Below, piece after piece: positions 1 through 64,000 of a DNA stretch of 64,000 nucleotides. Each line of letters starts with the position of its first letter. Within the stretch, counting starts at the first letter, position 1. This stretch comes from a virus, in the IMG/VR virus record IMGVR_UViG_3300027749_000040, positions 32,001 through 96,000 of that record; one strand, given 5' to 3'. The position numbers and the translations under genes were made by a program. Under the pieces are notes generated by a model. That model had not been told where the DNA came from and made no database searches. It saw nothing but the letters and a program-made list of their open reading frames with translations.

Positions 1-2
1 CT

Positions 3-3000
3 GATATAACAACAGCTAACGTAGGTGATATTCGTGGACAGTATCAAAGTATTTTCTACAATAATCCAAATACAACCGGTACAGTATTTGGCGCAAATAA
101 TTATCGTGATTTGGGTAATCTTGTACCATGGGGTAATAAAATTATTCAGAATAGTGCATCATTGGTGTTGCCCGGCACCTTTTTAAGAAAGCCAGGAGTC
201 AATTTATACGACTCATTGCAGTATAATAGTAATCAATATATTTCATTCAAAACTTTACTAATAGATACTGTTAATAAAACAGAATATAATGTATATCAAT
301 CTTCGGCAGTAATGCTAGATGATGCACTGGATCAAATCACCATATCTAAAGTAGATAGCGCGCCGTTCTTCTGGAGTGATATGCTACCTAGTAAATCACC
401 TTATGCTAGCAACTCATATACTTTTGCAAATTCATTAGATGTTAGTAGATATCCATTAACCAGAATTTATAATTTTGATACTGCAAACTATTATGGAGTA
501 TTGGTATATCTAACACGTACTGTACAAGGTTATACTAGTATTACTCAATTGGTTATTGGAATTGATTATACTATCAGCGCAACAAGCCCGGCACTAACAG
601 TTGAGACTGATTTGTTACCCGGAGATATTATTACAGTTAATGAATATTATCAAACCTACGGATCGTATGTTCCAAATACCCCTACAAAATTAGGCTTGTA
701 CCCATCATTCATTCCTGAAGTAATACTAGATGAAAACTATACTAACCCTACATACTTTATTCGCGGACATGATGGGTCTTATACAAAATTATATGGAGAT
801 TATATTGACGGGCATCTCGTAGACTTTAGAGATAAAGTCTTGCTTGAGTTTGAAACTCGAATCTATAATAATTTAAAATTAAGTAATATTATTCCTATAA
901 GAGATTATGATGTTGTTCCTGGATTTTTCAGAACTACTGATTATTCTTATGATGAATTCTTATCAATTTATTCTCAGTTTTTCTTAAACTGGGTTGGACA
1001 AAATCGGGTTGAGTATAAACAACAAATTGGATATACTCCTACTAACCAATTTTCATACAACTACAGCCAATCTGGCAATAAAATTAACAATGCTCAAATT
1101 CAACAAGGATACTGGAGGGGTATATATCAATACTACTATGACACATCACAGCCTGATGTAGCACCTTGGGAAATGATAGGATTTACTAGTCAACCTGCAT
1201 GGTGGACAACACGTTATGGTCCTGCACCATATACCAGTGATAACTTAGTATTATGGGGTGATTTAGCCGCAGGTCTTAATTGGAATAACGGAGATCCTGT
1301 TATAGTAACACAATGTATTAGACCACAGCTACTACAAGTATTACCTGTTGATAGTAACGGTAATCTAGTATCACCGTTTGACGCAATTGTAGGTAATTAT
1401 GACGGTAGAAGTTTCCGCAATGATTGGAAAGTTGGGGACGTTGCATCAACAGAATTTTCGTATCGTAGAAGTAGTTCATGGCCGTTTGACTTAATGAAAA
1501 TATTAGCATTAACTAAACCTGCTGAGTTTTACAACTTAGGCGTTGATGTTGACAATTACAAATACAATAGTGAATTCAATCAATTCTTAGTCAATGATAG
1601 AAGCCATTTAGTAATTGCAGATGTTCAAATTTATGGTGATGGCATTGCCAAAACAAGCTATATCAACTGGATTGTTGATTATGAAAAACAAGTTGGTATC
1701 GATTCAACACAAACAACTATAGATTTATTAGCCAACTTAGATGTTCGATTAATATATCGTGTTGCTGGCTTTACTGATAAAACTCTTGTTAACTTTTATG
1801 TTGAAAAAGGATCGCCTAATAGCAACAACGCATCACTGTTGATACCCTCTGAAAGTCTGAATGTATTATTATATGATAATATTCCCTTCAATAAAATTAT
1901 ATACAGTGGTGTTATTATACAAAATTCCGGTACTGGCTGGAAAGTATATGGTAACTCACAAACAAAAGCATATTTTACGGTAAGTAAACCAAAAATCAAT
2001 GGTAACTATAATTTAGTGACAGTTGAAGGTGAATCAGTACAAGTTGCTAAAGATTATTTTGAAAACACAGAAATATTAATACCGTATGGTACTGAGTTTG
2101 TATCTAAACAAGATTTGGCTCAATTTATTGGAAGTTATAGTAATTATTTAACAACACAGGGTGTATTGTTTAAAGAAATAGAATCTGGAATAGATGTTAA
2201 CTGGAATCAAATGATTGCAGAATATTTATATTGGACTCAATCTGGTTGGGGGAAAGGTAGTTTACTTAATTTAAACCCGGCAGCCAATTTGATTACTATT
2301 CAGAAAGATAGTTGTGTAGTACAACCATTGACACTACAACGTCAAAACTTTATATTAAATCAAAATTTATATCCAATTCAATCTGTTGATTTAGCAGTAG
2401 TGCGAGATGACACACTATTTACTGCTACACCTCTTAATCAAGGTGATACCGTTGCGTATGGTCAGTTTAATATTAGTAACTTTGAACACGGTGTTGTATT
2501 CAACAACGTTACATTATTCAACGATGTGATTTATAATTTGATTACCGGACTACGGCAGAATCGTATTATAACTCGTGGTACAAAAACTGCTGACTGGAAC
2601 GGCACTATTGATGCACAGGGTTTTATCCTTAATCAAGATAATATACAAGAATGGAATAATATAACCAAATATACTAAAGGCGTTATTGTAAAATATAAAA
2701 ATAAATATTGGGTTTCATTAAGAGTATTAGAACCAAGTATGACATTCGACGGTAGGTACTGGAAAGAAACAGACTATAATGAAATTCAAAAGGGATTACT
2801 ACCAAACCCAAGTACACGTAGTTATGAAAGTGTATTATATTACAATACAAACACTCCTAACTTAAGTAAAGATGCTGACTTATTAAGTTGGTCATTGGTT
2901 GGATACCGCCCTCGCGATTACATGGCTCTGGCTGACCTAACTGATATTACTCAAATCAATGTTTACAAAAACTTGATTAAAGAAAAAGGCACAAAGATTG

Positions 3001-6000
3001 CCGCAGAAAACTTTAAAGGTATTAATTTACCACAAGGTGGCATTGATTATGATATCTATGACAACTGGGCCATTAAGACCGGCGAGTTTGGTGGCGTGTT
3101 AGATAATAACTTTATTGACTTTAAATTAAATCAAAATGAATTGACCGGAAATCCTTCTATAGTTGGATTAACAACAGGCACCTACACAGACGGGGTACAA
3201 CAAGAAGTCCCATTGTATTCTGTATTCAATTACGGCAGACCTATTACTAATCCTAATGTTTTACCAACGATTCCCGCAAATACACCTAACAGATTATATC
3301 CGGATGCAGGTTATGTTAATTTTAATGACATAACTACGTATGGCTATTACTATAATGATTTGAATCTTGCACAAACACCTTTGTCAAAATTATATGTAGG
3401 TGAATATGTTTGGGTCGCTGACTATAACGGCACTTGGCAAGTATATACGCCTATTTCAAATGGTAACTTGATTCAAGTATTAAACAATTTGAATGGGACT
3501 GTTACACTACAATTTGCTGAACCACATGGATTAACAAAGTATCAAACTATTGCAATCATTAACTTTGATGACGCGGTTAACGGTTATAGAATTGTACAAG
3601 CAGTTGTAGATAATTATAGAGTTACGATTGCACTATCATTAGTTTCTACTATAGCAAGATTGACTAACACCAATAGTATTGTAATGCGTTTCCAGTCACA
3701 GCGTGTAAGCCAACCAAGTGATATTGTTAACTTACCTTTATTGAATACTGAATTTGTTAAAAACAAAGTATGGGTAGATACTAATACTGACGGTGATTGG
3801 GCTGTATATCGTAAAAGCATTAATTATCAACTAGACTTAGAGTTATTAAAGACCGGATCAGAAACATTTGGTAGTGCAGTTGCAACTACAAGTGATTTAG
3901 GTTATTTAATTGGTGATGCTGATTTAGGTGTAGCATATCGTTACACATATAACCCTGTATTCGAACGCTATGACCTAGCACAAACACTAACTGGTTCTGC
4001 TAGTTTTGGTTCATCAATAGGATACACCGGTTCAACTTTTGCTATTAGTCAACCTACGGGAACATTACTTGCAGATAGAAAAATAAAAATATACACATTG
4101 ATAAGCACACTTCAAGTTAATGAGTTACAATTTTTACAAACAATTCAAGCACCAACTGGCATAACAAATTGGGGAACTAAAACAGAATTTTCTGGAGATG
4201 GCAACTGGTTATTCATTAGTGCATATGAACAAAATGCATTCTATGTATATCGTAAATCTCAAGTTACTGGTTTGTATGAATATAACACTATTATAACATT
4301 GGGTAGTCTTGTTACCGGTGATAATTTCTCATATGCATTGGCAACTAACTATTATGGTAATACATTAGTAGTTGGCGCACCCGGAGTTGACACCGGTGTT
4401 ACTAATAATACAGGCACATCTTATATATTTGAACGAGTGATGCAAAACTTTGAAGTGAGGTTTACTAGTCAGCCATTCGTGCCGCAAACATTTAATTTAG
4501 TAGCCGGTCCTTTAACTAGGACAGCAATCGGAAGTTCTATTAACTCTAGCAATGCCATTACATTGTCATCAGTTGCAGGACTGTCAGATGGAGTGAATGG
4601 AACACCAATTGTATTTACAGGTAACGTATTTGGTGGTATATCACTAAATCAAGTTTATTATGTTAAATTAATTTCTGGTTCAACAATCACTCTTTCATTG
4701 ACAAGAAACGGAACAACATTGGTGTTAGCAAACACACCATCTGGTACAATGACCATGGTTGCACAAACATCACCAATCTATGTTAGTGTCAATGGAACAT
4801 TAATAGATGACAATAACTATGCTGTAATTGGATCATTGTTAAATGTATATCAATCATTAAACGCAGGTGATATACTAACAGTTAGTGGATCTACCTTTGT
4901 GTTGATACAACAATTTACCGCAACTGACACTATTACAATTGGCGAGCAATATGGTTATAGTGCAGACTTGGATACATATGGTAATGAACTTTTAATTGGC
5001 GCCCCTTTCCAAATTAATTCACAAAACAAAGAAGGCACAATTTATCGTTATACTGATGGCGGCGGAAGTTATGGTATTATTACTGGTACGATTGATTGTC
5101 AAGTCACCACACCAACGACTATTTTATTGAATGGTTATGCTGTTGCTATACCTGTAGGTAATGCATCAGTGGTTGCGGCAGCAATAGCAGGATCAAATAT
5201 TACTAATGTAACCGCAACATCAATAGATAATAAACTTGTCATATCGTTGATTAACATAGAATTAGCAACAATCAATGACAAGTTAGATATTATTACACTT
5301 ACTGGTAATGCAATGTATCAATTGGGTATTTCAAAATACACATTTACACAAACTATCACTGACCCGCATACCGCCGGTAGAACTCAATTTGGTACTGTTA
5401 TCAAATTTAATGATAATGGTTCATTTGTAGCAAGTGCACCGGCATCAGCACGTTATGAAGCAACTACATTCGATTCAACCGATGATGATAATTATAACAA
5501 TGATACATTGTTTGATAATAATACAACACAGTTTGTAGATATCGCAAGAAACGCCGGCGCAGTTTACATGTTTGACTATGCTGAAAATTATAATGAAAAT
5601 TTAACAAATGTTGGTCAATTCATATACGCTCAAAGTGTAAACGCATTGAATATAGACTATGGTGCACAACCATACTATGGTACTGCGTTAGACTTTAATG
5701 ATAATACGGTAGTAGTTGGTACGCCTGGCTTTAGACCGGGATATAACAATGGTCAAGTAATTATCTACACAAACTCATCTGGTCTAGCGGATTGGTCTGT
5801 ATATCGTCAACCAGAAATAGCAGTCGATGTTAACGGCATTCAAAACGCACAACTATACAGTGCATCAACTAACAACACATTAATAAACTTAGATTACTTT
5901 GATCCATTACAAGGAAAAATATTAGGCGTAGTATCAGAAAACTTAGATATAATTTCTAATGCTGATCCTGCATCATATAATAGTCCTAATACAACTATAT

Positions 6001-9000
6001 CTGGATCTAGTGTTTGGGGCACTAAACAATTAGGTAAGTTGTGGTTCAATACAAGTTCTACTAAATTTGTTAACTATCATCAGTATAATGATGTAGTATA
6101 TAATAGCAAATGGTGGGGTCGTGTATTCCCTGGTAGTCAAGTTACAATTTACAGTTGGATTACAAGTGATGTGGTTCCGGCCGAATATACAGCTACCGGT
6201 ACTCCATTGAACTTAACAGATTATGCTATTGAATATGTATTAAATTCAACCGGAGCTATTACCCCTGTATATTTCTACTGGGTAAGAAATACTAATATCA
6301 TCTTCAACCAGATAGGTAAAACATTAAGTGATACTATATGTGAGGCATATATTAGTGCACCACAGGCATCTGGAATCGCTTACTTTGCACCTATACAATC
6401 TAATGTAATGGGTTTGTATAATACAAGTGAGTATGTCAATTCAACTGATACAGTAATGCATATTGGTTTTGCTACTGGTACAAATGATGATGATTCGCAT
6501 AGTATTTACAGTTTGATTCGTTCAAACTATGTAGATGATTTCTTACCCGGATTGCCTGCATTAACAAGTTTACCTCCCCTATCATTATATGATAGAATGT
6601 TAGATAGTATGAGTGGAGTAGATGAATCAGGTGCCATTGTTCCTGATCCATACTTACCAAAACCAGTACAGAGTGGTATATTAGTTCGTCCTCGTCAAGG
6701 CTTCTTCTATTCACGCTTTGGTGCATTAAAGAATTACTTAACACTTGCTAACCAAGAATTAGCACAGATTCCGTTTACAGAAACTCAATCTAGTAAATTT
6801 TTATACACCGTTGGACCTATAAATCCAAGTACAGGATTACCATTCTATGAAACAACTGACTACTGGGAATATATAAACTGGTGGCAACCCGGCTATAATG
6901 ATAATACTAAATCTGCTATGTTAGTAGAATCATATTTTCAATTAGCAACTATTAATGCACAGAATGGATTAATTGTAACTGTTAATAAAAACGGTGCCGG
7001 CTTCCAAGAAACATACAGATATGATAGCACGGTATCTACTTGGGTCCGTATAGGATTACAAAATGGAACAATTCAATTTAAGAGTTCATTGTGGGATTAT
7101 GAAACAGCACGATTAGGGTTTGGTGATAATTTCTTTGACACAACACCATTCGACACATATCCAAGTCAAGAAACACGCTCTATCACTCGATTCTTAAATG
7201 AAGAATTACCGAGTGAAATATTTGCTTTCAGAAATCAAGGATTGATTTTATTGTTTAACTATATAATGAGTGAAACAATAGAGAGTCAAAATTATCTGCC
7301 ATGGTTAAACAAGACATCATTTATTGATGTAGCACACACGATCCGTGAATTACTTCCTTTAGAAGTATTTCAAAGTGATAATCAAGATTTCTTGTCTGGA
7401 TACATCAATGAAATTAAGCCGTATCATGTAGTTGTTAAAGATTTCTTATTCAAGTACACTGGTACAAACTTATGGGCCGGCAATATTACTGACTTTGATT
7501 TACCAGCACAATATAACACAAATTTACAGAAATATATAACACCTGAATTAGTATATGCTAATCCAAGCGGCGACAGTCAATATTTACCAACAGATGCTAT
7601 ATGGCAAGACCCTGCATATACAAATTGGTTTAACAATTACGGCGTGAGTATAACCGGAGTCAATGCTTATCCAATAACTACCTTAGCATCATATTTAACA
7701 TTGAATAGTAATTCAATGGTAGTAGATAACATTTATGGTTTTCCAATTAACGGAACAATTAAGATTTATGATCCCACTGATCCTGAAACAGATTTAAGTA
7801 AAAAAACATTTGAAATAATTGCTTACTCAAGTGTTGACAGAGCATATAGTACATTAAGTGGATTGACTCGCGGAGTTAATGATACACCTGTATCAAATCA
7901 TTTACCCGGTCAACAACTTTACATTGATCTACCTGCAATATTAGTATTAGATGGTGGTCGTGGTTATGCTAACCCTCCTAAAGTTACTGCATATATAGAT
8001 ACATCAATTTATCCAGCACCTAGAACTGAGGCTATTTTGCAACCAGTGATGAATTTGGATCAACTATTACGCATTGATGTTATCAATCCAGGTGATGGCT
8101 ATGTAGTGTTACCGCAAATAATAATTGAACCTAGTTCAGTTATTACATTTGCAAGTTCAGAAGTTGATTTATTAACCAACACTATTGCTATTCAAAATCA
8201 ACTTATACAAACTGGTGATTTGGTTCGTTACTACACCGGTACTGATACGACCGCAATTGGCGGCGTAAAAAATGACCAATACTATTATGTTAATGTCTTA
8301 GAGTCAGTACCTGCATATGTTCTTGCATTATATACTACCTATGCTGATGCATTACAAGATCGTGACAGAGTAGTATTTTTAAGTACAGGTACCGGGGAGA
8401 ACAATAATTTAGCTGTCAGTGCAAGAGCAAGTTGTGTAACTAGTTCTCGCCCTATTCGTGAAAACATAATGACACTACGCTATGACAGAACTACATATAA
8501 TTCTCAAGTTACTGAGTGGACTAAAAATAATTTCTATGGAAGTTTCTACGCTGGCTCGTTTAAAAATACTGAGCAAATTGCAAGCTCTGCACTAAGTTTA
8601 GAATCTTCACAGCCTGCAATTGATACTATTTTGGCAAGTGCTCAGGGAGCAATTTTTGAAATTCAAAATATACGAAATGATGAAGTTGTAAAATGGTCAT
8701 CTAGAACCCGTACGGTTACTAACACAACAACTAGTACTAATTTAATAACAATTACACCTAGTATTGGTGGAACACCTGATGAAGGTTTTGTAGGACCCAC
8801 TACTGGTTTCTATGTAGGCATGCCAATTAAATTTGCAGGGGCAGTATTTGGTGGATTAGCGGATAACACAGTTTATTATATTAAAGAAATAGTAAGTCTA
8901 ACACAATTTAGTATTAGTACCACAGTAGGCGGACTAGTGGTGCCACTATCAACTGCGGTAACTACTGCAGGATTAGACGCAATCATCGGAGAAGTCACAA

Positions 9001-12000
9001 ATACTGCTGTCATTTCAATTCAGTATCCCGGTATATTGACATCAACTGCAACATCACAAACAACAAACTTTGTAACAATACCATTGAATCCAAGTGGCAT
9101 TTGTGGAACAACTGGTTTCTATACAGGCATACCAATATTCTTCACGGGTAATGTTTTTGGTGGAGTCATTGAAAATGAAAATTATTATGTAATGACGGTA
9201 ATTGATGACCAGACATTTACAATGTCAACAACTAATAATCCCACAATTGTAACAGTTGAGGCAACTGAAAATGCAGGAGATTATGTTGTATTAAATGAAA
9301 TTGGTGATTTAAATATCAATACACCAATAATTATCACCGGCACAACATTTGGTGGAATTATTGCTGGACAATTATATTATATTGCTTCTATTGATTACAG
9401 TACAAATAAAGTTACACTGTCTAATACAATTAATGGTGGTACAGTTGCATTAACTTCTGCAATCGGTACTGCAACATTAACAAGCCAAGCAAATGCAGTT
9501 CAATTAACTACTGCAACAGGATCAATGACCTGTAATATTGGTTTACCAATCAGCCCGGGGCAAATCACTGGCCAAGAATTTACATTCTATAATACATCCG
9601 GCGAATTTACTAATGGTGGCTCTGGATACTCAGGTACAAATAGTAATTTAATTACTAGAAGTACAGTGGCAACAGTGACTGGTTCTAATTATATGTATTT
9701 GAATTTGTTGGGTGGCGGCTTAACTAATATGTATGTAAACATGCCATTTAGATTATCTACATCAGTCGGTGGTCTATCAGCAGCCACAACATATTATGTT
9801 AAGTCTATGGGCACCGTAGTGGTCGATGTTACAAGTTCAAATGCAGGAACAGAAGAATATACCTGCGCAAGTACAACAGGATTCTACGCGGGAATGCCGA
9901 TATCATTCACCGGTGGTGTGTTTGGTGGAGTTGTTGAATTAGTGACATATTATGTTCGCACTGTTACAGGGCTTACTACATTTACTATAAGTGAAACACC
10001 AAGTGGTAGCACCTTTAACTTAACCGGTGATAATGGATTGATGACATTGACTGCCGATAATCCGTTTATCACGGTTAGTTTAACTGCGGGAGGAACAACA
10101 ATATCATTAACTGATAATTTCTCACCGGCATCTACACTAACACAATACCCAACATCAGCCCCAACATTCTTTGTTAGCTATATGTTAGGTGGATATTCTG
10201 TTGTGATTAACACTGCGGGCACAGGCTTTGCATACAATAATAATATTACACTTCAAGGTGGTCAGGATGATCTGCCCGGTGTAAATGGTATAAATGATAT
10301 TGTAATCAATGTCAGTGGTATCAGTGCCACTGGTGCGATAACATCTACAATTATTTCTGGTACTCCACCTGGATTGACAGAACAATACTACTTAAAAGTT
10401 ATTAGTGCAACTGAATTAGAAGTATATGCTAACCCACTGATGACAGTTCCAGTCAATGGTGATACATTAGGGTTAACATACACGGGAGTTACATCAACCA
10501 ATGTTACTGCTGTTACGGCTGCTAATGATAGATTAACAGTAACTAATTCAGACGACTTTGAATTAAATGATCCAGTTGTATTTACTGGAAGTGTATATAG
10601 TGAATTGACTTTGGGTCAGACTTATTATATTAAAACAAAACCATCGACAACTACAGTTACTATTTCAACTACAATAGGTGGTGGTACATTTAACTTTACT
10701 GGTACCATAGCAGATTTAGAATTTACTATGGCCAAGTCAGGTGATTATGTTTATTTACCAGAACCATTCTACTTCACTCAGAGCATTGTTCGTTATAATA
10801 ATAGACTATACCAATGTATTGTCAGCAACAACGATGCTGATTTCATATTGGGTAAGTGGGAATTGCTAGACAGCGGCGATAGAAAACTCAACGAATTAGA
10901 TCGTATTGTTGGGTACTATAACCCAACAGCAAACATGCCTGGCAGAGACTTAACTCAGCTTGTTACTGGAATTACTTATCCGGGTTCAGTATACATGGAT
11001 AATGCATTTCCTCCGGCAGAAGAATTTTTGCTTGATACTGAATTACAAGACCAACCGTTCTACCCAGCAACAATTAATAATATGTCTGTGGTATGGGACG
11101 GTATCCGTTATGTAACAATATCAACATCACCTACTTATTCTGCACTATTAACAAGTACTACAGGTGATAATTGGGCATTGAGTAAACTAAGCAACAACCC
11201 TGTTGGATTGTCAGATATTTACTACGATGGTAATAGATATGTAATCACTACAACTAATTCAGCAACGCCAATTTATACTAGCACAGATGGGTTAGTATAT
11301 ACAACAGGCCAAACATTGTCAGTGCCTTCTAATACATTAAACCGTGTTTATAATAGCAATGATGTTTGGATAGCAGTTGGTGAAAATGTGATAAAAAGTC
11401 TAGATACTATATCATGGGTAAACTCATTTGCATTATCTAGTCCCGGGTCTTTCTCAGATGTAACATATACCACTGCAGGCTACACTGGATGGTTAGTAAT
11501 TGGTAATCAAACTATCAATGGTGTCGATCAAACCTTAATTATTAGAAGTACGAATGACGGCACTACCTGGAATATTGTTAATGATGGTATTACTACTGTA
11601 ATTACTTCAGCATATGTAAATGCAATTACAAGCAGTAATAGTTTAGTTGTCATTGTAAGTGATGCAGGGCAAATATTTACTAGTACTGACGGTGCTCAAA
11701 CTAATGTAGAGCAAACATCAGGTACAAGTGAAAACTTAGTAGATGTTACTTATGGTAATGGTAAATTTATTGCAGTGGGAGACAATGGCACGATTGTAAC
11801 AAGTAGTGACGGCGTAACATGGACTATAGAAACGTCAACCACAACCAATAACCTAAATAGTGTTGCATATAATGATACTGATTCTAAATTCATTATAGTT
11901 GGTGACAATAACACTATTTTAACAAGTAGTAATGGATCTACGTGGACTACAAGTGCATTGTTTATACAAGAAGAACCAGTGTATACTGTTCAAGGTGATT

Positions 12001-15000
12001 CATTTGCCGAAGGTTACGGACCAGAAGAATTGGTCCCCGGCGTAGTTACTGATAATCTAACTATGATTACAACGACACGTCCCGGTACTAACTGGGCAGT
12101 TGGCGAATACGGTCATACAGGGTTCAATGTTGTATCAATTGAAATTACACCATCTTATCCGCAATATGAATATTCATTCTTAAATGTTGTACAGAACCCA
12201 GTGTTTATAGTAATATATGATATTAATCCAGTAATCGGTACAAGTACTAGAATTTATGAGACATATGATTACACGGTAGATTGGGTTCTAAAAACAATCA
12301 CATTGAATACTACATTAGCTCCTAACCATACATTAGGCATTGAATTATGCGAAGTGGGTAACGGTGATCAGTTACAACGATCAAATTCACAGGCGGTACC
12401 ATTTATTGACAATCCTGATACAGGATTTGTTGAAATGCCACTGAACTGTAATTATTCTGCTAGTAAATTCAATGGCAACGGAGTCATAAGACCAGGAACA
12501 GAACCTGTACAGGTAGAATGCACAAAAACTGAAGCACTCATTGATTCTATAACATGCTCTAGTGTATCTAATTTTGCACTCAATCAATCGGTACAATTCC
12601 AAGGCAATGTATTTGGTGGTATTGAATTGGATCAGACATATTATATTAAAACTATTAGTTATATAACTAATAAAATTACAGTATCACTTCCTCCTCTAGT
12701 GAATGGTATTGCGGGACCAACATATCAATTAAGCAATGATACTGGATCTATGCAAATAATCAGTCAACCGGGTACGGGTCTTGTTTGGACTGACCCACTA
12801 GTAGTACATAATGGTACTAAATTGATACTTGGTGAAACTAGTGTGGTAACTCAAACAAAGAGTTCTACAAATTCAATAGTTGTTAATACATCGTTGACTG
12901 TTGACATAAACGATCCAATTGTATTCAGCGATTATATATTTGGTGGATTGGCCCCTCACACAACTTACTACATTAGTTCAATTGTTGACCTTAATGAATT
13001 TACGGTATCTACCTCATTGGGAGGTAGCATTGTACCATTAACAGATGCATCCGGACTTGCAAGTTTTGTCACGAATGATTTTGCAATTTCTATAGCAAGT
13101 GTAGGACCTACTGCAAAGTTAGTGTTTGCTAATAACTACACAAACACTGAAGACTTTGTTACTTTTGCAGTATTTGGAGAAACAGATCCTATACAATATT
13201 CATATAGTATCCCAATTACACAGATTTATATGTCAACTGGTGGCGAGACACAATTACTGTTGACTAATTATATAGGCGGCACTAATCCTGAAAATGCAGT
13301 AGTAGAAGTTAATGGACTGCGCTTGACAAACACATCGGAATATACTATTGATTTAGTTACTCAAACATTGTATTTGACATTTAGTTTAATTGCGGGCGAT
13401 ATTTTAGCAGTTACTACATATAACAGCACTAACAGACAATACTTACATACCACACTAGGTGGAACCTACAGTGGCTCAGCAAGTATCACATTAAATATAG
13501 GATCAACCACACACTTCCCCGGATACGATGGATCTCCGTACGGAGGCGGTCTTCAGACAGCAGCCGGAAGTTTCTCAATAGGACAAGGTTATACTATTAC
13601 TACTATCAATGATGGTGTAGGTGGCCCAAATACAAATTTCACTTCAATTGGCGCATTGAATAATAACATAGGAACATTCTTTATTGCATCTGGAATTGGT
13701 GCTGGATCTGGTAGTGCATTAGAATCTACTGGTGAAGAGTTCTCGCCTGGACCAGACTATTTAACATTATCATCTGGATCTACGGTTGGTTTAGAACTAA
13801 ACACAGCTATAATATTTGCATCACCAATTGGTGGTATTGTTGCAGGTACGATCTATTACATTGCAGAAATATTAACACCGGGAACAACAAACTTTACGGT
13901 ATCGTTAACACCAGGTGGACCAAGTATACCATTAATTACTGATACGGGCTCTATGCTTGGATTTATTAATCCTCCTAGAGTTTCTAATATTACAGCTATC
14001 AATAATAATATTTCAGCACCGTTAGCAAGAACTAATGTTACACAAACAACAGCCCCAAATACTATTACTGCATCTAGTACTGCTGGGTTCGTAATTGGTC
14101 AACCAATCTTGTTTAAAGGCCTAACAACGACCGGTTTCGGTGGGCTATCAGCAGACGGTACTGTATATTGGATTAATTACATTGATGCAAATGGAATTGA
14201 TTTTAAAGTTTCTGAAACACAGAGTGGTAGTGCATACATAGTTACTAATGCATCAGGTTCAATGTATGCTTATGTAGGTGGAAATGAAGCAGTAACATTA
14301 ACTACCGGTGTTGCTCACAACCTAGTTGAAAATGATATTGTGCGTATTGATGGTGTGGTTGGCTCAGTACAATTGAACAATAATTCTTATTACGCAAAGA
14401 TAATTACTGATACTCAAATTGCTTTGTATCTATCACCATATCAACCACAAAGTTATGCAACGAATGACCCGGTAACTACTGTTTCTTCTTATGTAAGCGG
14501 CGGTTATGTTTGGTTAGATAAGCAATTTACATTAATTGACACCACTGCTACTGCAAGTTCAGCAATTGATAATACTATCACAGTGAACTCTGTTAGTCAA
14601 ATAGTAATTGATACACCTGTATACTTCTCTGGTACAGTGTTTGGAGGAATAGTTGAAGGTACTAAGTACTATGTCAAGTCTATTGATGTACTGAATAGTA
14701 AGATAACACTATCATCAACTTATCAAGGTAGTGAAATAGCAATAACCGCATATGCAGGCACAGATACCATGGGTGTCACAATGTGGGAACAAACTAATGT
14801 TGATAGAATTTGGGTGACAGTAAATGGATATCGAGTTCCATCAAGCTCGCTTGTTATCAATCCAAACAACAATCTAGGTATATTGACAACAATTGTACCA
14901 GGAGATGTGGTAATAATTACTAACATGATACCTACATCTACTCCTGACGAATTAATATATATTAACAATGTCAATAAGTATAATATACCTACCGTGTATC

Positions 15001-15593
15001 GTGCAACATCATTGAGTACAACTTGGTTAACACAATCGTTATCATATACCGATAGTACAATTTATGTTGAAGATGTGACAAAAATCACAACCAATGTAGT
15101 GCAAAATGAAACTGCACCGGCGGCAGTTGATGGAGTTTATATTATTGGATTGGATGTTGATAAAAGAATTATTAGTCAAGTTATTGTTGTAAATAATTCA
15201 ACATCTACCACATTACCTAGCTCTGCTTATAGTGTTCAGATAGTAGATATTGCGCCCGTACTTGAAATCACATCCGGCGTATCAGTGGGGCAAAGTTTGA
15301 CAATTACTATAATTTTAGGTAATCTAATTTATGTTGCAGGTGAGCAAATCAAGTTCACAACTGTAGATTTTGACACTAATACATTGACAGGATTACAACG
15401 TGGTACTAATGGTACGGGAGAAAGATACTATATTCCAGCATATGAAAAAGTATATGGAATACTATCTACTAATCAACTATCAGAAGTTGACTATAAGTTG
15501 ACATGGAATTCATATAATTATAATCCTATTATAGGTGATCCTCTACAGATTAGCGACACAGCGGCTGCAAATTTCTTAAATGCGGAGTTCTAA
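3..15593 (+). CDS. Giant virion structural protein (baseplate/tail-associated, >5,190 aa; 5' end lies upstream of the window)
   Basis: Frame is open from nt 3 with no stop before the listed TTG at 111. T/S/G/N/V-rich. Contains ~13-15 copies of a P-x-x-F-x-G-x-x-FGG-x6-YY(V/I) module, FG-GAP-like propeller repeats (FGSAV, LVVGAP, LLIGAP) and Asp-box-like repeats (AVGDNGTIVTSSDGVTW). Lies next to tail-fibre-type genes. Confidence 0.8.
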   Translation, partial: DITTANVGDIRGQYQSIFYNNPNTTGTVFGANNYRDLGNLVPWGNKIIQNSASLVLPGTFLRKPGVNLYDSLQYNSNQYISFKTLLIDTVNKTEYNVYQSSAVMLDDALDQITISKVDSAPFFWSDMLPSKSPYASNSYTFANSLDVSRYPLTRIYNFDTANYYGVLVYLTRTVQGYTSITQLVIGIDYTISATSPALTVETDLLPGDIITVNEYYQTYGSYVPNTPTKLGLYPSFIPEVILDENYTNPTYFIRGHDGSYTKLYGDYIDGHLVDFRDKVLLEFETRIYNNLKLSNIIPIRDYDVVPGFFRTTDYSYDEFLSIYSQFFLNWVGQNRVEYKQQIGYTPTNQFSYNYSQSGNKINNAQIQQGYWRGIYQYYYDTSQPDVAPWEMIGFTSQPAWWTTRYGPAPYTSDNLVLWGDLAAGLNWNNGDPVIVTQCIRPQLLQVLPVDSNGNLVSPFDAIVGNYDGRSFRNDWKVGDVASTEFSYRRSSSWPFDLMKILALTKPAEFYNLGVDVDNYKYNSEFNQFLVNDRSHLVIADVQIYGDGIAKTSYINWIVDYEKQVGIDSTQTTIDLLANLDVRLIYRVAGFTDKTLVNFYVEKGSPNSNNASLLIPSESLNVLLYDNIPFNKIIYSGVIIQNSGTGWKVYGNSQTKAYFTVSKPKINGNYNLVTVEGESVQVAKDYFENTEILIPYGTEFVSKQDLAQFIGSYSNYLTTQGVLFKEIESGIDVNWNQMIAEYLYWTQSGWGKGSLLNLNPAANLITIQKDSCVVQPLTLQRQNFILNQNLYPIQSVDLAVVRDDTLFTATPLNQGDTVAYGQFNISNFEHGVVFNNVTLFNDVIYNLITGLRQNRIITRGTKTADWNGTIDAQGFILNQDNIQEWNNITKYTKGVIVKYKNKYWVSLRVLEPSMTFDGRYWKETDYNEIQKGLLPNPSTRSYESVLYYNTNTPNLSKDADLLSWSLVGYRPRDYMALADLTDITQINVYKNLIKEKGTKIAAENFKGINLPQGGIDYDIYDNWAIKTGEFGGVLDNNFIDFKLNQNELTGNPSIVGLTTGTYTDGVQQEVPLYSVFNYGRPITNPNVLPTIPANTPNRLYPDAGYVNFNDITTYGYYYNDLNLAQTPLSKLYVGEYVWVADYNGTWQVYTPISNGNLIQVLNNLNGTVTLQFAEPHGLTKYQTIAIINFDDAVNGYRIVQAVVDNYRVTIALSLVSTIARLTNTNSIVMRFQSQRVSQPSDIVNLPLLNTEFVKNKVWVDTNTDGDWAVYRKSINYQLDLELLKTGSETFGSAVATTSDLGYLIGDADLGVAYRYTYNPVFERYDLAQTLTGSASFGSSIGYTGSTFAISQPTGTLLADRKIKIYTLISTLQVNELQFLQTIQAPTGITNWGTKTEFSGDGNWLFISAYEQNAFYVYRKSQVTGLYEYNTIITLGSLVTGDNFSYALATNYYGNTLVVGAPGVDTGVTNNTGTSYIFERVMQNFEVRFTSQPFVPQTFNLVAGPLTRTAIGSSINSSNAITLSSVAGLSDGVNGTPIVFTGNVFGGISLNQVYYVKLISGSTITLSLTRNGTTLVLANTPSGTMTMVAQTSPIYVSVNGTLIDDNNYAVIGSLLNVYQSLNAGDILTVSGSTFVLIQQFTATDTITIGEQYGYSADLDTYGNELLIGAPFQINSQNKEGTIYRYTDGGGSYGIITGTIDCQVTTPTTILLNGYAVAIPVGNASVVAAAIAGSNITNVTATSIDNKLVISLINIELATINDKLDIITLTGNAMYQLGISKYTFTQTITDPHTAGRTQFGTVIKFNDNGSFVASAPASARYEATTFDSTDDDNYNNDTLFDNNTTQFVDIARNAGAVYMFDYAENYNENLTNVGQFIYAQSVNALNIDYGAQPYYGTALDFNDNTVVVGTPGFRPGYNNGQVIIYTNSSGLADWSVYRQPEIAVDVNGIQNAQLYSASTNNTLINLDYFDPLQGKILGVVSENLDIISNADPASYNSPNTTISGSSVWGTKQLGKLWFNTSSTKFVNYHQYNDVVYNSKWWGRVFPGSQVTIYSWITSDVVPAEYTATGTPLNLTDYAIEYVLNSTGAITPVYFYWVRNTNIIFNQIGKTLSDTICEAYISAPQASGIAYFAPIQSNVMGLYNTSEYVNSTDTVMHIGFATGTNDDDSHSIYSLIRSNYVDDFLPGLPALTSLPPLSLYDRMLDSMSGVDESGAIVPDPYLPKPVQSGILVRPRQGFFYSRFGALKNYLTLANQELAQIPFTETQSSKFLYTVGPINPSTGLPFYETTDYWEYINWWQPGYNDNTKSAMLVESYFQLATINAQNGLIVTVNKNGAGFQETYRYDSTVSTWVRIGLQNGTIQFKSSLWDYETARLGFGDNFFDTTPFDTYPSQETRSITRFLNEELPSEIFAFRNQGLILLFNYIMSETIESQNYLPWLNKTSFIDVAHTIRELLPLEVFQSDNQDFLSGYINEIKPYHVVVKDFLFKYTGTNLWAGNITDFDLPAQYNTNLQKYITPELVYANPSGDSQYLPTDAIWQDPAYTNWFNNYGVSITGVNAYPITTLASYLTLNSNSMVVDNIYGFPINGTIKIYDPTDPETDLSKKTFEIIAYSSVDRAYSTLSGLTRGVNDTPVSNHLPGQQLYIDLPAILVLDGGRGYANPPKVTAYIDTSIYPAPRTEAILQPVMNLDQLLRIDVINPGDGYVVLPQIIIEPSSVITFASSEVDLLTNTIAIQNQLIQTGDLVRYYTGTDTTAIGGVKNDQYYYVNVLESVPAYVLALYTTYADALQDRDRVVFLSTGTGENNNLAVSARASCVTSSRPIRENIMTLRYDRTTYNSQVTEWTKNNFYGSFYAGSFKNTEQIASSALSLESSQPAIDTILASAQGAIFEIQNIRNDEVVKWSSRTRTVTNTTTSTNLITITPSIGGTPDEGFVGPTTGFYVGMPIKFAGAVFGGLADNTVYYIKEIVSLTQFSISTTVGGLVVPLSTAVTTAGLDAIIGEVTNTAVISIQYPGILTSTATSQTTNFVTIPLNPSGICGTTGFYTGIPIFFTGNVFGGVIENENYYVMTVIDDQTFTMSTTNNPTIVTVEATENAGDYVVLNEIGDLNINTPIIITGTTFGGIIAGQLYYIASIDYSTNKVTLSNTINGGTVALTSAIGTATLTSQANAVQLTTATGSMTCNIGLPISPGQITGQEFTFYNTSGEFTNGGSGYSGTNSNLITRSTVATVTGSNYMYLNLLGGGLTNMYVNMPFRLSTSVGGLSAATTYYVKSMGTVVVDVTSSNAGTEEYTCASTTGFYAGMPISFTGGVFGGVVELVTYYVRTVTGLTTFTISETPSGSTFNLTGDNGLMTLTADNPFITVSLTAGGTTISLTDNFSPASTLTQYPTSAPTFFVSYMLGGYSVVINTAGTGFAYNNNITLQGGQDDLPGVNGINDIVINVSGISATGAITSTIISGTPPGLTEQYYLKVISATELEVYANPLMTVPVNGDTLGLTYTGVTSTNVTAVTAANDRLTVTNSDDFELNDPVVFTGSVYSELTLGQTYYIKTKPSTTTVTISTTIGGGTFNFTGTIADLEFTMAKSGDYVYLPEPFYFTQSIVRYNNRLYQCIVSNNDADFILGKWELLDSGDRKLNELDRIVGYYNPTANMPGRDLTQLVTGITYPGSVYMDNAFPPAEEFLLDTELQDQPFYPATINNMSVVWDGIRYVTISTSPTYSALLTSTTGDNWALSKLSNNPVGLSDIYYDGNRYVITTTNSATPIYTSTDGLVYTTGQTLSVPSNTLNRVYNSNDVWIAVGENVIKSLDTISWVNSFALSSPGSFSDVTYTTAGYTGWLVIGNQTINGVDQTLIIRSTNDGTTWNIVNDGITTVITSAYVNAITSSNSLVVIVSDAGQIFTSTDGAQTNVEQTSGTSENLVDVTYGNGKFIAVGDNGTIVTSSDGVTWTIETSTTTNNLNSVAYNDTDSKFIIVGDNNTILTSSNGSTWTTSALFIQEEPVYTVQGDSFAEGYGPEELVPGVVTDNLTMITTTRPGTNWAVGEYGHTGFNVVSIEITPSYPQYEYSFLNVVQNPVFIVIYDINPVIGTSTRIYETYDYTVDWVLKTITLNTTLAPNHTLGIELCEVGNGDQLQRSNSQAVPFIDNPDTGFVEMPLNCNYSASKFNGNGVIRPGTEPVQVECTKTEALIDSITCSSVSNFALNQSVQFQGNVFGGIELDQTYYIKTISYITNKITVSLPPLVNGIAGPTYQLSNDTGSMQIISQPGTGLVWTDPLVVHNGTKLILGETSVVTQTKSSTNSIVVNTSLTVDINDPIVFSDYIFGGLAPHTTYYISSIVDLNEFTVSTSLGGSIVPLTDASGLASFVTNDFAISIASVGPTAKLVFANNYTNTEDFVTFAVFGETDPIQYSYSIPITQIYMSTGGETQLLLTNYIGGTNPENAVVEVNGLRLTNTSEYTIDLVTQTLYLTFSLIAGDILAVTTYNSTNRQYLHTTLGGTYSGSASITLNIGSTTHFPGYDGSPYGGGLQTAAGSFSIGQGYTITTINDGVGGPNTNFTSIGALNNNIGTFFIASGIGAGSGSALESTGEEFSPGPDYLTLSSGSTVGLELNTAIIFASPIGGIVAGTIYYIAEILTPGTTNFTVSLTPGGPSIPLITDTGSMLGFINPPRVSNITAINNNISAPLARTNVTQTTAPNTITASSTAGFVIGQPILFKGLTTTGFGGLSADGTVYWINYIDANGIDFKVSETQSGSAYIVTNASGSMYAYVGGNEAVTLTTGVAHNLVENDIVRIDGVVGSVQLNNNSYYAKIITDTQIALYLSPYQPQSYATNDPVTTVSSYVSGGYVWLDKQFTLIDTTATASSAIDNTITVNSVSQIVIDTPVYFSGTVFGGIVEGTKYYVKSIDVLNSKITLSSTYQGSEIAITAYAGTDTMGVTMWEQTNVDRIWVTVNGYRVPSSSLVINPNNNLGILTTIVPGDVVIITNMIPTSTPDELIYINNVNKYNIPTVYRATSLSTTWLTQSLSYTDSTIYVEDVTKITTNVVQNETAPAAVDGVYIIGLDVDKRIISQVIVVNNSTSTTLPSSAYSVQIVDIAPVLEITSGVSVGQSLTITIILGNLIYVAGEQIKFTTVDFDTNTLTGLQRGTNGTGERYYIPAYEKVYGILSTNQLSEVDYKLTWNSYNYNPIIGDPLQISDTAAANFLNAEF

Positions 15594-15600
15594 GTAATGA

Positions 15601-15606
15601 TAAATA
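15601..15606 (+). promoter_or_regulatory. Putative late promoter (TAAATA motif)
   Basis: gaTAAATAatac in an intergenic gap, 5 nt before the ATG at 15612. The same motif recurs in several other gaps. Confidence 0.5.
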
Positions 15607-15611
15607 ATACT

Positions 15612-15764
15612 ATGAATAATCAGGAAAATAATAAAAAACCACAATTAACAGAAGAATATGGCTCAACGCCGGACGAGTCTGGTGGTTTCTATTTTTCATC
15701 TTTTTTGAAAATAACTGATCCAAATACCAAAGAAATTTTAGTCGAAACACGGGGCGATAACTAA
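15612..15764 (+). CDS. Small 50-aa protein (not in the ORF track), similar to the N-terminus of the next gene
   Basis: MNNQENNKKPQLTEEYGSTPDESGGFYFSSFLKITDPNTKEILVETRGDN*. TAATG overlap with the next start. FLKITDPNTKEILV resembles FLKVYDPNNGEVFV of 15764..16384. Confidence 0.75.
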   Translation: MNNQENNKKPQLTEEYGSTPDESGGFYFSSFLKITDPNTKEILVETRGDN

Positions 15765-16384
15765 TGTCAGGAATACAATTAACATACAAAATTGAAGGCT
15801 TTTTGAAAGTCTACGATCCCAATAACGGGGAAGTTTTTGTAGACAAGCATAATGCAATCAATTATGAGAACATGTCAGAGGCAATTGCTGACACATTAAG
15901 CAGCCGAGGGTACGGAGAAATCTATCAAATGGCTTTTGGTAACGGGGGCGCAAGCGTAGATGAAACCGGGGTTATTACATATCTACCTCCAAACACAACT
16001 GGTCAAAATGCGGCATTATATAATCAAACTTACGCTAAAATTGTTGACGATACAAGTGTTTTTAATTTAGACCCTACACGGAACAAAATGACAGTTTCAC
16101 ACACTACAGGTCGTGTTTATACTGACATTTTGGTCCAATGTCTATTAGACTACGGAGAGCCCTCAGGCCAAAATGCGTTTGATAACAGCACACAAACTGA
16201 TTCTAGCTACATTTTTGATGAGCTAGGATTATTAGCAAATTACGGAACAGACGAAATGGGTAATGTCATTACTAGACTATTGACACATGTAATTTTCCAT
16301 CCTGTCCAAAAATCTTTAAATAGACAAATACAAATTGATTATACTGTCAGAATTCAAGCTCTGACGAACTTAGTTACAATTTAA
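15764..16384 (+). CDS. Putative virion structural protein (baseplate/tail-associated)
   Basis: 206 aa with MAFGNGG, FDELGL and HVIFHPVQKSLNRQIQIDYTVRI motifs. Lies between structural genes. Confidence 0.6.
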   Translation: MSGIQLTYKIEGFLKVYDPNNGEVFVDKHNAINYENMSEAIADTLSSRGYGEIYQMAFGNGGASVDETGVITYLPPNTTGQNAALYNQTYAKIVDDTSVFNLDPTRNKMTVSHTTGRVYTDILVQCLLDYGEPSGQNAFDNSTQTDSSYIFDELGLLANYGTDEMGNVITRLLTHVIFHPVQKSLNRQIQIDYTVRIQALTNLVTI

Positions 16385-16386
16385 GA

Positions 16387-16392
16387 TAAATA
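16387..16392 (+). promoter_or_regulatory. Putative late promoter (TAAATA motif)
   Basis: gaTAAATAaac in the gap before SD GGAG (16403-16406) and ATG 16416. Confidence 0.45.
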
Positions 16393-16415
16393 AACAAGAC
16401 CCGGAGTGATTTGAA

Positions 16416-17639
16416 ATGGCATATACAATTGTTAAAAGTGATGGTACAGTACTAACAACCATCGCTGATGGAACTATTAATACTACTAGTACAAGTTTGG
16501 GCTTGCCTGGTAGAAACTTTGCAGGATATGGACAAACTGTAGACACAAACTTTGTGCACCAGCTTGAAAATTATGCGGCAAACACACCACCTGCTAACCC
16601 ATTACGTGGTCAATTATGGTATGATCTTAATTCTAGTTTATTAAAAGTATGCCCAACAGACGGATTATCAAACGCAAATGCTTGGGTTTCATTAGCAGTT
16701 AGTTCAGGAACATCTACAACAACATTTGGTTCAGTTTCAGTCACTGGTAATTTACAAGCAAACAACATTACTGCTGTAAATGCTATCGTTGGGGACACAA
16801 TTACAGTTCGTTTAGCTACAGTATCAGCAAATGCTACAATTGCTAATGCATCAATCACAACTGGTAATATTGGCACATTAAATACACAAATTATTACGAC
16901 AGGTGGTAATGGTACAGGTGGTACAATAACCGGTACCTGGACTGCAAATGGTTCTGCAAACTCGTTTGTTATTGGTTCAGGTAACATTTATGTTTCTAAC
17001 ATAGGTAATGTTTGGGGTGTTAAAACAGACAAATATATGTATGCTAATGGAGATCCTATCAGTTTTGCAGGTACATATAATAATAGCAATGTTTCTGATT
17101 ATCTAGTAGGAGCAAATTCAGTAGTTCAATTTACTGGAAATATTGCCCCAGGAAGAGTAACAACTCAAGTGATCACTGCCGGTGCAAACACCACAACAGC
17201 TAATATTACAGGTAACTGGTCTCTAACTGCAGGATCAAGACTCAATGCAACATATGCTGACTTGGCAGAACGTTTTGCGGCTGATGAGGTATATGATGCA
17301 GGAACAGTTGTTGAATTAGGCGGTGAGCAAGAAATTACTGCTGTTCAATATGAATTAAGTGAAGATGTGTTTGGGGTAGTGTCTGACACAGCGGCATATC
17401 TAATGAACTCAGACGCCGGCCCAGATGCTACGCATCCTCCAATTGCGGTTGGTGGTCGAGTACAGGTTAAAGTTATAGGTAAAGTACGTAAAGGTCAGCG
17501 TCTTGTTTCTGCAGGAAATGGCATAGCACGTGCGGCAAAAGATGATGAAGCAACAGCCTTCAACACAATTGGAAGAGCATTGGCTCACAAAACTGACGAC
17601 GGTGTCGGTACAGTAGAAGCATTCGTATCAATAAAATAA
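16416..17639 (+). CDS. Tail fibre/spike-like protein with C-terminal intramolecular-chaperone (peptidase G2-like) autocleavage domain
   Basis: N-terminal MAYTI...GQLWYD anchor segment and a T/G/N/A-rich beta-repeat shaft. C-terminal ATYADLAERF...GVVS...AYLMN...GRVQVKV segment is typical of the chaperone domain. Confidence 0.7.
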   Translation: MAYTIVKSDGTVLTTIADGTINTTSTSLGLPGRNFAGYGQTVDTNFVHQLENYAANTPPANPLRGQLWYDLNSSLLKVCPTDGLSNANAWVSLAVSSGTSTTTFGSVSVTGNLQANNITAVNAIVGDTITVRLATVSANATIANASITTGNIGTLNTQIITTGGNGTGGTITGTWTANGSANSFVIGSGNIYVSNIGNVWGVKTDKYMYANGDPISFAGTYNNSNVSDYLVGANSVVQFTGNIAPGRVTTQVITAGANTTTANITGNWSLTAGSRLNATYADLAERFAADEVYDAGTVVELGGEQEITAVQYELSEDVFGVVSDTAAYLMNSDAGPDATHPPIAVGGRVQVKVIGKVRKGQRLVSAGNGIARAAKDDEATAFNTIGRALAHKTDDGVGTVEAFVSIK

Positions 17640-17649
17640 GGATAAAAAA

Positions 17650-18603
17650 ATGAGTTACGCACAATATGGATCAATAGCGGCATCAGACTTTAATGGTTTA
17701 GTTGGCGCCAACCCCGGAAGCACAATAAATGTGTTAAACACAACATGGGCCATTGGAGCTGCCGCAGCCGGTTATGGTCAAACGGCTGAAGCCAACGTTG
17801 CATCAGGTGATTTAATTACTGCTTCAAAGTGGGCAAACTTAGTTAATAAAACAGCAAATGCCGCAACACATCAGGGTTCGTCAATCACTGCTGTTACAGC
17901 ACCGGTTGCCGGCGGCACAATTACTTATTTGTCTGCGATACCCACAAACTTAACAACAATCTATACAAATAGAAAAAATGCAGCCACACAGGGATCCACA
18001 ACATCAAATGCAGTAGCAGCCGCATCAACTTGGTCTAGTATTGCAACGTTTACTCACACAGCAACATTTGCTAATGGTGACGCCGCACGTTACTTTTTTA
18101 ATTCAGGCGGTCAATTGGCAATTACAGTAGCTAATGCTAATAATGCAGCCGGCATCAACTTATTATTAAACAACTTATGTTCTAATGTTGGTACTGTAGT
18201 ATTGTCATCACCTACGTCAGGTACAGCAACTATTGCGGGTACATCATACAGCGGTGTAACTAAAATAGGTGGTGGCGGCAACTCACCAACAATTGCAACT
18301 AATACTGGCTACTATGCATTGACAACTGCCAATGCAAACGCTTTTTATCAAACCGCATCAACTGGTCCTTCTGGATATCTGTCAACCAACATTAATATCT
18401 TTATCAAGTCAAACGGTACAGTAGGTAGTAATGGTGATGTGGGTAATGTGATTACCATATATACAGTTTGGGATGAAATTCCAAATGGTTTAACAGTTGG
18501 TACAGGATCAACAACTACACTAACTGTACGTCCACCAGAAGTTACTAATCTTGCTAATACTTGGGGCACGATCACATTGGCTGGCTCAGTAGTAGTATCT
18601 TAA
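17650..18603 (+). CDS. Putative virion structural protein (A/T/S/G/N-rich)
   Basis: 317 aa, nearly uncharged, ARYFFNSGG motif. SD AAGGA upstream. Follows the fibre gene. Confidence 0.6.
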   Translation: MSYAQYGSIAASDFNGLVGANPGSTINVLNTTWAIGAAAAGYGQTAEANVASGDLITASKWANLVNKTANAATHQGSSITAVTAPVAGGTITYLSAIPTNLTTIYTNRKNAATQGSTTSNAVAAASTWSSIATFTHTATFANGDAARYFFNSGGQLAITVANANNAAGINLLLNNLCSNVGTVVLSSPTSGTATIAGTSYSGVTKIGGGGNSPTIATNTGYYALTTANANAFYQTASTGPSGYLSTNINIFIKSNGTVGSNGDVGNVITIYTVWDEIPNGLTVGTGSTTTLTVRPPEVTNLANTWGTITLAGSVVVS

Positions 18604-18627
18604 TTTTTCAATACATTGGTATCTATC

Positions 18628-18633
18628 TAAATA
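18628..18633 (+). promoter_or_regulatory. Putative late promoter heading the modification cluster
   Basis: atcTAAATActc followed by SD AGGAG (18639-18643) and ATG 18650. Confidence 0.5.
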
Positions 18634-18649
18634 CTCTTAGGAGTTACAG

Positions 18650-18958
18650 ATGGATACCAAAACCTTAATCAGCGAGGCGAGAGCCAGATTTAATCATAAC
18701 GCTGCCAAAGCTCAATTAAAAGACAAATATGATGGCAAATTTATTGTTGCCGAACAAGGGGGACTTTGGAAAGCAACCCCTGAATTCATTGCATTTTTAA
18801 GTGCATTATCAGATGATAACTTTGTTATATTAATTGATACCTTTGACAACCCAGTAGAAGTTAAGCGTGAACAACTACTAACAATACTAAAAGCTACTTA
18901 TAGTAAAGTCATGCTTGATTGGCACAAAGAATGGAAAGAACTAGAGTCAAAACGATGA
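18650..18958 (+). CDS. Hypothetical protein, first gene of the modification cluster
   Basis: 102-aa ORF with a strong SD. ATGA-coupled to the next gene. Confidence 0.75.
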   Translation: MDTKTLISEARARFNHNAAKAQLKDKYDGKFIVAEQGGLWKATPEFIAFLSALSDDNFVILIDTFDNPVEVKREQLLTILKATYSKVMLDWHKEWKELESKR

Positions 18959-19758
18959 GTAGAGGAGCAATATTATTTGCATTCAACTCGCCTAAGTTTG
19001 ATTACTACAAAATGGCAGTTGCTACTGCAAAAAGAATTAATCATTTTTTGGATATGCCTGTCACAGTTGTGACAGATGAATCTTCTGTGTCCAATGACCC
19101 TTATAAATTTGACAACACTATATTAGTTGAACCTGATAAAAGCAACTCTAGAGATTGGGGCATGTGGATCAACAAGGGTCGATATCAAGCATATGAACTA
19201 AGCCCATATGATGAAACATTATTACTTGATACTGACTATATGGTCAATTCAAATAAGATATTAGACATATTCAATTATTATGATGACTTTTGCTGTCATA
19301 ATAAAACAAGTTATTTGATGCAACCTGGATTAGTACAAGAAGTTCTTAGCGTTTATAGTTTTGAAACACTATGGGCAACAGTAGTTGCATTTAAAAAATC
19401 AAATCGTACTAAGCAAATATTTGAATGTTTAGAAATGGTTCAGAAAAACTTTGAACATTACAGTAACTTGCATGGATTTGTTGCGGGAACATTTAGAAAT
19501 GATTACGCATTAACCTTAGCACTTAGAATTGCTAATGGTCATTCATTTGCTAAACAAGACTTTATCCCATGGAACTTAGTTCATTTGGGCCAAAAGAATG
19601 TACATATCTATAAAAATAATGATGATGAATTTAACACAGAATATACTGTACTACATGATAATTGGCAACGTGGTAAAATCAAAAAAGAATATACAACAAT
19701 CAAAGACATGGATTTTCATGTGATGAACAAACTTAACTTTATGGAATTAATAGCATGA
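18955..19758 (+). CDS. GT-A fold glycosyltransferase-like protein
   Basis: Probable start at ATG 18955 (ATGA overlap). YELSPYDETLLLDTD carries a DxD motif; also FRNDYA and a C-terminal FHVMNK. Confidence 0.7.
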   Translation: MSRGAILFAFNSPKFDYYKMAVATAKRINHFLDMPVTVVTDESSVSNDPYKFDNTILVEPDKSNSRDWGMWINKGRYQAYELSPYDETLLLDTDYMVNSNKILDIFNYYDDFCCHNKTSYLMQPGLVQEVLSVYSFETLWATVVAFKKSNRTKQIFECLEMVQKNFEHYSNLHGFVAGTFRNDYALTLALRIANGHSFAKQDFIPWNLVHLGQKNVHIYKNNDDEFNTEYTVLHDNWQRGKIKKEYTTIKDMDFHVMNKLNFMELIA

Positions 19759-20531
19759 CTAGAGGTTTTGTAATTATGGCACAGAACACGGAAAAAACTG
19801 ACTATGTAAAGTGTGCTAAAGCATTAGAGTTGAGTATCAAGCGGGTAATGCCAGATGCTAATGTAACTATTATCACAACTGATATTTTGCCACACGGAGA
19901 TCAAGCACCTGATAGTGATTGGAAACTTATTAATGACTGGCAAGTATATGAAGCTAGTCCATATGATGAGACAATCAAGTTAGAAGCTGATATGTTTTTA
20001 CCACGTAGTATTGAGCATTGGTTTGATATTATGTCAATCAATGATGTAACATTGTGTACAAAGATACGAAATTATAAGGGTGAGATTTCTACAGTAAGAG
20101 TTTATAGGAAGTTTATTGATGACAACAATCTACCTGATGTATACAATGCTATTACTTATTTTAAAAAGTCTGAAATGGCAAAACAATTTTTTGATATAGT
20201 AAGAGATGTGTTTGAAAATTGGGAAATATATAAAACAATACTGAAATGTAACCCAACAGAAAAAGCAACAACTGATTGGGTATATGCAATAGCAAGTCAT
20301 ATAATAGGTGTAGAAAAAACAACATTACCTAGTTTTAATGAATTGTCTATGACACATATGAAACAATTTATTTCCGGAACTCCCACTGAAAATTGGACGG
20401 ATACATTGGTGTATGAATTATTGCCAGATGTTTTACGAGTACACACTTATTCACAAGAGTATCCGTTTCACTATCATTCAAAGTCATTTAGTGATAAAAT
20501 AATAGAAAGCTACAAATGGAACACGTATTAA
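19755..20531 (+). CDS. GT-A fold glycosyltransferase-like protein (paralog of the preceding gene)
   Basis: YEASPYDETIKLEAD (ExD variant), TTDWVYA and PFHYH. Aligns by eye with 18955..19758. Confidence 0.65.
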   Translation: MTRGFVIMAQNTEKTDYVKCAKALELSIKRVMPDANVTIITTDILPHGDQAPDSDWKLINDWQVYEASPYDETIKLEADMFLPRSIEHWFDIMSINDVTLCTKIRNYKGEISTVRVYRKFIDDNNLPDVYNAITYFKKSEMAKQFFDIVRDVFENWEIYKTILKCNPTEKATTDWVYAIASHIIGVEKTTLPSFNELSMTHMKQFISGTPTENWTDTLVYELLPDVLRVHTYSQEYPFHYHSKSFSDKIIESYKWNTY

Positions 20532-20848
20532 TTTGGGAACCGGTACCATTAGTAAAGCCTGAATTCAGGCTTTACTATGATGACAAAGGTAAAGTTCTTT
20601 TCTATTCATGTGAAAAACTTGAGGGTAATTACATTGTTATAGATGCTACTACATATTCAATTGGTCGACCGGACTTACGAGTTATTGACGGTAAAATTTC
20701 TACAGCAGTACCTAGTTTGGTTGTTTCAAAATTAATGCCAAATAGTGAAGGTATTGCTTGTACTGAAGAAGATATTAGTATTGTAGTAGATAAAAAATAC
20801 AAAGGTAAAACTATTAATTGGAATTTAATAACGTATGAACTCGAATGA
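20516..20848 (+). CDS. Hypothetical protein
   Basis: 110-aa ORF overlapping both neighbours in the operon. Confidence 0.65.
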   Translation: MEHVLIWEPVPLVKPEFRLYYDDKGKVLFYSCEKLEGNYIVIDATTYSIGRPDLRVIDGKISTAVPSLVVSKLMPNSEGIACTEEDISIVVDKKYKGKTINWNLITYELE

Positions 20849-21788
20849 TATTATTGATGTAGCAGATTTAGATTGCATTTATCTAAGTTACGATGAACCG
20901 CAAAAAGAAGAATTTTGGCTTAAAGTCAAACACATGGTGCCATGGGCAAAGCGTGTTGACAATGTTAAAGGTAGTGATGCGGCACACAAAGCCGCAGGTG
21001 AAGCAAGTGATACAGAACGTTTCATTTTAATTGATGGTGATAACATGCCAGAAGAAAGTTTCTTCAACATTCAATTAGATTTTACAGACAAAGACAAAAC
21101 ATTCAGAAAAGCACAGTTTAGATGGAAAGCAATTAACAGTATCAATGGCTTGCGCTATGGTAATGGTGGTATGAGCAGTTGGACAAAGACTTACGTGCGT
21201 GAAATGCAAACGCATGAGCATCAAACGGAGGGTGATGTTTCACGTATAGCTGACTTTTGTTTAGACAGCAAAGATAATCTATATTGGGCGATGCATGATT
21301 GTTACAGTACAACATATCCTAACTATACAAGTTTTCAAGCGTGGCGTGCAGGTTTCCGTGAAGGTGTTAAAATGAGTTTGAATCGAGGCGTGCGCCCAAC
21401 GGTAGATGAATTCAAAGAAACAGTTGCAAGCAGAAATCTAAACAACTTGACTATCTGGCAGAACGTGGGAATGGATGTAGAGAACGGTGAGTGGGCGATC
21501 ATGGGAGCACGTATGGGAACTCATATGACTATGCTAACTGATTGGGACGTACATAATGTTCAATGGTTTGATAACTATCCTGCAATGTGGGAGACAGTTA
21601 AAGATGAAGACCCACTAGAACTATCAGAAACATATGGTGTTGAACTAAGCACTAAGCTAGGCTTACCAATGTGTGCGTTAGATAGTAAACAGAGTAAGTT
21701 TTTCAAGCGACACTATGGATCAAATTTTCATAACAAAGGTCCACTAGTAACTGAGATGGAAGTGATTCGTGAGATTGAAGGTTGGTAA
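20835..21788 (+). CDS. Glycosyltransferase-like protein (GT-A-like)
   Basis: LSYDEP, AAHKAA, LIDGDN (DxD) and AWRAGFREGVK. The same domain occurs at the C-terminus of 44463..49160. Confidence 0.6.
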   Translation: MNSNDIIDVADLDCIYLSYDEPQKEEFWLKVKHMVPWAKRVDNVKGSDAAHKAAGEASDTERFILIDGDNMPEESFFNIQLDFTDKDKTFRKAQFRWKAINSINGLRYGNGGMSSWTKTYVREMQTHEHQTEGDVSRIADFCLDSKDNLYWAMHDCYSTTYPNYTSFQAWRAGFREGVKMSLNRGVRPTVDEFKETVASRNLNNLTIWQNVGMDVENGEWAIMGARMGTHMTMLTDWDVHNVQWFDNYPAMWETVKDEDPLELSETYGVELSTKLGLPMCALDSKQSKFFKRHYGSNFHNKGPLVTEMEVIREIEGW

Positions 21789-22450
21789 TGCAATTATATG
21801 ATCCATCTAAGAAAGGCACAATTGTAGTTGGACATATGCGTTCAGGTTCTCAATATTTATTGAGTCTAGTTAAAATAGAATTGCAAAAAAATAATGTTGA
21901 ATTTGATGACAACGGAGAATACTTTAAAGATATATTCAGTGCCATTAGATATACTGATAATAGTTACTCATTCTTAAATATTATTGACAAAATAAAAAAA
22001 CAGGACATTAGTACTAATTATAGTGTGGGTACAATCGTCTATCCTAATAGCTTAGATATGATTAGTCAGCATAAGTCAAATTATAATTATTTTTCTAATA
22101 ATTATCATCTTATTAAAATGATTAGAAAAGATGTTATGGCACAATTTATGTCATACATGGTATTTATTGAATCAAAGGCACTACATAGCGGTATAAAATC
22201 AATGGACGAAGTTAAAATAAATACTCCTTATACAGCAGGCAGACTTCATATAATACATTATCTAAATAAACTATTAGAATTAGAAAGATTTAAGGCTGAC
22301 ACAACTGTATACTATGAAGATTTACCGCACTTACCCATACCAGGTCTAACAAAAAATAATTATAATATGACCCCTAAAGAATTTTTTAAAAATTACGATG
22401 ATATTGTAAATCAAATTAACGAATTAAATATAACACATTATGAGCGGTGA
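21788..22450 (+). CDS. Sulfotransferase-like P-loop protein
   Basis: Probable start at ATG 21788 (TAATG overlap). GHMRSGSQYL resembles the 5'-PAPS-binding loop, IRKDVMAQFMS the 3'-phosphate-binding motif; VYYEDL downstream. Confidence 0.55.
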   Translation: MQLYDPSKKGTIVVGHMRSGSQYLLSLVKIELQKNNVEFDDNGEYFKDIFSAIRYTDNSYSFLNIIDKIKKQDISTNYSVGTIVYPNSLDMISQHKSNYNYFSNNYHLIKMIRKDVMAQFMSYMVFIESKALHSGIKSMDEVKINTPYTAGRLHIIHYLNKLLELERFKADTTVYYEDLPHLPIPGLTKNNYNMTPKEFFKNYDDIVNQINELNITHYER

Positions 22451-24005
22451 ATACGATCAATTCGCTAGAGATATGCGTGACCGCTTGAATGCGGTTAGTC
22501 CATCACTATGTTTGGCAAAGTGGCAACAAGTCTCTATTCACTTACCTAGTGGATTGACTCAAAGTTGCTATCATCCACCAACACATAAGATACCTCTAGA
22601 ATTACTCAAAGACAATCCTAGCGTATTACACAACACCCCAATCAAAATACATGAACGTAAGCAAATGCTTGAGGGCAAACGACCAGAAGGTTGTAGTTAT
22701 TGCTGGAAAGTAGAAGACGCTAAGAGCGAAGACCCTAAAGGTCATATGAGTGACAGACACTATCGCAGTAGCGAATGGTGGAACGCACCCACGTTTGAAG
22801 AAGTCACACAAAACAAGTTTGATTATGATGTTGTACCTCGGTATGTAGAAGTTAACTTTAATCAGGCATGTAACTTTAAATGTATGTATTGTAGTCCTCA
22901 TCTTTCTAGTAGTTGGGAAGAAGAAGTTAAAAAGCATGGTGGTTATCAATTAACCGGTATGATACATAATAACTTAAAAGCACTAGAACAAAAAGGAATG
23001 ATGCCACTCAAGGTTGCAAATAAAGACAACCCCTATGTTGAAGCATTCTGGCAATGGTTTCCTGAAATATATCGTAAACTACGTGTGTTTAGAATGACCG
23101 GTGGCGAGCCACTTATGGACAAGAACACATTCAAAGTGTTAGACTATGTAAACAAAAACCCACACGGTCAACTTGAATTATCTATCACAAGCAACATGTG
23201 CCCGCCCGATCAGAAATTATTTGACAAATTTGTTGAAAAAGTCAAAGCAATTGAGACACTACGCACATATGAAGACACAGAAAACTTCAATGTACATAGC
23301 GGTAACAACTGGTATGTAGACAAAGGATTCAAACACTTTTGGTTGTTTGTATCACTAGATGGTTTTGGTGAGCAAGCAGAATATATGAGAACTGGATTAG
23401 AGTTTGAACGCATGTTGAATAACGTAAGAACTTTTTTACGTGAAACAAAATATTCTACTGTGAGTTTTATAAACACATTCAATATCATGTCTATTCCAAG
23501 TTTACATAAGTTCTTAGAAATGGTATTAGAATTACGTGCTGAGTTTGGTGGAAGAAGTCAAGTTGAGTTTGAGATTAGTCCTGACCAAACTGAAACAGAA
23601 AAAGAAAATAACATTGTTCACAAGGTTTATACTCAAAAGAAATATCAACGTGTGTTCTTTGATATTCCAATATTACGTTACCCGCCGTGGTTTAATATTC
23701 AAAACAGCGGACAATATGGAATTGATGAAGTAGAACGTTGCTTGAAGTATATGGAAGACAATGTACAGGGTGATGACTATTTGGAAACATTTGAGGGATT
23801 TAAACCGTATGAGATATTGAAAATTAAGCGAGACCTTGCTATAATGAAAGAATCTCTACCCCCGGACCAACTTTTACTAAATAAAAAGAACTTCTACATG
23901 TTTATTACAGAATATGATAGACGCAGACAAACGAATTTTATGGAAACCTTTCCGGAACTAAAGAGCTACTGGAGAGAATGTATCAAAGCGCACACTAAAC
24001 ATTAA
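22440..24005 (+). CDS. Radical SAM protein with N-terminal Twitch-like domain (#1)
   Basis: CNFKCMYC and TGGEP. N-terminal CLAKW..SCYH..CSYC. Confidence 0.92.
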   Translation: MSGEYDQFARDMRDRLNAVSPSLCLAKWQQVSIHLPSGLTQSCYHPPTHKIPLELLKDNPSVLHNTPIKIHERKQMLEGKRPEGCSYCWKVEDAKSEDPKGHMSDRHYRSSEWWNAPTFEEVTQNKFDYDVVPRYVEVNFNQACNFKCMYCSPHLSSSWEEEVKKHGGYQLTGMIHNNLKALEQKGMMPLKVANKDNPYVEAFWQWFPEIYRKLRVFRMTGGEPLMDKNTFKVLDYVNKNPHGQLELSITSNMCPPDQKLFDKFVEKVKAIETLRTYEDTENFNVHSGNNWYVDKGFKHFWLFVSLDGFGEQAEYMRTGLEFERMLNNVRTFLRETKYSTVSFINTFNIMSIPSLHKFLEMVLELRAEFGGRSQVEFEISPDQTETEKENNIVHKVYTQKKYQRVFFDIPILRYPPWFNIQNSGQYGIDEVERCLKYMEDNVQGDDYLETFEGFKPYEILKIKRDLAIMKESLPPDQLLLNKKNFYMFITEYDRRRQTNFMETFPELKSYWRECIKAHTKH

Positions 24006-24013
24006 GGAATAAA

Positions 24014-25540
24014 ATGGCAGGCAAGAAACACGAAGAATCATTTGCACAATACAAATCACGACTTATCGACCCCATTAGCGATAGCTATTGTGCCGCTAAG
24101 TGGCTAAATGCTACTATCTGGTTAGGCAACGGACAAACAACCAGTTGTCACCACCCATTAGGTCATCAAATTGATGTCAATGAACTAGCCACAAATCCTT
24201 CAGCAATTCATAATACTCCGCACAAGAAACTAATGCGTAAAATGATGCAAGAAGGACAACGCCCGCAAGAGTGTGAATACTGCTGGAAGATTGAAGATAT
24301 TGGTCGTGATAACATGAGTGATCGTGTTTATAAAACTGCTGTGTTTGAAGAATCAGATATTCTTAAAACTGCCAAAGCAGATTGGCAAGAGAATACAATG
24401 TTGAAGACATTAGAAGTTTCTTTTGACCGTACATGTAATTTTGCTTGTAGTTATTGTAATCCAAGTTTCAGTACAACATGGGTTAAAGATATTCACAAGT
24501 TTGGTCCTTATCGTAACATTGACGGTGATGCACGTAGTCACTTTATCAATGAAGCTGACCATGCTAAACCACTAGCGGACGATATTAATCCATATTCACA
24601 GGCATTTTGGCGCTGGTGGGAAGAAGGACTTGCTGACAACTTAGAAGAAATTCGCATTACGGGTGGTGAACCATTAATGGCTCCGGGTGTATGGAAGTTG
24701 TTTGAATGGTTTCGTAATAATCAAGAACGTGCGACAAATCGTCCAGACGGTAAGGTATTGCGCTATGCTATCAACAGTAACTTAGTTCCCAAAGATGATA
24801 TCATGGACAAGTTAATTGAGTATAGCAAATTTGTTCCCTATATGGAAGTATATACAAGTTGTGAAGCTTTTGGTGCTCATGCTGAATATATCCGTGATGG
24901 TTTTGAATGGAACAAATGGATTCATAACCTAGGTAGATTGCACACTGAAGGCAATATCAAAAAGACACACATGATGATGACTATCAATAGTTTGTGTTTG
25001 GCTAGTATTGTTGAGTTCATGGATCAAATGATGGAATTCAAAAAGATTCACAACACGATGTATCCTACAATGAGTTTAAACATCTTGCGTTTCCCTAGCT
25101 TTCAAAGTTGTGCTATGTTGCCAACTGAGATTCGCCAAAAGTATAAAGACAAACTACAGGTATGGTTAGACAATCAGATTGCTATGGATTTCCGTACTAG
25201 TGAAGGTGCACCAATGTTGATGAGTATTGAGCGTGAACAAACACAACGATTGATTGATTACCTTGACGTTGTTAAAACACCACACAAGAATGTTAAAGAC
25301 ATTCCGCAGAATCATAGAGACTTTAAACAGTTCTATGCTCAATATGATGTCCGTCGTGGTAAGAGTTTCCGTAATACTTTTCCACCAGAGTTTGTTGCAT
25401 TCTATGATAGTATTCAAACAGAATTGCCAACAGCAGATGAAATTATTACACAAAATTACCGTCAAGGTGTTGATTTGATTCCGGAGCATCCACCTGAAGA
25501 TCCAAGCAAAGATGTATTTTTTAACCAAGATTTACAATGA
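24014..25540 (+). CDS. Radical SAM protein with N-terminal Twitch-like domain (#2)
   Basis: CNFACSYC and TGGEP. N-terminal CAAKW..SCHH..CEYC. Confidence 0.92.
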   Translation: MAGKKHEESFAQYKSRLIDPISDSYCAAKWLNATIWLGNGQTTSCHHPLGHQIDVNELATNPSAIHNTPHKKLMRKMMQEGQRPQECEYCWKIEDIGRDNMSDRVYKTAVFEESDILKTAKADWQENTMLKTLEVSFDRTCNFACSYCNPSFSTTWVKDIHKFGPYRNIDGDARSHFINEADHAKPLADDINPYSQAFWRWWEEGLADNLEEIRITGGEPLMAPGVWKLFEWFRNNQERATNRPDGKVLRYAINSNLVPKDDIMDKLIEYSKFVPYMEVYTSCEAFGAHAEYIRDGFEWNKWIHNLGRLHTEGNIKKTHMMMTINSLCLASIVEFMDQMMEFKKIHNTMYPTMSLNILRFPSFQSCAMLPTEIRQKYKDKLQVWLDNQIAMDFRTSEGAPMLMSIEREQTQRLIDYLDVVKTPHKNVKDIPQNHRDFKQFYAQYDVRRGKSFRNTFPPEFVAFYDSIQTELPTADEIITQNYRQGVDLIPEHPPEDPSKDVFFNQDLQ

Positions 25541-26934
25541 CGAATAAAATCATTCCATTATGGGAACACGCAAAGCCCCATAAAGATAGTAAGAACAAGG
25601 TGTTCTGTATGGCACCCTGGACTCACACTTATATCAGTCCGCAATCTGAAAGACGATTGTGCTGTGCCTCACGTGAAGAACATTCGTTCCAGAAACAATA
25701 CATTGATAGTAGTAATGATTCAAAGTACGGAACTGTAACTGAAAGTAAGACAGCATTAGATGACTATCAACCGGTAAGTTTGAAAGAACATTGGAATAGT
25801 GAATACATGAAAGACATTCGTGTGAAGCTAATGCGCGGTGAAGAAATTCCTCAATGTGATGTATGTAATAAGAACCTATTGATGGAGGGCTATTCATACC
25901 GTGGTTGGTTTACTGGATCATTGTTTAAAGATAAGATACAAGAAGCATTTGATAAGACAGATGATACCGGTCACACTACAATGGAACCAATAAGTTTTGA
26001 TTATCGTTTTAGTAATCTATGTAACTTTAAGTGCCGCATGTGCGGTGAGCAATTGTCTAGTTCATGGGAAACTGAAAAGAAAGTTCATAACTTGTGGAAC
26101 GAGAAGAATCAGCCATTCATGGTTCCTGAAATCAAGTCAGCTATGAAGACTTTTCAAGAAGAAGTTGTTGAAGTTGAATTTCGTGATGCAGTAAGTCGCG
26201 GTATTGTGGAAGAAATGTATTGGGTCGGTGGTGAGCCATTAATGTATGACGTTCACTGGTGGACGCTAGAAGAAATGTTAAAGAACGGTAGTAACAAGAA
26301 TTGCTATATGCGTTATAACAGCAACTTAAGTAGGGTACAGTTTGGTAAAAAGAACTTATATGACTATCTTCCATTGTACAAAGACTGGATGATGTGCGCT
26401 AGTATTGATGGTACTGGAGAGATTGTAGAATACATTCGCACAGGTATCAAGTGGGATGTGTGGCTTGAGAACTTTAAGAAAGGTCTTGAGTTACCTAATG
26501 GTAAAGACAAGATGATTCTTGATCTAACATTAACTGCACCGGGCATGTTTAGTTTGAAAGAACTATTTGACTTGAGTATTGAATTAGATGTTAAGATTGA
26601 AACTAAAACAACGTTTGGCTTTCATGCTGACATTATGTGGACACCATTAAGTTGGCCACGTGAGGTACTAGATGAAATGATTGATGACATACTTGCTTAT
26701 ATTCAACCACGTGCTACTTGGAAGCAAGCAACGTTGATTGGTAATTTAGAAGCATTGAAGAATACACGGAAGACTCATGCAGAAGAATGGCCCGATACTT
26801 ATAAGCAAGCCGCATTGAATGGTAAAAATTGGGTTAAAAGATTAGAAAATATTCGTGAAGACACTGCCGTTACCATGCGTAGCATTTATAGTCGAAATCC
26901 TAAACTACTAGAATGGTGGGATAACATAGGATGA
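25537..26934 (+). CDS. Radical SAM protein with N-terminal Twitch-like domain (#3)
   Basis: CNFKCRMC and VGGEP. N-terminal CMAPW..LCC..CDVC. Confidence 0.92.
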   Translation: MTNKIIPLWEHAKPHKDSKNKVFCMAPWTHTYISPQSERRLCCASREEHSFQKQYIDSSNDSKYGTVTESKTALDDYQPVSLKEHWNSEYMKDIRVKLMRGEEIPQCDVCNKNLLMEGYSYRGWFTGSLFKDKIQEAFDKTDDTGHTTMEPISFDYRFSNLCNFKCRMCGEQLSSSWETEKKVHNLWNEKNQPFMVPEIKSAMKTFQEEVVEVEFRDAVSRGIVEEMYWVGGEPLMYDVHWWTLEEMLKNGSNKNCYMRYNSNLSRVQFGKKNLYDYLPLYKDWMMCASIDGTGEIVEYIRTGIKWDVWLENFKKGLELPNGKDKMILDLTLTAPGMFSLKELFDLSIELDVKIETKTTFGFHADIMWTPLSWPREVLDEMIDDILAYIQPRATWKQATLIGNLEALKNTRKTHAEEWPDTYKQAALNGKNWVKRLENIREDTAVTMRSIYSRNPKLLEWWDNIG

Positions 26935-28160
26935 ATAGTTTGATAAGCCCTACATATTGCGTATTGCCATGGTCTCATCTGTATGCAGGGCCAGATGGAA
27001 ATATAGCACCATGTTGTGTGGGTAAAAAATTAGGAAAATATGAAGAAACTACATTAAAAGAAGCTTGGAATACTAGTGAAATGAAACAGTTGCGTTTAGA
27101 TATGATAGCAGGTGAGAAGAATGATATATGTAATGTATGTTATAATCATGAAAATGGTGGTTTCAAATCAATGCGACAAGCTTTCATCAATGAAATGCCA
27201 GATGTTACAAAAAATGTAGTAGAGATGACAAATGTAGATGGTTCTTTGTCGGATTTCAAATTATATCATTTAGATTTACGATTTAATAATCTTTGTAATT
27301 TTAAATGCAGAACATGTGGACCAAGCTTTAGTAGTTCTATTGCAATTGAATCTATACAAAATCCTAAATTAAATTTTAAAAACTTTCCTGCTTTTAAGGG
27401 ATTTAGCCAAAATCAAGGGCTTATGTCAGAGATTGAAAAACACTATCCTTATGTAAAAAGTATTTATTTTGCAGGTGGTGAACCAATGATGCAAGAAGAA
27501 CACTGGGACATATTACAACATTTTACCGAGAACGATACAGCAAAAAATGTGCACCTAATATATTCTACAAATACTAGTAAGACATCATACAAAAACAAAT
27601 CAGTATTTGATTATTGGAAATACTTCAAAGATGTTCATGTTCAAATGAGTATTGACGCTGAAGGCAAGCGGGCAGAATATTGGCGTGATGGTACGGATTG
27701 GGAAACAGTATATAACAATATTAAGCTCATTAGTTCTAGCGGAGTATATTGTACTGTGCATAGCGTCATCTCATGGATGAACATTTATAGTTATATAGAA
27801 TTAGTTAAAAAACTACTTGAAGAAAAAATAATACCTGCTAATAAGTTTACTATATGGTGCCTAGCTGACACTGAAAAAGAAGAATATTCACTACAAATAT
27901 TACCTGACTTTAAAAAACAAGAAATATCACTGGCATTAAATGATTTTATCTTATATTTGCAAAAGTGTGATAACTCACTTTATCCTAAAATAGATCATAT
28001 CATAAAAAATATAGAAAACATAAAAACTTTTATGTTTGCTAAATCACTGACTATTACCAATGAAATATTTAAAAGAAACAATATGTTAGATGAAATTAGA
28101 AATAAAGATTTTTTTGAATATTTTCCAGAACACGAAAATATGAGAGAGTATATTAAATGA
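26931..28160 (+). CDS. Radical SAM protein with N-terminal Twitch-like domain (#4)
   Basis: CNFKCRTC and AGGEP. N-terminal CVLPW..PCC..CNVC. Confidence 0.92.
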   Translation: MNSLISPTYCVLPWSHLYAGPDGNIAPCCVGKKLGKYEETTLKEAWNTSEMKQLRLDMIAGEKNDICNVCYNHENGGFKSMRQAFINEMPDVTKNVVEMTNVDGSLSDFKLYHLDLRFNNLCNFKCRTCGPSFSSSIAIESIQNPKLNFKNFPAFKGFSQNQGLMSEIEKHYPYVKSIYFAGGEPMMQEEHWDILQHFTENDTAKNVHLIYSTNTSKTSYKNKSVFDYWKYFKDVHVQMSIDAEGKRAEYWRDGTDWETVYNNIKLISSSGVYCTVHSVISWMNIYSYIELVKKLLEEKIIPANKFTIWCLADTEKEEYSLQILPDFKKQEISLALNDFILYLQKCDNSLYPKIDHIIKNIENIKTFMFAKSLTITNEIFKRNNMLDEIRNKDFFEYFPEHENMREYIK

Positions 28161-29335
28161 GTAACACACTATGCGTATTACCTTGGATGCATTTAGCAAC
28201 TCATCCAAACGGGGGTGCTAGCCTGTGTTGCCGTAGTAATCACACAGATGCAATTAGTTGGGCAAAAAAGAAAGACAGTAATAGTCTTGTCATGCTAGAT
28301 AATGATAGCGTAGAAGATATAATGAACAGTGAAAAGTTTGTTGAAGTCAGGCAAGCAATGATTGATGGCAAACGTCCAGTTGAATGTGAAGGTTGTTGGA
28401 GTGATGAAGATAAAGGCATAAAAAGTAAACGCCAATATGAGAACGAGCGTTGGGCACACATTATCCCTAAACTTGAACAAAAAGCGAAGCTCAGTGATAT
28501 CAACTTAATATATGTGGAACTACGTTTGGGTAATGTGTGCAACAATGCCTGCTTAACTTGTAATAGTTATAGCAGTACAAAGTGGTATCCTGATGAAAAG
28601 AAAATTGCTAACGATTTACCTTGGTTCAAACTACGAGCAATGGAGAACTTCAAGTGGTTTGAGAATGAAGATTTTTATTGGGATTTAGCAAATAAAAGTC
28701 AATCTGTAGAAGAAATCTATATTAATGGTGGAGAGCCTACACTTATTAAGGCTCACTTTGAATACTTAAAGCATTTGATTACATTAGGTACAGCACAGAA
28801 CGTGCATCTTGTTTATAGTTTGAATATGATGGACATCCCTGACAGGTTAATTGAGTTGTGGAAAGAATTTAAACAGGTTACAGTTAATGCTAGTATTGAT
28901 GATTTAGGAAACCGTAACTATTACATTCGTTATCCTACACAATGGGAAGAAACGATTGCAAGTATTGAAAAACTGACTAAATTATCAAATTTAAATTGGC
29001 ATGTTACTCAGACTGTTAGTATTTTAAATATCTATCATCTAGCAGAGTTTGGTAATTGGTTAGAAACAAACTATAACAAAACACCGCATCACAACTATGT
29101 ATTGTATCCGGATTATTTAAGCATTGCGGCACTGCCTGATTTCTATAAAGAAGAATTGCGTAGTCATTATGCAAGTAGACTGCATGAGTGGCAGCGCAAA
29201 GATTTGCTTAATAAGTTACATGAACCTTACCAACCAACCTTGCTAAAAAAGGCAAAAGAGTTTATAATAGCAGTTGACAAGGCACGTGGTTTAGATTATA
29301 ATAATTATATACCAGAATTAAAAGAAATATTATGA
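28157..29335 (+). CDS. Radical SAM protein with N-terminal Twitch-like domain (#5)
   Basis: CNNACLTC and NGGEP. N-terminal CVLPW..LCC..CEGC. Confidence 0.92.
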   Translation: MSNTLCVLPWMHLATHPNGGASLCCRSNHTDAISWAKKKDSNSLVMLDNDSVEDIMNSEKFVEVRQAMIDGKRPVECEGCWSDEDKGIKSKRQYENERWAHIIPKLEQKAKLSDINLIYVELRLGNVCNNACLTCNSYSSTKWYPDEKKIANDLPWFKLRAMENFKWFENEDFYWDLANKSQSVEEIYINGGEPTLIKAHFEYLKHLITLGTAQNVHLVYSLNMMDIPDRLIELWKEFKQVTVNASIDDLGNRNYYIRYPTQWEETIASIEKLTKLSNLNWHVTQTVSILNIYHLAEFGNWLETNYNKTPHHNYVLYPDYLSIAALPDFYKEELRSHYASRLHEWQRKDLLNKLHEPYQPTLLKKAKEFIIAVDKARGLDYNNYIPELKEIL

Positions 29336-30618
29336 TACCAATTATACCCGATAAAATTAAAGACTCATTCTGTTCAGCTAAATGGCTGATGGCTACCATG
29401 CACTTTGGCATGGGCGAGAATCACAGTTGTTACCACCCGCCAATTCATCGTTGGAACTTAGAAGATGTTCAGCGTGATCCTAGTATGCTACACAATACAC
29501 AACACAAGATTGAACAGCGTAGACAAATGATGAATGGTGAGAAGCCAAAAGAATGCTATTACTGCTTTGATATGGAAGCAATCAATCCTGATGTGATTAG
29601 CGATAGAAAGCGTTTTACTAACGAACCTTATGCGATTGAACGCAGACAGGAATTAATTGACGCACCATTTGACAAACACGTTAATCCAAGTTACTTAGAA
29701 TTAAGCTTCAGCAATGTGTGTAATTTTGGTTGTAGTTATTGCAGTCCTGGACAAAGTAGTAAGTGGGAGAATGAAGTACGTAAGTATGGTAGTTATCCCG
29801 TAGAAGATCCAACTGTGCATAAAGACAAGATGCATGACATGCTCCCTGAAGATAATAATCCATACATTGATGCATTTTGGAAGTGGTTACCTGATGCATA
29901 TAAAGATTTAAAGTATTTACGTATTACAGGTGGCGAGCCATTAGCAACACGAAACTTTATGAGACTTCTAGACTTTGTAGCAGAGAATCATAACCCTAAC
30001 TTAACATTAGTTGTTAATACTAACTTATGTGTGCCTGACAAGAACTTGAATATGTTTTTTGAGAAGGCAACAACATTATTAAATGCTAAAACAATTAAAG
30101 GTCTTGAAGTATATACCAGTATGGATACATGGGGACCTCAAGCAGAATACATACGTGACGGTTTAGATATCGCACGTTGGGAAGCAACTGTACGCAAAGT
30201 AAGCACAACATTCCATGTACCTATACGTGTAATGGTTACATTTGGATTGATGAGTATTTTTAACTTCCTTACGTTTGCTGAAAAGGTTATACAGATGCGT
30301 AATGACGGGGTTGACATCATGTTTAACTGTGCCAGACTTGTAGATCCTAAGCAATTTGACCTCAGAATACTACCAGACTACTGCGATAAATACTTCACTA
30401 AGATGAACACGTTTATAATAGATAACAATAATATTACTAATGTTGAAAGAGAAACATGGGCTATGGTCTATGATTTTTGGAAAGCAAGACACGAAACTAT
30501 GACAACTGAAGACCGCGAATGGCGCAGGCAGCAGTTTGCTAAGTTTATTAGCGAATATGATAAGCGTAGAGATAAAAACTTTGAAGAAAACTTCCCAGAA
30601 TTATCAACATGGATTTAA
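29332..30618 (+). CDS. Radical SAM protein with N-terminal Twitch-like domain (#6)
   Basis: CNFGCSYC and TGGEP. N-terminal CSAKW..SCYH..CYYC. Confidence 0.92.
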   Translation: MIPIIPDKIKDSFCSAKWLMATMHFGMGENHSCYHPPIHRWNLEDVQRDPSMLHNTQHKIEQRRQMMNGEKPKECYYCFDMEAINPDVISDRKRFTNEPYAIERRQELIDAPFDKHVNPSYLELSFSNVCNFGCSYCSPGQSSKWENEVRKYGSYPVEDPTVHKDKMHDMLPEDNNPYIDAFWKWLPDAYKDLKYLRITGGEPLATRNFMRLLDFVAENHNPNLTLVVNTNLCVPDKNLNMFFEKATTLLNAKTIKGLEVYTSMDTWGPQAEYIRDGLDIARWEATVRKVSTTFHVPIRVMVTFGLMSIFNFLTFAEKVIQMRNDGVDIMFNCARLVDPKQFDLRILPDYCDKYFTKMNTFIIDNNNITNVERETWAMVYDFWKARHETMTTEDREWRRQQFAKFISEYDKRRDKNFEENFPELSTWI

Positions 30619-31817
30619 CACCGTTTAAAGAATGTAGAGCACATAAAAATGCAATCTATATAGGAAATGATGATGCACCATTTAGACCTTGTTGTTGGTT
30701 TGCAGATAAAATTGATGCTACATCATATGAAGAATATCAGGATAAATTATCACATTTAGACATTGAAAAAAATTGTAGATATTGTATTGAGATGGAGTCA
30801 AATGGCGGAGAATGGAGCCATCGCATGAATTTTGCTAAGGCACTGGAAGATCCAGACTGGTATCAGGAATTGGTAGTATCAATATCATTTGATAATTTGT
30901 GCAATTTAAAATGTATTACATGCTCACCTGTAAATAGCTCCCAGTTAGCAATTGAAATTTTAAATCCTGAGATTAGAGAAAAATATACTTCAATACATAA
31001 AAAAGAACCAATTAAGACTGAGTTTTTAAAAAATATGTTATCTAATACTGAATTTAATTATAATACTGAATTTAGTTATAAAACTATTACAGAAGGTAAT
31101 GCTAATTATAGTAACCTTCGTATAGAAATACTAGGCGGAGAACCTTTAATAAATCCTGCAGTATATAATTTTTTAGATTGGTTAGTAGAGCAACCATATG
31201 CGTCAGTAACAGCAGTAAGCATTACTACCAATGGGACTATATTTAATGACAAATTTATAAAATATATAAAACATTTACACCATATCTCTTTGCAATTTAG
31301 TATTGATGGTATAGAAGACACGTTTGAATATATAAGATTTGGTTCAAAATTTTCTACTCTTGAAGAAGTTACTAATAAATTTTATGACCTGCTCGCCCTA
31401 TACCCTGAAAAATTTAAAATGGCAATGCACTACACATTGAGTTGGATGAACTCACTGCACATTAAAGAATTTTTTAATTGGGTTAATGTTAATTATCCTG
31501 AAGTACAATATATATTGGTTACAAAACTTGAGTGGCCAAATAATTATGATATTAATGTTTTGCCAATGGATTTGAGAAAACAAATAGTTGAAGAAATATC
31601 AAACAGTATTGTTGGTTATAATGACGGGGTTCAATTGGGATTTAAATATTATAAACAGCATATGCTTAATACTCCAAATAATACAAAAGTATCTTATAAT
31701 GTACAAAGAGGTATGAACGCTTTAGCTAAAAATGATAAACTTATAAATAGAAATTCAGACTTCAATAAAACTTTTAAACCAATGCTAGATTTACTAAAAA
31801 CAAATAATATTATATGA
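30609..31817 (+). CDS. Radical SAM protein with short N-terminal Twitch-like domain (#7)
   Basis: CNLKCITC and LGGEP. N-terminal C..RPCCWF..CRYC. Close paralog of #9. Confidence 0.9.
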   Translation: MDLTPFKECRAHKNAIYIGNDDAPFRPCCWFADKIDATSYEEYQDKLSHLDIEKNCRYCIEMESNGGEWSHRMNFAKALEDPDWYQELVVSISFDNLCNLKCITCSPVNSSQLAIEILNPEIREKYTSIHKKEPIKTEFLKNMLSNTEFNYNTEFSYKTITEGNANYSNLRIEILGGEPLINPAVYNFLDWLVEQPYASVTAVSITTNGTIFNDKFIKYIKHLHHISLQFSIDGIEDTFEYIRFGSKFSTLEEVTNKFYDLLALYPEKFKMAMHYTLSWMNSLHIKEFFNWVNVNYPEVQYILVTKLEWPNNYDINVLPMDLRKQIVEEISNSIVGYNDGVQLGFKYYKQHMLNTPNNTKVSYNVQRGMNALAKNDKLINRNSDFNKTFKPMLDLLKTNNII

Positions 31818-33121
31818 TTCCTGCAGAAAAAGCACTAACTAGCAAAACATTTTGTACGTACCCTTGGATACATCAATATGTGGGTCCTGACGGCGAAGTA
31901 AAACCATGCTGTATTTATAAACCCAATGGGTCAGGTGTTGGTAATATCAAAGATGCCCCTTTATCTAAAATATGGAATAACGATAACTCAAAGCAAATGC
32001 GGTTGGATATGCTTAATGGTGTAGAAATAGCAGGTTGTTCTGTATGCAATAATAGATCAGGATCATCAACAACTCATCGAGATGAAACTAATGCTCTTTG
32101 GTTTAACAATAATATTGATATAATAAATCAAACTCATTTAGACGGATTTTTACCGGAACATAAACTTAAATACATTGATGCTAGATTTAATAATTTATGT
32201 AATTTGAAGTGTAGAACATGCACTCCTCATTTTAGCACCAGTTGGCATGCAGATTATGAGAAGTTGCGTAATTCGACAGAATCTAATAAGTTCCCCAAAG
32301 CACTGTTAATACCCGGAAACAGTGATGACCATTTATTAAATGAAATACTCCCGCATTTATCTGAGACAAATCGTATCTATTTTGCAGGTGGAGAACCATT
32401 AATGCAGATTGAACACTATAAGATTTTAGAAGAATTAGTAAATCTTAAACACACCGGTACTACCTATAAACCCTTAACAATACAGTATAGTACTAATTTT
32501 AGTTCACTAACTTTAGGAAAACATTTTGTTATTGATTATTGGAAAAAATTTAATAGGGTAATTGTAAATGCTAGCTTAGATGGTAGTCATGAACGGGCTG
32601 AGTACTGGAGAAAAGGTACTAACTGGTCAACTATAATTGAAAACAGAAAAGCCCTTATAAAGAATTGCCCGCGTGTTATGTTTAATATTGGATTTACTTT
32701 GTCTTGGGTAAATGCATTTAACCTATTAGACTTTCATAAAGAATGGGTAAATTTAAAATATATTAATATAGATTCAGTAAATGTTAATTTGCTAGACATG
32801 CCGTTTATGTATTCATTGAAAAATATACCATCATGGAAAAAGAAAAAAATAGAATTAGCTTTTTGTGAACATATTGAATGGTTGACTGAGAAAAAAGCCA
32901 AAGATAGGACTAAAGATCAATTTGTAAATGCCATAAATTTTATGAATTCAATTGCCACTGGAGATGATTTTATTGGAATATTTGATTTTATGGAAACAAC
33001 AGAGCAATTAGATAAATTGCGGAATGAAAATTTCTGGAATGTGTTTCCAGAACACAACGATATGAAAGAATTAATATATGGATCTAACTCCCTACAAAAA
33101 TTGCCTAGCACTAACGAATAG
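31814..33121 (+). CDS. Radical SAM protein with N-terminal Twitch-like domain (#8)
   Basis: CNLKCRTC and AGGEP. N-terminal CTYPW..KPCC..CSVC. Close paralog of #11. Confidence 0.92.
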   Translation: MIPAEKALTSKTFCTYPWIHQYVGPDGEVKPCCIYKPNGSGVGNIKDAPLSKIWNNDNSKQMRLDMLNGVEIAGCSVCNNRSGSSTTHRDETNALWFNNNIDIINQTHLDGFLPEHKLKYIDARFNNLCNLKCRTCTPHFSTSWHADYEKLRNSTESNKFPKALLIPGNSDDHLLNEILPHLSETNRIYFAGGEPLMQIEHYKILEELVNLKHTGTTYKPLTIQYSTNFSSLTLGKHFVIDYWKKFNRVIVNASLDGSHERAEYWRKGTNWSTIIENRKALIKNCPRVMFNIGFTLSWVNAFNLLDFHKEWVNLKYINIDSVNVNLLDMPFMYSLKNIPSWKKKKIELAFCEHIEWLTEKKAKDRTKDQFVNAINFMNSIATGDDFIGIFDFMETTEQLDKLRNENFWNVFPEHNDMKELIYGSNSLQKLPSTNE

Positions 33122-34229
33122 TATCTTTATTGCAAATGAAGAAAATCCATATAGACCCTGTTGCTGGTTTAAAACTTATATTAATGCGACTGATGTTAAT
33201 GATTACAAAAAACAATTAGCTGAAATAGATATCGAAACTAATTGCGATTATTGTATTCAACAAGACAAGGGCGGTTCATATAGTTACAGGCAACAATTTA
33301 ATGATGCTGAAGAATTAATTATAACTGCATCCTTTGACAACTTATGTAATTTAAAATGCATTACGTGTACTCCAAATAATAGCACACAGATTTTTGCAGA
33401 ACGTTTTAAATTCCATAATGAAGCAGATGCTCAATATTTAAAGAATTATATTACTGACGTTGTTAGTAAACAAGCACCTAAAAAAATAGATTTTATTAAA
33501 TCTATGTTAGCAGATGCTACATTTAAAAAACTAAGATTTGATATACTAGGAGGAGAACCATTAATTAACCCTGCTATTTATGAGTTCTTGGACTGGTTAG
33601 TAGAACAACCCTATGCAAAAGAAACAACAGTAGCTATCACAACAAATGGTACAACTTATGATGAAAAATTAATAAAATATATTAGTGGCTTTAAACGCAT
33701 GGGTGTACAATTAAGTATAGACGGAATTGAAGAAGAATTTGAATATCTTAGATACGGGGCCTCATTTGAAACTTTAGAAAAAGTATGCGATTCATTCTAT
33801 GAGCTAACAAAAAAATATGAAACTTTTCATATGGGATCTCATTATACACTATCGTGGATGAATTGTTTAAGATTCCCTAAATTTTTTAATTGGATGCAAA
33901 CTAGGTATCCTGATATAAGTGATATTTATATTAGTAAGTTACAAGAACCTAATCAATTTTCCATTGAATTGTTGTCTTTAGCTCAACGCCAAAAGATATA
34001 TGATGATGTAATAAGTAGATTGAACTCTCCAATTAATGAATCATATAAAAGAACATTATTTTTATATAAAGAACATATGCTAAACACTACATATGATGAA
34101 TTTAATTTAGAAAAATTTACATTTGGATTAGGAATGCTAACCACCTCAGATCGCAAACGAGGTAACAACCATATGAAGATAGTAAAAGATTTTATAGAAT
34201 TTATTGAAATTGAAAAAAATGATAGATAA
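33078..34229 (+). CDS. Radical SAM protein with short N-terminal Twitch-like domain (#9)
   Basis: CNLKCITC and LGGEP. N-terminal C..RPCCWF..CDYC. Confidence 0.9.
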   Translation: MDLTPYKNCLALTNSIFIANEENPYRPCCWFKTYINATDVNDYKKQLAEIDIETNCDYCIQQDKGGSYSYRQQFNDAEELIITASFDNLCNLKCITCTPNNSTQIFAERFKFHNEADAQYLKNYITDVVSKQAPKKIDFIKSMLADATFKKLRFDILGGEPLINPAIYEFLDWLVEQPYAKETTVAITTNGTTYDEKLIKYISGFKRMGVQLSIDGIEEEFEYLRYGASFETLEKVCDSFYELTKKYETFHMGSHYTLSWMNCLRFPKFFNWMQTRYPDISDIYISKLQEPNQFSIELLSLAQRQKIYDDVISRLNSPINESYKRTLFLYKEHMLNTTYDEFNLEKFTFGLGMLTTSDRKRGNNHMKIVKDFIEFIEIEKNDR

Positions 34230-35529
34230 AAAGATTGATGAATTATCAAAAACTTTTTGTAGCGTACCGTGGTTACAAATTCATACAGAACCGGATGGTA
34301 AAGTATTTCCCTGTTGTTATTATACCCATGCTAGTAATTACAATTTAGGTAACTGGAACGAACAAAAAATAAAAGACATATTCCATGGTGACAAATGGAA
34401 TAAACTTAGAAAAGATTTCTTAGATGGAAAAAAGCCTAACGCATGTAATAGATGTTGGAAAGAAGAAGATTCAGGAATTGTTAGTATGCGTCAACGATTT
34501 AATGAACGATATTCAAACTTTCCAGACTATACTAATCAGAACGGATATAATAAATTTGATGATATTATAGCTGTAGGGAATGATGACGGCTCCGTAGAAG
34601 ATATAAAATTGGCTACTGTAGATTTGATATTCAATAACCTATGCAATATGAAATGTAGAACATGTGGTCCCGGCTTAAGCACATCCTGGATTCCTGACGA
34701 AATTAAATTGGGTCGTTCAAAAATTAACCCGGTATCATTGTTGACAAACGAAACGGTCACTCATATGAAAGATGATTTAGTTGCATTAGTTGAGATGGTC
34801 GATCCTTATACTGAGATACACTTTAGTGGCGGCGAACCCATGATGCAAGCAGATCATTATCAGTTCTTGCAATTGTTGCTAGACATGGGCAAAACTAAAG
34901 TAAAAATTCGTTATAACACAAACCTTACAGTGTACACGCTTAAAGAGTACAATGCATTTGAAATGCTTAAAAACTTTGATAATGTATTTATGGTTGGAAG
35001 TTGCGATGCTATGGGCAAGCAAGGTGAATATATTCGTAAAGGATTTGATTGGGAAAAAGCTTTAGAATGGTTAAAGACTTGTAAAGAATATTTACCCAAT
35101 GCTGATTATGGAATAAGTGCAGTGTATAGTTTATTAAATGCTTCAGCATCCGTTGACTTTCATAGATATATGTGCGAAAGTACATTATTCAAACGAAGTA
35201 ACGGTACTAACTTTGGATTCTACTTGAACACATTGCACGAACCTATGTGGTTAAAGACAACTCTATTACCGATAGAAGTTAAAGAAGTAGTTACAGAAAA
35301 AATTAGTAAGCATATTGAATGGCTTAGTGAAACACAACCACATGACTTTCATTATGATGTATACATTGACCATTGGAAGAATGCTATTACATTGATGAAT
35401 AGTGCTGACCATAGCGGATTGATACCAAATTTCTACAAAGAAACACATTTATTAGATAGTATACGCAATGAAAAGTTTGAAGAAGTATTTCCTGAATTAC
35501 ATGAAAAAATGAAAATATATGACAAATGA
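34219..35529 (+). CDS. Radical SAM protein with N-terminal Twitch-like domain (#10)
   Basis: Probable start at ATG 34219. CNMKCRTC and SGGEP. N-terminal CSVPW..PCC..CNRC. Confidence 0.92.
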   Translation: MIDKKIDELSKTFCSVPWLQIHTEPDGKVFPCCYYTHASNYNLGNWNEQKIKDIFHGDKWNKLRKDFLDGKKPNACNRCWKEEDSGIVSMRQRFNERYSNFPDYTNQNGYNKFDDIIAVGNDDGSVEDIKLATVDLIFNNLCNMKCRTCGPGLSTSWIPDEIKLGRSKINPVSLLTNETVTHMKDDLVALVEMVDPYTEIHFSGGEPMMQADHYQFLQLLLDMGKTKVKIRYNTNLTVYTLKEYNAFEMLKNFDNVFMVGSCDAMGKQGEYIRKGFDWEKALEWLKTCKEYLPNADYGISAVYSLLNASASVDFHRYMCESTLFKRSNGTNFGFYLNTLHEPMWLKTTLLPIEVKEVVTEKISKHIEWLSETQPHDFHYDVYIDHWKNAITLMNSADHSGLIPNFYKETHLLDSIRNEKFEEVFPELHEKMKIYDK

Positions 35530-36847
35530 TTTTAATCCAGTTGAAATGGCAAAGAACAGCAAAACATTTTGTATCTTTCCATGGATACAGCAATATGTAG
35601 GACCGCCGGGTGATGTTAAACCGTGTTGTGTATATGACAATCAAGATGAGATTGGTAGTTTAAAAGAAAACACATTAGCAGAAATTTGGAATAACGATAA
35701 GACAAAACAAATGCGTTTAAACTTCCTTAATGGAATTGAAGAACCAAGTTGTAGTATATGTAACCGTCGTGCAGGATTAGGTCATGCACATAAAAATGAG
35801 TACAATAGAATGTTCTTTGACAATGATGAAGAAATTCAAAAAATTGTAGCAAGCACTAATACAGACGGATCATTGGATGAGCACAAACTATACTACATTG
35901 ATGTTAGATATAATAATCTATGTAATTTAAGTTGTCGTAGTTGTGCTCCGCATTTTAGTACTAGTTGGGTAATGGATCATCGCAAATTGTATAACTTAGC
36001 TGAAAGACGAGATAAAGATGATGGTTATCAATTCCCGGGCAAGACAGAAGTACAAGCATTAGAAGAAATAATTCCTCATCTAGCAACAGCTAAAATGATT
36101 TACTTTGCAGGTGGTGAACCACTGATGCAAAAGGAACACTATGAAGTACTCAACAAATTAATTGAGTTTGGCAACACTGATTTAGAGATTCGCTATAACA
36201 CAAACTTCAGTAACTTTAAATTAAAAAAATACGACAATGTATTAGAGTACTGGAAGAAGTTTTCAAATGTACATGTGTATGCTAGTTTAGATGGTAGCCA
36301 TGAAAAGGGTGAATACTGGCGCAATGGTATAGATTGGAAGCAGGTTATAGAAAATCGTACACAAATGATGGAGGAATGTCCTCACGTGCATTTTATGATA
36401 TCATATACTCTAAGTTGGCCTAATGCTTTTAACTTAGTAGAATTTCATAGAGAATGGGCAGAATTGGGATATCTCAAACCAGAACACATGATGGTTAACC
36501 CATTAGACACCCCTTCGTACTATTGCTTGAAAAATATTCCAGATTGGAAAAAAACAGAGATTGAAAAAGCATTGCAAAAAAATATTGACTGGTTAAAATC
36601 TTTAGACCCGACGTTCGGAATCATAAGTATGTATGAGACAGCAATTAAATTCATGTGGGATAAAAATGGGCAATACTACAATGGCATTGACGAGAGTTTG
36701 AAAGAATTCAATAAAATCTCTACCCGATTAGATGAGATACGTGATCAAAGTTTCTTTGATGTATATCCTGAACATATAAACATCAAAAATTATTTGATCC
36801 ATAATGAATTAAATGTTGAATTTGACTACAGCACATCCAAAAAATAA
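35519..36847 (+). CDS. Radical SAM protein with N-terminal Twitch-like domain (#11)
   Basis: CNLSCRSC and AGGEP. N-terminal CIFPW..KPCC..CSIC. Confidence 0.92.
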   Translation: MTNDFNPVEMAKNSKTFCIFPWIQQYVGPPGDVKPCCVYDNQDEIGSLKENTLAEIWNNDKTKQMRLNFLNGIEEPSCSICNRRAGLGHAHKNEYNRMFFDNDEEIQKIVASTNTDGSLDEHKLYYIDVRYNNLCNLSCRSCAPHFSTSWVMDHRKLYNLAERRDKDDGYQFPGKTEVQALEEIIPHLATAKMIYFAGGEPLMQKEHYEVLNKLIEFGNTDLEIRYNTNFSNFKLKKYDNVLEYWKKFSNVHVYASLDGSHEKGEYWRNGIDWKQVIENRTQMMEECPHVHFMISYTLSWPNAFNLVEFHREWAELGYLKPEHMMVNPLDTPSYYCLKNIPDWKKTEIEKALQKNIDWLKSLDPTFGIISMYETAIKFMWDKNGQYYNGIDESLKEFNKISTRLDEIRDQSFFDVYPEHINIKNYLIHNELNVEFDYSTSKK

Positions 36848-38100
36848 TGGAAGAAAAGAAACTATTTAAAATAAGAGATGAGACAAGCGATACGTTTTGT
36901 CTAGCAAAATTTCATGAGGCAAGCATCTGGGTTTACTCGGGTAAGATTGCCAGTTGCCATTATACCCCGTTTATTCAAGTGGGTAATACAGTAGATACAT
37001 TCTATAATCCAGCAGAAAAACGTGAACAACAAAAGAAAATGTTAGCAGGAGAACAACCACCTGCATGTGATAGTTGCTGGCGTTATGAGAATTTAGGATT
37101 GCGTAGTGACAGAACACGCAAGAGTCTAAGTTTTACTGACCATTTAGCCGCAGAAGATTATAAGAATCCTAACTATGTGTTCAAACCCAAAGCATTAGAG
37201 TTAGCATTTCAAAATACTTGTAATTTAGCATGTAGCTATTGTAGCCCGCAATTTAGTACTAGTTGGACCAATGATATTAGAGTAAATGGCGTTTACAAAG
37301 GTATTATTACTGATGATCGCAGACACTATCAAAAGGATATAAACGAACTTAATGAGATGATAGACCCGCCTGATATGACATTGTTCTGGGAATGGTTTGA
37401 GAGTGTTGCTACTGGTTTAGAATCTATTCGTGTTTCCGGTGGTGAACCACTAATGCACGAAGAAGTTTTTCGTGTATTTGAAATGATGACAGAGATAAAC
37501 CCTAACATTGAATGCGTGATACACAGCAACCTCTGCCAAAAGCCAGCAATCATGGATAGATTCTTTGATAAGATTAGTGGATTAACTAATTTACGAATGA
37601 ACATTAGTAATGAATCTGCAGGCGAGACTGCTGAATTTGTGCGTGAAGGTATGATATACACCGAATGGTTGGAGAATATCGAACGACTAGCAAACAGTAC
37701 AGTAAAAGAGTTTAGTGTAAGCACCACTGTAAGTGCAATTGCATTACAATCACTTGACCAAATGTATTTGGACATAATTAATATTCGGAAACACACAAAA
37801 GTAAAACCCTATATCTCTATCAACATGGTTGATAAGCCAGACTTTCAAGGATTTGCTTGTTTAACACGTGAAGAACGTGACTTCTACATTAATAAGTACA
37901 CAAAGTTTTATGATTCAATTAAGGATAAGTTATTACCAGTAGAACATGAACATTGTGCTAGACTGCTTAAGTTTTTAGATGAAGGTTTCATTAAAGAAAC
38001 CCAACCACAATTACGTAAAGACAGTGATATATTCTTTGAACAATATACTCAGCGTAGAAATAAACCAGACAATCTAGCAAAATATATAGGATTAAAATAA
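36847..38100 (+). CDS. Radical SAM protein with N-terminal Twitch-like domain (#12)
   Basis: CNLACSYC and SGGEP. N-terminal CLAKF..SCHY..CDSC. Confidence 0.92.
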   Translation: MEEKKLFKIRDETSDTFCLAKFHEASIWVYSGKIASCHYTPFIQVGNTVDTFYNPAEKREQQKKMLAGEQPPACDSCWRYENLGLRSDRTRKSLSFTDHLAAEDYKNPNYVFKPKALELAFQNTCNLACSYCSPQFSTSWTNDIRVNGVYKGIITDDRRHYQKDINELNEMIDPPDMTLFWEWFESVATGLESIRVSGGEPLMHEEVFRVFEMMTEINPNIECVIHSNLCQKPAIMDRFFDKISGLTNLRMNISNESAGETAEFVREGMIYTEWLENIERLANSTVKEFSVSTTVSAIALQSLDQMYLDIINIRKHTKVKPYISINMVDKPDFQGFACLTREERDFYINKYTKFYDSIKDKLLPVEHEHCARLLKFLDEGFIKETQPQLRKDSDIFFEQYTQRRNKPDNLAKYIGLK

Positions 38101-39272
38101 TGGAACGAATGTATGAAGTAGAGAATGTAAAAAGATTGCATATAGAATTGTCTAGTAGATGTAATGCTAGTTGTCCTGCGTGTAGTAGAAACTATTCAGG
38201 CGGTCCTGTTGCGGATAGTTTGGAACTAACTGACTTATCATTGGATGACATTAAGCGTATGGTTCCCAAAGAGATAGCAAAGAATTTAATTGGTATAAAT
38301 TTCTGTGGTAATGTAGGTGATCCTGGTATGGCACCTGACTTAATTCCTATACTAGAATACTTTAGAGAGCAATCACCAAAAATAGTTCAACAACTTAGAA
38401 CCAATGGTGGTATGCGTAATGACAAGTTTTGGACAACATTGGGTGATTTCTTTGTAAAACAACCACCTCCAAGAGACAATCATTTGTTTAGTAAAGCCGG
38501 AGTTGTATTCAGCGTAGACGGGCTAGAAGATACAAACCATATATACCGAAGAGGTGTTATATGGGACAAACTAATTAGAAACATGAGAGCTTATAGTGAC
38601 ACTGGCGCTTTTGCTGTTTGGGAATGGTTATTATTCGAACACAATGAGCATCAAGTTGAAGAAGCAAGAACAATAGCTAAAGAATTGGGATTTGAATTTA
38701 TTGTTAAAAACCCATTAGGTTTTGGTGAGTATGAAGATACATTAAGTGGGATGAATGTGTACGGTAAAGACGGGGACTATGAGTACACTATATGGCCTAG
38801 TAAATATACTGGGCATAGAAAAGAGCCGTTGTTTGGTAAAAAAGTTGATTTTACTTACATGAACAGATTAACTATTCCTATCTTACCTGAGTTTAGTAAA
38901 GAATTAGAAAAGAATTCAGATATAGTTTGTAAGTCTATTGAGCATAAGGAATCTAAAGAAATATACATATCAGCAAATGGATATATGTTACCGTGTTGTT
39001 TTTTAGGTGGAGTGTTTGGTCAGTTTCATAGTTCATATTCACGCTATCAATTTAACAAAATGATTAATGATTATGGATTAGAAGTTTTTAATTTAAAAAA
39101 TCAATCAATATTGGATATTATTCAAGGTCCTGATTTTAGTAAGTTCTTTTTAGATGGATGGAAAGCAGATACAATTGAGAATGGTAAATTGTTATATTGC
39201 TTAGAAACATGCGGGCACAAGTCTGCTATGGACAAATTATATAGTACAAAAATTATAGAGGTGGCTAAATGA
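38100..39272 (+). CDS. Radical SAM protein with C-terminal SPASM/Twitch-like domain (#13)
   Basis: N-terminal CNASCPAC and CGNVGDP. C-terminal C..IYISANGYMLPCC..CLETC (conventional domain order). Confidence 0.9.
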   Translation: MERMYEVENVKRLHIELSSRCNASCPACSRNYSGGPVADSLELTDLSLDDIKRMVPKEIAKNLIGINFCGNVGDPGMAPDLIPILEYFREQSPKIVQQLRTNGGMRNDKFWTTLGDFFVKQPPPRDNHLFSKAGVVFSVDGLEDTNHIYRRGVIWDKLIRNMRAYSDTGAFAVWEWLLFEHNEHQVEEARTIAKELGFEFIVKNPLGFGEYEDTLSGMNVYGKDGDYEYTIWPSKYTGHRKEPLFGKKVDFTYMNRLTIPILPEFSKELEKNSDIVCKSIEHKESKEIYISANGYMLPCCFLGGVFGQFHSSYSRYQFNKMINDYGLEVFNLKNQSILDIIQGPDFSKFFLDGWKADTIENGKLLYCLETCGHKSAMDKLYSTKIIEVAK

Positions 39273-40000
39273 AAATAGGTGTATTTGGTGATAGTTTTGC
39301 AGATAGAACGCCGTACAATCCAGAGAGCCCCTTCAAAGAAGATGAGTCGTGGATTGCCGATATGGAATCAGCCGGACACAAGATAACATCGTACGGAAAA
39401 ACAGGAACTTCTACGTGGTATTCCTTTCAGCAATTTATAGCGCACTGTGAACAATTTGATCACATTGTGTTCTGCTACTCATCACTTCACAGAATGCATC
39501 ATTTACCGGATGGGCTAGAAGATTTGAGTTTTCTAACAACCCCTGATGAGTTATATTCATTGAGAAGAAATAAAAATTTATCTAAACAACAAGAATTAGA
39601 AATGGTTAGAATATTGACTGGACATGTACCTAACATTTCAGTGCCTTTTGATATTTGGATAAAGCAAAAAATATTTAATGATGTAAACTTAATGTGTTAT
39701 AGTAAAAATATTAAACTTGTAAATCTTCTTACCTTTGATGATAGAAAAGATAAACATACTACTATATCACTGGAAGAAAGACACGGAGAATGTTTATATA
39801 ACTTATTTGCTGTAAGTAAAAAAGAGTTACCTACTATGGGTGATGTAGATAATAGATGGTGTCATCTATCTAAGGAAAATAATATAGTATTGTCTAACAT
39901 TATATTTAATTCTTTAATCAGCGAAGATAAAAACATTATTGATTTATACAAAAATACTAATTTTTTATATAACAAAGAAATTACTGCGAGGTATGAATGA
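39269..40000 (+). CDS. SGNH/GDSL hydrolase-fold protein (putative acyltransferase/esterase)
   Basis: GVFGDSF block I, YGKTGTS block II and a C-terminal His (RWCHLS). Confidence 0.6.
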   Translation: MKIGVFGDSFADRTPYNPESPFKEDESWIADMESAGHKITSYGKTGTSTWYSFQQFIAHCEQFDHIVFCYSSLHRMHHLPDGLEDLSFLTTPDELYSLRRNKNLSKQQELEMVRILTGHVPNISVPFDIWIKQKIFNDVNLMCYSKNIKLVNLLTFDDRKDKHTTISLEERHGECLYNLFAVSKKELPTMGDVDNRWCHLSKENNIVLSNIIFNSLISEDKNIIDLYKNTNFLYNKEITARYE

Positions 40001-40749
40001 GTACACTTGATAGAATAATAGTGTTAGGTGATAGTTATACGTTTGGACATGGCTGTTCGGACAGAATATACTATTATGACGAAGACCTTAAAAAATTTGT
40101 AGGAGATATAACTCCTATGCAACAGTGTATTCCTAGCGAATACTGTTGGCCAGCACTATTGCAAAAAGAATTTCCTAATTTAAAAATATTTAATTTATCG
40201 CAACCCGGTCATTGTAATCCGGGAATGTTTAGAGATTTATCAGAATTTTATTTCAAAAATGGTCATAAGTCAAATGATTTGGTTATTTTCAACGGCACAT
40301 TTCCAGATAGGATAGAAGTTAAAACTATGTATACTGACGATGAAATTGGATCATGGTCGATTAAATGGGAGTATATGTCAGGTGGACAAGATTTTAAAGA
40401 ATATATTTCAGCCCAAAAGGAATATACTAAACACTTATATCATGAAAAAATAGGTATTAATCTAACATTAAGTTCTTTGTTTAGTATACATGGTTATACC
40501 ACAGTCAATAGACATAATTTTTTATATAGCATGCCTGATTATTTACTTAAAACATTACAAAGGCACGTAGAACCATTATCAAAGTATAATATACCACCTA
40601 TCCATAATTATGATTTTTCAAGTGAAAACAACTATCAATTCAATATAACATGTCAAGCTAAGGACACACATACCAACGAAAGGGGTCATGAAATTTATTA
40701 TGAAAAAGAAATAAAACCCCGTATAGAAAAATTTATAAGTAAACAATGA
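39997..40749 (+). CDS. SGNH/GDSL hydrolase-fold protein
   Basis: VLGDSYT, NLSQPG and DTHTNERGH. Confidence 0.65.
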   Translation: MSTLDRIIVLGDSYTFGHGCSDRIYYYDEDLKKFVGDITPMQQCIPSEYCWPALLQKEFPNLKIFNLSQPGHCNPGMFRDLSEFYFKNGHKSNDLVIFNGTFPDRIEVKTMYTDDEIGSWSIKWEYMSGGQDFKEYISAQKEYTKHLYHEKIGINLTLSSLFSIHGYTTVNRHNFLYSMPDYLLKTLQRHVEPLSKYNIPPIHNYDFSSENNYQFNITCQAKDTHTNERGHEIYYEKEIKPRIEKFISKQ

Positions 40750-42050
40750 AAAAAACATTCCCTATACAAAACGATGCCGCTTGTCTCTACAAATGGGCTT
40801 GGAGTACCTTATTTTTAAGTAGAGGCACTACTTCAAGTTGTCATAGAGGTCGTCATTGGAGATTGACTGAAGATAACTTTATGGATTTTCACAACCATCA
40901 TGGTAAACTCGCTGATAGAGAAAAAATGGCAAGTGGTGAATGGCCTGGTAACGGTTGTGAATATTGCAGAGACATTGAAAAGACCGGTGGCAAAAGTGAT
41001 AGGACCGGATTTGTCAACGAATCAATTGAATTACTACCCCCGGAGTTTGAAGGATATGTACAACGTGCATATGAGTTTGATAGTATTCCATTAAAAGTTA
41101 GCCCCACCTTGCTTGAAGTATACTTCAATAACGTATGTAATCAATCATGTGTATATTGTACCCCCGGTTTTAGTAGTCAGATTGAACAAGAAGTTCGTAA
41201 ATTTGGACCTAGCAAATTTAATGAAGATTACAGCACATGGCGCCCAGACTCTAAGTATGAAATGTATAAGGAGAAGTTTTGGGAATGGATGGAAAAGAAT
41301 AGCGAACACTTGCAAATTTTACAAGTATTAGGCGGAGAACCGTTATATCAAAAAGAATTTGAGCAATGCTTGGATTTCTTTGACAGAAATCCTAGACCAA
41401 ATTTAGTCTACCGCTCGTTCAGTAATCTAAAGCATGAACCTGAAAAGTTCAAAGCAAAAATTCAACGTGTGCAAAACTTAATAGATCAGGGAAAATTAAA
41501 ACGTATGGAATTTGTCTGTAGCATTGATTGCTGGGGGCCGGAAATTGAATATGTGCGTGATGGATTAATATTAACTGAATGGGAACAGAACCTAAATACA
41601 TTATTACATTCCCCGGGCGTAGGCGTATTGATTCACGCCACTCTTACTGCATTGACATTGCCCACCTTACATCAGTTAATAGAGAAAACAAATGAATGGC
41701 GCACGATTAAATCTACGGTTGGTATTAATTGGAACACTGTGGTTAGACCCTCAACATTCAATCCATATAACTTTGGTAAATATATAGCACCTTTTATTGA
41801 TGCATCGATTCAAGCGTTAGAAAATTATAGTGATCCCATCGAAAAAGAAAAACTACAAACTCATTTAATGGGAATACAACAACAACTATTGACTACCCCT
41901 GCAAACAAGAAAGAAGTTAATGATTTTGCTAACTTCTTAACTGACATAGACAAACGTAGAAATAGAGACTGGCAAGCAATATTTCCTCAGATTGTAGATA
42001 TAATAAATACTATCAACAAAGAGGAGCCGGATCATGTTCAAGTGGATTAA
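40746..42050 (+). CDS. Radical SAM protein with N-terminal Twitch-like domain (#14)
   Basis: CNQSCVYC and LGGEP. N-terminal CLYKW..SCHR..CEYC. Confidence 0.92.
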   Translation: MKKTFPIQNDAACLYKWAWSTLFLSRGTTSSCHRGRHWRLTEDNFMDFHNHHGKLADREKMASGEWPGNGCEYCRDIEKTGGKSDRTGFVNESIELLPPEFEGYVQRAYEFDSIPLKVSPTLLEVYFNNVCNQSCVYCTPGFSSQIEQEVRKFGPSKFNEDYSTWRPDSKYEMYKEKFWEWMEKNSEHLQILQVLGGEPLYQKEFEQCLDFFDRNPRPNLVYRSFSNLKHEPEKFKAKIQRVQNLIDQGKLKRMEFVCSIDCWGPEIEYVRDGLILTEWEQNLNTLLHSPGVGVLIHATLTALTLPTLHQLIEKTNEWRTIKSTVGINWNTVVRPSTFNPYNFGKYIAPFIDASIQALENYSDPIEKEKLQTHLMGIQQQLLTTPANKKEVNDFANFLTDIDKRRNRDWQAIFPQIVDIINTINKEEPDHVQVD

Positions 42051-42138
42051 AAATTTATATCACAGTATAAAATCGGAAATTCGTTATCGTAAACGATTAA
42101 AAGAATTACGCAAAAGAGATCCCTTCATCTACAAATGA
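42034..42138 (+). CDS. 34-aa basic micro-protein ending DPFIYK (not in the ORF track)
   Basis: MFKWIKNLYHSIKSEIRYRKRLKELRKRDPFIYK*. SD GAGGAG at 42021-42026. ATGA-coupled to the next gene. Confidence 0.75.
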   Translation: MFKWIKNLYHSIKSEIRYRKRLKELRKRDPFIYK

Positions 42139-42959
42139 TACAATTTGTTAATTTATTAGATTCTGAATCGTTAGATGATGTAACTGGATATACTAAAACA
42201 GAACATTTGACTTGGACTGATGAACCGTACAGAATTGATTTTGCATCACGTGGGGAAATAGAACATGCTAGTTCATGGCAAGGTCCTCACTTTGATTACT
42301 ATTTTAATAAATTAGGATTCCGATCCTCAAATGATATACCTAGCAGTATAGATATAGGCGCATTTGGTTGTAGCTTTACAGCTGGATTAGGATTACCCGA
42401 GAATTATCTTTGGCATAACTTACTAGCCAATGAATTAGAGTTGACATCTTTAAATTTTGGCGTGTCTGGGGCATCATGCACATCTATTAGAGATTTATTT
42501 TTAATTACATCTAACCATATACAAATGAAACATGCTGTATTTTTGTTACCTAGCTATAATAGAATGCAAATTGGAATAAAGCACATGCAAAAAGATATGT
42601 TGACTAATTTATCTTTAATACCTGGTTTAAAAAGTGAACTATCATATAGTTATGGGGTAGATGTTGAAATGTTATTCAAACATATACCCGATGATGAACA
42701 AATAAAAACCTTTAAAAATGACATATACTTAATAGACTATGTTGCAAAACACAGAGATATTAAAGTATATTTTTCATCTTGGGACGGTGACACATATAAT
42801 TTGCTTAAGCAATTAAACTTAAAGAATAGTACGGTGGTGCCGTTATGGAGTTCACAGAGTAAAGAACAGGCAGACTCAGATTTAGCTAGAGACAAAAAAC
42901 ATCCCGGCCCCATACATCATAAACAATGGGCTGATGTTGTTAGGGAATTTATTAAATGA
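42135..42959 (+). CDS. SGNH-like hydrolase-fold protein
   Basis: FNKLGFRS, FGCSFT (GxS block I), NFGVSGAS and ARDKKHPG (DxxH). Confidence 0.65.
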   Translation: MIQFVNLLDSESLDDVTGYTKTEHLTWTDEPYRIDFASRGEIEHASSWQGPHFDYYFNKLGFRSSNDIPSSIDIGAFGCSFTAGLGLPENYLWHNLLANELELTSLNFGVSGASCTSIRDLFLITSNHIQMKHAVFLLPSYNRMQIGIKHMQKDMLTNLSLIPGLKSELSYSYGVDVEMLFKHIPDDEQIKTFKNDIYLIDYVAKHRDIKVYFSSWDGDTYNLLKQLNLKNSTVVPLWSSQSKEQADSDLARDKKHPGPIHHKQWADVVREFIK

Positions 42960-44452
42960 ACTATATAGGTATATCCTCAGGATTTCACGATGCCGCACTA
43001 AGTGTTATAGATGACAAAGGTAATATATTGTTTGCCGGCCACAGTGAACGTTATAACAAAGACAAACACACAAAGCACTTGTGTTATGATATAGTTGAAG
43101 ATGCACTATCATATACAACCTCACGTGATATCAAGATTCATTACTATGAACGCCCTTGGATGAAGTTTCTGCGACAAGTTAGATCAGGTGAAAAACCTGT
43201 ATTATCTAATTTGTTTGTTAAAGAGATTATAGGTCGTGGATTACTTCATAAGTTACAAGATGGTCGTGGTGATAAGGTTCATACACATAATCATCACCTA
43301 AGTCATGCAGCCGCAGGATTTCAAACAAGTCCCTATGATGATGCTACTGTAGTTGTTATTGACGCTATTGGTGAGTTTGACACAATCAGTATTTATAATG
43401 CATGGTATGACAAAAATGGTGTAGCAAAATATAAGAAGTTATGGGGACAATATTATCCTAATAGCATTGGTTTGTTTTATAGTGCAATGACACAACGAGT
43501 GGGTTTAAAACCACTAGACGAAGAATACATTCTTATGGGTATGGCAGCATATGGTAAATCAAAACCAGTAGATAAGATGTCTACTCAGTTAATAAAATCA
43601 TACAGAGACATTACATTCAGGGATAACTTGCACACGGGTGTATCTGATAACTTTTTAGAGGGTGCAGATAACATGGATATTGCTTGTAGCGCACAATTAA
43701 TTGTTGAACAATTAATTACTAATGTTATCAGCAAAGCAAAAATGTTAGGCGGTAGCAAGAATTTTGTATATAGTGGCGGAGTCGCACTAAATTGTTTAGC
43801 AAATAGATTGTTAGGAAACTTTTACGACAACATTTGGATTATGCCTAATCCCGGCGATGCTGGTTCTAGTCTTGGAGCAGCCTGCCTTGGCTATGGCAAA
43901 CATGTTAATTGGACTAATGCTTTTCTTGGTCATAATATTAGCGGTAATTATCCTACCAATCGTATTCTTGACTCTCTACTTACTGATAAAATTACAGGAG
44001 TCGCTAGTGGTAGAGCAGAGTTTGGGCCCAGAGCACTTGGACATAGAAGCTTGCTTGCAGATCCACGAGGTAATGACATAAAGGATAAAGTAAATGAAAT
44101 TAAACGTAGACAAAAATTCAGACCCTTCGCCCCGATTATTCTGGAGGAACATGCTGATACTTACTTTGATATGCCTCATGGTTTCAGTAATAGTAGGTAT
44201 ATGCAAGTCATCAGTCGTTGTAGGGTACCTGACTTATTTCCTGCTATCGTTCATCACGACGGTACTAGTCGTGTACAGACAGTCCCAAAAGATGGAAGTG
44301 GAATTAGAGAACTACTTGAAAAATGGTACATACTAACAGGATGCCCTATGTTGTTGAATACATCATTGAATGTTCGCGGAGAACCAATGGTAAATGACCG
44401 AAAAGATGCGGATCGCTTTGAATTAATGTATAATGTAAAAGTTATATCATAA
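42956..44452 (+). CDS. Carbamoyltransferase (NodU/CmcH/TobZ family)
   Basis: HDAA, HHLSHAA, IDAIGE, GGVALNC, GDAGSSLGAA, EFGPRALGHRS, FRPFAP, DGTSRVQTV and LNTSLN. Confidence 0.93.
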   Translation: MNYIGISSGFHDAALSVIDDKGNILFAGHSERYNKDKHTKHLCYDIVEDALSYTTSRDIKIHYYERPWMKFLRQVRSGEKPVLSNLFVKEIIGRGLLHKLQDGRGDKVHTHNHHLSHAAAGFQTSPYDDATVVVIDAIGEFDTISIYNAWYDKNGVAKYKKLWGQYYPNSIGLFYSAMTQRVGLKPLDEEYILMGMAAYGKSKPVDKMSTQLIKSYRDITFRDNLHTGVSDNFLEGADNMDIACSAQLIVEQLITNVISKAKMLGGSKNFVYSGGVALNCLANRLLGNFYDNIWIMPNPGDAGSSLGAACLGYGKHVNWTNAFLGHNISGNYPTNRILDSLLTDKITGVASGRAEFGPRALGHRSLLADPRGNDIKDKVNEIKRRQKFRPFAPIILEEHADTYFDMPHGFSNSRYMQVISRCRVPDLFPAIVHHDGTSRVQTVPKDGSGIRELLEKWYILTGCPMLLNTSLNVRGEPMVNDRKDADRFELMYNVKVIS

Positions 44453-44462
44453 GTAAATATCT

Positions 44463-47400
44463 ATGCTAAGAGATGTATTTTATTTCGGAGAAAAACCCAA
44501 TGTTCACCCTAGAGAAAAGTTTGCAACAGATTTAGTTGACGCTAAACGACAGTGTACAACCGAACACTTTTGGATAATAAACGAACATTGTAATTATAAA
44601 GATTTTGATTGGGACTGGGAGTTTGACTTCCTGCCTGACGAAGATGTATGGGCTGAAGAACACAATAATGTATGGCCAAGTCCCTATCAGAAAGATAGTG
44701 GCACTTGTCTGTGTTCAACTAATTTAGATGCAGTAACAATATATCGTGCTGATGTTGATCCTATACCATTAAAAGATGAAATAACAAACAACTGGAAGAT
44801 TATTGAGTACATTGATGAATCTAAATTTGATTTTAAATGGCACCCAGACCCAAACGATCCGCCGTACATTTATGTATGGGGTAATAAATGGTATCCCGGT
44901 ACAATCATGCCAACAGTTGAGTATCATGTACCTGGGGCAACAGATAGAAAATATATATTAGACAATTTAGCACCATTATTGCCTATGCCAATGTTGTTTA
45001 ATATTATATATGAGCCTGCTGACTTTGATTATAGTTGGAGACCAGACCCAACTGCACCACCATACATATATGTGTTTGGTAATAATCAACATCCAGCAAG
45101 CGTGATGCCAACAGTTGAGTTTCATGTAGAGGGGGCGACTGAGCGCAAATTCATTGAGAATATTATACCCAAGTTAGCCGCAAGACCCGCTGACTTTGAA
45201 ACACTAGAAAATATTGATCCAACAACATTTGACATGACATGGGTTCCTGACCCGACGGCACCTCCTTACATTTATGCTTGGGGTAATCAATGGAATAAAC
45301 CTGAAGATAAGATTAGTGTTATACGTAGAGTAGAAGGTGCAACTGAATACAAATACATGGAAGCACGTGTAAAACGTAATCCATGTATGGATAACTGGAA
45401 TATACCTAATAACATGTTTCAAAATAAGTTTGACTTTAGCTGGGAACCCAATCCACATGATCCACCATTTATATATCAGTTTGGTACGCAATGGCAAAAG
45501 ACAGGCGGTCCCAAATATGTCGTAGAAGGTGCAACGGAGATAAAATATATAGATGTATTAAAAGCAGAAGTAGTTTGCACACAGTTTGAAAATTGGCAAG
45601 TGCCAAGAAATATAGACCAAACTAAGTTTGATTTTAGCTGGCATCCAGACGATACTGAAGAACCCTTCATTTATCAGTTTCCCGATCAATGGACCCGTAC
45701 AGGTGGTCCTAGATATGTAGTACCAAGCGCAACTGAAATAAAATACATAGATGTACAAATAGCAATTGCTAAACAAGATAAAACACATTGGTCAATACCT
45801 GAAAATATTGATACAACTGACTTTGACTTCAGTTGGCATCCCGACATTGACCATGCACCATTGATATATCAATTCGGTACGCAATGGCAACGAACGGGCG
45901 GTCCTAAATTCTACGCAGTAGGTTGTACTGAAGATAGCGACATACAATATGTGGATACTCTTAAAGCTAAAGCAATAGTTGACATGAGTAACTGGTGTGT
46001 TCCTAACAACTTAGATATAGATACGTTTGATTTTAGCTGGCACCCAGACGCTACAGAAGATCCGTTCATCTATCAGTTTGGAACTGAATACTCTAAAGTA
46101 GGTGGACCTAAGTATACTGTCAACGGAGCAACTGATATCAAATACGTTGCAGATATCATTGCTAAATTGCAACAGAATTATGACAACTGGATTATACCTG
46201 ACTACATTGATAAAGGCTCATTTGATTTTAGTTGGGTACCCGATGTTGAAGACAAGCCTTATATCTATCAGTTCGGTACACAGTGGCAAAAGACAGGTGG
46301 ACCAAAGTATGTAGTAGAGGGTGCATCTGAGATTAAGTATGTTAATGTAATTAAAGCAAAGAAATTGCAACATGAAAATACTGCATGGAAAACATTAATC
46401 AATATAAGTGATTTTGATTTCAGTTGGCATCCCGATGATTCAGATGAACCCTACATATATGTGTTCGGCAATCAATGGAATGATGCTACATTAGAATCTA
46501 CTGTAGAATATCATGTTGAAGGTGCAACACAAAGAAAATATGTTACTGACTTAATTGCTCAGGCAGCACCGTACAAAGAAGATTGGGTCAACGTAGAAGA
46601 TGTAGAAAGTTTTGACTATAGCTGGAGACCTAATCCAACCGACCCTGCATACATATATGTGTTCGGTAATACGCAGTATCCAAACACAATCATGCCAACT
46701 GTCAAGTTAGTAAAACGTGGTGCAACACAAGAAAAGTTTATAGATGATATGGTAGCCACATTGGCACAAAAGCCTGAGTTGTTTATTAACACAAAATTAA
46801 TTAAAGACTTTGATTATTCATGGAGACCTAATCCTAAGGATCCCCCATATGTGTATCAGTTTGGTACACAGTGGGCTAAGACACATGGGCCTCAATTTAC
46901 AGTAGAGGGTGCTACTGAAAGCAAGTTTGTCAACGAACCAGTATCAACTATCTTACCTGATATGACATATTGGGAAATACCAGAGAACGTTGACGTAACT
47001 AAGTTTGACTTTAGCTGGCATCCTGATGCAACTAGCCCTCCGTACATCTATCAGTTTGGTACAATACTAGATGAGAAAGATGGTCCTAGATATATTGTTC
47101 CTGGCAACACTGGTGTTGTTGTTAATATAGAACGTACAGAGATTGTACTAGAAGAATTAGAATTCCCTAAGTATACAATTAAGACTACACTAGAAGATTT
47201 GATTGAAGACCATACCGGTGAAATCTTCTGGGCATTAAACCCTGATTTAGATTATAGTGAGTTTGACTTCAAGTGGGTACCTGATAAACAAAACGTTTAT
47301 CATGTTAACGCATTCGGTAGTAAAGATAACATGAACTCACAAACTTACTTTGTTAACGGTAAGATGTGGCAAAAGGGTTATAGAGATATAAATTATATTG

Positions 47401-49160
47401 AAGATAAAGTAGTTGAAGTTCGTACTAAGATTGACATGTTCTTCATTGACAAGGGCAATAGTGAGTCGCTAGCTAGATTCCAACAACTACGTGAAAGATT
47501 CCCCAACATAACTAAGACAAGATATCTAAACAGTTGGGTAGAAACAATTAATCGTTGTATAACTAAGTCTGAAACAAATTTATGCTGGATATTGAATAGC
47601 GAACTAGATTATACTGACTTTGAATTTGATTACTATCCTAGCCCGTGGCAGATGCGTATGGTACATGTGTTTGGAACTCAATGGAGTCACTGGGGCACAA
47701 CATTCATGGTCAATAAGACTACGTTCCCTGAAGATACAAAGTATGTCAAAATTATTGAGCACTTATCCACATTAAACTTTGTTAAACGTAAGACAGCAAA
47801 AGCAACCAATTGCTTATATGATATTGTAATGATTGACCATGGCAATAAAGAAACACAATATATTCGCAAAATTGTCAAAGACAGAACTGGTAGAGATTCT
47901 GAAATTGTTAAGTACAATAGAAGCTATTTACAAACATTTAAGTCAATGTTGAAAGACATTCAACCTAAGAAAGAACACTATCTTTGGGTATGTTCTAGTA
48001 TCTGTGACTATGAAAACTTTGACTTTAGTTATATATGTGATCCATATGCTAAAGATCAACTGCATGTTTTCCCTAGTGACAAACAAAAGTTTGGAGATAC
48101 ATTCTTAATCGATGTAAGCAAGTTCAAGTTATTAATTGATGATATGATTATGATAGAAGACTATGAGAAGGTTAATTATAATCAACATCAAAGAGTAAAG
48201 CGTTTACCAGCACCCGTTATTATTACAAAAGAAGATACACATGTCACTAATATTCATACTGATTTTGATTGGCCTTACGCTACGTTTGTCACGCAAGACA
48301 ACAAAGAATTAAATGTACATGATAATGAACCTATAAGCTTATGGACACTTGACACCAAGAACATACTGATTACTAGTACAGGTGGAACACGAATTATTGT
48401 CCCTAAAGAAGCAAAAGATTATGTAGAGAATGAACTGTATGATTACCCATACATCAGTCGTAGCAAATCTCTAGCGCAATCCCAGCCATTGGATATAGTC
48501 TTCCTAAGCAACGGAGAAACTGGAGCTGACGAGAACTACGAACACTTACTGAAAGTGACTAAGGGATTACGTAATAGAGTTGTTCGTGTTGATGGCGTGA
48601 ATGGTCGTGTAGCGGCATATCACGCAGCCGCACTAGCAAGCAACACACCTTGGATGTTTACTGTGTTTGCTAAATTAAAAGTCAATAATAAATTTGATTG
48701 GAGTTGGCAACCTGACAGATTGCAAGTTCCTAAGCATTATATCTTTACTGCATCTAACCCAGTAAACAAACTAGAGTATGGTCACCAAGCTATGATTGCC
48801 TACAACAAGCGTATCACACTTGCTAACAATGGTACTGGTCTTGACTTTACGCTTGACAATGAACATGAAGTTATTGAAGTGAATAGCGGTGTTGCTGTGT
48901 ATAATACAGATGCATGGAGTACATGGCGTACTGCATTTAGAGAAGCAATCAAATTAGTTGCCGCAACTGATGATATGTCTAAACAAAGACTTGATGCATG
49001 GTTAAATATTGGTGAAGGAGACTTTGCTCAATATAGTTGCAATGGTGCAAAAGATGCAGTAGAATACTACAATCAAGTCAATGGCGACTTAGACAAATTG
49101 CGTTTAAGTTATGATTGGTTATGGCTAAAAGAATATTATAATAAAAAATACAAATTATGA
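44463..49160 (+). CDS. 1,565-aa repeat protein with C-terminal glycosyltransferase-like domain(s)
   Basis: 12 tandem ~65-aa repeats, then degenerate GT-like modules and a terminal domain (LSNGE..AYHAAA..WRTAFREAIKL) homologous to 20835..21788. Confidence 0.75.
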   Translation: MLRDVFYFGEKPNVHPREKFATDLVDAKRQCTTEHFWIINEHCNYKDFDWDWEFDFLPDEDVWAEEHNNVWPSPYQKDSGTCLCSTNLDAVTIYRADVDPIPLKDEITNNWKIIEYIDESKFDFKWHPDPNDPPYIYVWGNKWYPGTIMPTVEYHVPGATDRKYILDNLAPLLPMPMLFNIIYEPADFDYSWRPDPTAPPYIYVFGNNQHPASVMPTVEFHVEGATERKFIENIIPKLAARPADFETLENIDPTTFDMTWVPDPTAPPYIYAWGNQWNKPEDKISVIRRVEGATEYKYMEARVKRNPCMDNWNIPNNMFQNKFDFSWEPNPHDPPFIYQFGTQWQKTGGPKYVVEGATEIKYIDVLKAEVVCTQFENWQVPRNIDQTKFDFSWHPDDTEEPFIYQFPDQWTRTGGPRYVVPSATEIKYIDVQIAIAKQDKTHWSIPENIDTTDFDFSWHPDIDHAPLIYQFGTQWQRTGGPKFYAVGCTEDSDIQYVDTLKAKAIVDMSNWCVPNNLDIDTFDFSWHPDATEDPFIYQFGTEYSKVGGPKYTVNGATDIKYVADIIAKLQQNYDNWIIPDYIDKGSFDFSWVPDVEDKPYIYQFGTQWQKTGGPKYVVEGASEIKYVNVIKAKKLQHENTAWKTLINISDFDFSWHPDDSDEPYIYVFGNQWNDATLESTVEYHVEGATQRKYVTDLIAQAAPYKEDWVNVEDVESFDYSWRPNPTDPAYIYVFGNTQYPNTIMPTVKLVKRGATQEKFIDDMVATLAQKPELFINTKLIKDFDYSWRPNPKDPPYVYQFGTQWAKTHGPQFTVEGATESKFVNEPVSTILPDMTYWEIPENVDVTKFDFSWHPDATSPPYIYQFGTILDEKDGPRYIVPGNTGVVVNIERTEIVLEELEFPKYTIKTTLEDLIEDHTGEIFWALNPDLDYSEFDFKWVPDKQNVYHVNAFGSKDNMNSQTYFVNGKMWQKGYRDINYIEDKVVEVRTKIDMFFIDKGNSESLARFQQLRERFPNITKTRYLNSWVETINRCITKSETNLCWILNSELDYTDFEFDYYPSPWQMRMVHVFGTQWSHWGTTFMVNKTTFPEDTKYVKIIEHLSTLNFVKRKTAKATNCLYDIVMIDHGNKETQYIRKIVKDRTGRDSEIVKYNRSYLQTFKSMLKDIQPKKEHYLWVCSSICDYENFDFSYICDPYAKDQLHVFPSDKQKFGDTFLIDVSKFKLLIDDMIMIEDYEKVNYNQHQRVKRLPAPVIITKEDTHVTNIHTDFDWPYATFVTQDNKELNVHDNEPISLWTLDTKNILITSTGGTRIIVPKEAKDYVENELYDYPYISRSKSLAQSQPLDIVFLSNGETGADENYEHLLKVTKGLRNRVVRVDGVNGRVAAYHAAALASNTPWMFTVFAKLKVNNKFDWSWQPDRLQVPKHYIFTASNPVNKLEYGHQAMIAYNKRITLANNGTGLDFTLDNEHEVIEVNSGVAVYNTDAWSTWRTAFREAIKLVAATDDMSKQRLDAWLNIGEGDFAQYSCNGAKDAVEYYNQVNGDLDKLRLSYDWLWLKEYYNKKYKL
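44793..47111 (+). repeat. Intragenic tandem repeat: 12 units of ~63-68 aa
   Basis: Consensus W-x-I-P-x-N-I-D-x3-FDFSWHPD-x4-PYIYQFGTQW-x2-TGGPKY-x-VEGATE-x-KY, counted by eye. Confidence 0.9.
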
Positions 49161-50140
49161 AATATCTAATCGTAGAGATGTATATTTCCAAACATTTTGA
49201 AATGTGTGATGAGTTTATACATAAATTAAAAACAGAAGAATATGATGTTTGTATTTTTTATGCACCATCTGAATGGGAATATTGGTTTGTTCATGATTTT
49301 AAAAACTTATGGAATACCATGACAGAAATAATCTATAGTAGAAACAAAAAAATAGAAGTAATTACTGGGGCGGCCAGAGTATTATACGGGGAACCTAAAC
49401 TAGATTATGTCACGGTTCATCCATGGGATACTTATTGGATAACATTAACACATCATAGCCTACAAAATTATGTAAGAGAAACAAAGCTATACACTTACAA
49501 ATACATTTATATGAATAACAATGACCATGCATGGCGTTGTAAACTTATAGATTTGGTAGCTAAGAATAATTTGATTAAGCATGGTGCAGTCTCATGGCAT
49601 AAATTGCGTTATAATTATCCATGGAAATATTTTAAACCTGAAATATTAAAATTAACGGATTCGTTCTCCGGAGATTTTTTTGATATTTTTACACTCCCTG
49701 AAGAATATGATAATTCTTTTATGCAATTGATTAGTGAAACTACTGTCAATGCTCTTTTTATTACGGAAAAAACAGCTATACCACTACTAACATCTAAACC
49801 ATTTTTAGTAGCATCTGTTACTGGTTATCATGCACATTTAAAAAAATTAGGATTTGAGTTATATACTGAAATTTTTGATTATTCATTTGATGATGAAATT
49901 GACGAAGATATAAGATATCAAAAATTACTTAGTAATTTAATTAAAATATGTAATTATTCAAAAGATCAACTAACATCAGCTCACCATCTGATTAAAGAAA
50001 AACTGTTGTTTAATCAAAACAGAGCAATAGAAATTGCAACCAAAAATATTAATAAACCTAGTATTTTAAATAATTTTCCCGAAAAGTTTTGGCATTCCGA
50101 TTCAATGATATATAATAAATATATGTTTATGACTGTATGA
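49157..50140 (+). CDS. Putative glycosyltransferase-like protein (GT-B-like C-terminal half)
   Basis: LISET..FITEKT..KPF..LKKLGF..FDYSFD string resembles the nucleotide-sugar-binding motif of GT10-like enzymes. Confidence 0.45.
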   Translation: MKYLIVEMYISKHFEMCDEFIHKLKTEEYDVCIFYAPSEWEYWFVHDFKNLWNTMTEIIYSRNKKIEVITGAARVLYGEPKLDYVTVHPWDTYWITLTHHSLQNYVRETKLYTYKYIYMNNNDHAWRCKLIDLVAKNNLIKHGAVSWHKLRYNYPWKYFKPEILKLTDSFSGDFFDIFTLPEEYDNSFMQLISETTVNALFITEKTAIPLLTSKPFLVASVTGYHAHLKKLGFELYTEIFDYSFDDEIDEDIRYQKLLSNLIKICNYSKDQLTSAHHLIKEKLLFNQNRAIEIATKNINKPSILNNFPEKFWHSDSMIYNKYMFMTV

Positions 50141-50713
50141 AGTAGACAGAAAAGGATTCAAGACGCGGGGGCAGTGCCCGCCAGGTCCACCATAAGGAAG
50201 TTTAATGAAGATAAGTGAGTTAACATCAGGATACTTGGGACAGATTGCTAAGTTAAATTGGCAACCGGTCAACAAGAGTGTATGGAATTCTATTCAAGAT
50301 GAAGGTCTTGACGAAGAACAAGACACACCCAATCCTGCCGACTGGCTCATGGCGTCATTAAATATTACACCAGATGATGCTCAAGCATTGATGGCATATG
50401 AAGATGATGCAATTGAAGAATTTAATCGTTTTGATATTGCATTGAAGCAACGCTATCCTGGCATGGTAGATTTAATTGATTACGACAACGGTACTGTTAC
50501 TATTGTCAAAGTCAAGTAAGTTTTCTTATGATGGGCCTGACACAGGATCGATTGGGTCACAAGTATTGAAATGGACAGTCCGGCAATGTAGAAGCCGTTA
50601 GGATTGGGGTCTCCCGGTCGCAGACACAAAAAACGTAAATGCAAACGACGAACTTTTTGCCTTAGCGGCCTAAACACCGCTTAGGGGAACTATCCCTCGT
50701 AACAGAAAATAGT
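50131..50713 (+). ncRNA. ssrA: Circularly permuted (two-piece) tmRNA gene, alphaproteobacterial-type; acceptor piece ~50131-50192, coding piece 50533-~50713
   Basis: T-arm GCGGG-GGCAGTG-CCCGC (50165-50181) and CAGGTCC-ACCA (50182-50192) lie upstream of the 5' acceptor strand GGGCCTG (50533-50539), giving 7 bp with G3-U70. Tag frame GCA AAC GAC GAA CTT TTT GCC TTA GCG GCC TAA = ANDELFALAA (50641-50673). Terminal pseudoknot with AACAGAA loop (50701-50707). Inter-piece pairing gactgt/acagtc and gattcaa/ttgggtc. Confidence 0.93.
50205..50519 (+). CDS. 104-aa acidic protein encoded inside the tmRNA intervening segment
   Basis: SD AAGGA (50194-50198) lies just after the tmRNA CCA. The ORF spans the loop of the intervening stem. 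Confidence 0.75.
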   Translation: MKISELTSGYLGQIAKLNWQPVNKSVWNSIQDEGLDEEQDTPNPADWLMASLNITPDDAQALMAYEDDAIEEFNRFDIALKQRYPGMVDLIDYDNGTVTIVKVK

Positions 50714-50738
50714 AATAGGCTCCTAGGAGCCTATTTTT
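50714..50738. terminator. Intrinsic terminator after the tmRNA, between convergent units
   Basis: Perfect palindrome AATAGGCTCCTAGGAGCCTATT followed by a T run. Confidence 0.8.
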
Positions 50739-51162
50739 ATGGTGTACATGGACCTGTAACAAATCCACCAGCATCTGGTCTACAAGTTGTAGGCAACGGT
50801 GTGCAAGGGCCAACAATAAACCCGTCCCTACAGTAGTTGATTACAGGTTGTGTTATAACGCTGGGTCCAATTACTACGGGGGGAGTCACAATGACTGTTG
50901 GGCCTACTACTGGTCCTGTTACAAATGTCACAGTGGGTGGTGTAGGCCCAACAACTACTGGGCTGGGAACAGTGCCACTGGGTCCAACTACAAACTGCGG
51001 GGCAGTGGGTGCTGGGCCAGGGCCAACCACAAACGGTGGAGGGATGTCAGCAAGTGACTGTGCTGATAATTTTACTATTTGTGGTTGTGGTGTATCTGTT
51101 GCAGTGCCTACACCGCAGGCAGTTAATGCTGTTACTAATAACAGTGATGCAATTTTTCTCAT
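50737..51162 (-). CDS. Pro/Gly/Val/Thr-rich lipoprotein with 8 xVxGP-type repeats (141 aa)
   Basis: Probable start MRKIASLLLVTALTAC (lipobox LTAC) with SD AAGGAA. Four C-terminal Cys. Only clear minus-strand gene. TAAATA on the minus strand at 51260-51265. Confidence 0.75.
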   Translation of the reverse strand: MRKIASLLLVTALTACGVGTATDTPQPQIVKLSAQSLADIPPPFVVGPGPAPTAPQFVVGPSGTVPSPVVVGPTPPTVTFVTGPVVGPTVIVTPPVVIGPSVITQPVINYCRDGFIVGPCTPLPTTCRPDAGGFVTGPCTP

Positions 51163-51472
51163 GGTAATTTCCTTGGTTAGGAAACTTCTTAAGAAAAAGC
51201 TCTCTAAGCACAACTTAGAATTTGGGAACTCTGTCCTAATATTTTTTAAGTCTCAGGGATATTTATCGTTTATATTTTTGATATTAATTTAATTTTAATT
51301 AATTACCAATAGAAATAACCGCACTTTAAAGAATTTTTTACCTTATACACTTACTTATTGCGTAACTAGTGTGTATACTTTACAGCATGAACTATTTTAT
51401 TTAAACAGTATTTTGTTTACTAAATATAAGTCTAGCCTGATGAGTCAGGCTTATTTTTTAAAAGGAAATTAA

Positions 51473-52024
51473 ATGAAGAAAATTTTAACAATCTTGGCAC
51501 TAGCCACTTTCGGTACTGCGTTCGCCGCAGATTATGTATCTGTTGATGTTGATGCAGTGACAGGTCTTAAAGGTGCAAAAGACAGCACAGCACAATATGT
51601 TCGTGCAGGTAAAAGCTTCGGTGACTATCAATTAAGTTTACAGTCTCGCACTGCTAACTTCAAAACTGGTGGTTTAGTAAACAGCACAGAAGTAACAGCC
51701 GCAAATAACAAAATTGGCTTTGCAAGTATTACACCATTCATTGGTGTTGGTCATGACAATGGCTTCAATGGTGTTAAGGGTTCTTCTTACACATACGGTC
51801 TAGTTGGTGCTACTGCTGGTCTACCAGTTGGCCCAGGCTTTGCACTAGTTGGTGTTAAGACACGTGTAGGTAGTGATGAGCGTACTCGCACTAAGCAGAC
51901 TTTGGCATTTGCTACTTATAGCGTTCCAATTGTAAAGAATGTTGCAATCGAATTGAATGCAAGCAAAAGCTATGAGACTATCCAAGAAAACGCTTTTGGC
52001 CTAGGTCTAAAAGTTAGTTTCTAA
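51473..52024 (+). CDS. Outer-membrane beta-barrel protein (porin/OMP-like)
   Basis: Sec signal peptide ending AFA-A, alternating amphipathic strands, and a C-terminal Phe (GLGLKVSF) consistent with a BAM signal. Confidence 0.75.
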   Translation: MKKILTILALATFGTAFAADYVSVDVDAVTGLKGAKDSTAQYVRAGKSFGDYQLSLQSRTANFKTGGLVNSTEVTAANNKIGFASITPFIGVGHDNGFNGVKGSSYTYGLVGATAGLPVGPGFALVGVKTRVGSDERTRTKQTLAFATYSVPIVKNVAIELNASKSYETIQENAFGLGLKVSF

Positions 52025-52039
52025 TCAAAGATTAGTGAT

Positions 52040-52061
52040 AAAAGGCTCTTTGGAGCCTTTT
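52040..52061 (+). terminator. Intrinsic terminator
   Basis: AAAAGGCTC-TTTG-GAGCCTTTT hairpin after the OMP gene. Confidence 0.8.
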
Positions 52062-52065
52062 ACCA

Positions 52066-52073
52066 TATAAATA
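52066..52073 (+). promoter_or_regulatory. T4-like late promoter TATAAATA
   Basis: Exact TATAAATA right after a terminator and 4 nt before ATG 52078. Confidence 0.6.
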
Positions 52074-52077
52074 CTGG

Positions 52078-53067
52078 ATGTATTTTACACTCAGCCATAC
52101 TCGGTCTGCTCTACCATTTCACTTGCAAATAAATGATTTATGGTTGTCCACTTCACACAAACCTAGAAGTTATGGGTACAGATTGGGTGAATGCGGCGGT
52201 GACTATGTAAATTTCAATGAGTCCGGGATTGAATTCTCATTTCACAAAGACTTTAAGCTATACAAGAATGATGATATTCTGTTGACTAATTTAAAGATTG
52301 ATGGTGAAGAATTACCAAGTGACATACTTTATTTTGATTATATTGATAGAAAGCCCATACAATATACACAGCGCATTGGTTCAGAAATAGGATATACTTC
52401 AGTACTTACCCGCGTCTATGAAATCTTACTAGAAAACTTGAGAACATGCTATAAGCTAGGTGCAAACAAGATTGCGTACACTGCTGGTTTAGATAGCAGT
52501 ACACTTGCATATATTACAGAATATCATCAACGAATGTTTGAATGCGTTATTGATAAAACATATGAAGGTCGATTTAATAATTTACCATTCAAACATATCA
52601 TGTACGAAACAAGACAAGCCAGACCAAATGATGATATTGATTACGGGGAGTATGTAAGAGACAGCTTTTATCAGCATGACAAACTAATTACAGGATTTTA
52701 CGGAGACTTAACTGTAGTACATAACGGTGACATGTACAATCAAGCTAAGAGATTGTATGAGACACAACTACCTTTATATGATCCCAAAGAACCCAATGAT
52801 TATATTCCTTTTAATGGCAAGGAGGATATAATCAATGCTATCTATTACACCAACACTCATACGTATTTTAGACATTGGTTTCCTGACTTTCAAATACTAG
52901 ACCCATATCGTGATCCTAGATTGTTTGAAATGATTTGTAGACTAGACACAACAGATTTGATCGAACAAATAGGTACGGGCAAAATACAAAAGAACATCAT
53001 TGGCTCATTTAATAAAGAATGGGTTAACAACTTATGTGATATAAAGAATAACTATGACAAATTCTAA
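52078..53067 (+). CDS. Asparagine-synthetase-like (PP-loop ATP pyrophosphatase) protein
   Basis: AYTAGLDSS (SGGxDS-like loop), LITGFYGD and DPYRDPRL. Confidence 0.6.
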   Translation: MYFTLSHTRSALPFHLQINDLWLSTSHKPRSYGYRLGECGGDYVNFNESGIEFSFHKDFKLYKNDDILLTNLKIDGEELPSDILYFDYIDRKPIQYTQRIGSEIGYTSVLTRVYEILLENLRTCYKLGANKIAYTAGLDSSTLAYITEYHQRMFECVIDKTYEGRFNNLPFKHIMYETRQARPNDDIDYGEYVRDSFYQHDKLITGFYGDLTVVHNGDMYNQAKRLYETQLPLYDPKEPNDYIPFNGKEDIINAIYYTNTHTYFRHWFPDFQILDPYRDPRLFEMICRLDTTDLIEQIGTGKIQKNIIGSFNKEWVNNLCDIKNNYDKF

Positions 53068-53752
53068 AACAATCATTTCATACAACGGCGGCAGTGCAGG
53101 AGACATGTTTACCTTATCATGTAACGGTAGGCCCTTATTAGGATTAACTAATTTAAGAGTAGTACAACCCTCTACACTAAAAGAATACGAAGCATTAATT
53201 CAAAAAGATTTGCCTGCTAACCTAGATGAGGAATTAAATAAAATTGATTATCAATATGCAAGCACTCATTTGCTTGATGAAATAGTTGATAAAGGATTTG
53301 ATGTATATAACATTATCATCAATGATCCTGCGGTACAGTCATATGCTGTCTATAGACAGATGCAAATTCAAAAACTACGTATCATTGTTAACCATGACCA
53401 TATTTGGTTTAATACTGTCAAAAATTTTTGTTTGAACAAAGAGTATGAATCAGCCGCAATATATTGGTTTGACAATGCTAAGAAAATTTGGTTAGACAGA
53501 ATGGCATATAGAATCAAATTTACTAAAGCAAAACAATTAAACTTCAACAAATTGTTTACCAATGACTTTGTACATGATTTGACTATTCAAGGTTGGACAC
53601 ACAACTTGTCAATGCTTGTACCTAATCACAATAAATGGTTAAGAGAGAATGGTAAGTTCTCATACCAAAAAACAATTGAGATGATGCGTCTGAAATTGTC
53701 AACTATGAATTGGAATCAATCTGATGGTTGGATTGAGTTTGTACCCAAATAA
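53054..53752 (+). CDS. Hypothetical protein (possible sulfotransferase/P-loop-like fold)
   Basis: N-terminal ISYNGGSAGDMF Gly-rich loop. Overlaps the preceding gene. Confidence 0.4.
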   Translation: MTNSKTIISYNGGSAGDMFTLSCNGRPLLGLTNLRVVQPSTLKEYEALIQKDLPANLDEELNKIDYQYASTHLLDEIVDKGFDVYNIIINDPAVQSYAVYRQMQIQKLRIIVNHDHIWFNTVKNFCLNKEYESAAIYWFDNAKKIWLDRMAYRIKFTKAKQLNFNKLFTNDFVHDLTIQGWTHNLSMLVPNHNKWLRENGKFSYQKTIEMMRLKLSTMNWNQSDGWIEFVPK

Positions 53753-53756
53753 TTGC

Positions 53757-53785
53757 TTGACAAAATATCTAAACTATGATATCAT
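53757..53785 (+). promoter_or_regulatory. Sigma70-type promoter
   Basis: TTGACA-17 nt-TATCAT with extended -10 TG. Confidence 0.7.
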
Positions 53786-53791
53786 ACAGGT

Positions 53792-54046
53792 ATGAAAATT
53801 GAAAAAGCACTTGATTGGGACAAAGTTAGTACTCAGATACAGAAGCAGATGACTGCCGCTGGATACAACCCTGATTTGACTAGAATGCTAAAAAACATTG
53901 ACACAATGGTCACTGAATTGAGCAAACTTGAGGTGACTTTCCGTAGAATTCACAAGTCTAATATGACTGATGACAAAGTTGCAGAGATAAACAAGGCAAT
54001 TGATCACCTTGAGAAGTTAGTTTTGATGGCAAATTTAATGAAGTAA
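53792..54046 (+). CDS. Hypothetical helical protein (84 aa)
   Basis: ORF directly after a sigma70 promoter. Confidence 0.7.
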   Translation: MKIEKALDWDKVSTQIQKQMTAAGYNPDLTRMLKNIDTMVTELSKLEVTFRRIHKSNMTDDKVAEINKAIDHLEKLVLMANLMK

Positions 54047-54048
54047 AT

Positions 54049-54077
54049 TTGACAATAAATCGTTTTGGGTATATAAT
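54049..54077 (+). promoter_or_regulatory. Sigma70-type promoter
   Basis: TTGACA-17 nt-TATAAT, perfect consensus. Confidence 0.85.
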
Positions 54078-54104
54078 AGAGTCTTATTCAGTTGAAAGGC
54101 ATCT

Positions 54105-54359
54105 ATGAAATTCAATGCAAACGCAGTGAGTACTTTGTACTTCAGAATCTCAGTTAAAAAACGGCCCTATAGTGATGAAGAAATTTGTTTATTAATTAGT
54201 GCAAGTGACTATACTAAGACAAATGACAAAGGTAAAATCATGTTAGGTAAAACTCTTTATTTCAGAGAATTACCTCTTTTTACAGAACAAGCAAGTATTG
54301 ACGCAAATGTTGCCCAGATATGCAAAGTTAATAACTTCTCTGTTGCCCAAGTGTTGTAA
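54105..54359 (+). CDS. Hypothetical protein (84 aa)
   Basis: ORF with SD AAGG, downstream of a consensus promoter. Confidence 0.65.
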   Translation: MKFNANAVSTLYFRISVKKRPYSDEEICLLISASDYTKTNDKGKIMLGKTLYFRELPLFTEQASIDANVAQICKVNNFSVAQVL

Positions 54360-54390
54360 TAACACAACACGCCCATAATGTCTAAATAAT

Positions 54391-54419
54391 TTGACAATAA
54401 ATCATTTCTCTGTTATACT
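54391..54419 (+). promoter_or_regulatory. Sigma70-type promoter
   Basis: TTGACA-17 nt-TATACT with extended -10 TG. Confidence 0.8.
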
Positions 54420-54464
54420 ATCTTTTCTTTCTGTTAAACACAAATTTTTTTCTAGGAGCATTTA

Positions 54465-55568
54465 ATGGCATCGCAAATTTCTGACAATCTGACTATCACT
54501 TCTGTCCAAGCACGTAAGGCAATGCTTACTGCATTTAAAGCAAAACGGCCCCTGTTCATATGGGGTCCGCCCGGCATTGGTAAATCTGATGTTGTTGCTG
54601 AGGTAACTCAGGAACTGAAAGGTCATATGATTGACTTGCGTATGGCACAAATGGAACCCACTGACATTCGTGGTATCCCGTTCTATAACAAAGACAAAAA
54701 CGTTATGGAATTTGCACCCCCAATTGACTTGCCTAGCGAAGAACTTGCAAGCAAGTATCCCATTGTTGTTTTGTTTCTTGATGAAATGAATTCGGCACCC
54801 CCAGCTGTTCAGGCTGCAGGTTATCAACTTATTTTGAACCGTCGCATCGGCAAGTATGTCTTGCCAGATAATGTCGTTATCGTTGCGGCAGGTAATCGTG
54901 ACAGTGACAAAGGTGTTACATATCGTATGCCAATGCCCCTTGCTAATCGTTTCTTACACTTGGAAATGCGCCCTGATTTTACATCATGGCAGAACTGGGC
55001 GGTGAACAAAGGCATTCACAAAGACGTTGTTGGTTACTTGAGTTTTGCAAAACAAGATTTGTACGACTTTGACTCTAAGAGTGCAAGTCGTGCGTTTGCT
55101 ACACCTCGTTCATGGTGTTTCGTATCTGACTTGTTACAAGATGAAGACAATATCGACACCGATACATTGTTCAACTTGGTAGCAGGTTCAGTTGGTGAAG
55201 GTCTTGCAGTTAAGTTTGCGGCACACCGCAAGATTTCAGGTCGTATGCCCGAACCTTCTGCTATCTTGAATGGTAAGGTTAAGGACCTTGCGGTAAAAGA
55301 AATTTCTGCTATGTACTCACTGACTATTTCAATGTGTTACGAATTGCGTGATGCAATTGAAAACAAGAAAGTAGATAACAAGAAGTTCCACGAAATGGCT
55401 GATAACTTTTTCAGCTATATCATGGCAAACTTTGAAACTGAATTAGTTGTAATGGGTGCAAAGATCGCACTGAAGACATACAAGTTGCCAATTGAGCCCA
55501 GTCAGTTGAAGAACTTTGATGATTTCCACAAGAAGTACGGTAAGTACATCGTGGAGGCTGGTAACTGA
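54465..55568 (+). CDS. AAA+ ATPase (MoxR/dynein-related type)
   Basis: Walker A GPPGIGKS, Walker B LFLDE, sensor AAGN, arginine finger LANRF and TPRSW. Confidence 0.9.
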   Translation: MASQISDNLTITSVQARKAMLTAFKAKRPLFIWGPPGIGKSDVVAEVTQELKGHMIDLRMAQMEPTDIRGIPFYNKDKNVMEFAPPIDLPSEELASKYPIVVLFLDEMNSAPPAVQAAGYQLILNRRIGKYVLPDNVVIVAAGNRDSDKGVTYRMPMPLANRFLHLEMRPDFTSWQNWAVNKGIHKDVVGYLSFAKQDLYDFDSKSASRAFATPRSWCFVSDLLQDEDNIDTDTLFNLVAGSVGEGLAVKFAAHRKISGRMPEPSAILNGKVKDLAVKEISAMYSLTISMCYELRDAIENKKVDNKKFHEMADNFFSYIMANFETELVVMGAKIALKTYKLPIEPSQLKNFDDFHKKYGKYIVEAGN

Positions 55569-55586
55569 TTCAGTTACTAGTTTTAC

Positions 55587-55619
55587 AGGGTGAGTGTAGC
55601 AATATGCTCACCCTTTTTT
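55587..55619 (+). terminator. Intrinsic terminator
   Basis: 12-bp stem AGGGTGAGTGTA / TATGCTCACCCT with a GCAA tetraloop and a T tract. Confidence 0.85.
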
Positions 55620-55632
55620 AATAAGGAACAAT

Positions 55633-55785
55633 ATGACAGGAAAAAAGTATTTCTACGCATTGGGACAAAGTGCCCGAGCAAAAGGTTTGACTAAGGATCA
55701 AGGAATAGAATTCTATTGTATCGATGCCGGACTACCTTACGCACGTATTGCGTTTGACGCTGGATTTCGAGGCTTGTCAATTTGA
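55633..55785 (+). CDS. 50-aa hypothetical protein (not in the ORF track)
   Basis: MTGKKYFYALGQSARAKGLTKDQGIEFYCIDAGLPYARIAFDAGFRGLSI*. SD TAAGGA. Confidence 0.65.
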   Translation: MTGKKYFYALGQSARAKGLTKDQGIEFYCIDAGLPYARIAFDAGFRGLSI

Positions 55786-55810
55786 CAATAAATCAACAAT
55801 GTGTTATAAT
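55782..55810 (+). promoter_or_regulatory. Sigma70-type promoter
   Basis: TTGACA-17 nt-TATAAT with extended -10 TG. Confidence 0.85.
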
Positions 55811-55836
55811 ATAACATATTCTGAAAAGGACCTAAT

Positions 55837-57105
55837 ATGAGCGAAGTAATTGACAAATCAAAATCTAAGAAAAAACGTAGTGCTAAATTTGAGAATCTTG
55901 TAGGTACTACTGACCCAAAGATTGATGCACTCGCACGTGAACGATTAGTAACAGCACGTATTGGTTTGTTGTTGCGTCAATCATTTTTTGGTAATCTTGC
56001 AACTCGTTTGCAATTAGTTAATGCCGATGAGTGGTGTAGTACAGCGGCAACAGACGGCTTAAAGTTCTATTACAATAGCCGCTTCATTATGATGTTGAAG
56101 CCCAAAGAAGTTGAATTCTTAGTAGGTCATGAGGTCCTTCATGTTGTTTACGATCATATAGGTCGTAGAGGTGATCGTGATCCTCAAATCTGGAACATTG
56201 CAGATGATTATGTTGTTAATGCTGACTTGAAACGTCACAAGATTGGTCAATTCATTACCACAGTACCTTGCTTGTACGAACAAAAGTATGATGGCAAATC
56301 GGCTGAGGAAGTATATGATGACTTGATGAAAAATGTTCAAAAAATATCTATTGAAGATTTACTTGATCAAATGATTGATGATCATATGGATGGTGACGGC
56401 GATGGTGACGGTGATAATGAAGGCAAAGGCAAGCGCCCTAAGATGTCTCCTGAAGAACGTGAACGTATGCGTCAGGAAGTTAAGCAAGCGATTATCAATG
56501 CCGCACAAAGTGCAGAAGCAGGTCAACTACCCTTAGGTGTTGAACGATTGATTAAGCAAGCAGTTGACCCAGTTATGCCTTGGCGTGAACTAATTCAAAC
56601 AAACTTGACCAGTGCTATTCGCACAGACTATAGTTGGATGCGACCCTCACGTAGAGGCTGGCACATGGATGCTATCATGCCCGGCATGACTCCCGGTGAA
56701 GAGATTGATGTAGTTGTTGCTATTGACATGAGTGGTTCTATTAGCAATAGTCAAGCACAAGCATTCTTGGGTGAGATCGGTGGTATGATGGATAGTTTTG
56801 ATGGTTATAAGGTTCATGTATTTTGTTTTGATACTGAGACATATAACCCACAAGACTTCACTAGTGAAAATCTTGATTCAATTGACTCATACGAACCGAT
56901 GGGCGGTGGTGGTACTGACTTTGATAGCATCTTTGATTACTTGAAGAAAGTAGGCAACGTGCCCAATCGATTGATTTGTTTCACTGACGGCTACCCCTGT
57001 GGTAGTTGGGGTGATCCAGACTATTGTGATACAACTTGGATCATTCACGGTGACCCTAATCCAAATCCCCCATTCGGTACATATGCGCTTTATGATGACA
57101 AATGA
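55837..57105 (+). CDS. VWA-domain protein with N-terminal HExxH metallopeptidase-like domain (DUF2201-like)
   Basis: TAATDG, HEVLH, WNIADD; MIDAS motif DMSGS, GGGGTDF and FTDG. Confidence 0.88.
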   Translation: MSEVIDKSKSKKKRSAKFENLVGTTDPKIDALARERLVTARIGLLLRQSFFGNLATRLQLVNADEWCSTAATDGLKFYYNSRFIMMLKPKEVEFLVGHEVLHVVYDHIGRRGDRDPQIWNIADDYVVNADLKRHKIGQFITTVPCLYEQKYDGKSAEEVYDDLMKNVQKISIEDLLDQMIDDHMDGDGDGDGDNEGKGKRPKMSPEERERMRQEVKQAIINAAQSAEAGQLPLGVERLIKQAVDPVMPWRELIQTNLTSAIRTDYSWMRPSRRGWHMDAIMPGMTPGEEIDVVVAIDMSGSISNSQAQAFLGEIGGMMDSFDGYKVHVFCFDTETYNPQDFTSENLDSIDSYEPMGGGGTDFDSIFDYLKKVGNVPNRLICFTDGYPCGSWGDPDYCDTTWIIHGDPNPNPPFGTYALYDDK

Positions 57106-57230
57106 TCATGGAACTCTTACTTGAAATTATCGGGTATGGATTTATTGTATTAGTACTAATGGCAGTGTTGTATACTTTTGTTATGTTGCTAACCAAAGCT
57201 TTACAGACATTAACCAACAATGATGATTAA
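57102..57230 (+). CDS. 42-aa single-pass membrane protein (not in the ORF track)
   Basis: MIMELLLEIIGYGFIVLVLMAVLYTFVMLLTKALQTLTNNDD*. ATGA overlap with the VWA gene; fills the gap to the next gene. Confidence 0.6.
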   Translation: MIMELLLEIIGYGFIVLVLMAVLYTFVMLLTKALQTLTNNDD

Positions 57231-57465
57231 GTCTAGTGAAGAAATAATCATCTACGAAAGTCCAGATGGTGGCAAGACGGTCTACTCACGCAAGAGTGGA
57301 TCGTCTGACAGAACCATGGTAAAAGAAGACAACTCAAAAAATCATATCACTAGATGGTATGAATGGCGAGAGATTCTTAAATTAGCAGAAACAGAACCGT
57401 CATTAGCAGATTCAATCAACAAAGCAGAGATAGTATATGCCCTCGTTAAGAAAGAACAAAACTAA
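57220..57465 (+). CDS. Hypothetical protein (IYESPDGGKTVY motif)
   Basis: 81-aa ORF in an overlapping gene run. Confidence 0.7.
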   Translation: MMIKSSEEIIIYESPDGGKTVYSRKSGSSDRTMVKEDNSKNHITRWYEWREILKLAETEPSLADSINKAEIVYALVKKEQN

Positions 57466-57814
57466 ACATTATCTAGCAATGTGGGATATGCTGGGTCTTG
57501 AATGTTTATTTGATGTTGACAAACATATGAACGAACATAATGCATGGGAAAAAGAAAAGATTGTTGCTATTCTTAAAGAATCAACAACATATCCATTAAA
57601 GCCTGCAGGCATTCCTTTGCAAATGATGCTCCTTCGTGCTAGGGTTAATAGTCAACGTGCCTATGAGATTTATGAATTCAATAGCACAATGGCTTATGAT
57701 GAATTGAAAGAAGCGTTCAATGACAATCCGCAACCCATTGTTGAATGGATTAGAAATAATGGTAAAAAAGTTTATAGTGATTATCTTAAACAAGATAGAA
57801 AGATGATTGTATGA
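57437..57814 (+). CDS. Hypothetical protein
   Basis: 125-aa ORF overlapping its neighbours. Confidence 0.7.
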   Translation: MPSLRKNKTKHYLAMWDMLGLECLFDVDKHMNEHNAWEKEKIVAILKESTTYPLKPAGIPLQMMLLRARVNSQRAYEIYEFNSTMAYDELKEAFNDNPQPIVEWIRNNGKKVYSDYLKQDRKMIV

Positions 57815-58221
57815 TGTATATTGGTACAAGTTTGGGTAGATGTTTGCGTAGTATCTTGTTAGGTGAAGTGTCCGAGGATGATGTTTTATTGATTATTACT
57901 CGCACTATGACTCCTGATTTAGAAGGATTTATTATGGTAGTAAAACAATATTACGATGACGGTAACTACTCCTCATATCAACCGCATGAATATGACCTTT
58001 CGGTCAAATCTTGGGAAGAAGTAGAAGCACTTGCAACAGATTTATATACTACTGGCAAGATTCATCAACCTAGAAACTTTGCAACTTTGGGTAGTCAGTT
58101 CATTCACCCCGGTCTACGCAATGATATTTGGATAGAGGTATCTCCTAAAAATCGTAATACTACACCTGCAGTAGTTGAAGCATATGAAAAATTCAAGGTG
58201 CTGGATGCACTAACAAAATGA
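57811..58221 (+). CDS. Hypothetical protein
   Basis: 136-aa ORF with overlapping start and stop. Confidence 0.7.
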   Translation: MMYIGTSLGRCLRSILLGEVSEDDVLLIITRTMTPDLEGFIMVVKQYYDDGNYSSYQPHEYDLSVKSWEEVEALATDLYTTGKIHQPRNFATLGSQFIHPGLRNDIWIEVSPKNRNTTPAVVEAYEKFKVLDALTK

Positions 58222-58466
58222 TAGAATATGAAGTTGATCCTGTAGTATGGTTTGCTGAACGACAACTTGATTATCCTCCTGTACATTTTGTTTCGGTATC
58301 CACTCCATTGAATTCAGAATCAAAACAATGGATATTGAATAAGTTGCGTGGTAGATTTGCTGTTACAGTAGATACTACTGATTTTTTATTTAACATGGAT
58401 TCATTGGGATGTGTCAGTTTTGAAGATCCCAAAGAAGCTACACTTTTTGAATTGACATGGTCATGA
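58218..58466 (+). CDS. Hypothetical protein
   Basis: 82-aa ORF, ATGA-coupled on both sides. Confidence 0.7.
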   Translation: MIEYEVDPVVWFAERQLDYPPVHFVSVSTPLNSESKQWILNKLRGRFAVTVDTTDFLFNMDSLGCVSFEDPKEATLFELTWS

Positions 58467-59695
58467 AAAAATTATTAACTAGTTTATTACTTTTACTTTT
58501 AATATTAACTGGATGCGGAGGGGGAGGGGCAACGCCTAATAGTAATCCTGTTGATCCGATACCTGTTAAACCTCAACCAATATCTCAATTTAACCCCCCG
58601 GCAACAATCCCCACTGATAAGTTTAGATTAGCCCGAATAGATTATAGATATGATACCCCTATCGATAATAAAGACATAAACGGGTATCACACTACATCAT
58701 ATGAATCTGTAAAACCAACTTTAAACAGAATTAAAGAAATAGGTTTTAATGGAGTTATTGTTCAACTACAAACACCTGTTAACAAATATACCGGACTTGT
58801 AAGTTTAAATGACCAGCCTACCGATAATAAAACTATTCCTAAAGATATTTGGAAGTTGGTTGATTATGCAAAATCTCAAGGATTATATGTTTGGATATCC
58901 TTAAGAATTGTAGATAGTGTAACAGATGTAGAACTGACACCTGACTTTAAAAAATATACTGAACAACAAATGTTTAATAGTATCATTGCTTATCAGAAAA
59001 ATATTGCAACTATTGCTCAACAACATGCGGTAGATGGAATATTTATAAGTGAGGGTAATAGTAACTTAGAATCATATGACCATTTATTTTATTGGCAACA
59101 ATTAATCTCTGAATTAAGAAAAGTTTATTTTGGTAAATTATCGTATGCTAGTGGGTTGCTTGAACAAACTGCAATATGGAATCATGTTGACTATGCAAGT
59201 TTTTATTTAAATGGGGGTTTATCAAAGACTCCCGTATATGACTTAAAAACAATTGTTAATTTATACACAAATGATGTATATAGTATAAATCAAATACAAA
59301 GGATAAAAGATATTTATATGGTATATGGTAAAAAATTTATTATAACAACATTACCTTTAATGTCAGACACTGGTGTTGGTATGGTGCCTGTTGGATTTTG
59401 GGATATGATGATTAGTAATATTTGGACAACTCAAAAACAAAATATTAATCCACAAATACAATTGTTAAAAATTCAAGCATTCCTTGAAGTGATACATCGC
59501 AGTATACCTGACATTACAGCCGGCGTTGCATTTGGTGAGTTTAGCCCTTGGTTAGAAGAAGTTAATTTTAGTAAACCAGAGAATCCGGTATATATATATT
59601 ATTGCTGTGGAATGAATTTGTCTAACAATTTAGATGCCCAAAAAACACTAAATTTTTACTTTAGTAAGCCCTGGGGCTACTCTACACTACAATAA
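58463..59695 (+). CDS. Lipoprotein with putative TIM-barrel glycoside hydrolase domain (GH113/GH5-like)
   Basis: Probable start MKKLL at 58463, lipobox LTGC and a Gly/Pro linker. IKEIGFNGV, YAKSQGLYVWI, ISEG and LRKVYFGKLSYA segments resemble clan GH-A barrels. Confidence 0.55.
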   Translation: MKKLLTSLLLLLLILTGCGGGGATPNSNPVDPIPVKPQPISQFNPPATIPTDKFRLARIDYRYDTPIDNKDINGYHTTSYESVKPTLNRIKEIGFNGVIVQLQTPVNKYTGLVSLNDQPTDNKTIPKDIWKLVDYAKSQGLYVWISLRIVDSVTDVELTPDFKKYTEQQMFNSIIAYQKNIATIAQQHAVDGIFISEGNSNLESYDHLFYWQQLISELRKVYFGKLSYASGLLEQTAIWNHVDYASFYLNGGLSKTPVYDLKTIVNLYTNDVYSINQIQRIKDIYMVYGKKFIITTLPLMSDTGVGMVPVGFWDMMISNIWTTQKQNINPQIQLLKIQAFLEVIHRSIPDITAGVAFGEFSPWLEEVNFSKPENPVYIYYCCGMNLSNNLDAQKTLNFYFSKPWGYSTLQ

Positions 59696-59755
59696 AAAAT
59701 ATTTGATTGATTAATATCAGTTAAATATCTTTATCATATCTGATAGGAGATTATT

Positions 59756-60418
59756 ATGTTTACACGACATGTAGGAAAACAAGGCGACCGAAAAGTTGCA
59801 GTAGTATTTCGAGAAGTGCCCGGCGAACCTCACATGTGTTTGGTTGTTCATACTGAATTATTGAACCAGCACATACACGACCCATTGATTCAATGTATTG
59901 AGAGTGACATTGGTCAAAACAGCGAACACTTAGCAGACGCATTAAATCGCACTCACACCAAAGACGGTAGAATTATTCTTCAAGTGTTGCATGGTGAAGG
60001 ACAATTAAAGAAAGTTCAAACAAGTCAGATTTTAATGACACCCTCACCTAACCAATCTATTCGATTAAATGAATTGAATACAATTTTGGATGAAATGAAA
60101 CAAGGTGAGAGTGCAGTTAAGCGTTTACAAGAATTGGACAATAGCCGCGGAATGCAAGATCCGGCTGATGTAGTTCGTAGGATGCGTGGTAATCAAGCCC
60201 CAGTTGTGCCATCAGGTGATTTACTCGGTGATGCATCACTTGCAAAACAAAGACTTGAGCAAGCACAAAAAATGGAACGTGAGGCAAAAGGATTATTAGC
60301 AGAAGCACAACGATTGACTGAAGAGGCTAAAAGTCTTGACCCTTCGGTAATATCTGTACCTTCGGTTGAAGTGAAACCAACTAAAGCAAAAAAAGCAAGA
60401 GCAAAAGTTAGTGTCTAA
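59756..60418 (+). CDS. Hypothetical protein with C-terminal coiled coil and basic tail
   Basis: 220 aa with SD AGGAG. TAAATA at 59722-59727 upstream. Confidence 0.75.
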   Translation: MFTRHVGKQGDRKVAVVFREVPGEPHMCLVVHTELLNQHIHDPLIQCIESDIGQNSEHLADALNRTHTKDGRIILQVLHGEGQLKKVQTSQILMTPSPNQSIRLNELNTILDEMKQGESAVKRLQELDNSRGMQDPADVVRRMRGNQAPVVPSGDLLGDASLAKQRLEQAQKMEREAKGLLAEAQRLTEEAKSLDPSVISVPSVEVKPTKAKKARAKVSV

Positions 60419-60714
60419 TGTCACCAGAATTCATCCACAAATGGGAACATATTCTTGAAGATGTAGAAAAGAATAAAATACCTGTAGAATTTATTAAGAA
60501 GCTTATCATCAAACTTCAAGGTAAGAAACAACAGACTATTAATATTCAAAAATTTCTATCACAAGGATTAAACCCGGACGATATAGAAGAAGCAGTTAGT
60601 CGCAAACTAGATGAATTGGATGACATGATAGTGAGTGTAGAATTCGTGCTGAATGTTCAAAGTATTGCAGACACCGTACAACCAGAAACTGATCGGCTAC
60701 TAGGTAAACTTTAA
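60418..60714 (+). CDS. Hypothetical protein
   Basis: 98 aa with TAATG overlap. Confidence 0.7.
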   Translation: MSPEFIHKWEHILEDVEKNKIPVEFIKKLIIKLQGKKQQTINIQKFLSQGLNPDDIEEAVSRKLDELDDMIVSVEFVLNVQSIADTVQPETDRLLGKL

Positions 60715-60722
60715 TCCAATCA

Positions 60723-60747
60723 AAAAGCCCTGAATATTCGGGGCTTT
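60723..60747 (+). terminator. Intrinsic terminator
   Basis: AAAAGCCC...GGGCTTTT hairpin after 60714. Confidence 0.7.
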
Positions 60748-60772
60748 TCTCATTACATGATATAATATAACC

Positions 60773-61672
60773 ATGAAACAATACTTAGACTTACTACAAG
60801 ATATACTAGATAACGGAGAACTTAAAGATGACAGAACTGGTGTTGGCACCTATAGTGTTTTTGGACGTCATATTCGCTTTGATTTGCGTAGGGGCTTTCC
60901 CGCAGTCACTACTAAGAAACTTGCATGGAAAGCTTGTGTCGGTGAACTACTCTGGTTCATTGAAGGATCTAGTGATGAGCGTAGATTGGCAGAACTTACC
61001 CACGGTAGTGCAGAAGGAAAGGTTACTATCTGGACGCCAAATGCGCTTGCACCGTATTGGAAACCAAAAGCGAAATTCGAGGGCGATCTCGGTCGTGTTT
61101 ACGGGGTACAATGGCGTCATTGGAACAAATATCGTACAGAAAAAAACATGGGCTCGGCGCACAAAGGCGGCACACGCCTCGCTGTTGACCAAATTGAAGT
61201 CGACCAACTATCAACCCTTATTGAGGGGTTGAAGACTGATCCTAATGGACGTAGACACATTCTAAGTGCTTGGAATGTAAGTGAGTTAGATCAAATGGCG
61301 TTGCCCCCTTGTCATGTAATGAGTCAATTCTATGTCAACAAAAATAAAGAACTATCTTGCCATATGTATCAGCGTAGTGTGGATGTTTTTCTTGGCTTAC
61401 CTTTTAACATTGCTAGCTATGCGTTACTCACTCATTTGATTGCACATCACTGTGGATTAAAAGTAGGAGAGCTTATTATTAGTTCGGGTGACACACATAT
61501 CTACAAAGACCATATTGAACAAGTTAAAGAACAATTAACACGTGAAACATATCCATTGCCTACATTGATGTTAAATGCAGAAAAGACTAACATCTTTGAA
61601 ATGACAATGCAAGACATACATTTAGAGAACTATCAAAGTCATGGCCCTATCAAAGCAACAATGGCAATCTAA
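60773..61672 (+). CDS. thyA: Thymidylate synthase
   Basis: DRTGVGT, ELLWF, GRVYGVQW, catalytic ALPPCH, YQRSVDVFLGLPFNIASY and GDTHIY. Confidence 0.97.
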   Translation: MKQYLDLLQDILDNGELKDDRTGVGTYSVFGRHIRFDLRRGFPAVTTKKLAWKACVGELLWFIEGSSDERRLAELTHGSAEGKVTIWTPNALAPYWKPKAKFEGDLGRVYGVQWRHWNKYRTEKNMGSAHKGGTRLAVDQIEVDQLSTLIEGLKTDPNGRRHILSAWNVSELDQMALPPCHVMSQFYVNKNKELSCHMYQRSVDVFLGLPFNIASYALLTHLIAHHCGLKVGELIISSGDTHIYKDHIEQVKEQLTRETYPLPTLMLNAEKTNIFEMTMQDIHLENYQSHGPIKATMAI

Positions 61673-61970
61673 CGAATTCACTAGACCCAAGTATCAGGTA
61701 CAACTATCTGATACTGGGGAAGAGATGGTAACCATTACTCAAGTAGTTCACACTATTAAGATGGGTGATGTTGAAGATCCTGATTTGTTTGTTGCTCAAC
61801 CAATTTACGAATGGCAACAAACAGAAGCCGGTAAGTGGATAATGGAAAATTCTATACCTGCTCCTAGTTGGCATCGTAATCATGACATATACAATTATGG
61901 ATATACTTATCAGATTAGAGCATATCTAACACATAAACAATTAACATTTTGGAAGTTAAAATATGAGTAA
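61641..61970 (+). CDS. Hypothetical protein
   Basis: 109-aa ORF bridging thyA and the epimerase. Start uncertain. Confidence 0.6.
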   Translation: MALSKQQWQSNEFTRPKYQVQLSDTGEEMVTITQVVHTIKMGDVEDPDLFVAQPIYEWQQTEAGKWIMENSIPAPSWHRNHDIYNYGYTYQIRAYLTHKQLTFWKLKYE

Positions 61971-62937
61971 TATATTGGTTACTGGCGGACTAGGACTTAT
62001 TGGTCACAATGTAGTTAAACGACTACAAGATATGGGACATTTAGTATCTATAATGGATAACAAAACAAACTATGGAATTATTCCCCAAGATGAAATTGAT
62101 TACTTGATGGCCGAGCGAATGAAGAAGATTGATGAAACTAGTTTTATCTATGACAGAGACATTTGTGATGCAGAGGCAGTTAACTTTATCTTTAATGTAG
62201 AGCAACCAGAGATTGTTATACATATGGCTAGCTTCCCAAGACAAAAAGTAGTTAACGCAAATCCTGCTTGGGGAAGTCGTGTTATGAGTGAAGGGTTGCT
62301 CAACTTGCTGGAAGCTAGTAATAAGTATGATGTACGTAAGTTTATCTATATCAGCAGTTCAATGGTGTATGGTGACTTCACTGATGATGTAACAGAAGAT
62401 TATGATTGCAAACCTCAAGGTCAGTATGGTATATTGAAACTGGCAGGTGAAGATTTAGTCAAAGACTACACACGCAGAACTAATCTTGTCCATACAATTA
62501 TTCGTCCAAGTGCGGTCTATGGTGAACTAGATGTTGAGGATCGTGTTATTGCTAAGTTTATGCTTACTGCCATGCGGGGTGGCACATTGAATGTTAATGG
62601 TGCAAATGAAACATTAGACTTTACTTATGTTGAAGATGCCGCAGATGGCATTGTAGGTGCCGCATTAAGCGACAATACAGAGAACAAAACATATAACATC
62701 ACCAAAAGCCATAGTCGAACCTTACTTGATGCGGCTAACTTGGCAGTCAAATGTGCAGGCAAAGGCTCAATCAATGTAAGAGATAAAGATGCAGACTTCC
62801 CCAGTCGTGGTGCATTAAACATTGATGCGGCACGTAGTGACTTTAGATATGATCCTAAAGTAGACGTAGAAGAAGGCTTTCAAAAATATTATGATTGGCT
62901 TAGTACATCAAGGTACTGGCAGGATAAAATAAAATGA
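61963..62937 (+). CDS. NAD-dependent nucleotide-sugar epimerase/dehydratase (extended SDR)
   Basis: TGGLGLIG, SSSMVYG, YxxxK (YGILK) and DFTYVED. Confidence 0.92.
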   Translation: MSNILVTGGLGLIGHNVVKRLQDMGHLVSIMDNKTNYGIIPQDEIDYLMAERMKKIDETSFIYDRDICDAEAVNFIFNVEQPEIVIHMASFPRQKVVNANPAWGSRVMSEGLLNLLEASNKYDVRKFIYISSSMVYGDFTDDVTEDYDCKPQGQYGILKLAGEDLVKDYTRRTNLVHTIIRPSAVYGELDVEDRVIAKFMLTAMRGGTLNVNGANETLDFTYVEDAADGIVGAALSDNTENKTYNITKSHSRTLLDAANLAVKCAGKGSINVRDKDADFPSRGALNIDAARSDFRYDPKVDVEEGFQKYYDWLSTSRYWQDKIK

Positions 62938-63143
62938 ATGAACTAGAAACTGCATTGAAAGCACATGATTGGTCTCTAGATGGATATAAATCTAGACTTA
63001 ACATAGACAAGTTGATGAAAGAAAATACCGAACAATCAAAATTGTTATGGGAACAATACTGTCCGTGGTCTGTTACTAACGGCGGGTATATAGCTTGGGC
63101 AAAAAATGCAAATCTCCCACTTCGGTCTAGCAAGACAGTATAA
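62934..63143 (+). CDS. Hypothetical protein (69 aa)
   Basis: ATGA-coupled to the epimerase. Confidence 0.55.
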   Translation: MNELETALKAHDWSLDGYKSRLNIDKLMKENTEQSKLLWEQYCPWSVTNGGYIAWAKNANLPLRSSKTV

Positions 63144-64000
63144 GAACATTGGTCCAGAGTTGCTTGATGCAACTCACCGAGCCCTTAAAGATGGACAGCT
63201 TGTAGGTGGACATTATACACGCTCGTTTGAAGAATGGCTAAAGCATCGTACTAAAACAAAGTATGCTGTTACTGTTCATAGTGGCACACAAGCATTAGAG
63301 ATTATCGCAAGATATAAAAAGAAAAAGCATAACGAAACAATGGAAGGCAATCCTAAAGTTGGTATACCTAATTTAACTTATCCAGCAACATTGAACTCAT
63401 TCTTAACTGCAGGCTGGGATATAGAGTTAGTTGATACTGATAAAAATGGAATCATTGAAAAATACATAGTAGGATACACGTGTGTCATGGGTTATGCAGG
63501 TCGTAAGCCTTGGCCTATTGCAGGGTATACTAGCGCAAATGCAGTGATTGTAGACGGAGCACAACATTGGTTAGTATGTGACGGAGATGTTGGTAGTGGT
63601 ATGTCTATTAGTTTTGATCCTACAAAAAACTTACCTAGTTCAGGTAATGGTGGTGCAATTGTAACAAATGACGAACAACTATATCTGTTTGCCGCAACAT
63701 ACAGAGACAACAACAAACCTGCATTCCATGATGCAGGAACTAACAGCAAGATGAGTGAACAAGATTGTGCTCAGATTCTTGTTAGAGCAAAGTATATTGA
63801 TGGATGGCAAAAGCGTAGAAGTGAGATTTCCAAGTATTGGTGTAATGCGTTCAGAGAACTACCATTAACTTGTCTGTCTGACACAACAACTCCTCATGCA
63901 CATCAAAAGTTTGTGTTATATTTACCTGATCGTAATAGCTTACATACTCATTTATTGACTGATGGTATTGATAGTAAGATTCATTATGAGTATGTACTAG
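63106..64000 (+). CDS. DegT/DnrJ/EryC1/StrS-family PLP-dependent sugar aminotransferase (runs off the window end; not in the ORF track)
   Basis: Translated by hand: MQISHFGL..FEEWL..HSGTQALE..TYPAT..VDGAQH..SFDPTKNLPSSGNGGAI (PLP lysine motif). Confidence 0.9.
   Translation, partial: MQISHFGLARQYKNIGPELLDATHRALKDGQLVGGHYTRSFEEWLKHRTKTKYAVTVHSGTQALEIIARYKKKKHNETMEGNPKVGIPNLTYPATLNSFLTAGWDIELVDTDKNGIIEKYIVGYTCVMGYAGRKPWPIAGYTSANAVIVDGAQHWLVCDGDVGSGMSISFDPTKNLPSSGNGGAIVTNDEQLYLFAATYRDNNKPAFHDAGTNSKMSEQDCAQILVRAKYIDGWQKRRSEISKYWCNAFRELPLTCLSDTTTPHAHQKFVLYLPDRNSLHTHLLTDGIDSKIHYEYVL

Follow-up and report, generated by a model that had tools for sequence, protein, structure and literature searches.

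A large uncultured freshwater T4-like phage carries, directly 3′ of its tail-fibre genes, a ∼31-kb operon that probably encodes a pathway for building and chemically editing a glycan, whatever the target of that glycan may be. We analysed a 64,000-nucleotide window (positions 32,001–96,000) of the 174-kb viral record IMGVR_UViG_3300027749_000040, whose estimated completeness is only ∼50%; coordinates refer to the window unless the genome is named. The phage encodes relatives of the T4-type terminase, gp9/10, gp32 and UvsX. The operon (18650–50140) is filled by 26 ORFs of 102–1565 aa and one 34-codon ORF, all on the plus strand. Neighbouring genes overlap by 4 nt (ATGA) at eleven junctions and by 1 nt at two; no true gap exceeds 10 nt, the two largest being 8 and 10 nt, and a seeming gap of 84 nt is occupied by the 34-codon ORF (42034–42138). 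A scan of all operon proteins found no convincing transmembrane segment, indicating that the chemistry is probably cytoplasmic.

The three genes upstream on the same strand are of the tail-fibre type (15764–16384, 16416–17639 and 17650–18603), and their products are rich in T, A, G, N and S. The product of 16416–17639 has matches in PA5oct-like phages, to virion structural, baseplate or tail-pin proteins, and a weak one to the Peptidase_G2 chaperone domain; that of 17650–18603 and a 5160-aa ORF are T/G/N/S-rich. The plus-strand intergenic region between fibre genes and operon (18604–18649) contains a candidate T4-type late promoter, with CTAAATA at 18627–18633 separated from the ATG by 16 nt (18634–18649) that include AGGAG. 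In relatives, the block ATCCATCTAAATAC is kept upstream of the orthologous gene. Within the window, 8 of 35 TAAATA copies are intergenic, where intergenic sequence makes up 3.6% of the bases (∼six-fold enrichment), and a CTAAATA-like GTAAATA lies 9 nt upstream of the gene at 44463. This conserved T4-late-like motif makes the operon a candidate for late expression. The initial annotation had described a nearly gapless run of about 27 genes from 18628 to 50140 behind a TAAATA motif, and both observations were borne out.

Five operon products had been read as glycosyltransferase-like, and for four of them the fold or profile evidence agreed. The first two, encoded at 18955–19758 (the ORF opens at 18919, with the ATG at 18955 as the likely start) and 19755–20531, are GT8-like GT-A paralogues (29% identity, E 3e-12) with conserved DxD and C-terminal His; neither has a Pfam match. 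With an AlphaFold2 model of the second (pLDDT 73.6), all Foldseek PDB matches were GT-A transferases (the LH3 GT domain, LgtC, glycogenin, PBCV-1 A64R and GlyE; E 5e-6 to 2e-4, TMq 0.4–0.52). The third, at 20835–21788, was modelled with a pLDDT of 93.8 and combines a GT-A-fold domain with a C-terminal helical domain; its residues 2–185 align with GT-A enzymes over ∼140 residues (Z 9.3–7.6, rmsd 3.1–3.6 Å). Its family, here called GA, comprises 1102 clusters at 50% identity, in which D67xD69 is nearly invariant and fusions to GT-B domains occur. The fourth is a 1565-aa protein (44463–49160) with ∼13 repeats of ∼65 aa (core FDFSWHPD...P.IY.FG, spacing 64–74 aa) and a C-terminal GT-A-fold domain that carries a DxD motif and resembles the 20835 product (26% identity, E 7e-5); homologues occur in three loci (L001, L002 and L016) and in the cultured Ralstonia phage RsoM2USA. 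GA is a new and very abundant GT-A-fold family. The fifth assignment, to the final operon gene (49157–50140), was not confirmed: it has a weak GT10-like Atlas lead (0.79), and a profile search of the PDB gave no match. Relatives encode 1–4 paralogues of this gene, and 10 paralogues all share E194 and T203-E204-K205.

The operon encodes 14 radical SAM (rSAM) enzymes, the number first proposed, and all contain CxxxCxxC. Thirteen belong to NCBIfam NF033640 (N_Twi_rSAM), scoring 179–352 bits against a membership cut-off of 170, and have a four-Cys twitch domain N-terminal to the CxxxCxxC barrel. Twelve form a tandem array from 22440 to 38100 (22440–24005, 24014–25540, 25537–26934, 26931–28160, 28157–29335, 29332–30618, 30609–31817, 31814–33121, 33078–34229, 34204–35529, 35519–36847 and 36847–38100); these paralogues are 19–48% identical, with CxxxCxxC at residues 90–162 and four invariant N-terminal Cys. 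The thirteenth (40746–42050) scores 235 bits, and a further member above the cut-off lies outside the operon at genome positions 100963–102060. The remaining enzyme (38100–39272) is a canonical rSAM with CxxxCxxC at residue 21 and a C-terminal Pfam SPASM domain (residues 284–350, E 7e-7); it reaches only 47–48 bits on NF033640. Residues 9–78 of the N-twitch profile match the twitch domain of BtrN (residues 184–258, E 1e-5). BtrN is a twitch rSAM dehydrogenase of butirosin biosynthesis that acts on a carbohydrate-like aminocyclitol. Similarity to BtrN is confined to this domain, which is C-terminal in BtrN and N-terminal in the phage enzymes; outside it, 8vpo and SkfB score higher. We found no NF033640 member that had been functionally tested or assigned a substrate, a point against the glycan reading.

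Enzymes of types that decorate hydroxyls accompany the array. The product of 42956–44452 is an O-carbamoyltransferase of the TobZ/NovN/NodU type, with both Pfam domains (Carbam_trans_C, E 4e-47; Carbam_trans_N, E 1e-33) and PDB sequence matches to NovN (4e-50), GdmN (8e-45) and TobZ (1e-33). Its solved relatives are all O-carbamoyltransferases, of which NovN and TobZ act on sugars and GdmN on a polyketide. It is ∼80–200 residues shorter than these solved enzymes, lies well under the NodU equivalog cut-off (136 versus 1000 bits) and is accompanied by the conserved 34-codon basic ORF ending in RKRDPFIYK. Copies of this ORF that are 71–85% identical occur in L084, L001, L002, L016 and L036, in three of which it adjoins the carbamoyltransferase start; it bears no resemblance to bacterial carbamoyltransferases. 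An accessory gene at 21782–22450, present in none of 80 related loci, encodes a protein without a Pfam match but with a fold like that of carbohydrate sulfotransferases, whose nearest ESM Atlas clusters are of the Stf0, Sulfotransfer_3 or NodH type (TM 0.65–0.72). Three SGNH-like proteins align by hhalign with a bacterial GDSL cluster, A5: 39269–40000, with an N-terminal GDS (probability 63%, E 7e-5, blocks I–III); 39997–40749, whose G11-D12-S13, G71 and D223-x-H225 vary little or not at all among 24 homologues (79%, E 2e-5); and 42135–42959, with GCS in place of GDS (94%, E 2e-7, 66 columns). The first two lack Pfam matches, the second also lacks a PDB sequence match, and the bacterial GDSL family found beside N-twitch rSAM genes is a relative of the third. 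The initial annotation had named all of these enzymes as a sugar-tailoring toolkit; this reading agrees with the glycosyltransferase folds, the carbamoyltransferase, the SGNH-like proteins and the bacterial loci described below, and with the sulfotransferase at the level of fold.

The genomic context of bacterial N-twitch rSAMs independently favours a glycan. Four clearly mis-binned phage contigs were left out of this set, in which some remaining contigs may also be mis-binned. Among Pfam families encoded no more than two genes away from the bacterial members, GT2 was the most frequent (11 of 138, versus at most 1 of 119 at distant positions in the same loci; Fisher p 0.001–0.007). The loci also contain GT4, PhyH arrays, GDSL, UDP-glucose dehydrogenase and SDR genes, and rSAM arrays of up to 4–8 copies in those examined; in L008, a single protein joins a carbamoyltransferase to an N-twitch rSAM. 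Surface-polysaccharide loci that include ABC exporter ATPases and ABC-2 permeases house the bacterial relatives of the rSAM, GDSL and carbamoyltransferase genes. About half of the N-twitch loci, however, have no recognised polysaccharide gene, which together with possible mis-binning weakens the glycan reading.

All 74 related viral contigs keep the order fibre genes–s1–two GT8-like genes–s2–GA–rSAM, and RsoM2USA has the same core order, so that the module follows the fibre genes as a proposed synteny check had anticipated. Here s1 (18650–18958, 102 aa) and s2 (20516–20848, 110 aa; found in 71 of the related loci) are small conserved ORFs without a family match. This gene order favours a link to the fibres, although it does not identify the acceptor.

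Further downstream on the plus strand, the expected SDR and DegT enzymes were recovered. The SDR epimerase/dehydratase (61963–62937; Pfam Epimerase, E 2e-39; best PDB match UDP-glucose 4-epimerase, E 5e-25) is likely a sugar-supply gene outside the operon. The DegT-type sugar aminotransferase (63106–63999; Pfam DegT, E 2e-30) extends beyond the window end to a full length of 349 aa, has glutamine-scyllo-inositol transaminase as its best PDB match (E 2e-25) and, in the genome, precedes a 315-aa radical SAM gene. A proposed Asn-synthetase-like enzyme at 52078–53067 was not confirmed, having only a degenerate TAGLDSS motif and no Pfam match. The phage also encodes an outer-membrane-like protein (51473–52024), a GH113-like glycosidase and an A-type Fe-S carrier.

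The bacterial relatives belong to ABC-transporter-type pathways, whose lipid-linked polymers are finished in the cytoplasm, within reach of soluble phage enzymes, which makes a host polymer just as feasible a substrate. If the target were not the virion but an envelope polysaccharide of the infected host (O-antigen or capsule), its remodelling could serve to block superinfection or to keep progeny off cell debris, and the outer-membrane-like protein and glycosidase would suit this role. We nonetheless consider it unlikely, since flippase, polymerase, polyprenyl-phosphate transferase and membrane-protein genes are all missing from the operon, the candidate late promoter leaves little time for envelope remodelling, and the strict linkage to fibre genes would be left unexplained. 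It is decidedly unlikely that the rSAMs instead modify amino acids of the fibres or of a small peptide (by epimerisation, cross-linking or oxidation) in the manner of RiPP maturases, the sugar enzymes being separate. Characterised SPASM/twitch enzymes are mostly peptide-acting, many peptide maturases appear as weak NCBIfam side-matches of the operon rSAMs, PqqD-domain genes lie beside 3 of 138 bacterial members, the array sits directly behind fibre genes, and a conserved 34-codon ORF lies within the operon; the first and third of these points also weigh against the glycan reading. But none of the 14 enzymes showed a PqqD-like domain in Pfam and NCBIfam scans, and what lies at the N terminus is the twitch itself; the enriched bacterial neighbour is GT2 rather than peptide genes; the fusion in L008 links the family to hydroxyl-decorating chemistry; and the 34-codon ORF travels with the carbamoyltransferase, not with rSAM genes.

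Hypermodification of phage DNA with decorated sugars, extending T4-type base glycosylation, would fit a T4-like phage, and phage glycosyltransferases are described as capable of assembling glycans on DNA (Pyle et al. 2024, as cited in PMC12619734). We do not favour this reading and consider it highly improbable: in the 174-kb record, ∼50% complete, the lone thymidylate-synthase-family gene is a strong match to true ThyA (359 bits) and no hydroxymethylase-like second copy was found, and the module is tied to fibre rather than replication genes. There is similarly little chance that the product is a free small molecule, aminoglycoside-like or nucleotide-sugar-derived, made during infection. Twitch rSAM, TobZ-like carbamoyltransferase, DegT and SDR are enzyme types of aminoglycoside pathways, and the best solved relative of the DegT protein is the glutamine-scyllo-inositol transaminase. 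However, the genes scanned included no cyclitol synthase, exporter or resistance gene, 3–5 glycosyltransferases and a 1565-aa repeat protein better suit a polymer or protein acceptor, and the bacterial relatives lie in polysaccharide rather than antibiotic loci.

Comparison with known systems sets the phage operon apart in several respects. The bacterial ABC-type polysaccharide loci (for example L042, L064, L037 and L008) share its enzyme combinations, including the carbamoyltransferase–rSAM fusion and rSAM-plus-GDSL arrays, whereas the phage operon has no exporter, membrane or PhyH genes, is tied to fibre genes and, with 13 NF033640 members, contains the largest rSAM array found here. Both phage GT families match structurally to A64R of chlorovirus PBCV-1, which functions in capsid glycosylation. 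Mycobacteriophages glycosylate their virions (Freeman et al. 2023, cited in PMC12619734). Like the chloroviruses and our phage, they encode GT-A glycosyltransferases beside structural genes; those systems have a few glycosyltransferases and no rSAM, carbamoyl, sulfate or SGNH tailoring, whereas a virion glycan is a proposal for the present phage. Our phage resembles an environmental viral genome, also T4-like, in which 12 radical SAM genes accompany an A-type Fe-S carrier (Nishimura et al. 2017, PMC5332604), but that paper listed the genes as Fe-S-related auxiliary genes and offered neither an operon structure nor a family assignment nor a substrate hypothesis.

Taken together, the GT-A folds, the fusions of GA to GT-B elsewhere, the decorating enzymes in the operon and the match to the twitch domain of a carbohydrate oxidase favour the glycan pathway, even if the glycosyltransferase, sulfotransferase and SGNH assignments are weakened by being fold or profile similarities without Pfam matches. 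What the rSAMs act on, which radical chemistry they use, which acceptor receives the glycan and when this happens we infer as follows. The two GT8-like enzymes, the GA enzyme and the repeat-plus-GA giant would lay down sugars from nucleotide sugars, perhaps supplied in part by the downstream SDR, DegT and rSAM genes. Each of the 13 N-twitch rSAMs would take a hydrogen atom from a particular sugar C–H, leading to oxidation or epimerisation at a defined position, with the fully Cys-ligated auxiliary cluster as an electron conduit, as in BtrN. The carbamoyltransferase and the sulfotransferase-fold protein would place carbamoyl and sulfate groups on hydroxyls, and the three SGNH-like proteins would add or remove acyl groups there. 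The likeliest acceptor would be the fibre proteins rich in T, S and N whose genes lie immediately upstream, with modification taking place in the cytoplasm ahead of assembly; this is our best guess from gene order, and we give the fibre or virion as target somewhat less than an even chance. A cytoplasmic phage pathway that builds and edits a glycan, tied to the fibre module and with the fibres as acceptor, is the best explanation of the whole, and we put its prospects at about even.

The DNA derives from a single 174,470-bp IMG/VR virus record with a CheckV completeness of ∼50%. The phage is T4-like, with a T4-type large terminase, a gp9/10-like baseplate protein, and gp32-like and UvsX/RecA-like proteins just beyond the window. 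Between positions 18650 and 50140, every long ORF (n = 26) lies on the plus strand, and the only apparent gap in this operon is occupied by a 34-codon ORF (42034–42138). The junctions include 11 ATGA overlaps of 4 nt and two overlaps of 1 nt, and the largest real gaps measure 8 and 10 nt. GT8a, a glycosyltransferase-like gene, lies in an ORF that opens at 18919; the initial annotation had placed its start at the ATG at 18955, which is the probable start because orthologs begin there.

A promoter-like CTAAATA motif is present at 18627–18633, 16 nt upstream of the first ATG of the operon; CTAAATA-type motifs act as late promoters in T4-like phages. TAAATA was over-represented ∼six-fold in intergenic DNA (8 of 35 copies in 3.6% of the window bases), and the ATCCATCTAAATAC block is kept ahead of the orthologous gene in relatives with differing flanks. 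The exact TATAAATA was not enriched (2 copies on the plus strand versus ∼8.5 expected), and a scan of window positions 15000–23000 for sigma-70 promoters and terminators revealed nothing informative.

Directly upstream of the operon are three fiber-type genes (15764–16384, 16416–17639, and 17650–18603). The product of 16416–17639 is similar to virion, baseplate, and tail-pin proteins of PA5oct-like phages and carries a weak Peptidase_G2 chaperone-domain match at its C-terminal end; that of 17650–18603 is rich in T, G, N, and S. Directly upstream of the fiber genes, positions 111–15593 (+) hold an ORF of at least 5160 aa (T/G/N/S = 12/8/8/8%), whose start possibly lies before the window and whose product may be a second candidate glycan acceptor.

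The initial annotation had proposed checking whether the cluster is syntenic with tail genes in related phages, and this proved to be the case. We found relatives of 20835, the GT-A-fold family gene at 20835–21788 (GA), on at least 594 IMG/VR contigs and examined the best 80. These loci were read with 10-kb flanks, which limited the radical SAM count per contig to seven. Among these, all 74 contigs with enough upstream DNA showed the order fiber-type genes, ORF s1 (18650–18958 here), GT8a, GT8b, in 71 loci ORF s2 (20516–20848 here), and GA. The next recognized gene after GA was a radical SAM gene of the 22440 type in 69 of 75, usually followed further downstream by types 24014, 31814/35519, 28157, and 25537 and then often by a carbamoyltransferase. 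In RsoM2USA, a cultured jumbo phage of Ralstonia solanacearum, a minimal core spanning RsoM2USA_347–354 lies behind a 2540-aa protein and consists of two GT8 genes, GA, one N-twitch radical SAM gene, and a second GA, all annotated as hypothetical. In every one of these 74 loci and in RsoM2USA, glycosyltransferase genes lie inside a structural-gene module, an arrangement expected of a phage virion glycosylation system. The sulfotransferase-like gene 21782, which here separates GA from the first radical SAM gene, was missing from all 80 related loci and can thus be classed as accessory in this phage. In one close relative (L084), 26931, 30609, 31814, and 39269 are missing, so genes are both added to and lost from the array. 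The fiber-glycosyltransferase-radical SAM module was also seen in phage order on contigs with a bacterial label, namely L016 (183 kb) and L036 (148 kb), labeled as a Haliscomenobacter MAG, and L040 (47 kb) and L038 (12 kb), labeled as a Rickettsiales MAG. Most likely, these four belong to phages and ended up in MAGs through binning.

The supposed glycosyltransferase, sulfotransferase, and SGNH genes gave zero Pfam or informative PHROG matches and were therefore examined by fold and profile; likewise, the ten unknowns outside the radical SAM set had no functional match in Pfam (E up to 10) or PHROGs. The AF2 model of GT8b (19755–20531; pLDDT 73.6) had 163 matches in the PDB at E ≤ 1e-3, with glycosyltransferases making up nearly all of the top 50; the GT-A matches included the LH3 glycosyltransferase domain, LgtC, glycogenin, chlorovirus A64R, and GlyE. 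An alignment of nine sequences, GT8-like orthologs and paralogs together, retains the DxD motif and a distal His: D79 and H239 do not vary, and the residue two positions ahead of D79 is acidic or polar (consensus LDxDM). Against curated GT8 sequence models, GT8a (18955–19758) and GT8b had no Pfam match at E 10, and the lone PHROG match was phrog_1903 (function unknown).

The model of 20835–21788 (pLDDT 93.8) showed a GT-A fold over residues 2–185, with Z scores of 9.3 against B4GALNT1 and 7.6–8.6 against WrtF, A64R, and others. Its family is unnamed and very large (>8000 near homologs; 1102 clusters at 50% identity); D67xD69 is nearly invariant, and some members are fused to a GT-B domain. The C terminus of the 1565-aa protein encoded by 44463–49160 is a paralog of 20835–21788, and the remainder consists of ∼13 repeats of ∼65 residues each. 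Neither the 20835 family nor the 44463 C terminus matched Pfam, a PHROG function, or, with a 53-sequence profile, any PDB sequence. The product of 49157–50140 has a conserved ...TET...TEK...P motif. Five operon proteins had initially been called glycosyltransferase-like. The GT-A fold and DxD motif bear this out for 18955/19755, 20835, and the 44463 C terminus; 49157 is unconfirmed, with a weak ESM Atlas feature lead to GT10 (0.79) and an empty profile search of the PDB.

A CxxxCxxC motif was present in 14 operon genes, 13 of which are paralogs with 19–48% identity. These 13 matched NCBIfam NF033640 ("twitch domain-containing radical SAM protein," N_Twi_rSAM) at 179–352 bits, above the curated whole-protein cut-off of 170 bits, and are referred to as N-twitch enzymes. 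Their CxxxCxxC lies at residues 90–162, behind an N-terminal Cys-rich domain in which C19, C38, C81, and C84 are invariant. Seven of the 13 enzymes have a Pfam SPASM match in this domain, which in a profile search of solved structures also matched the twitch domain at the C terminus of BtrN (E 1e-5). From the predicted four-Cys auxiliary cluster and this likeness to BtrN, we infer a putative radical reaction type. The product of the remaining gene, 38100–39272, is a conventional radical SAM enzyme that ends in a SPASM domain; it scored 47–48 bits against NF033640 and is thus a non-member.

Outside the operon, a fourteenth N-twitch gene (genome 100963–102060) adjoins the T4-type large terminase gene and overlaps its start, and a class I methyltransferase lies two genes ahead of this N-twitch gene (locus L086, genome 93900–113800). 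Beyond these, the genome holds two further radical SAM genes. It also encodes, outside the window, an A-type Fe-S cluster carrier (G000:C1:132062–132364; PF01521, E 4e-20), which fits a need to load clusters into ∼17 radical SAM enzymes; no flavodoxin was found. The T4-like environmental genome of Nishimura et al. 2017 (PMC5332604) resembles this phage in its many radical SAM genes, 12 in that genome, and in an A-type carrier, which that study lists without a functional reading. In the literature, we found no characterized member of the N-twitch family and no description of this operon type.

In a tree of 175 sequences, the phage paralogs fell into at least six old subclades with bacterial sequences interspersed, which ruled out one recent burst as their origin. 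The only recent duplicates in the phage were 31814/35519/26931, 30609/33078, and 29332/40746. The array therefore represents long-separated specificities.

We scanned one genome per prokaryote species with a four-sequence alignment as the query; the scan returned 272 relatives, and 79 loci were retained, 4 of which were evident phage contigs binned into MAGs and were excluded. Recurrent neighbor clusters were GT4/GT1, GT2, an ABC exporter ATPase, PhyH dioxygenases (up to 12 in one locus), GDSL proteins, UDP-glucose dehydrogenase, and SDR epimerases. We compared the immediate neighborhood of family members (138 genes no more than two positions away) with distant genes from the same loci (119 genes, six or more positions away). 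GT2 was commonest near the family (11/138 versus at most 1/119; Fisher p 0.001–0.007). Arrays also occur in bacteria, one locus having eight copies and another six copies together with four GDSL genes and a GT4. About half of the bacterial loci are without any annotated polysaccharide cluster. One gene (L008:1057–3861, minus strand) encodes a 934-aa fusion of a carbamoyltransferase to an N-twitch radical SAM enzyme. Long fusions were seen on the bacterial MAG contigs L008, L041, and L015, and an Elusimicrobia contig encodes four consecutive proteins of 673–939 aa that contain the N-twitch family. A Chitinophagales MAG contig (L042) presents a further type of extensively tailored polysaccharide locus, in which 12 PhyH genes flank one N-twitch gene together with two GT4 genes and an ABC exporter ATPase.

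Among the decorating enzymes, the proposed carbamoyltransferase is clear (Pfam E 4e-47 and 1e-33), scoring 117 bits for Carbam_trans_N and 160 bits for Carbam_trans_C (cut-offs 24 and 27). Its solved relatives are the O-carbamoyltransferases NovN (PDB E 4e-50), GdmN, and TobZ; against the NodU equivalog NF041651 it scored 136 bits, below the 1000-bit cut-off. The basic 34-codon ORF at 42034–42138 (+), which ends in ...RKRDPFIYK, is conserved at 71–85% identity in five related phage loci, above the carbamoyltransferase itself (∼60%), and in three of the five it ends at the carbamoyltransferase start codon (translational coupling). The idea that this ORF is a split-off piece of the carbamoyltransferase was dropped, as no likeness to the longer carbamoyltransferases of bacteria was seen.

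The product of 21782–22450, which has an RSGS motif at residues 20–23, had been called sulfotransferase-like. This may hold at the level of predicted fold: its ESM Atlas model (pTM 0.76) has TM scores of 0.65–0.72 to Stf0/NodH-type neighbor clusters, in which sulfotransferase families make up 10–100% of members; Pfam gave no match. The three proteins described as SGNH-like (39269, 39997, and 42135) have GDS in two cases and GCS in the third, and hhalign against the bacterial GDSL family gave 63, 79, and 94%, respectively, over blocks I–II or I–III only. An SGNH/GDSL hydrolase fold is possible for all three, and Pfam again provided no match. Members of the 39997 family keep G71 and D223-x-H225 as candidate block II Gly and block V Asp/His residues, the spacing being DxH and not DxxH; phmmer and a 24-sequence profile of 39997 found nothing usable in the PDB, and hhalign detected no relation between 42135 and the 39997 family. 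Of the three genes placed further downstream, SDR and DegT were confirmed and are followed in the genome by a 315-aa radical SAM gene; an Asn-synthetase-like gene could not be confirmed. In L086, SDR, DegT, and the 315-aa radical SAM gene form a tight trio (64–3207), and the N-twitch/terminase region lies at 7061–9722.

Several genes near the operon were recorded. A 104-codon ORF (50205–50519) directly follows it. A 183-aa ORF at 51473–52024 (+), with an N-terminal signal-like hydrophobic stretch, a C-terminal ...KVSF, and no Pfam match, looks like a small phage-encoded outer-membrane beta-barrel. Positions 54465–57105 (+) encode a MoxR-type AAA ATPase and, after it, a DUF2201 metallopeptidase-like protein that contains a VWA domain; this gene pair is known from phages. 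The 412-aa product of 58457–59695 (+) matches GH113 (beta-mannanase family; E 1e-8) and could be a depolymerase or another sugar-handling enzyme.

Taken together, the evidence converges on a pathway of glycan building and glycan editing, which is read as cytoplasmic because a search of the operon proteins for a convincing membrane segment found none. The fiber proteins are our best guess for the glycan acceptor because the linkage to the fiber genes is invariant. A host polymer stays a serious rival as the target, because the bacterial relatives belong to ABC-type polysaccharide pathways. The radical SAM enzymes might also act on peptides, and PqqD does occur in 3 of the 138 near neighbors in bacteria. 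This is the less likely reading: no PqqD-like RiPP-recognition domain was matched in any of the 14 operon radical SAM enzymes, the enriched neighbors are glycosyltransferases, and the family is found fused to a carbamoyltransferase. Nor did we find the adjacent precursor-peptide gene of a RiPP maturase; the sole small conserved ORF (42034–42138) accompanies the carbamoyltransferase. Modification of DNA is unlikely, the sole thymidylate-synthase-family gene in this ∼50% complete record being a true ThyA.

For a glycan on the fibers, we tentatively propose, as a possible but doubtful model, that the N-twitch enzymes are post-assembly glycan editors. Acting as radical epimerases or dehydrogenases, each at one C-H position, they would convert a simple glycan, the product of three to five transferases, into a coat of stereochemical and chemical complexity on the receptor-binding fibers. 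Such editing would be the carbohydrate counterpart of the many radical epimerizations that build polytheonamides. If this is true, it would be a means of fiber diversification or masking common to hundreds of aquatic phages and to predatory and other bacteria. To our knowledge, the only radical SAM chemistry described for glycans comes from a few small-molecule pathways. In this one phage, the N-twitch family reaches 13–14 copies; its module is present on at least 594 viral contigs, and it is linked to a glycosyltransferase-fold family that comprises more than 1100 sequence clusters and is named in no database. RsoM2USA is in culture and carries the minimal core, and the question is therefore directly testable at the bench. 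If the product decorates tail fibers, it would constitute a new layer of phage-host recognition or defense shielding and a rich source of new carbohydrate-editing enzymes.

Follow-up and report, generated by a model that had tools for sequence, protein, structure and literature searches.

An array of radical SAM enzymes with N-terminal twitch domains beside fibre-like genes of a giant phage

Why would a phage carry more than a dozen radical SAM (rSAM) genes in a row, and what might their products act on? We addressed this question in a 64,000-nucleotide stretch of DNA (the window) from the IMG/VR virus record IMGVR_UViG_3300027749_000040 (174 kb; CheckV completeness ∼50%), which represents an uncultured giant freshwater phage.

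The array and its enzymes

As the initial annotation had stated, the window contains 14 intact rSAM ORFs, each with one CxxxCxxC motif. Thirteen are consecutive and mostly overlapping (22440-39272), and one further copy lies at 40746-42050. The back-to-back run proposed earlier is thus a run of consecutive ORFs, but it is composed of 12 enzymes with an N-terminal twitch domain (N-twitch) and one conventional rSAM, R13. A further three rSAM genes lie elsewhere in the record, beyond the window; a 14th N-twitch copy is among them, and the total is 17. An A-type Fe-S carrier is also among the genes of this phage. The bit scores below refer to the NCBIfam model NF033640 (N_Twi_rSAM, twitch domain-containing radical SAM protein), which has a curated cut-off of 170 bits.

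R01: 22440..24005, plus strand, N-twitch rSAM, subfamily S0, 286 bits; orthologues 87-97%, omega <0.1
R02: 24014..25540, plus strand, N-twitch rSAM, subfamily S0, 299 bits
R03: 25537..26934, plus strand, N-twitch rSAM, subfamily S2, 300 bits
R04: 26931..28160, plus strand, N-twitch rSAM, subfamily S1, phage-specific addition, 346 bits
R05: 28157..29335, plus strand, N-twitch rSAM, subfamily S5, 340 bits
R06: 29332..30618, plus strand, N-twitch rSAM, subfamily S0, 282 bits
R07: 30609..31817, plus strand, N-twitch rSAM, subfamily S9, 188 bits; 65-72% orthologues outside the closest relatives
R08: 31814..33121, plus strand, N-twitch rSAM, subfamily S1, phage-specific addition, 348 bits; 48% paralogue of R11
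R09: 33078..34229, plus strand, N-twitch rSAM, subfamily S9, 185 bits; 45% paralogue of R07
R10: 34204..35529, plus strand, N-twitch rSAM, subfamily S8, the modelled copy, 352 bits; orthologues 45-87% identity
R11: 35519..36847, plus strand, N-twitch rSAM, subfamily S1, 348 bits
R12: 36847..38100, plus strand, N-twitch rSAM, subfamily S6, 240 bits; omega ∼0.03
R13: 38100..39272, plus strand, conventional rSAM with an N-terminal core and C-terminal SPASM/twitch-like Cys (Pfam SPASM, residues 284-350); orthologues 61-91% identity
R14: 40746..42050, plus strand, N-twitch rSAM, subfamily S4, 235 bits; orthologues 72-96%, omega 0.02-0.08

Thirteen of the 14 ORFs passed the NF033640 cut-off (185-352 bits) over nearly the full model length; R13 was rejected as a member (48 bits against 170). 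The same thirteen carry GGEP and four invariant N-terminal cysteines (C-x18-C ... CxxC), as had been annotated, and have retained all family-invariant residues. Of the superfamily (PF04055) motifs, CxxxCxxC is present in 14 ORFs and the SAM-binding GGE in 13; a [4Fe-4S] cluster that cleaves SAM to the 5'-deoxyadenosyl radical would be expected of such enzymes.

All four invariant cysteines of the N-twitch ORFs precede CxxxCxxC, and a Pfam SPASM match covers residues ∼6-111 in seven of them. When the profile of this N-terminal domain was compared with the PDB, the sole significant match was the C-terminal twitch domain of BtrN (E 5.8e-6), with all four cysteines aligned. Judged by sequence, it is a true BtrN-type twitch domain. 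Because a C-terminal domain of BtrN is matched by an N-terminal one here, the domain order is inverted in the N-twitch ORFs, which upholds the architecture proposed earlier and identifies the recognised N-terminal twitch family as NF033640. A canonical C-terminal auxiliary-cluster domain was found in R13 alone and in none of the 13 N-twitch ORFs. The initial annotation had also assigned a common tail to most copies: the strict form D-x2-R-x3-[FWY]-x3-[FY]PE occurs in only 6 of the 13 and a looser form in 9, and R14 has, by eye, another variant.

The AF2 model of R10 (pLDDT 93.7) matched rSAM cores at Z 10-13 in a fold search. The best match of its core was the sugar-nucleoside twitch enzyme BlsE (Z 13.3), tied with other rSAMs; sugar-acting and peptide-acting enzymes lie within a spread of ∼1.5 Z, and the highest-ranking matches include SkfB, CteB, anSME, and SuiB. 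BtrN, a carbohydrate dehydrogenase, was absent among the 50 matches listed for the whole R10 model, and sequence similarity to the BtrN family is confined to the twitch domain. The literature searched contained no biochemical datum for any NF033640 member. Most characterised SPASM/twitch enzymes have peptide substrates.

Retention and divergence of the copies

Ten rSAMs have 1:1 orthologues in close relatives, with dN of 0.06-0.28 and omega below about 0.1 at saturated synonymous sites; these ten are, as far as substitution rates tell, under strong purifying selection. Paralogues within the array are only 17-48% identical, and the 13 N-twitch copies fall into at least eight subfamilies. A phage has one or two copies of each of the commonest subfamilies, arranged in a conserved order. 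Together, these data support the earlier proposal of retained, non-redundant copies. Other copies vary in their presence: none of the four close relatives has R04, R07, or R08, and two of the four lack R09. The best match of R04 among the sampled loci reaches only 35-39% identity, and R09 has orthologues of 71-72% in loci L086 and L087.

The module and its neighbouring genes

The following genes lie around and within the array.

3..15593, plus strand, giant ORF (>5196 aa) for a fibre-like structural protein, upstream of the module and open at the window start
16416..17639, plus strand, fibG2, fibre-like, with a C-terminal Peptidase_G2/intramolecular-chaperone match (PF11962, E 3.9e-4, below cut-off)
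17650..18603, plus strand, fib317, conserved, Thr/Ala/Gly/Asn/Ser-rich, candidate both for a fibre component and for the acceptor of the glycan
18650..18958, plus strand, o102, conserved small protein (50 viral loci), opens the densely packed block of enzyme genes
18919..19758, plus strand, GTa, predicted GT8-like (glycogenin-like) GT-A glycosyltransferase (profile A7, Atlas)
19755..20531, plus strand, GTb, paralogue of GTa from the same cluster, usually two per locus
20516..20848, plus strand, o110, conserved small protein (42 viral loci)
20835..21788, plus strand, GTc, most conserved module enzyme (70 of 86 loci), predicted GT-A fold, IDGDN (DxD) motif
21782..22450, plus strand, predicted sulfotransferase-like protein, accessory (Atlas structure search, TM 0.65-0.72 to Stf0/NodH-type clusters)
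39269..40000, plus strand, SGNH1, GDSL/SGNH-type esterase or acyltransferase-like (profile A8, hhalign)
39997..40749, plus strand, SGNH2, GDSL/SGNH-type (profile A8, hhalign)
42135..42959, plus strand, SGNH3, GDSL/SGNH-type (profile A8, hhalign)
42956..44452, plus strand, NodU/CmcH-type carbamoyltransferase, conserved end of the core module (Carbam_trans_N E 1e-33, Carbam_trans_C E 4e-47)
44463..49160, plus strand, 1565-aa protein with nine repeats FD[FY]SWxP...P[FY]IY and, close to the C-terminus, a stretch weakly similar to GTc
49157..50140, plus strand, o327, member of multi-copy cluster c3 (∼2-3 per module), GT10-like 'ET...TEK' motif by eye only

Fibre-like genes head the module. The giant ORF has a weak FG-GAP match and resembles tail-fibre proteins of Caulobacter phages over short segments; it did not match VrlC of cultured phages. 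Homologues of fibG2 head the module in 33 viral loci. Of the 39 viral loci that could be assessed for fib317, 38 have it immediately 5' of o102; distant relatives have a GP38 adhesin or a Peptidase_G2-like fibre upstream. No Pfam or PDB sequence match was obtained for fib317, and no family match for o102.

This constant adjacency, together with SkfB, CteB, anSME, and SuiB in the fold search and with the TPR-repeat fusions of some N_Twi family members, could mean that the rSAMs modify amino acids of the fibre proteins or the giant ORF directly (by epimerisation or by C-C, C-O, or C-S cross-linking), so that the fibres become harder or more diverse, with the transferases adding a separate decoration. 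TPR repeats usually bind proteins. We regard this reading as unlikely, although it is the strongest of the alternatives. RRE and PqqD domains are absent from the 14 ORFs in Pfam and NCBIfam scans, which a divergent RRE could escape; there is no Cys-rich or repetitive small precursor (fib317 has one Cys, fibG2 about one), and o102 and o110 are unlike RiPP precursor peptides. Moreover, the cellular homologues described below lie in glycan clusters with no obvious protein target.

Downstream of the fibre genes, sugar transfer is the predicted theme. Positions 6-108 of the GTa/GTb profile matched glycogenin-1 and -2 (E 5.6e-5 to 1e-3) with an invariant Asp at the DxD position, and the Atlas search with GTa returned PF03407/PF01501 clusters, so that both are putative GT8-like transferases. 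Glycogenin is itself a protein-glycosylating enzyme. For the AF2 model of GTc (pLDDT 87), the Foldseek list consisted almost wholly of GT-A-fold transferases, and VIA gave Z 9.1-8.0 to B4GALNT1, CHSY3, WrtF, and SunS. GTa, GTb, GTc, and the sulfotransferase-like protein have no Pfam matches; the gene of the latter is present in L086 and missing from L084 and L085. Residues 1425-1498 of the 1565-aa protein are GTc-like (E 0.003), and it shares a BLAST cluster with GTc. No PDB sequence match was obtained for o327. The SGNH proteins share the invariant Gly and Ser of block I, and their profile matches PDB GDSL proteins (E 6e-6) and a cellular GDSL-like cluster (hhalign 97%). The carbamoyltransferase is found in 47 viral loci and also in cellular clusters. 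Further downstream lie a thymidylate-synthase-family gene (60773-61672) and an epimerase with a DegT aminotransferase (61963-63999).

A BtrN-type twitch domain, BlsE as best fold match, a TobZ/NodU-type carbamoyltransferase, and DegT and SDR genes nearby are all characteristic of gene clusters for aminoglycoside and nucleoside antibiotics. They would suit a pathway to a small metabolite of this kind, directed against competitors or host defences. We nevertheless think this improbable: genes for a cyclitol synthase, an exporter, and resistance are all missing, the GT8-like enzymes match a protein-glycosylating enzyme, and the linkage to fibre genes would be left unexplained.

Module relatives were found in at least 567 IMG/VR phage stretches, mostly with 5-6 rSAM copies per locus (mode). 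The usual module runs from the fibre genes through three GT-A-like transferases and five rSAM subfamilies in fixed order to the carbamoyltransferase; the order is exactly S0 S0 S1 S3 S2 in 24 loci, and several more have one insertion. By gene content and order, the window array is an expanded form of this widespread module, with the sulfotransferase-like gene, three SGNH genes, and eight rSAMs in addition. Elsewhere, the extra genes encode UDP-Glc dehydrogenase, DegT, epimerase, or APS kinase. The number of rSAMs does not track that of GT-like genes across loci (r = 0.02). The cultured Ralstonia phage RsoM2USA has a one-rSAM version and offers a practical test system for the module. The initial annotation had missed that this module is very common among phages and tied to tail-fibre and glycosyltransferase genes, and that the array is one of its large forms.

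In L081, a dCMP deaminase gene follows the carbamoyltransferase. This gene and the thymidylate-synthase-family gene in the window are what one would cite for decoration of modified bases of the phage genome by the transferases and rSAMs, and some phages do glycosylate their DNA. We consider such a role very improbable, since the module has no base-hydroxymethylase or kinase, occupies a structural position and not one among replication genes, and has its cellular homologues in exporter clusters.

In cells, the neighbours of N_Twi family members are ABC-2/ABC exporters, GT2, GT4, UbiA-like, and GDSL-like proteins, carbamoyltransferase, and 4-9 PhyH dioxygenases, that is, clusters for exported glycans. 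The phage enzymes could accordingly work on the host surface during infection, making or altering sugars of the O-antigen or capsule so as to exclude superinfection or aid release. The GT8 genes of pelagimyophage host-recognition clusters, in which radical SAM cassettes are also noted, have been read as O-chain modifiers (PMC7029224). Yet the phage module lacks a flippase, polymerase, ABC transporter, and polyprenyl-phosphate transferase, none of its ORFs has a membrane-like segment, and it is co-oriented and overlapping with the fibre genes. Remodelling of the host surface is therefore rather doubtful in our view, slightly more so than modification of fibre residues.

We favour, at about even odds, a role of the array in building a glycan in the cytoplasm and editing it by radical chemistry, with virion fibre proteins as the probable acceptor. 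The array would be the enzymatic heart of a glycan-building and -editing cassette that giant phages keep linked to their tail-fibre genes, and gene context suggests a multi-step pathway. GTa, GTb, GTc, and the GT-like c3 proteins would place sugars onto a soluble acceptor, which we take to be cytoplasmic because no module ORF has a membrane-like segment. Our guess from synteny is that this is most likely a fibre protein of the virion; fib317, with its many Thr and Ser residues, and the product of the giant fibre-like ORF are examples, alone or together. After cleaving SAM at the CxxxCxxC cluster, each N-twitch rSAM would take the hydrogen from one particular sugar C-H, with the fully Cys-ligated, BtrN-type auxiliary cluster as electron outlet or return path. 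The sugars formed would be of the keto, epimerised, or deoxy kind, and further decoration may come from the sulfotransferase-like protein, the three acyl-handling SGNH enzymes, and the carbamoyltransferase. Diverged subfamilies would perform different steps, and gain or loss of R04, R07, R08, and R09 as cassettes could give related phages differently edited coats. The substrate class, the acceptor, and the types of reaction are all inferred.

Comparison with known systems

The twitch domain matched in the PDB is that of BtrN, the 2-deoxy-scyllo-inosamine dehydrogenase of the butirosin pathway (PDB 4M7S/4M7T). With its four cysteines aligned, a single fully Cys-ligated auxiliary cluster is to be expected in the N-twitch ORFs. 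In BtrN, however, this domain follows the rSAM core instead of preceding it, the cores are only generically similar, and BtrN lacks the extra helical C-terminal domain of ∼100 aa with the D-x2-R...FPE tail.

Soluble GT-A enzymes acting on structural proteins in the cytoplasm are known from chlorovirus PBCV-1, whose capsid glycosyltransferase A64R is among the GTc fold matches. Glycosylated mycobacteriophage virions provide a second parallel of virus-encoded glycosylation. We know of no rSAM enzymes in either system. The ABC-transporter-dependent glycan clusters of Bacteroidota and Alphaproteobacteria share N_Twi rSAMs, carbamoyltransferase, GDSL-like proteins, and glycosyltransferases with the phage; they contain 1-3 rSAMs along with PhyH, ABC-2 exporter, and UbiA-like membrane parts, which the phage module does without.

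Among phages, T4-like pelagimyophages carry radical SAM cassettes in their host recognition cluster (PMC7029224), and the T4-like marine viral genome TARA_ERS488813_N000010 has 12 rSAM genes (PMC5332604). Like the window, these phages combine multi-copy rSAMs in the tail-fibre region with GT8-type transferases, gain and lose cassettes among close relatives, and encode an A-type Fe-S carrier; the window phage is larger and from freshwater. Both papers devote one sentence to the rSAM genes and do not give their family, architecture, subfamily order, or function. NF033640 proteins, which share the four N-terminal cysteines, CxxxCxxC, and GGEP with the array, are usually annotated gene by gene, whereas here 13 members stand together in one phage.

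The radical SAM array and its twitch domain

The 174-kb IMG/VR virus record from which the window derives has a completeness of ~50% according to CheckV. ORF listing and motif counts confirmed the radical SAM (rSAM) array reported in the initial annotation: 13 consecutive, mostly overlapping ORFs (22440-39272; R01 to R13) are followed by one more at 40746-42050 (R14). Each of the 14 contains one CxxxCxxC motif, and Pfam detected Radical_SAM in 14/14. An inverted architecture, with the auxiliary-cluster domain ahead of the rSAM core, had also been proposed. This holds for the 13 ORFs that score above the 170-bit cut-off of the NCBIfam model NF033640 (N_Twi_rSAM; 185-352 bits), but not for R13 (38100-39272), a conventional enzyme with a C-terminal SPASM-type domain and a score of only 48 bits. 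Pfam placed a SPASM-type domain N-terminally in seven ORFs and C-terminally in one, R13. In an alignment of the 13 N-twitch ORFs, four N-terminal Cys residues (C-x18-C, ~42 residues, CxxC) are invariant, as are the three core Cys, GGEP, N240, S266, and R278 (R10 numbering). The conserved Arg residues of R10 comprise R69, R96, R278, and R421. The C-terminal tail D-x2-R-x3-[FWY]-x3-[FY]PE, described as present in most copies, was found in its strict form in 6/13 and in a loose form in 9/13.

The whole record encodes 17 rSAM genes. Three of them lie past the window (G000:C1:96186-96540, 100963-102060, and 110793-111356), including one full N-twitch member (235 bits), the 14th copy. Paralogues within the array are only 17-48% identical, which indicates that the array is old and rules out an origin by recent tandem duplication. 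Outside the window, the phage has a gene for an A-type Fe-S cluster carrier (G000:C1:132062-132364; PF01521, 69 bits); the 174-kb fragment yielded neither IscU nor flavodoxin. Nishimura et al. 2017 (PMC5332604) mention, without analysing it, a T4-like marine viral genome that combines 12 rSAM genes with an A-type carrier.

When the N-terminal 110 residues were searched as a profile against all PDB sequences, only the C-terminal twitch domain of BtrN matched significantly (E 5.8e-6), and four Cys residues aligned. Therefore, the N-terminal domain is a genuine BtrN-type twitch domain placed ahead of the core, and judged from its sequence, each enzyme is expected to hold one auxiliary cluster, wholly ligated by Cys. 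AlphaFold modelled R10 with high confidence (pLDDT 93.7). Foldseek returned only generic rSAM matches to SkfB, anSME, CteB, and viperin (TM 0.3-0.4), indicating that the whole architecture is without a solved structural counterpart. VIA-align ranked BlsE (Z 13.3), SkfB (12.5), CteB (12.2), and viperin and MoaA (both 11.9), which are in effect ties. Searched with a profile, 1.84 billion representatives yielded 8,075 clusters of the NF033640-type family at E <= 1e-30, each defined at 50% identity. Some family chains hold two or three N-twitch units, and others are fused to TPR repeats. These TPR fusions, and the fold matches to peptide-modifying enzymes, tied as they are with others, would be consistent with direct protein modification by the rSAMs, a rival to the glycan-based reading developed below.

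Genes flanking the array

The array lies within a module that also comprises fibre genes, GT-A-like transferases, and a carbamoyltransferase:

Upstream: a giant ORF (>5196 aa), the fibre-like protein fibG2, which matches Peptidase_G2 weakly, and fib317
18919-20531: GTa and GTb; their shared profile matches glycogenin (GT8; E 5.6e-5), with an Atlas lead to PF03407/PF01501
20835-21788: GTc; the matches of its model (pLDDT 87) are nearly all GT-A-fold transferases
21782-22450: sulfotransferase-like gene; superposition of its Atlas model on Stf0/NodH-type sulfotransferase clusters gives TM 0.65-0.72
Starts at 39269, 39997, and 42135: three SGNH/GDSL proteins (SGNH1-3); profile against PDB GDSL proteins, E 6e-6
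42956-44452: NodU/CmcH-type carbamoyltransferase (Pfam)

The GTc model matched B4GALNT1, CHSY3, WrtF, and SunS with Z 9.1-8.0, and the PBCV-1 capsid glycosyltransferase was also among its matches. The conserved protein fib317 is rich in Thr (16%), Ala (15%), Gly (11%), and Asn (10%). For ten unnamed ORFs of the module, nothing usable came from Pfam (E <= 10) or PHROGs. Single-sequence PDB searches gave no match for the sulfotransferase-like, GTa, and SGNH2 ORFs, and the profiles of c3/o327 (c3 is a protein cluster of the module), GTc, and fib317 had no significant match among PDB sequences. A CTAAATA box and a Shine-Dalgarno sequence lie immediately 5' of position 18650. T4-type late promoter boxes were not enriched, and scans for sigma-70 promoters and terminators stayed at chance level.

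Zaragoza-Solas et al. 2020 (PMC7029224) likewise note, without analysis, that the host recognition cluster of pelagimyophages carries radical SAM cassettes and GT8 genes. The giant ORF is not recognisable as VrlC of cultured phages, and the phage is therefore not classed as a pelagimyophage. After the carbamoyltransferase follows a 1565-aa ORF without family name (44463-49160), which contains nine copies of FD[FY]SWxP...P[FY]IY spaced by ~65-130 aa and whose final stretch weakly resembles GTc (E 0.003). Further downstream, a MoxR-type AAA ATPase precedes a DUF2201 metallopeptidase-like/VWA protein (54465-57105), a frequently co-occurring pair. The region 58457-63999 encodes a GH113-like glycoside hydrolase, a thymidylate-synthase-family protein (299 aa), an SDR epimerase/dehydratase, and a DegT aminotransferase; the epimerase/dehydratase and the aminotransferase add to the sugar-nucleotide genes and lie ~18 kb past the carbamoyltransferase that closes the core module.

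Distribution, selection, and turnover

Scanning IMG/VR, we found at least 567 stretches encoding a relative. Counted within 10 kb of the match, N-twitch genes most often numbered 5-6 per locus across 85 viral loci, and at most 10. Clustering yielded the canonical order fibG2, fib317, o102, GTa, GTb, o110, GTc, S0, c3, S0, S1, S3, S2, c7, carbamoyltransferase, where S0 to S9 denote N-twitch subfamilies. The exact rSAM order S0 S0 S1 S3 S2 is common to 24 loci, and fib317 lies immediately 5' of o102 in 38/39 assessable loci. The order in the window (S0 S0 S2 S1 S5 S0 S9 S1 S9 S8 S1 S6 S4) is an expanded version of the canonical one. The array is the largest form of a common, uncharacterised phage module. 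Extra genes in other loci encode UDP-glucose dehydrogenase, DegT, SDR epimerase, APS kinase, ferredoxin, and B12-rSAM.

Matches among cultured phages were limited to Vibrio phages K566 and K567 and Ralstonia phage RsoM2USA. In the latter, ORF353-348 encode GTa, GTb, a small ORF, GTc (41% identity), one S0-type rSAM (34% to R01), and a GTc-like protein. These ORFs (MG752970.1, 216629-221946), all annotated as hypothetical, constitute a minimal module. They are located shortly downstream of the sheath gene ORF359 and the virion proteins ORF361 and ORF356 (PMC8504454).

Ten rSAMs (R01-03, R05, R06, R10-14) have 1:1 orthologues in the close relatives L084 and L085 (61-89% identity) and in L086 (85-97%). 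Their non-synonymous divergence is 0.06-0.28, whereas synonymous sites are saturated (pS ~0.7). This places omega below ~0.1 for all ten and rules out neutral decay of these copies. Conservation of the rSAMs exceeds that of the SGNH genes and the carbamoyltransferase. None of the four close relatives has R04, R07, or R08, and L084 and L085 also lack R09 and the sulfotransferase-like gene. Orthologues of R07 (65-72%) are present in other metagenome contigs, and G+C drops to 0.30-0.32 over R07-R09 (30000-34000) versus ~0.35 around it. By its composition, this stretch looks like a cassette gained from a phage of lower G+C. Taken together, the absences, the R07 orthologues elsewhere, and the low G+C indicate that copies come and go as cassettes.

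A scan of cellular genomes showed the family to be widespread (Bacteroidota, Bdellovibrionota/Oligoflexia, Elusimicrobiota, Proteobacteria, and one Synechococcus genome). MAG contigs sharing small ORFs with the phage probably represent mis-binned phage sequence. Six clusters appear truly cellular (L007, L026, L040, L041, L045, and L062). They combine 1-3 N-twitch rSAMs and 4-9 PhyH dioxygenases with exporter genes (ABC-2 and ABC ATPase), a carbamoyltransferase, and GT2, GT4, UbiA-like and GDSL-like proteins (fused in L062). Homology links the SGNH proteins of the phage to the cellular GDSL-like cluster (hhalign 97%). Judged by this gene content, the cellular members of the family belong to pathways for exported glycans or glycolipids in which C-H bonds are heavily tailored. 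In L007, L026, L040, L045, and L062 (Bacteroidota and Henriciella), the arrays of 4-9 PhyH-family paralogues are found next to the N-twitch rSAM, the ABC-2 exporter, UbiA-GT4-GDSL, and the carbamoyltransferase. The PhyH/N-twitch clusters of Bacteroidota and Henriciella are an uncharacterised glycan or glycolipid cluster in their own right.

A putative glycan-editing cassette

In the best-supported reading, the module would be a cytoplasmic cassette that builds and edits a glycan and is attached to fibre genes. The N-twitch rSAMs would perform BtrN-like hydrogen abstraction at sugar carbons, resulting in oxidation, epimerisation, or deoxygenation of the sugar, which would then be sulfated, acylated, and carbamoylated. 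No membrane-like segment was found in any module protein; without a membrane component, the acceptor is more likely to be soluble. The module is almost invariably linked to fib317 and fibG2, which suggests virion fibre proteins as that acceptor. Remodelling of the host surface, synthesis of a small molecule, and modification of DNA are less likely.

NF033640 is a large family with inverted domain order and no assigned reaction, and full-text literature searches found no paper on its function. That 18 kb are given over to 13 selected copies shows that this chemistry matters to these phages. If the target is a virion glycan, the module would represent the first radical-SAM-edited viral coat and a new source of C-H-functionalising sugar enzymes, and would explain a hypervariable region shaping the host range of abundant aquatic phages. 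The one-rSAM version in the cultured phage RsoM2USA makes the question directly testable.

A more far-reaching proposal, which we regard as rather improbable, is that the N-twitch rSAMs form a new class of post-assembly glycan editors, acting on sugars already on the fibre protein and not on nucleotide sugars. Cassettes would be swapped between phages, and a few transferases combined with a changeable set of radical enzymes would produce a lineage-specific coat. Such a chemically distinct coat could tune adsorption or shield the fibre from host proteases and defences. As post-assembly editors, the phage N-twitch array would be the anaerobic-chemistry counterpart of the PhyH dioxygenase arrays in the cellular clusters.

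Follow-up and report, generated by a model that had tools for sequence, protein, structure and literature searches.

Anatomy of a permuted phage tmRNA gene

The window analysed here, a 64,000-nt stretch of a large lake phage (positions 32,001 to 96,000 of IMG/VR record IMGVR_UViG_3300027749_000040), carries a circularly permuted gene for tmRNA, the RNA of ribosome rescue, at 50131-50673, with all of its features on the plus strand. The gene is matched by the Rfam model tmRNA_permuted (RF04321) with 99.8 bits against a gathering score of 47, and by alpha_tmRNA (RF01849) with 55 bits over 50085-50716 against a cut-off of 50. Both models treat the segment between the two halves as an insertion (~320 nt in the RF04321 alignment), and the acceptor piece lies upstream of the coding piece, which is the permuted order.

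The acceptor piece (50131-50192), delimited by the Rfam alignment and by ARAGORN on a spacer-deleted construct, overlaps the 3′ end of an upstream ORF (49157-50140) with its first 10 nt. It comprises the 3′ strands of helix P2, the T-arm (50165-50181; T stem GCGGG/CCCGC), the acceptor 3′ strand CAGGTCC (50182-50188), the discriminator A (50189), and an encoded CCA (50190-50192), and its 7-nt T-loop, GGCAGTG, is of the reduced alpha type. Next comes an intervening segment of 340 nt (the spacer, 50193-50532), which, being an insertion in both Rfam models, is absent from the mature tmRNA. The coding piece (50533-50713, 3′ end approximate; Rfam and ARAGORN) contains the acceptor 5′ strand GGGCCTG (50533-50539), the 5′ strands of helix P2, a hairpin (50579-50596), and a tag frame running from the GCA resume codon (50641) to a TAA stop codon (50671-50673). 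The encoded peptide, ANDELFALAA, has the makeup of a tmRNA tag, namely an alanine resume codon and a hydrophobic ..ALAA end followed by a stop. The halves are joined by a 7-bp acceptor stem, in which G50535 stands opposite U50186 as the G3:U70 pair, and by helix P2, where 13 of the 15 pairs modelled in the Rfam alignment are standard and two are non-canonical.

The tmRNA halves, their permuted order, both acceptor strands, the CCA, and the tag are all present as the original prediction had placed them. Rfam matches the intact locus, whereas ARAGORN made no tmRNA call there on the intact window and returned a "Permuted" tmRNA with the tag ANDELFALAA only after deletion of 50205-50519 or of most of the spacer. 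In one respect the locus departs from the usual description of permuted tmRNA, which includes a short non-coding intervening segment, as the spacer here is 340 nt long and holds a 104-aa gene under selection. A short non-coding spacer is a habit of the known members and no functional requirement, and the locus is a variant of permuted tmRNA. No SmpB gene was found in the 174-kb record, which spans about half of the genome, so the phage tmRNA would depend on the SmpB of its host.

A promoter-like sequence, TTGGCA-16 nt-TATAAT (50089-50116), matches the consensus at 11 of 12 positions and ends 14 nt before the start of the tmRNA; its assignment is by consensus match. Such sites (at least 9 of 12 consensus positions) stand just upstream of the tmRNA start in 55 of 118 related loci, mostly as near-consensus TTGACA-17-TATAAT or TATACT. 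Directly after the coding piece lies an intrinsic-terminator-like hairpin (9 bp with a 4-nt loop) and T-run at 50714-50743, a kind of site of which the region holds nine, compared to 1.2 expected from shuffles. With the tmRNA bracketed in this way, the locus looks like one transcription unit, and to that extent the one-transcript model of the original prediction gains support.

The two ends of the spacer pair with each other. Nucleotides 50193-50204, which contain a Shine-Dalgarno (SD) sequence, form 12 consecutive pairs (three of them G-U) with 50517-50528, in a 3′ strand that includes the stop codon of the spacer gene and runs on into the leader preceding the RNase P site (50517-50532 as a whole). 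The last five nucleotides of this leader are ATGAT, with a conserved TGA at 50529-50531. The closing helix amounts to ~16 bp overall, encloses the SD, and is continuous with the acceptor stem in both the minimum-free-energy and the centroid folds; the folded precursor recovers the T-arm, acceptor stem, and closing helix (z = -3.1). Between cognate spacer ends 11.9 of 14 positions pair, whereas non-cognate ends reach 9.5 and shuffled ones 8.0. With the leader and the CCA both held in such a helix, RNase P might act more slowly.

ORF104, a protein gene within the spacer

The complete 104-aa ORF with its own SD that had been predicted inside the 340-nt segment is present at 50205-50519 (ORF104). 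It begins with ATG, is preceded by the SD AAGGAAG (50194-50200) 4 nt 5′ of the start and about 1 nt after the CCA, and stops at TAA (50517-50519), 13 nt 5′ of the RNase P site. When the interior of the spacer is shuffled, this frame remains open to the spacer end at a frequency of 0.0015. The ORF has 37 homologues, with 31 invariant columns in their alignment, and the spacer-borne copies display dN/dS values of 0.07-0.16 with dS up to 0.5, saturating in the most distant pairs. An untranslated ORF lacking purifying selection had been named beforehand as a result that would count against the prediction, and the selection is evident. ORF104 is a real, conserved protein gene under protein-level selection, and its domain also turns up within proteins of 500-990 aa and in genes that stand alone with no tmRNA nearby.

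The product is an acidic alpha/beta protein, modelled by AlphaFold2 with a pLDDT of 92.7, for which we noted one true structural match, an uncharacterised protein of an uncultured myovirus. Pfam gave no family (HTH_micro appeared below threshold, E = 0.1) and PHROGs no match; sequence profiles of the PDB returned only bL19 (E = 0.11), Foldseek against the PDB reached a best E-value of 0.25, and the ESM Atlas held only unnamed clusters, none above 0.80. An Avs2 identity (PADLOC, E = 0.012) was weak and taken as noise, and a likeness to R3H domains (VIA wide, best Z-score 4.9) fell under the meaningful level. There was likewise no Pfam, PHROG, or solved-structure match to a nuclease domain of the HNH, GIY-YIG, or LAGLIDADG type, searches that a new type of nuclease could escape.

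Assembled contigs from four RNA runs contain the tmRNA halves and a relative of ORF104, although such contigs cannot show RNA ends and may stem from DNA carry-over. None spans 50532/50533 by 31 letters on both sides; the one from a relative with 94% identity extends over 50221-50546, reaching 14 letters beyond the RNase P site. Contigs ending at 50192 might be read as processed ends, but assembly branch points at a variable spacer explain them equally easily.

Spacer contents of related loci and known systems

The GenBank phage collection yielded neither a DNA nor a protein match to the locus, and no cultured relative was found there. The exact acceptor piece has no match in a set of genomes representing 185,579 species of bacteria and archaea; in the same set, the junction of CCA and SD (a 17-mer) has 37 matches, none with a T-arm upstream, where ~70 are expected by chance. 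Relatives were found in viral contigs, and we surveyed some 220 related phage tmRNA loci built on two acceptor-piece sequences, each present in at least 119 contigs. The spacers vary greatly, from 27 to 382 nt, with one of 2080 nt. Given the 27-382 nt range, contigs that are phage genomes, and no bacterial copy among the genomes searched, prophage integration was discarded as the origin of the split.

In about a third of the surveyed spacers (~36%) there are other ORFs, 20-123 aa long and each led by an SD, so the arrangement is not the single oddity that it had been taken for. The acceptor piece of the window is paired with 63 other spacers in viral contigs. Of these, 26 types, accounting for 42 of 113 loci, are ORFs with an SD, and in 20 of the 26 the ORF stops at a TGA that a single nucleotide separates from G1 of the coding piece. 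On the second backbone, 38 of 99 spacer types are of the ORF type and 24 of the 38 stop at the same TGA, which is hence the stop codon in 44 of 64 ORF-type spacers across both backbones. Known families among the other cargos are thioredoxin (4e-21), DUF2061 (3.5e-20), and DUF6356 (7e-10), alongside many hydrophobic peptides of 20-40 aa. Every ORF104 locus has the CCA-TAAGGAAGTTT junction, as do several cargo types unrelated to it, and a GTTTCTTTATGAT-type spacer end is conserved across cargo types. RNA-library contigs with near-identical halves carry 45 or 137 other letters in place of the 340-nt spacer. Compared at the sequence level, these loci follow a widespread pattern, with the spacer as an exchangeable slot that takes small genes of many kinds. 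Some non-coding spacers contain tRNA-like shapes, which ARAGORN reports at a relaxed threshold only.

ORF104 itself occurs as spacer cargo on five distinct tmRNA backbones, with acceptor pairs of CAGGTCC/GGGCCTG or CTGGTCC/GGGCCAG and T stems of GCGGG/CCCGC, CCGGG/CCCGG, or AGGGG/CCCCT. Both stems are kept through compensatory changes, the tags are plausible and differ between backbones, and the ORF104-bearing tmRNAs score 89-131 bits against Rfam. In one pair of loci (L025 and L026), the ORFs are near identical (dS 0.047), yet the T-arms and tags differ; in another locus (L024), likeness to the window is confined to 50106-50648, with homology beginning near 50106-50131. The compact form is seen in a related 335-kb phage, whose tmRNA spacer measures 72 nt and whose ORF104 domain lies elsewhere, within an 839-aa protein. 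Cargo and tmRNA backbone are, judging from these alignments, uncoupled. The original prediction had pointed to homologous loci as the place to see whether the linker ORF is conserved or swapped while the stem covaries; ORF104 is indeed kept in five backbones with covarying stems, and other loci carry swapped spacers.

The closest known system is the permuted two-piece tmRNA of Alphaproteobacteria, some Betaproteobacteria, and cyanobacteria (for example, Caulobacter; RF01849, RF01850, RF01851, and RF04321), which likewise places the acceptor piece first and shares the acceptor stem and helix P2 joining the halves, the encoded CCA, and a tag of the ANDE..ALAA type. Its spacer is also removed by tRNA-processing enzymes; the phage locus differs in that the spacer is 340 nt long and encodes a protein under selection. 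No paper reporting a protein-coding spacer in a permuted tmRNA came to light, in keeping with the novelty originally suspected, and the 2025 tmRNA database of 11,946 permuted sequences notes one spacer with a tRNA-Ala gene ("unique") and a longest spacer with a repeat element, mentioning no ORF (PMC11915505). A phage-encoded two-piece tmRNA is known from the OM43 phage Melnitz and from pelagimyophages, which are aquatic myophages; its 3′ domain is described as containing a glutamine riboswitch, with a co-activator gene located downstream, and no gene within the spacer is described (PMC9004378). These ssrA genes resemble the present one in being two-piece, in belonging to large aquatic phages, in an adjoining early promoter, and in presumably using host SmpB. 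Other tmRNA genes are interrupted by group I introns, some of which carry homing endonuclease genes (PMC11915505); there too, a tmRNA gene houses a protein gene that the mature RNA no longer contains. In that case, however, a self-splicing intron occupies the T-loop and splicing ligates the exons, whereas the phage insert follows the CCA, needs no ligation, and has no match to a nuclease; no Rfam intron model matches the window, the two tmRNA models being its sole Rfam matches at gathering score.

Messengers and tRNAs share one transcript, and are parted by RNase P and 3′-end nucleases, in tRNA-punctuated mitochondrial transcripts and in mixed operons of tRNA and mRNA, for example thrU-tyrU-glyT-thrT-tufB of E. 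coli. The phage locus differs from these in that the tRNA-like elements on either side belong to a single RNA, as its two halves, and must pair with each other around the messenger. In logic only, the slot is also reminiscent of integron-type gene cassettes, where a fixed site with conserved borders receives many small promoter-less genes served by an outside promoter. Unlike in integrons, no integrase or recombination site is evident here, and homologous recombination via the tmRNA halves would be simpler.

Proposed working and alternative explanations

We consider it probable (about 0.65) that this is a working two-piece tmRNA gene whose spacer is an exchangeable cargo slot, with ORF104 read chiefly off the precursor while this is nascent or still unprocessed. 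Transcription from near 50089-50116 to the terminator-like hairpin would yield one precursor, whose halves would pair across the 340 nt, and an RNase P cut at 50532/50533 together with 3′-end maturation at the CCA (50192) would free the acceptor and coding pieces. ORF104 would be made before the 3′ end of the spacer exists to pair with the SD, and processing would then terminate the messenger role of the transcript. As the SD follows the CCA by about 1 nt and lies inside the closing helix, such use of the precursor as messenger is at least as likely as translation of an excised RNA, and 3′-end processing of the acceptor piece could sever the SD from ORF104. The conserved tmRNA halves may serve as homology arms, between which co-infecting phages would swap what lies there. 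Points that weigh against this reading are the reduced T-loop, the two non-canonical pairs of helix P2, the lack of an SmpB gene in the 174-kb record, a closing helix that might hinder RNase P, and a second promoter-like site near the 3′ end of the spacer.

The original prediction went further, proposing that processing releases the 340-nt spacer as a discrete RNA that is itself the ORF104 messenger, so that protein output would follow tmRNA maturation. The close fit of ORF104 to the spacer, from an SD adjoining the CCA to a stop just short of the RNase P site, the TGA at which most other cargos stop, and the resemblance to tRNA-punctuated mitochondrial messengers all speak for this; nevertheless, we think it unlikely, as the freed RNA would hold its ends paired with the SD within the helix. 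In bacteria with an encoded CCA, moreover, 3′ maturation begins with an endonuclease cut a few nucleotides downstream of the CCA, and such a cut would hit or adjoin the SD. That ORF104 could instead be a selfish or neutral insertion that disabled the tmRNA and left the halves as relics is improbable: the failure of ARAGORN on the intact gene would fit, but the five backbones retain compensated stems, plausible tags, and high Rfam scores, ORF104 has no nuclease signature, and a spacer that leaves the mature RNA anyway need not harm the tmRNA by its length.

We regard as highly improbable that the halves come from separate transcripts, with ORF104 an ordinary gene between two RNA genes and the coding piece driven by a promoter of its own in the 3′ end of ORF104. 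A promoter-like TTGTCA-18-TATGAT does lie at 50503-50532 (10 of 12 consensus matches), and TATGAT or TATAAT before G1 is widely conserved; however, transcripts begun 5-9 nt past this -10 element would start within the acceptor 5′ strand and lack G1-G3, and with them the G3:U70 identity pair, the conserved letters are explained equally well as the leader strand of the closing helix, and promoter-like sites are no commoner in the region than in shuffles (10 vs. 11.7). It is barely credible, finally, that ORF104 is untranslated and conserved as RNA structure, given its low dN/dS over substantial synonymous divergence, the occurrence of its domain in large proteins and in free-standing genes far from tmRNA, and its confidently predicted fold.

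Building on translation from the precursor, we tentatively suggest that the spacer may have the specific role of a slot where small accessory genes are expressed and exchanged, and in which RNA processing is coupled to translation and the transcript serves first as messenger and then as tmRNA precursor. The helix at the RNase P site would enclose the SD, ribosomes terminating at the conserved stop 1 nt before the mature 5′ end would come to lie over the site of cleavage, and the proteins carried as cargo (ORF104, thioredoxin, and membrane peptides) might be early host-takeover factors made in step with the tmRNA.

The spacers of permuted tmRNAs are usually treated as disposable linkers, and annotation tools miss genes with long spacers, as ARAGORN did here, or ignore what the spacers contain. 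If phages routinely load the spacer with genes, tmRNA would be under-called in viral metagenomes and a class of small phage genes overlooked. If the proposed working is true, one bacterial-type transcript would be both messenger and stable-RNA precursor, offering a system in which translation, folding, and RNase P compete on a single molecule, and the conserved tmRNA halves would be portable homology arms, a simple route for the trade of small genes between unrelated phages. The cargo list, from the acidic 104-aa protein, thioredoxin, DUF2061, and DUF6356 to the 20-40-aa hydrophobic peptides, would then be one of candidates for early host takeover. A supposedly throw-away piece of a stable RNA seems also to serve as a messenger.

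The tmRNA locus and its protein-coding spacer

The general permuted tmRNA model of Rfam (RF04321, gathering score of 47) recognizes the tmRNA locus with 99.8 bits (window 50131-50673, + strand) and the alphaproteobacterial model (RF01849) with 55 bits (window 50085-50716), each alignment placing an insertion of ~320 nt after the CCA end, ahead of the 5′ acceptor strand. The permuted tmRNA elements claimed in the original prediction were all found in the sequence. The acceptor piece contains, on the + strand, a T stem-loop (GCGGG-GGCAGTG-CCCGC, 50165-50181), the acceptor 3′ strand (CAGGTCC, 50182-50188), a discriminator A (50189), and the CCA (50190-50192), while the coding piece on the same strand opens with the acceptor 5′ strand (GGGCCTG, 50533-50539) and carries the tag frame ANDELFALAA with its stop (50641-50673). 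The acceptor strands make a G3:U70 pair, the mark of alanine acceptors. Within the 340-nt spacer between the pieces (50193-50532), the predicted ORF was likewise present with its own Shine-Dalgarno (SD) sequence; ORF104 runs from an ATG start for 104 aa (50205-50519, +), and the SD (AAGGAAG, 50194-50200, +) lies one base past the CCA. In the with-and-without comparison proposed in the original prediction, ARAGORN called no tmRNA gene on the intact window, but once 50205-50519 or most of the spacer was deleted, it called a permuted tmRNA with the same tag, ANDELFALAA. The locus passes every test applied for a permuted tmRNA other than that of the spacer, which is short and non-coding in known examples and neither in the window.

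By consensus match, a promoter-like TTGGCA-16-TATAAT (50089-50116, +) lies within the upstream gene, near its end, and a terminator hairpin with a T-run follows the tmRNA (50714-50743, +). Just past this terminator is a G+C-richer stretch with overlapping ORFs on both strands (window 50737-51454), including a minus-strand, Pro/Gly/Val-rich, lipoprotein-like frame of 158 aa; this stretch is an indel, since the related loci L006/L007 pass directly from 50708 to 51455.

The source record (174 kb, IMG/VR, estimated to be about half complete) is that of a large uncultured freshwater phage, given its size, the phage-family matches among the window genes (virion structural protein, thymidylate synthase, HNH nuclease, and ATPase), and the mostly freshwater metagenome labels of the DNA runs containing the stretch. 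No SmpB gene was found in this half-complete record, and no GenBank phage matched the tmRNA locus DNA or the ORF104 protein. Elsewhere in the window, one open frame of >5190 codons runs off the 5′ end (3-15593), and in a 1565-aa protein (44463-49160) a motif resembling FDFSWHPD...PYIYxFG(T)QW recurs ~15 times. A run of ~16 ORFs on one strand, each 243-521 aa long (22440-44452), may form a tandem array of radical-SAM paralogues, as the two tested (22440-24002 and 25537-26931) both match phage radical-SAM families.

ORF104 inside and outside tmRNA genes

ORF104 proves to be a genuine gene. Among 5.8 billion proteins searched, it has 37 homologues (identity 48-100%, almost all of 102-107 aa), and an alignment of 21 of these holds 31 invariant columns, with motifs including IQDEGLDEE, FNRFDIA, and IDYD. 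Copies in tmRNA spacers have a dN/dS of 0.07-0.16 (dS up to 0.5, saturated in the most distant pairs), indicating the purifying selection whose absence the original prediction had named as evidence against itself. The protein is acidic (19 Asp/Glu vs. 8 Lys/Arg, counted from sequence), and its AlphaFold2 model, built from the 21-homologue alignment, is a compact alpha/beta fold (mean pLDDT 92.7). Comparisons with Pfam and PHROG gave no family, PADLOC gave no convincing family, the solved structures held no relative by sequence or by fold, and the ESM Atlas provided no useful lead; the only good structural match (TM-score 0.88, rmsd 1.5 Å) was to an uncultured myovirus protein, itself uncharacterised.

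The gene lies between the halves of permuted tmRNAs scoring 89-131 bits in the related viral loci L005, L006/L007, L024, L025, L026, and L028 (ORF identity 76-100%); L027 is truncated by its contig end. The ORF104-bearing loci represent five different tmRNA backbones (i.e., the halves around the spacer), with acceptor stems of CAGGTCC/GGGCCTG or CTGGTCC/GGGCCAG, T stems of GCGGG/CCCGC, CCGGG/CCCGG, or AGGGG/CCCCT, T-loops of a reduced alpha type or the GGTTCGACTCC type, and tags of ANDELFALAA, ANDSVYALAA, ANDEVFALAA, ANDAYFGEDRLAA, or 34 residues (L025). The junctions are near-constant, reading CCA-TAAGGAAGTTT-start on the 5′ side of the spacer and GTTTCTTTATGAT-GGGCC on its 3′ side. Across the five backbones, both sides of the acceptor and T stems change together, a pattern that fits a working RNA rather than a relic. 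ORF104 is kept while the stems covary, the comparison by which the original prediction had proposed that it be judged, and a tmRNA gene with ORF104 in its spacer is a real, conserved arrangement.

Cargo (the gene or genes carried inside the spacer) and backbone are nevertheless uncoupled. L025 and L026 have near-identical ORFs (dS 0.047), yet their T-arms, coding pieces, and tags differ. The L024 ORF is identical to that of the window, with which it shares only 50106-50648 (97.6% identity), both flanks differing, tag included. Among related loci, including an E-value-threshold scan, homologues of ≤70% identity were never inside tmRNA genes, occurring instead as internal domains of 500-990-aa proteins, as N-terminal domains of 238-500-aa proteins, or as free-standing genes followed by another gene. 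Two of the free-standing homologues (L035 1812-2075 and L037 633-896) share an ATGA overlap with the start of the next gene, which looks like an IscA/ErpA-like candidate judging by eye from its translation (..FVQGGGCSGMQYGF..). In the related 335-kb phage G001 (95% complete), a compact permuted tmRNA (111.5 bits) has a 72-nt hairpin spacer, and the ORF104 domain lies 138 kb away within an 839-aa protein with a GNAT domain. This protein (L032:526-3042, equivalent to ~204 kb in G001) joins the ORF104 domain, the GNAT acetyltransferase, and DUF5872 via repeated QGVAEG linkers. In the domain tree, six spacer-borne copies form one clade (support 98/98), a seventh is unresolved, and each other architecture has its own cluster, as might result if the domain entered a spacer once or twice and the copies then passed between backbones.

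The spacer as a slot for small genes

The window locus belongs to a widespread class. Its exact 31-nt acceptor end occurs in at least 119 IMG/VR contigs and is absent from species-representative bacterial and archaeal genomes. On the first of two backbones surveyed, both halves were located in 114 loci with 64 different spacers among the matches listed, with lengths of 27-382 nt plus one of 2080 nt (L123 7460-9545, − strand), which holds, with both flanking halves intact, about five same-strand genes (60, 227, 45, 229, and about 54 aa). A spacer was counted as ORF-type if it had a start codon led by a purine-rich SD, no more than 16 nt from the CCA, and if the frame was uninterrupted up to the spacer end; 26 of the 63 types <1 kb among the matches listed qualify (42/113 loci, 37%). 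Of these 26, 20 stop at a TGA ending 1 nt short of G1 in the coding piece. Interior shuffles of the longer spacers leave the frame open in <1/100 trials (≤0.0065 for the 168-nt spacer and those of ≥208 nt; 0.0015 for the window spacer). The second backbone, with the GGTTCGACTCC T-arm, comprises 110 loci and 99 spacer types among the matches listed, 38 of which are ORF-type (36% of loci), 24 stopping at the same TGA position.

The cargos (20-123 aa) are mutually unrelated; many are hydrophobic peptides of 20-40 aa, and the families represented include thioredoxin (PF00085, 4.1e-21), DUF2061 (3.5e-20), and DUF6356 (7.3e-10). The 84-aa thioredoxin (L280:213-464, − strand) fills a 268-nt spacer, its C-terminus, ..VKVSL, leading up to the conserved TGA that lies 1 nt ahead of the coding piece. 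Several unrelated cargos end in ..VSL or ..VFL because a common conserved 3′ border encodes these residues. Other spacers are non-coding hairpins with paired ends of the TAAAACATA...TATGTTTTATAAT type. As to whether the linker ORF is conserved or swapped, as posed in the original prediction, both apply: ORF104 is kept in some loci, and other spacers or cargos take its place elsewhere. A 101-nt spacer in six loci (L060, L212, L226, L231, L235, and L317) carries an SD-led frame, MKYTALCPSCF..., with four cysteines; the frame has no stop within the spacer and extends 27-90 nt into the mature coding piece. Some non-coding spacers (L062, L064, L096, and L261) hold T-arm-like GGTTCGAATCC or GGTTCGATTCC motifs, and for L062 and L096 ARAGORN draws tRNA-like shapes at a relaxed threshold only.

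A 2025 tmRNA database of 97,179 sequences (11,946 permuted, 79 from phages) singles out as remarkable two spacers, one with a tRNA-Ala gene, called unique, and the longest with a repeat element, and its paper makes no mention of a spacer ORF (PMC11915505). The Melnitz paper describes a phage two-piece tmRNA with a riboswitch and without a spacer gene (PMC9004378). Full-text literature searches yielded nothing further relevant to coding spacers in permuted tmRNA. A protein gene in such a spacer is undescribed in the literature searched, in keeping with the original prediction, which was aware of no earlier description. The closest analogues in logic are group I introns of tmRNA genes with homing-nuclease genes, tRNA-punctuated or mixed tRNA-mRNA transcripts, and, for cargo exchange, integron cassettes.

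Spacer-end pairing and the probable expression and exchange of spacer cargos

The two spacer ends in the window pair in a closing helix of 12 consecutive pairs, three of them G-U (50193-50204 with 50517-50528). An unconstrained fold of 50125-50745 (minimum free energy −185 kcal/mol, z = −3.1 vs. shuffles) recovers the T-arm and a helix of ~16 bp, in which the closing helix adjoins the acceptor stem and the ORF forms the loop. Across 63 unique spacers (first-backbone spacers of ≥45 nt among the matches listed, plus that of the window), end pairing averaged 11.9 of 14 positions for cognate ends, 9.5 for non-cognate, and 8.0 for shuffled. In coding spacers, the SD is the 5′ strand of the closing helix, so that the sequence presenting the RNase P site also takes in the ribosome-binding site and the final ORF codons. 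Of 118 related loci among the matches listed, 55 have a promoter-like site, matching the consensus at 9 or more of 12 positions, immediately 5′ of the tmRNA; most of these sites are near-consensus (TTGACA-17-TATAAT or TATACT) and end ~9 nt ahead of the tmRNA start. Other loci have tRNA genes or coding sequence before the tmRNA. In contigs of four RNA libraries, which are silent on RNA ends, strand, and level and may include DNA carry-over, tmRNA halves are linked by other, shorter spacers (45 and 137 letters), and a 330-nt contig of a 94%-identical relative spans the ORF and reaches 14 nt into the coding piece.

From the sequence we infer an order of events for these cargos. The excised spacer, taken as the messenger in the original prediction, is the less likely template: the SD, 1 nt from the CCA, would be drawn into pairing as soon as the 3′ end of the spacer is transcribed, so that translation more probably takes place on a precursor still nascent or unprocessed. 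Under translation from the precursor, later processing would yield the two tmRNA pieces and end the life of the messenger. With the conserved stop next to the RNase P site, a terminating ribosome would mask the 5′ acceptor strand, and one molecule probably cannot be translated and matured at once. The tmRNA would remain functional, cargo expression would be driven by the tmRNA promoter, and the spacer, constrained only at its two ends and flanked by sequences common to many co-infecting phages, would thereby collect and exchange small genes.

Follow-up and report, generated by a model that had tools for sequence, protein, structure and literature searches.

The split tmRNA gene and its nested reading frame

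The DNA analysed here, called the window below, is a stretch of 64,000 nucleotides that corresponds to bases 32001-96000 of the 174-kb IMG/VR virus record IMGVR_UViG_3300027749_000040, estimated to be about 50% complete, and its carrier is a giant freshwater phage with a split gene for tmRNA, the RNA that rescues ribosomes. The Rfam model RF04321 matches positions 50131-50673 on the plus strand with 99.8 bits against a cut-off of 47, covering model positions 1-213, and RF01849 also matches the same tmRNA with 55 against a cut-off of 50. The parts of the gene lie in permuted order: the T arm, the 3′ acceptor strand and the CCA are found upstream of the 5′ acceptor strand and the tag frame. The acceptor piece (50131-50192, +), delimited by RF04321, contains the T arm (50165-50181), the acceptor 3′ strand CAGGUCC (50182-50188), the discriminator A73 (A50189) and the encoded CCA (50190-50192), all on the plus strand and read from the sequence. 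The coding piece (50533-50713, +), placed by Rfam alignment and translation, begins with the acceptor 5′ strand GGGCCUG (50533-50539, +), whose first base G50533 is G1, and carries the tag reading frame (50641-50673, +), which starts at the alanine resume codon, reads ANDELFALAA, and thus ends in ALAA and a stop. All 68 homologues keep the alanine identity pair G3.U70 (G50535.U50186 in the window). The RF04321 match leaves about 340 nt unaligned from the CCA to the 5′ acceptor strand.

Upstream of the gene, a promoter-like TTGGCA-16-TATAAT (50089-50116, +), a match to consensus only at 11 of 12 positions, predicts a start near 50123-50125, just ahead of the start of the Rfam model match at 50131. 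Downstream stands an intrinsic-terminator-like hairpin with a T run (50714-50740, +), made of a 9-bp stem and a 4-nt loop (the hairpin itself spanning 50714-50735) followed by TTTAT, and these two signals frame a predicted transcription unit of about 615 nt. Another promoter-like sequence, TTGTCA-18-TATGAT at 50503-50532, was considered as an internal promoter of the coding piece and rejected, because a start 6-8 nt downstream would hit the acceptor strand and position -5 is not conserved as A. An intron-form tmRNA was likewise rejected: the insert follows the CCA and leaves the T-loop (50170-50176) uninterrupted, and in the window Intron_gpI has no match at the Rfam gathering score. ARAGORN, run on the window, called no tmRNA at this locus; it misses most of the relatives too (L003, L033, L065, L244 and others, several of them with short spacers), which RF04321 finds. 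When the tmRNA region was compared with the genomes of cultured phages by BLASTN, nothing matched. The 174-kb record, about half of the genome, yielded neither SmpB nor RNase III, a result that says nothing on the acting enzymes.

The tag itself (window 50641-50673, compared with L141 and L200) is close to the ANDERFALAA of one-piece tmRNAs in Polynucleobacter and Acidovorax (Burkholderiales), and relatives of the phage carry ANDEQFALAA; this likeness hints at a Burkholderiales host, though the scaffold is of the alpha type. The opposite strand carries, directly downstream of the tmRNA, a 158-codon ORF (50737-51213, -) with a lipoprotein-like signal LLVTALTACG and then a repetitive body rich in Pro, Val, Gly and Thr, for which no Pfam or PHROG match was found.

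The spacer of 340 nt is filled by a 104-codon frame on the plus strand (50205-50519), identified by its ORF, its homologues and dN/dS, and encoding a phage protein without known function. When the spacer is shuffled, an ORF of this length arises in just 3 of 20000 cases. Its homologues form 36 clusters with 48-94% identity, nearly all of about 104 aa and with 27 invariant columns, and comparison with a nested copy in L003 (93% identity) gives a dN/dS of 0.12. The frame is a genuine gene under purifying selection, the cargo of the tmRNA gene. An AlphaFold model of the protein has a pLDDT of 92.7 and a pTM of 0.83; neither Pfam nor PHROGs gave a match, Foldseek found no PDB entry with an E below 0.17, and the single BFVD match is an uncharacterised myovirus protein (TM 0.89). 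Homologues with about 60% identity occur in other phages as free-standing operon genes, set between genes for Fe-SOD/HNH and for Fe-S biogenesis, and there no tmRNA is close by. In L244 a copy of 77% identity lies inside a tmRNA whose T arm differs and whose acceptor stem, CCGGUCC/GGGCCGG, covaries; the Shine-Dalgarno (SD) sequence of this copy again lies in the stem and its frame ends at a TGA opposite the CCA. A 93%-identical copy (L252) sits within yet another tmRNA backbone. In L255-L261 the 104-aa domain forms the N-terminal or an internal part of larger phage proteins of 238 to more than 660 aa. In the database protein P0013 a translated T arm has been added falsely at the N-terminus, and gene callers may in the same manner turn tmRNA sequence into false N-terminal extensions elsewhere.

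A covarying helix closes the spacer

The preliminary description had proposed that the acceptor stem continues for 16 more positions into the spacer, and the sequence bears this out. The acceptor stem is a 7-bp helix of CAGGTCC (50182-50188) with GGGCCTG (50533-50539), and in register with it the strand ACCATAAGGAAGTTTA (50189-50204, +; supported by sequence, covariation and pair probabilities), which holds the CCA and the SD, pairs with TAAGTTTTCTTATGAT (50517-50532, +; supported by sequence and covariation), which holds the TAA stop codon (50517-50519). The 3′ strand ends at U(-1), immediately before the predicted RNase P-type cleavage site. Read outward from the acceptor stem, the extension runs as one Watson-Crick pair, one mismatch, six Watson-Crick pairs, one G-U pair, two Watson-Crick pairs, two G-U pairs and three Watson-Crick pairs, that is, 12 Watson-Crick pairs, three G-U pairs (G50197.U50524, G50200.U50521 and U50201.G50520) and one C-A mismatch (C50190/A50531). 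The SD of the nested ORF, AAGGA (50195-50199, +; from the sequence), occupies helix positions 7-11. As also proposed, the helix ends at the ATG (50205), the TAA lies inside it, and the ORF fills the loop.

We searched viral contigs with a 31-nt acceptor pattern, which is present in at least 119 of them; the matches listed include 70 unique genes with enough flanking sequence, giving 65 distinct helices and 68 distinct sequences that were aligned with MAFFT. Among the matches listed, an in-register and ungapped extension is found in all 70 unique genes, with spacers of 28-382 nt. Over the 68 distinct homologues 95.6% of the cells are paired, against 84.8 ± 0.5% in shuffles, and compensatory cells number 182 against 46 ± 6. 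By pair counting, 11 pairs, all within the extension, change on both sides, and none of 500 shuffles reaches the observed values; registers slid against each other pair at only 36-48%. The helix is not a chance pairing. The suggestion that it bridges a large insert gains support from this covariation, which holds at all spacer lengths from 28 to 382 nt.

Position by position, the 65 distinct helices show where the stem begins and ends. Position 1 (A73-U) is paired in 97%, position 3 (C75) pairs with G in 69%, and position 4 (A76-U) is paired in all; positions 5-14 are canonical in 82-100% with up to six pair types each, positions 15 and 16 in 75% and 68%, and from position 17 onward pairing falls to a background of 33-48%. 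The conserved length therefore agrees with the 16 positions first described. Position 2 (C74) is never paired and forms C-A in 62 of 65 helices. The CCA had been described as buried by the helix, and it does lie within it; since C74 is never paired, however, the CCA is held in a helix with a conserved mismatch and is not fully buried. The mismatch (50190/50531 in the window), invariant in 62 of 65 amid a covarying stem, may be a processing determinant.

We computed the energetics with the nearest-neighbour model of ViennaRNA, which ignores proteins, kinetics and tertiary structure. When 50125-50740 is folded, the minimum free energy structure forms the acceptor stem and the extension (z = -4.0). 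In this sequence the proximal 10 pairs have probabilities of at least 0.79, and the distal six (50199-50204) are marginal at 0.00-0.32 since a partner internal to the ORF outcompetes them; when the body of the ORF is held unpaired, all 16 positions form (0.84-1.0). The 7 + 16 stacked positions, with the conserved C-A mismatch, amount to a duplex of -24.4 kcal/mol. A stack of about 23 positions has a length compatible with the substrates of RNase III.

The helix is not special to the 104-aa ORF, as it also closes non-coding spacers in the phages. Several of these (L016:466-549, L062:4740-4843 and L058:1299-1404) fold as tRNA-like multi-branch structures, in which T-arm-like hairpins (GGUUCGAAUCC) stack straight on the extension helix as they would on an acceptor stem (L062, z = -3.9). 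ARAGORN finds no tRNA inside the L016 spacer, where Rfam clan competition may hide nested tRNA matches.

Bacterial genes carry the extension as well. A looser acceptor pattern applied to bacterial contigs gave almost only standard one-piece tmRNAs and was set aside for an RF01849 search of 151 Pseudomonadota genomes, which yielded 30 high-scoring genes of the alphaproteobacterial type with spacers of 22-57 nt in the sample. In about 16 of the 26 that could be parsed, with pair strings read by eye, the spacer continues the acceptor stem in register, and the rest form hairpins at an offset. This makes the extension a general feature of permuted tmRNA precursors and not an adaptation to this ORF, despite the Rfam consensus, which draws the spacer as an unpaired loop. 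Processing of the two-piece precursor is probably carried out by RNase P and a tRNase Z-type activity (PMC3985003).

A recurring slot for small genes

Coding spacers are found in 21 of the 70 unique genes (34 of 110 instances) among the matches listed, with spacer lengths of 76-382 nt, and their cargos amount to about 16 peptides of 20-122 aa that are not related to one another, several of them hydrophobic. One pair of cargos, L030/L047, matches Pfam DUF2061 (73-76 bits) and has a dN/dS of 0.10. The layout of the signals recurs throughout. The SD lies within the 5′ strand in 21 of 21, and the start codon falls at helix positions 14-22 in 20 of 21, the remaining one (L024) starting at positions 11-13. 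Stops lie inside the 3′ strand in 17 of 21: the last base of the stop is at -2 in 13, where it belongs to the conserved TGA of the TGAU that directly precedes G1, opposite the CCA, and at -13 to -15 in four, including the window. The other four ORFs run beyond G1. Two cargo families (L118/L114 and L106/L071) stay in frame across G1 into the tRNA-like domain and stop 26-68 nt beyond it, and they would become non-stop messages once RNase P cuts. Coding stems are weaker than non-coding ones, with a median of -10.1 against -13.9 kcal/mol (Mann-Whitney p = 1.4e-4, for sequences that are phylogenetically related), and have more G-U pairs.

The cargos and the backbones are mixed. A given cargo can sit in backbones that differ in T-loop and D-region (L252 and the window; L071 and L106; 76-93% amino-acid identity), and one tmRNA backbone carries many different cargos, a pattern which fits cassette exchange at the conserved flanks of the stem. 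The contig L099 (reverse strand) presents a particular arrangement: an orphan acceptor piece with a GGCAGTG T-loop, ending at about plus-strand coordinate 9526, carries an SD-ATG and a 60-codon ORF for a membrane peptide, then two genes of about 228 codons follow, and next comes a complete permuted tmRNA (7262-7651) with another T-loop type and its own 38-codon cargo. This looks like a remnant of recombination. The 2080-nt spacer that the pairing search reported for L099 is an artefact, composed of the orphan piece, the three genes and the complete tmRNA, and was dropped from the counts.

Translation, maturation and known systems

According to the folding model, access to the SD depends on how much of the molecule is present. 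Averaged over 50194-50200, the probability of being unpaired is 0.63-0.67 for nascent transcripts that end before 50400 and about 0.49 for those reaching up to 50525; it drops to 0.17 once the 3′ strand has been added, as in the full precursor. In the RNA excised as 50193-50532 it is predicted to rise again to 0.565, with the AUG staying paired there (0.02), and the residual duplex of 12 positions has -5.0 kcal/mol against -24.4 kcal/mol for the acceptor stem with its extension. It had been proposed that the SD is free only before the 3′ strand is transcribed or once the helix is opened. The first half of this holds in silico, with the SD free before the 3′ strand and masked afterwards; the model also reopens it after excision (0.57), which makes translation activated by processing an equally good reading.

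The footprint of a ribosome is about 30 nt. A ribosome that starts at 50205 would extend over part of the acceptor 3′ strand as well, and one terminating in the 3′ strand of the extension would reach G1. When a ribosome was mimicked by holding 50193-50220 open, the probability of the acceptor stem fell from about 1.0 to 0.05, and with 50505-50532 held open it fell to 0.26. This collapse of the acceptor stem in the folding model supports the role in tRNA-like folding across the insert that the preliminary description proposed.

We consider it likely that the helix is the closing stem of the spacer in a phage two-piece tmRNA precursor, that its loop is used as an expression slot, and that translation and maturation exclude one another. 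A single transcript of about 615 nt would begin at the promoter-like site near 50116 and finish at the terminator (50735), and the 16-position stem would stack on the 7-bp acceptor stem and align the two pieces (CCA at 50192, G50533) across the 340-nt insert. The stem would further mark the segment for host enzymes of the tRNA type: RNase P would cut at G50533, and an endo- or exonuclease would shorten the 3′ end as far as the CCA. In the phage lineage, the loop of this stem would have been turned into an expression slot for small protein genes, the cargo having its SD in the 5′ strand, a start codon where the stem ends distally and a stop within the 3′ strand. While closed, the stem would mask the SD; and because SD, start and stop are placed in or at the stem, a ribosome could neither initiate nor terminate without opening it, so that cargo translation and tRNA-like folding would be exclusive on any one molecule, as follows from the geometry together with the model. 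Since the stem covers both the ribosome-binding site and the stop codon, protein making and RNA maturing probably compete. The cargo could be translated co-transcriptionally, and again from the excised spacer. The enzymes named for processing, the sequence of steps and a regulatory effect, if any, are inferences. The structural and processing role of the stem is well supported, and a role as regulatory switch is plausible, given the SD accessibility and the collapse of the acceptor stem in the folding models.

Within this overall picture a kinetic switch, translation activated by processing, and a by-product of compaction carry comparable weight. The switch, in its full form, would be a true toggle in a modular slot, where each precursor either matures or serves as the mRNA of its cargo. 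The first ribosome would load co-transcriptionally, translation would then sustain itself because every termination in the 3′ strand would free the SD for the following ribosome, and when the flux of ribosomes drops the stem would snap shut and commit the RNA to processing by RNase P; we rate this as rather unlikely in that strict form. If it were true, the cargos that run past G1 would be non-stop messages after cleavage, tagged by the very tmRNA from which they came. Conversely, the stem might silence the cargo in the precursor, and the excised spacer might be the real messenger. RNase P with 3′ trimming, or RNase III cutting in the 23-position coaxial helix, would remove the GC-rich acceptor anchor, the residual AU/GU stem would melt, and cargo expression would follow maturation of the tmRNA with no competition between them. 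The predicted rise in SD accessibility upon excision, the drop in duplex energy and a stack of a length compatible with RNase III all argue for this sequence of events; against it, the excised RNA would end 1 nt beyond the stop in 13 relatives and be stop-less in four, and such RNAs are poor templates and themselves substrates of trans-translation, and the AUG remains paired in the excised RNA of the model. On balance we regard it as possible and doubtful.

The arrangement might also have no regulatory meaning. The stem would then be a generic hairpin for processing and folding into which recombination inserted genes, compactness would have pushed SD and stop into the stem, and the cargo would be translated at whatever low level the stem permits. 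That the stem is unchanged in non-coding spacers and in bacteria speaks for such a by-product, as does the exchange of cargos among backbones expected of cassettes; overlap with the signals of neighbours is common among phage genes, and the weaker coding stems could reflect an AT-rich SD and coding constraints in a comparison of related sequences. Yet every one of the 21 coding spacers, with about 16 unrelated cargos, holds its SD in the stem and 20 start at the stem end, none places its own signals in the free loop despite a length that is unconstrained (76-382 nt), and the coding stems are significantly weaker, as if tuned, so this account too we hold only tentatively. Far less probable is that the region is now a plain mRNA for the 104-aa protein and the helix the leftover of a decayed tmRNA. 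The silence of ARAGORN at this locus and the lack of SmpB in a record of about half the genome would be expected of a relic, but every hallmark of a tmRNA is intact, the acceptor piece is identical in more than 100 contigs, some with short non-coding spacers, the tag frame is open and host-like, the stem covaries, and ARAGORN misses many short-spacer relatives as well.

The spacers of tmRNA genes have so far been treated as disposable, and Rfam annotates no structure in them. A conserved, covarying stem is generic to permuted tmRNA, and in aquatic phages the slot inside it takes up many small genes, unrelated to each other, that have their translation signals in the stem itself. This offers a natural and compact system in which the maturation of a stable RNA and the function of a messenger are combined on one molecule, and their coupling is directly testable.

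Several known systems share part of this design. The intervening sequences of 23S rRNA in Leptospira and Coxiella are inserts closed by a stem that can carry a small S23p ORF, and they are excised without religation, leaving the RNA fragmented and functional. As here, a stem-closed insert with room for a small ORF interrupts the gene of a stable RNA, but there the rRNA is cut by RNase III and one ORF family is involved, whereas the tmRNA holds a swappable slot; an SD and a stop embedded in the stem are, to our knowledge, not a described feature of those sequences. Phage helices that mask an SD, or messages activated by RNase III, are familiar from the control of MS2 replicase and lysis, the early mRNAs of T7 and the lambda N leader. 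They act as gates opened by the passage of a ribosome or by processing, similar to the candidate gate described here; those helices, however, sit in mRNAs, while this one belongs to the precursor of a stable RNA, whose folding and processing it also serves.

Two-piece tmRNAs of phages are already known (PMC9004378). The OM43 phage Melnitz and pelagiphages likewise carry a permuted ssrA of the alphaproteobacterial type in an aquatic phage, these being aquatic myophages; the report on them describes a glutamine riboswitch at the 3′ domain and neither a spacer gene nor a closing stem (PMC9004378). In a large survey of tmRNAs, only a tRNA-Ala gene and a repetitive element are mentioned within permuted spacers, and homing-endonuclease genes are reported in group I introns of the T-loop (PMC11915505). 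Like the cargo here, these are extra genetic material in a part of the tmRNA gene that is missing from the mature RNA, but neither the tRNA gene nor the repeat encodes a protein, and the endonuclease genes sit in self-splicing introns of the T-loop and not in a spacer after the CCA (PMC11915505). Our literature search found no paper on protein genes in tmRNA spacers. The two-piece tmRNA of the alphaproteobacterial type itself (RF01849/RF04321) has the same order of acceptor piece, CCA, spacer, 5′ acceptor strand and coding piece and in about 16 of 26 sampled genes has the same in-register extension of the acceptor stem enclosing the CCA; its spacers are 22-57 nt long and non-coding, whereas the phage spacer spans 340 nt and holds a complete gene with its SD and its stop in the stem.
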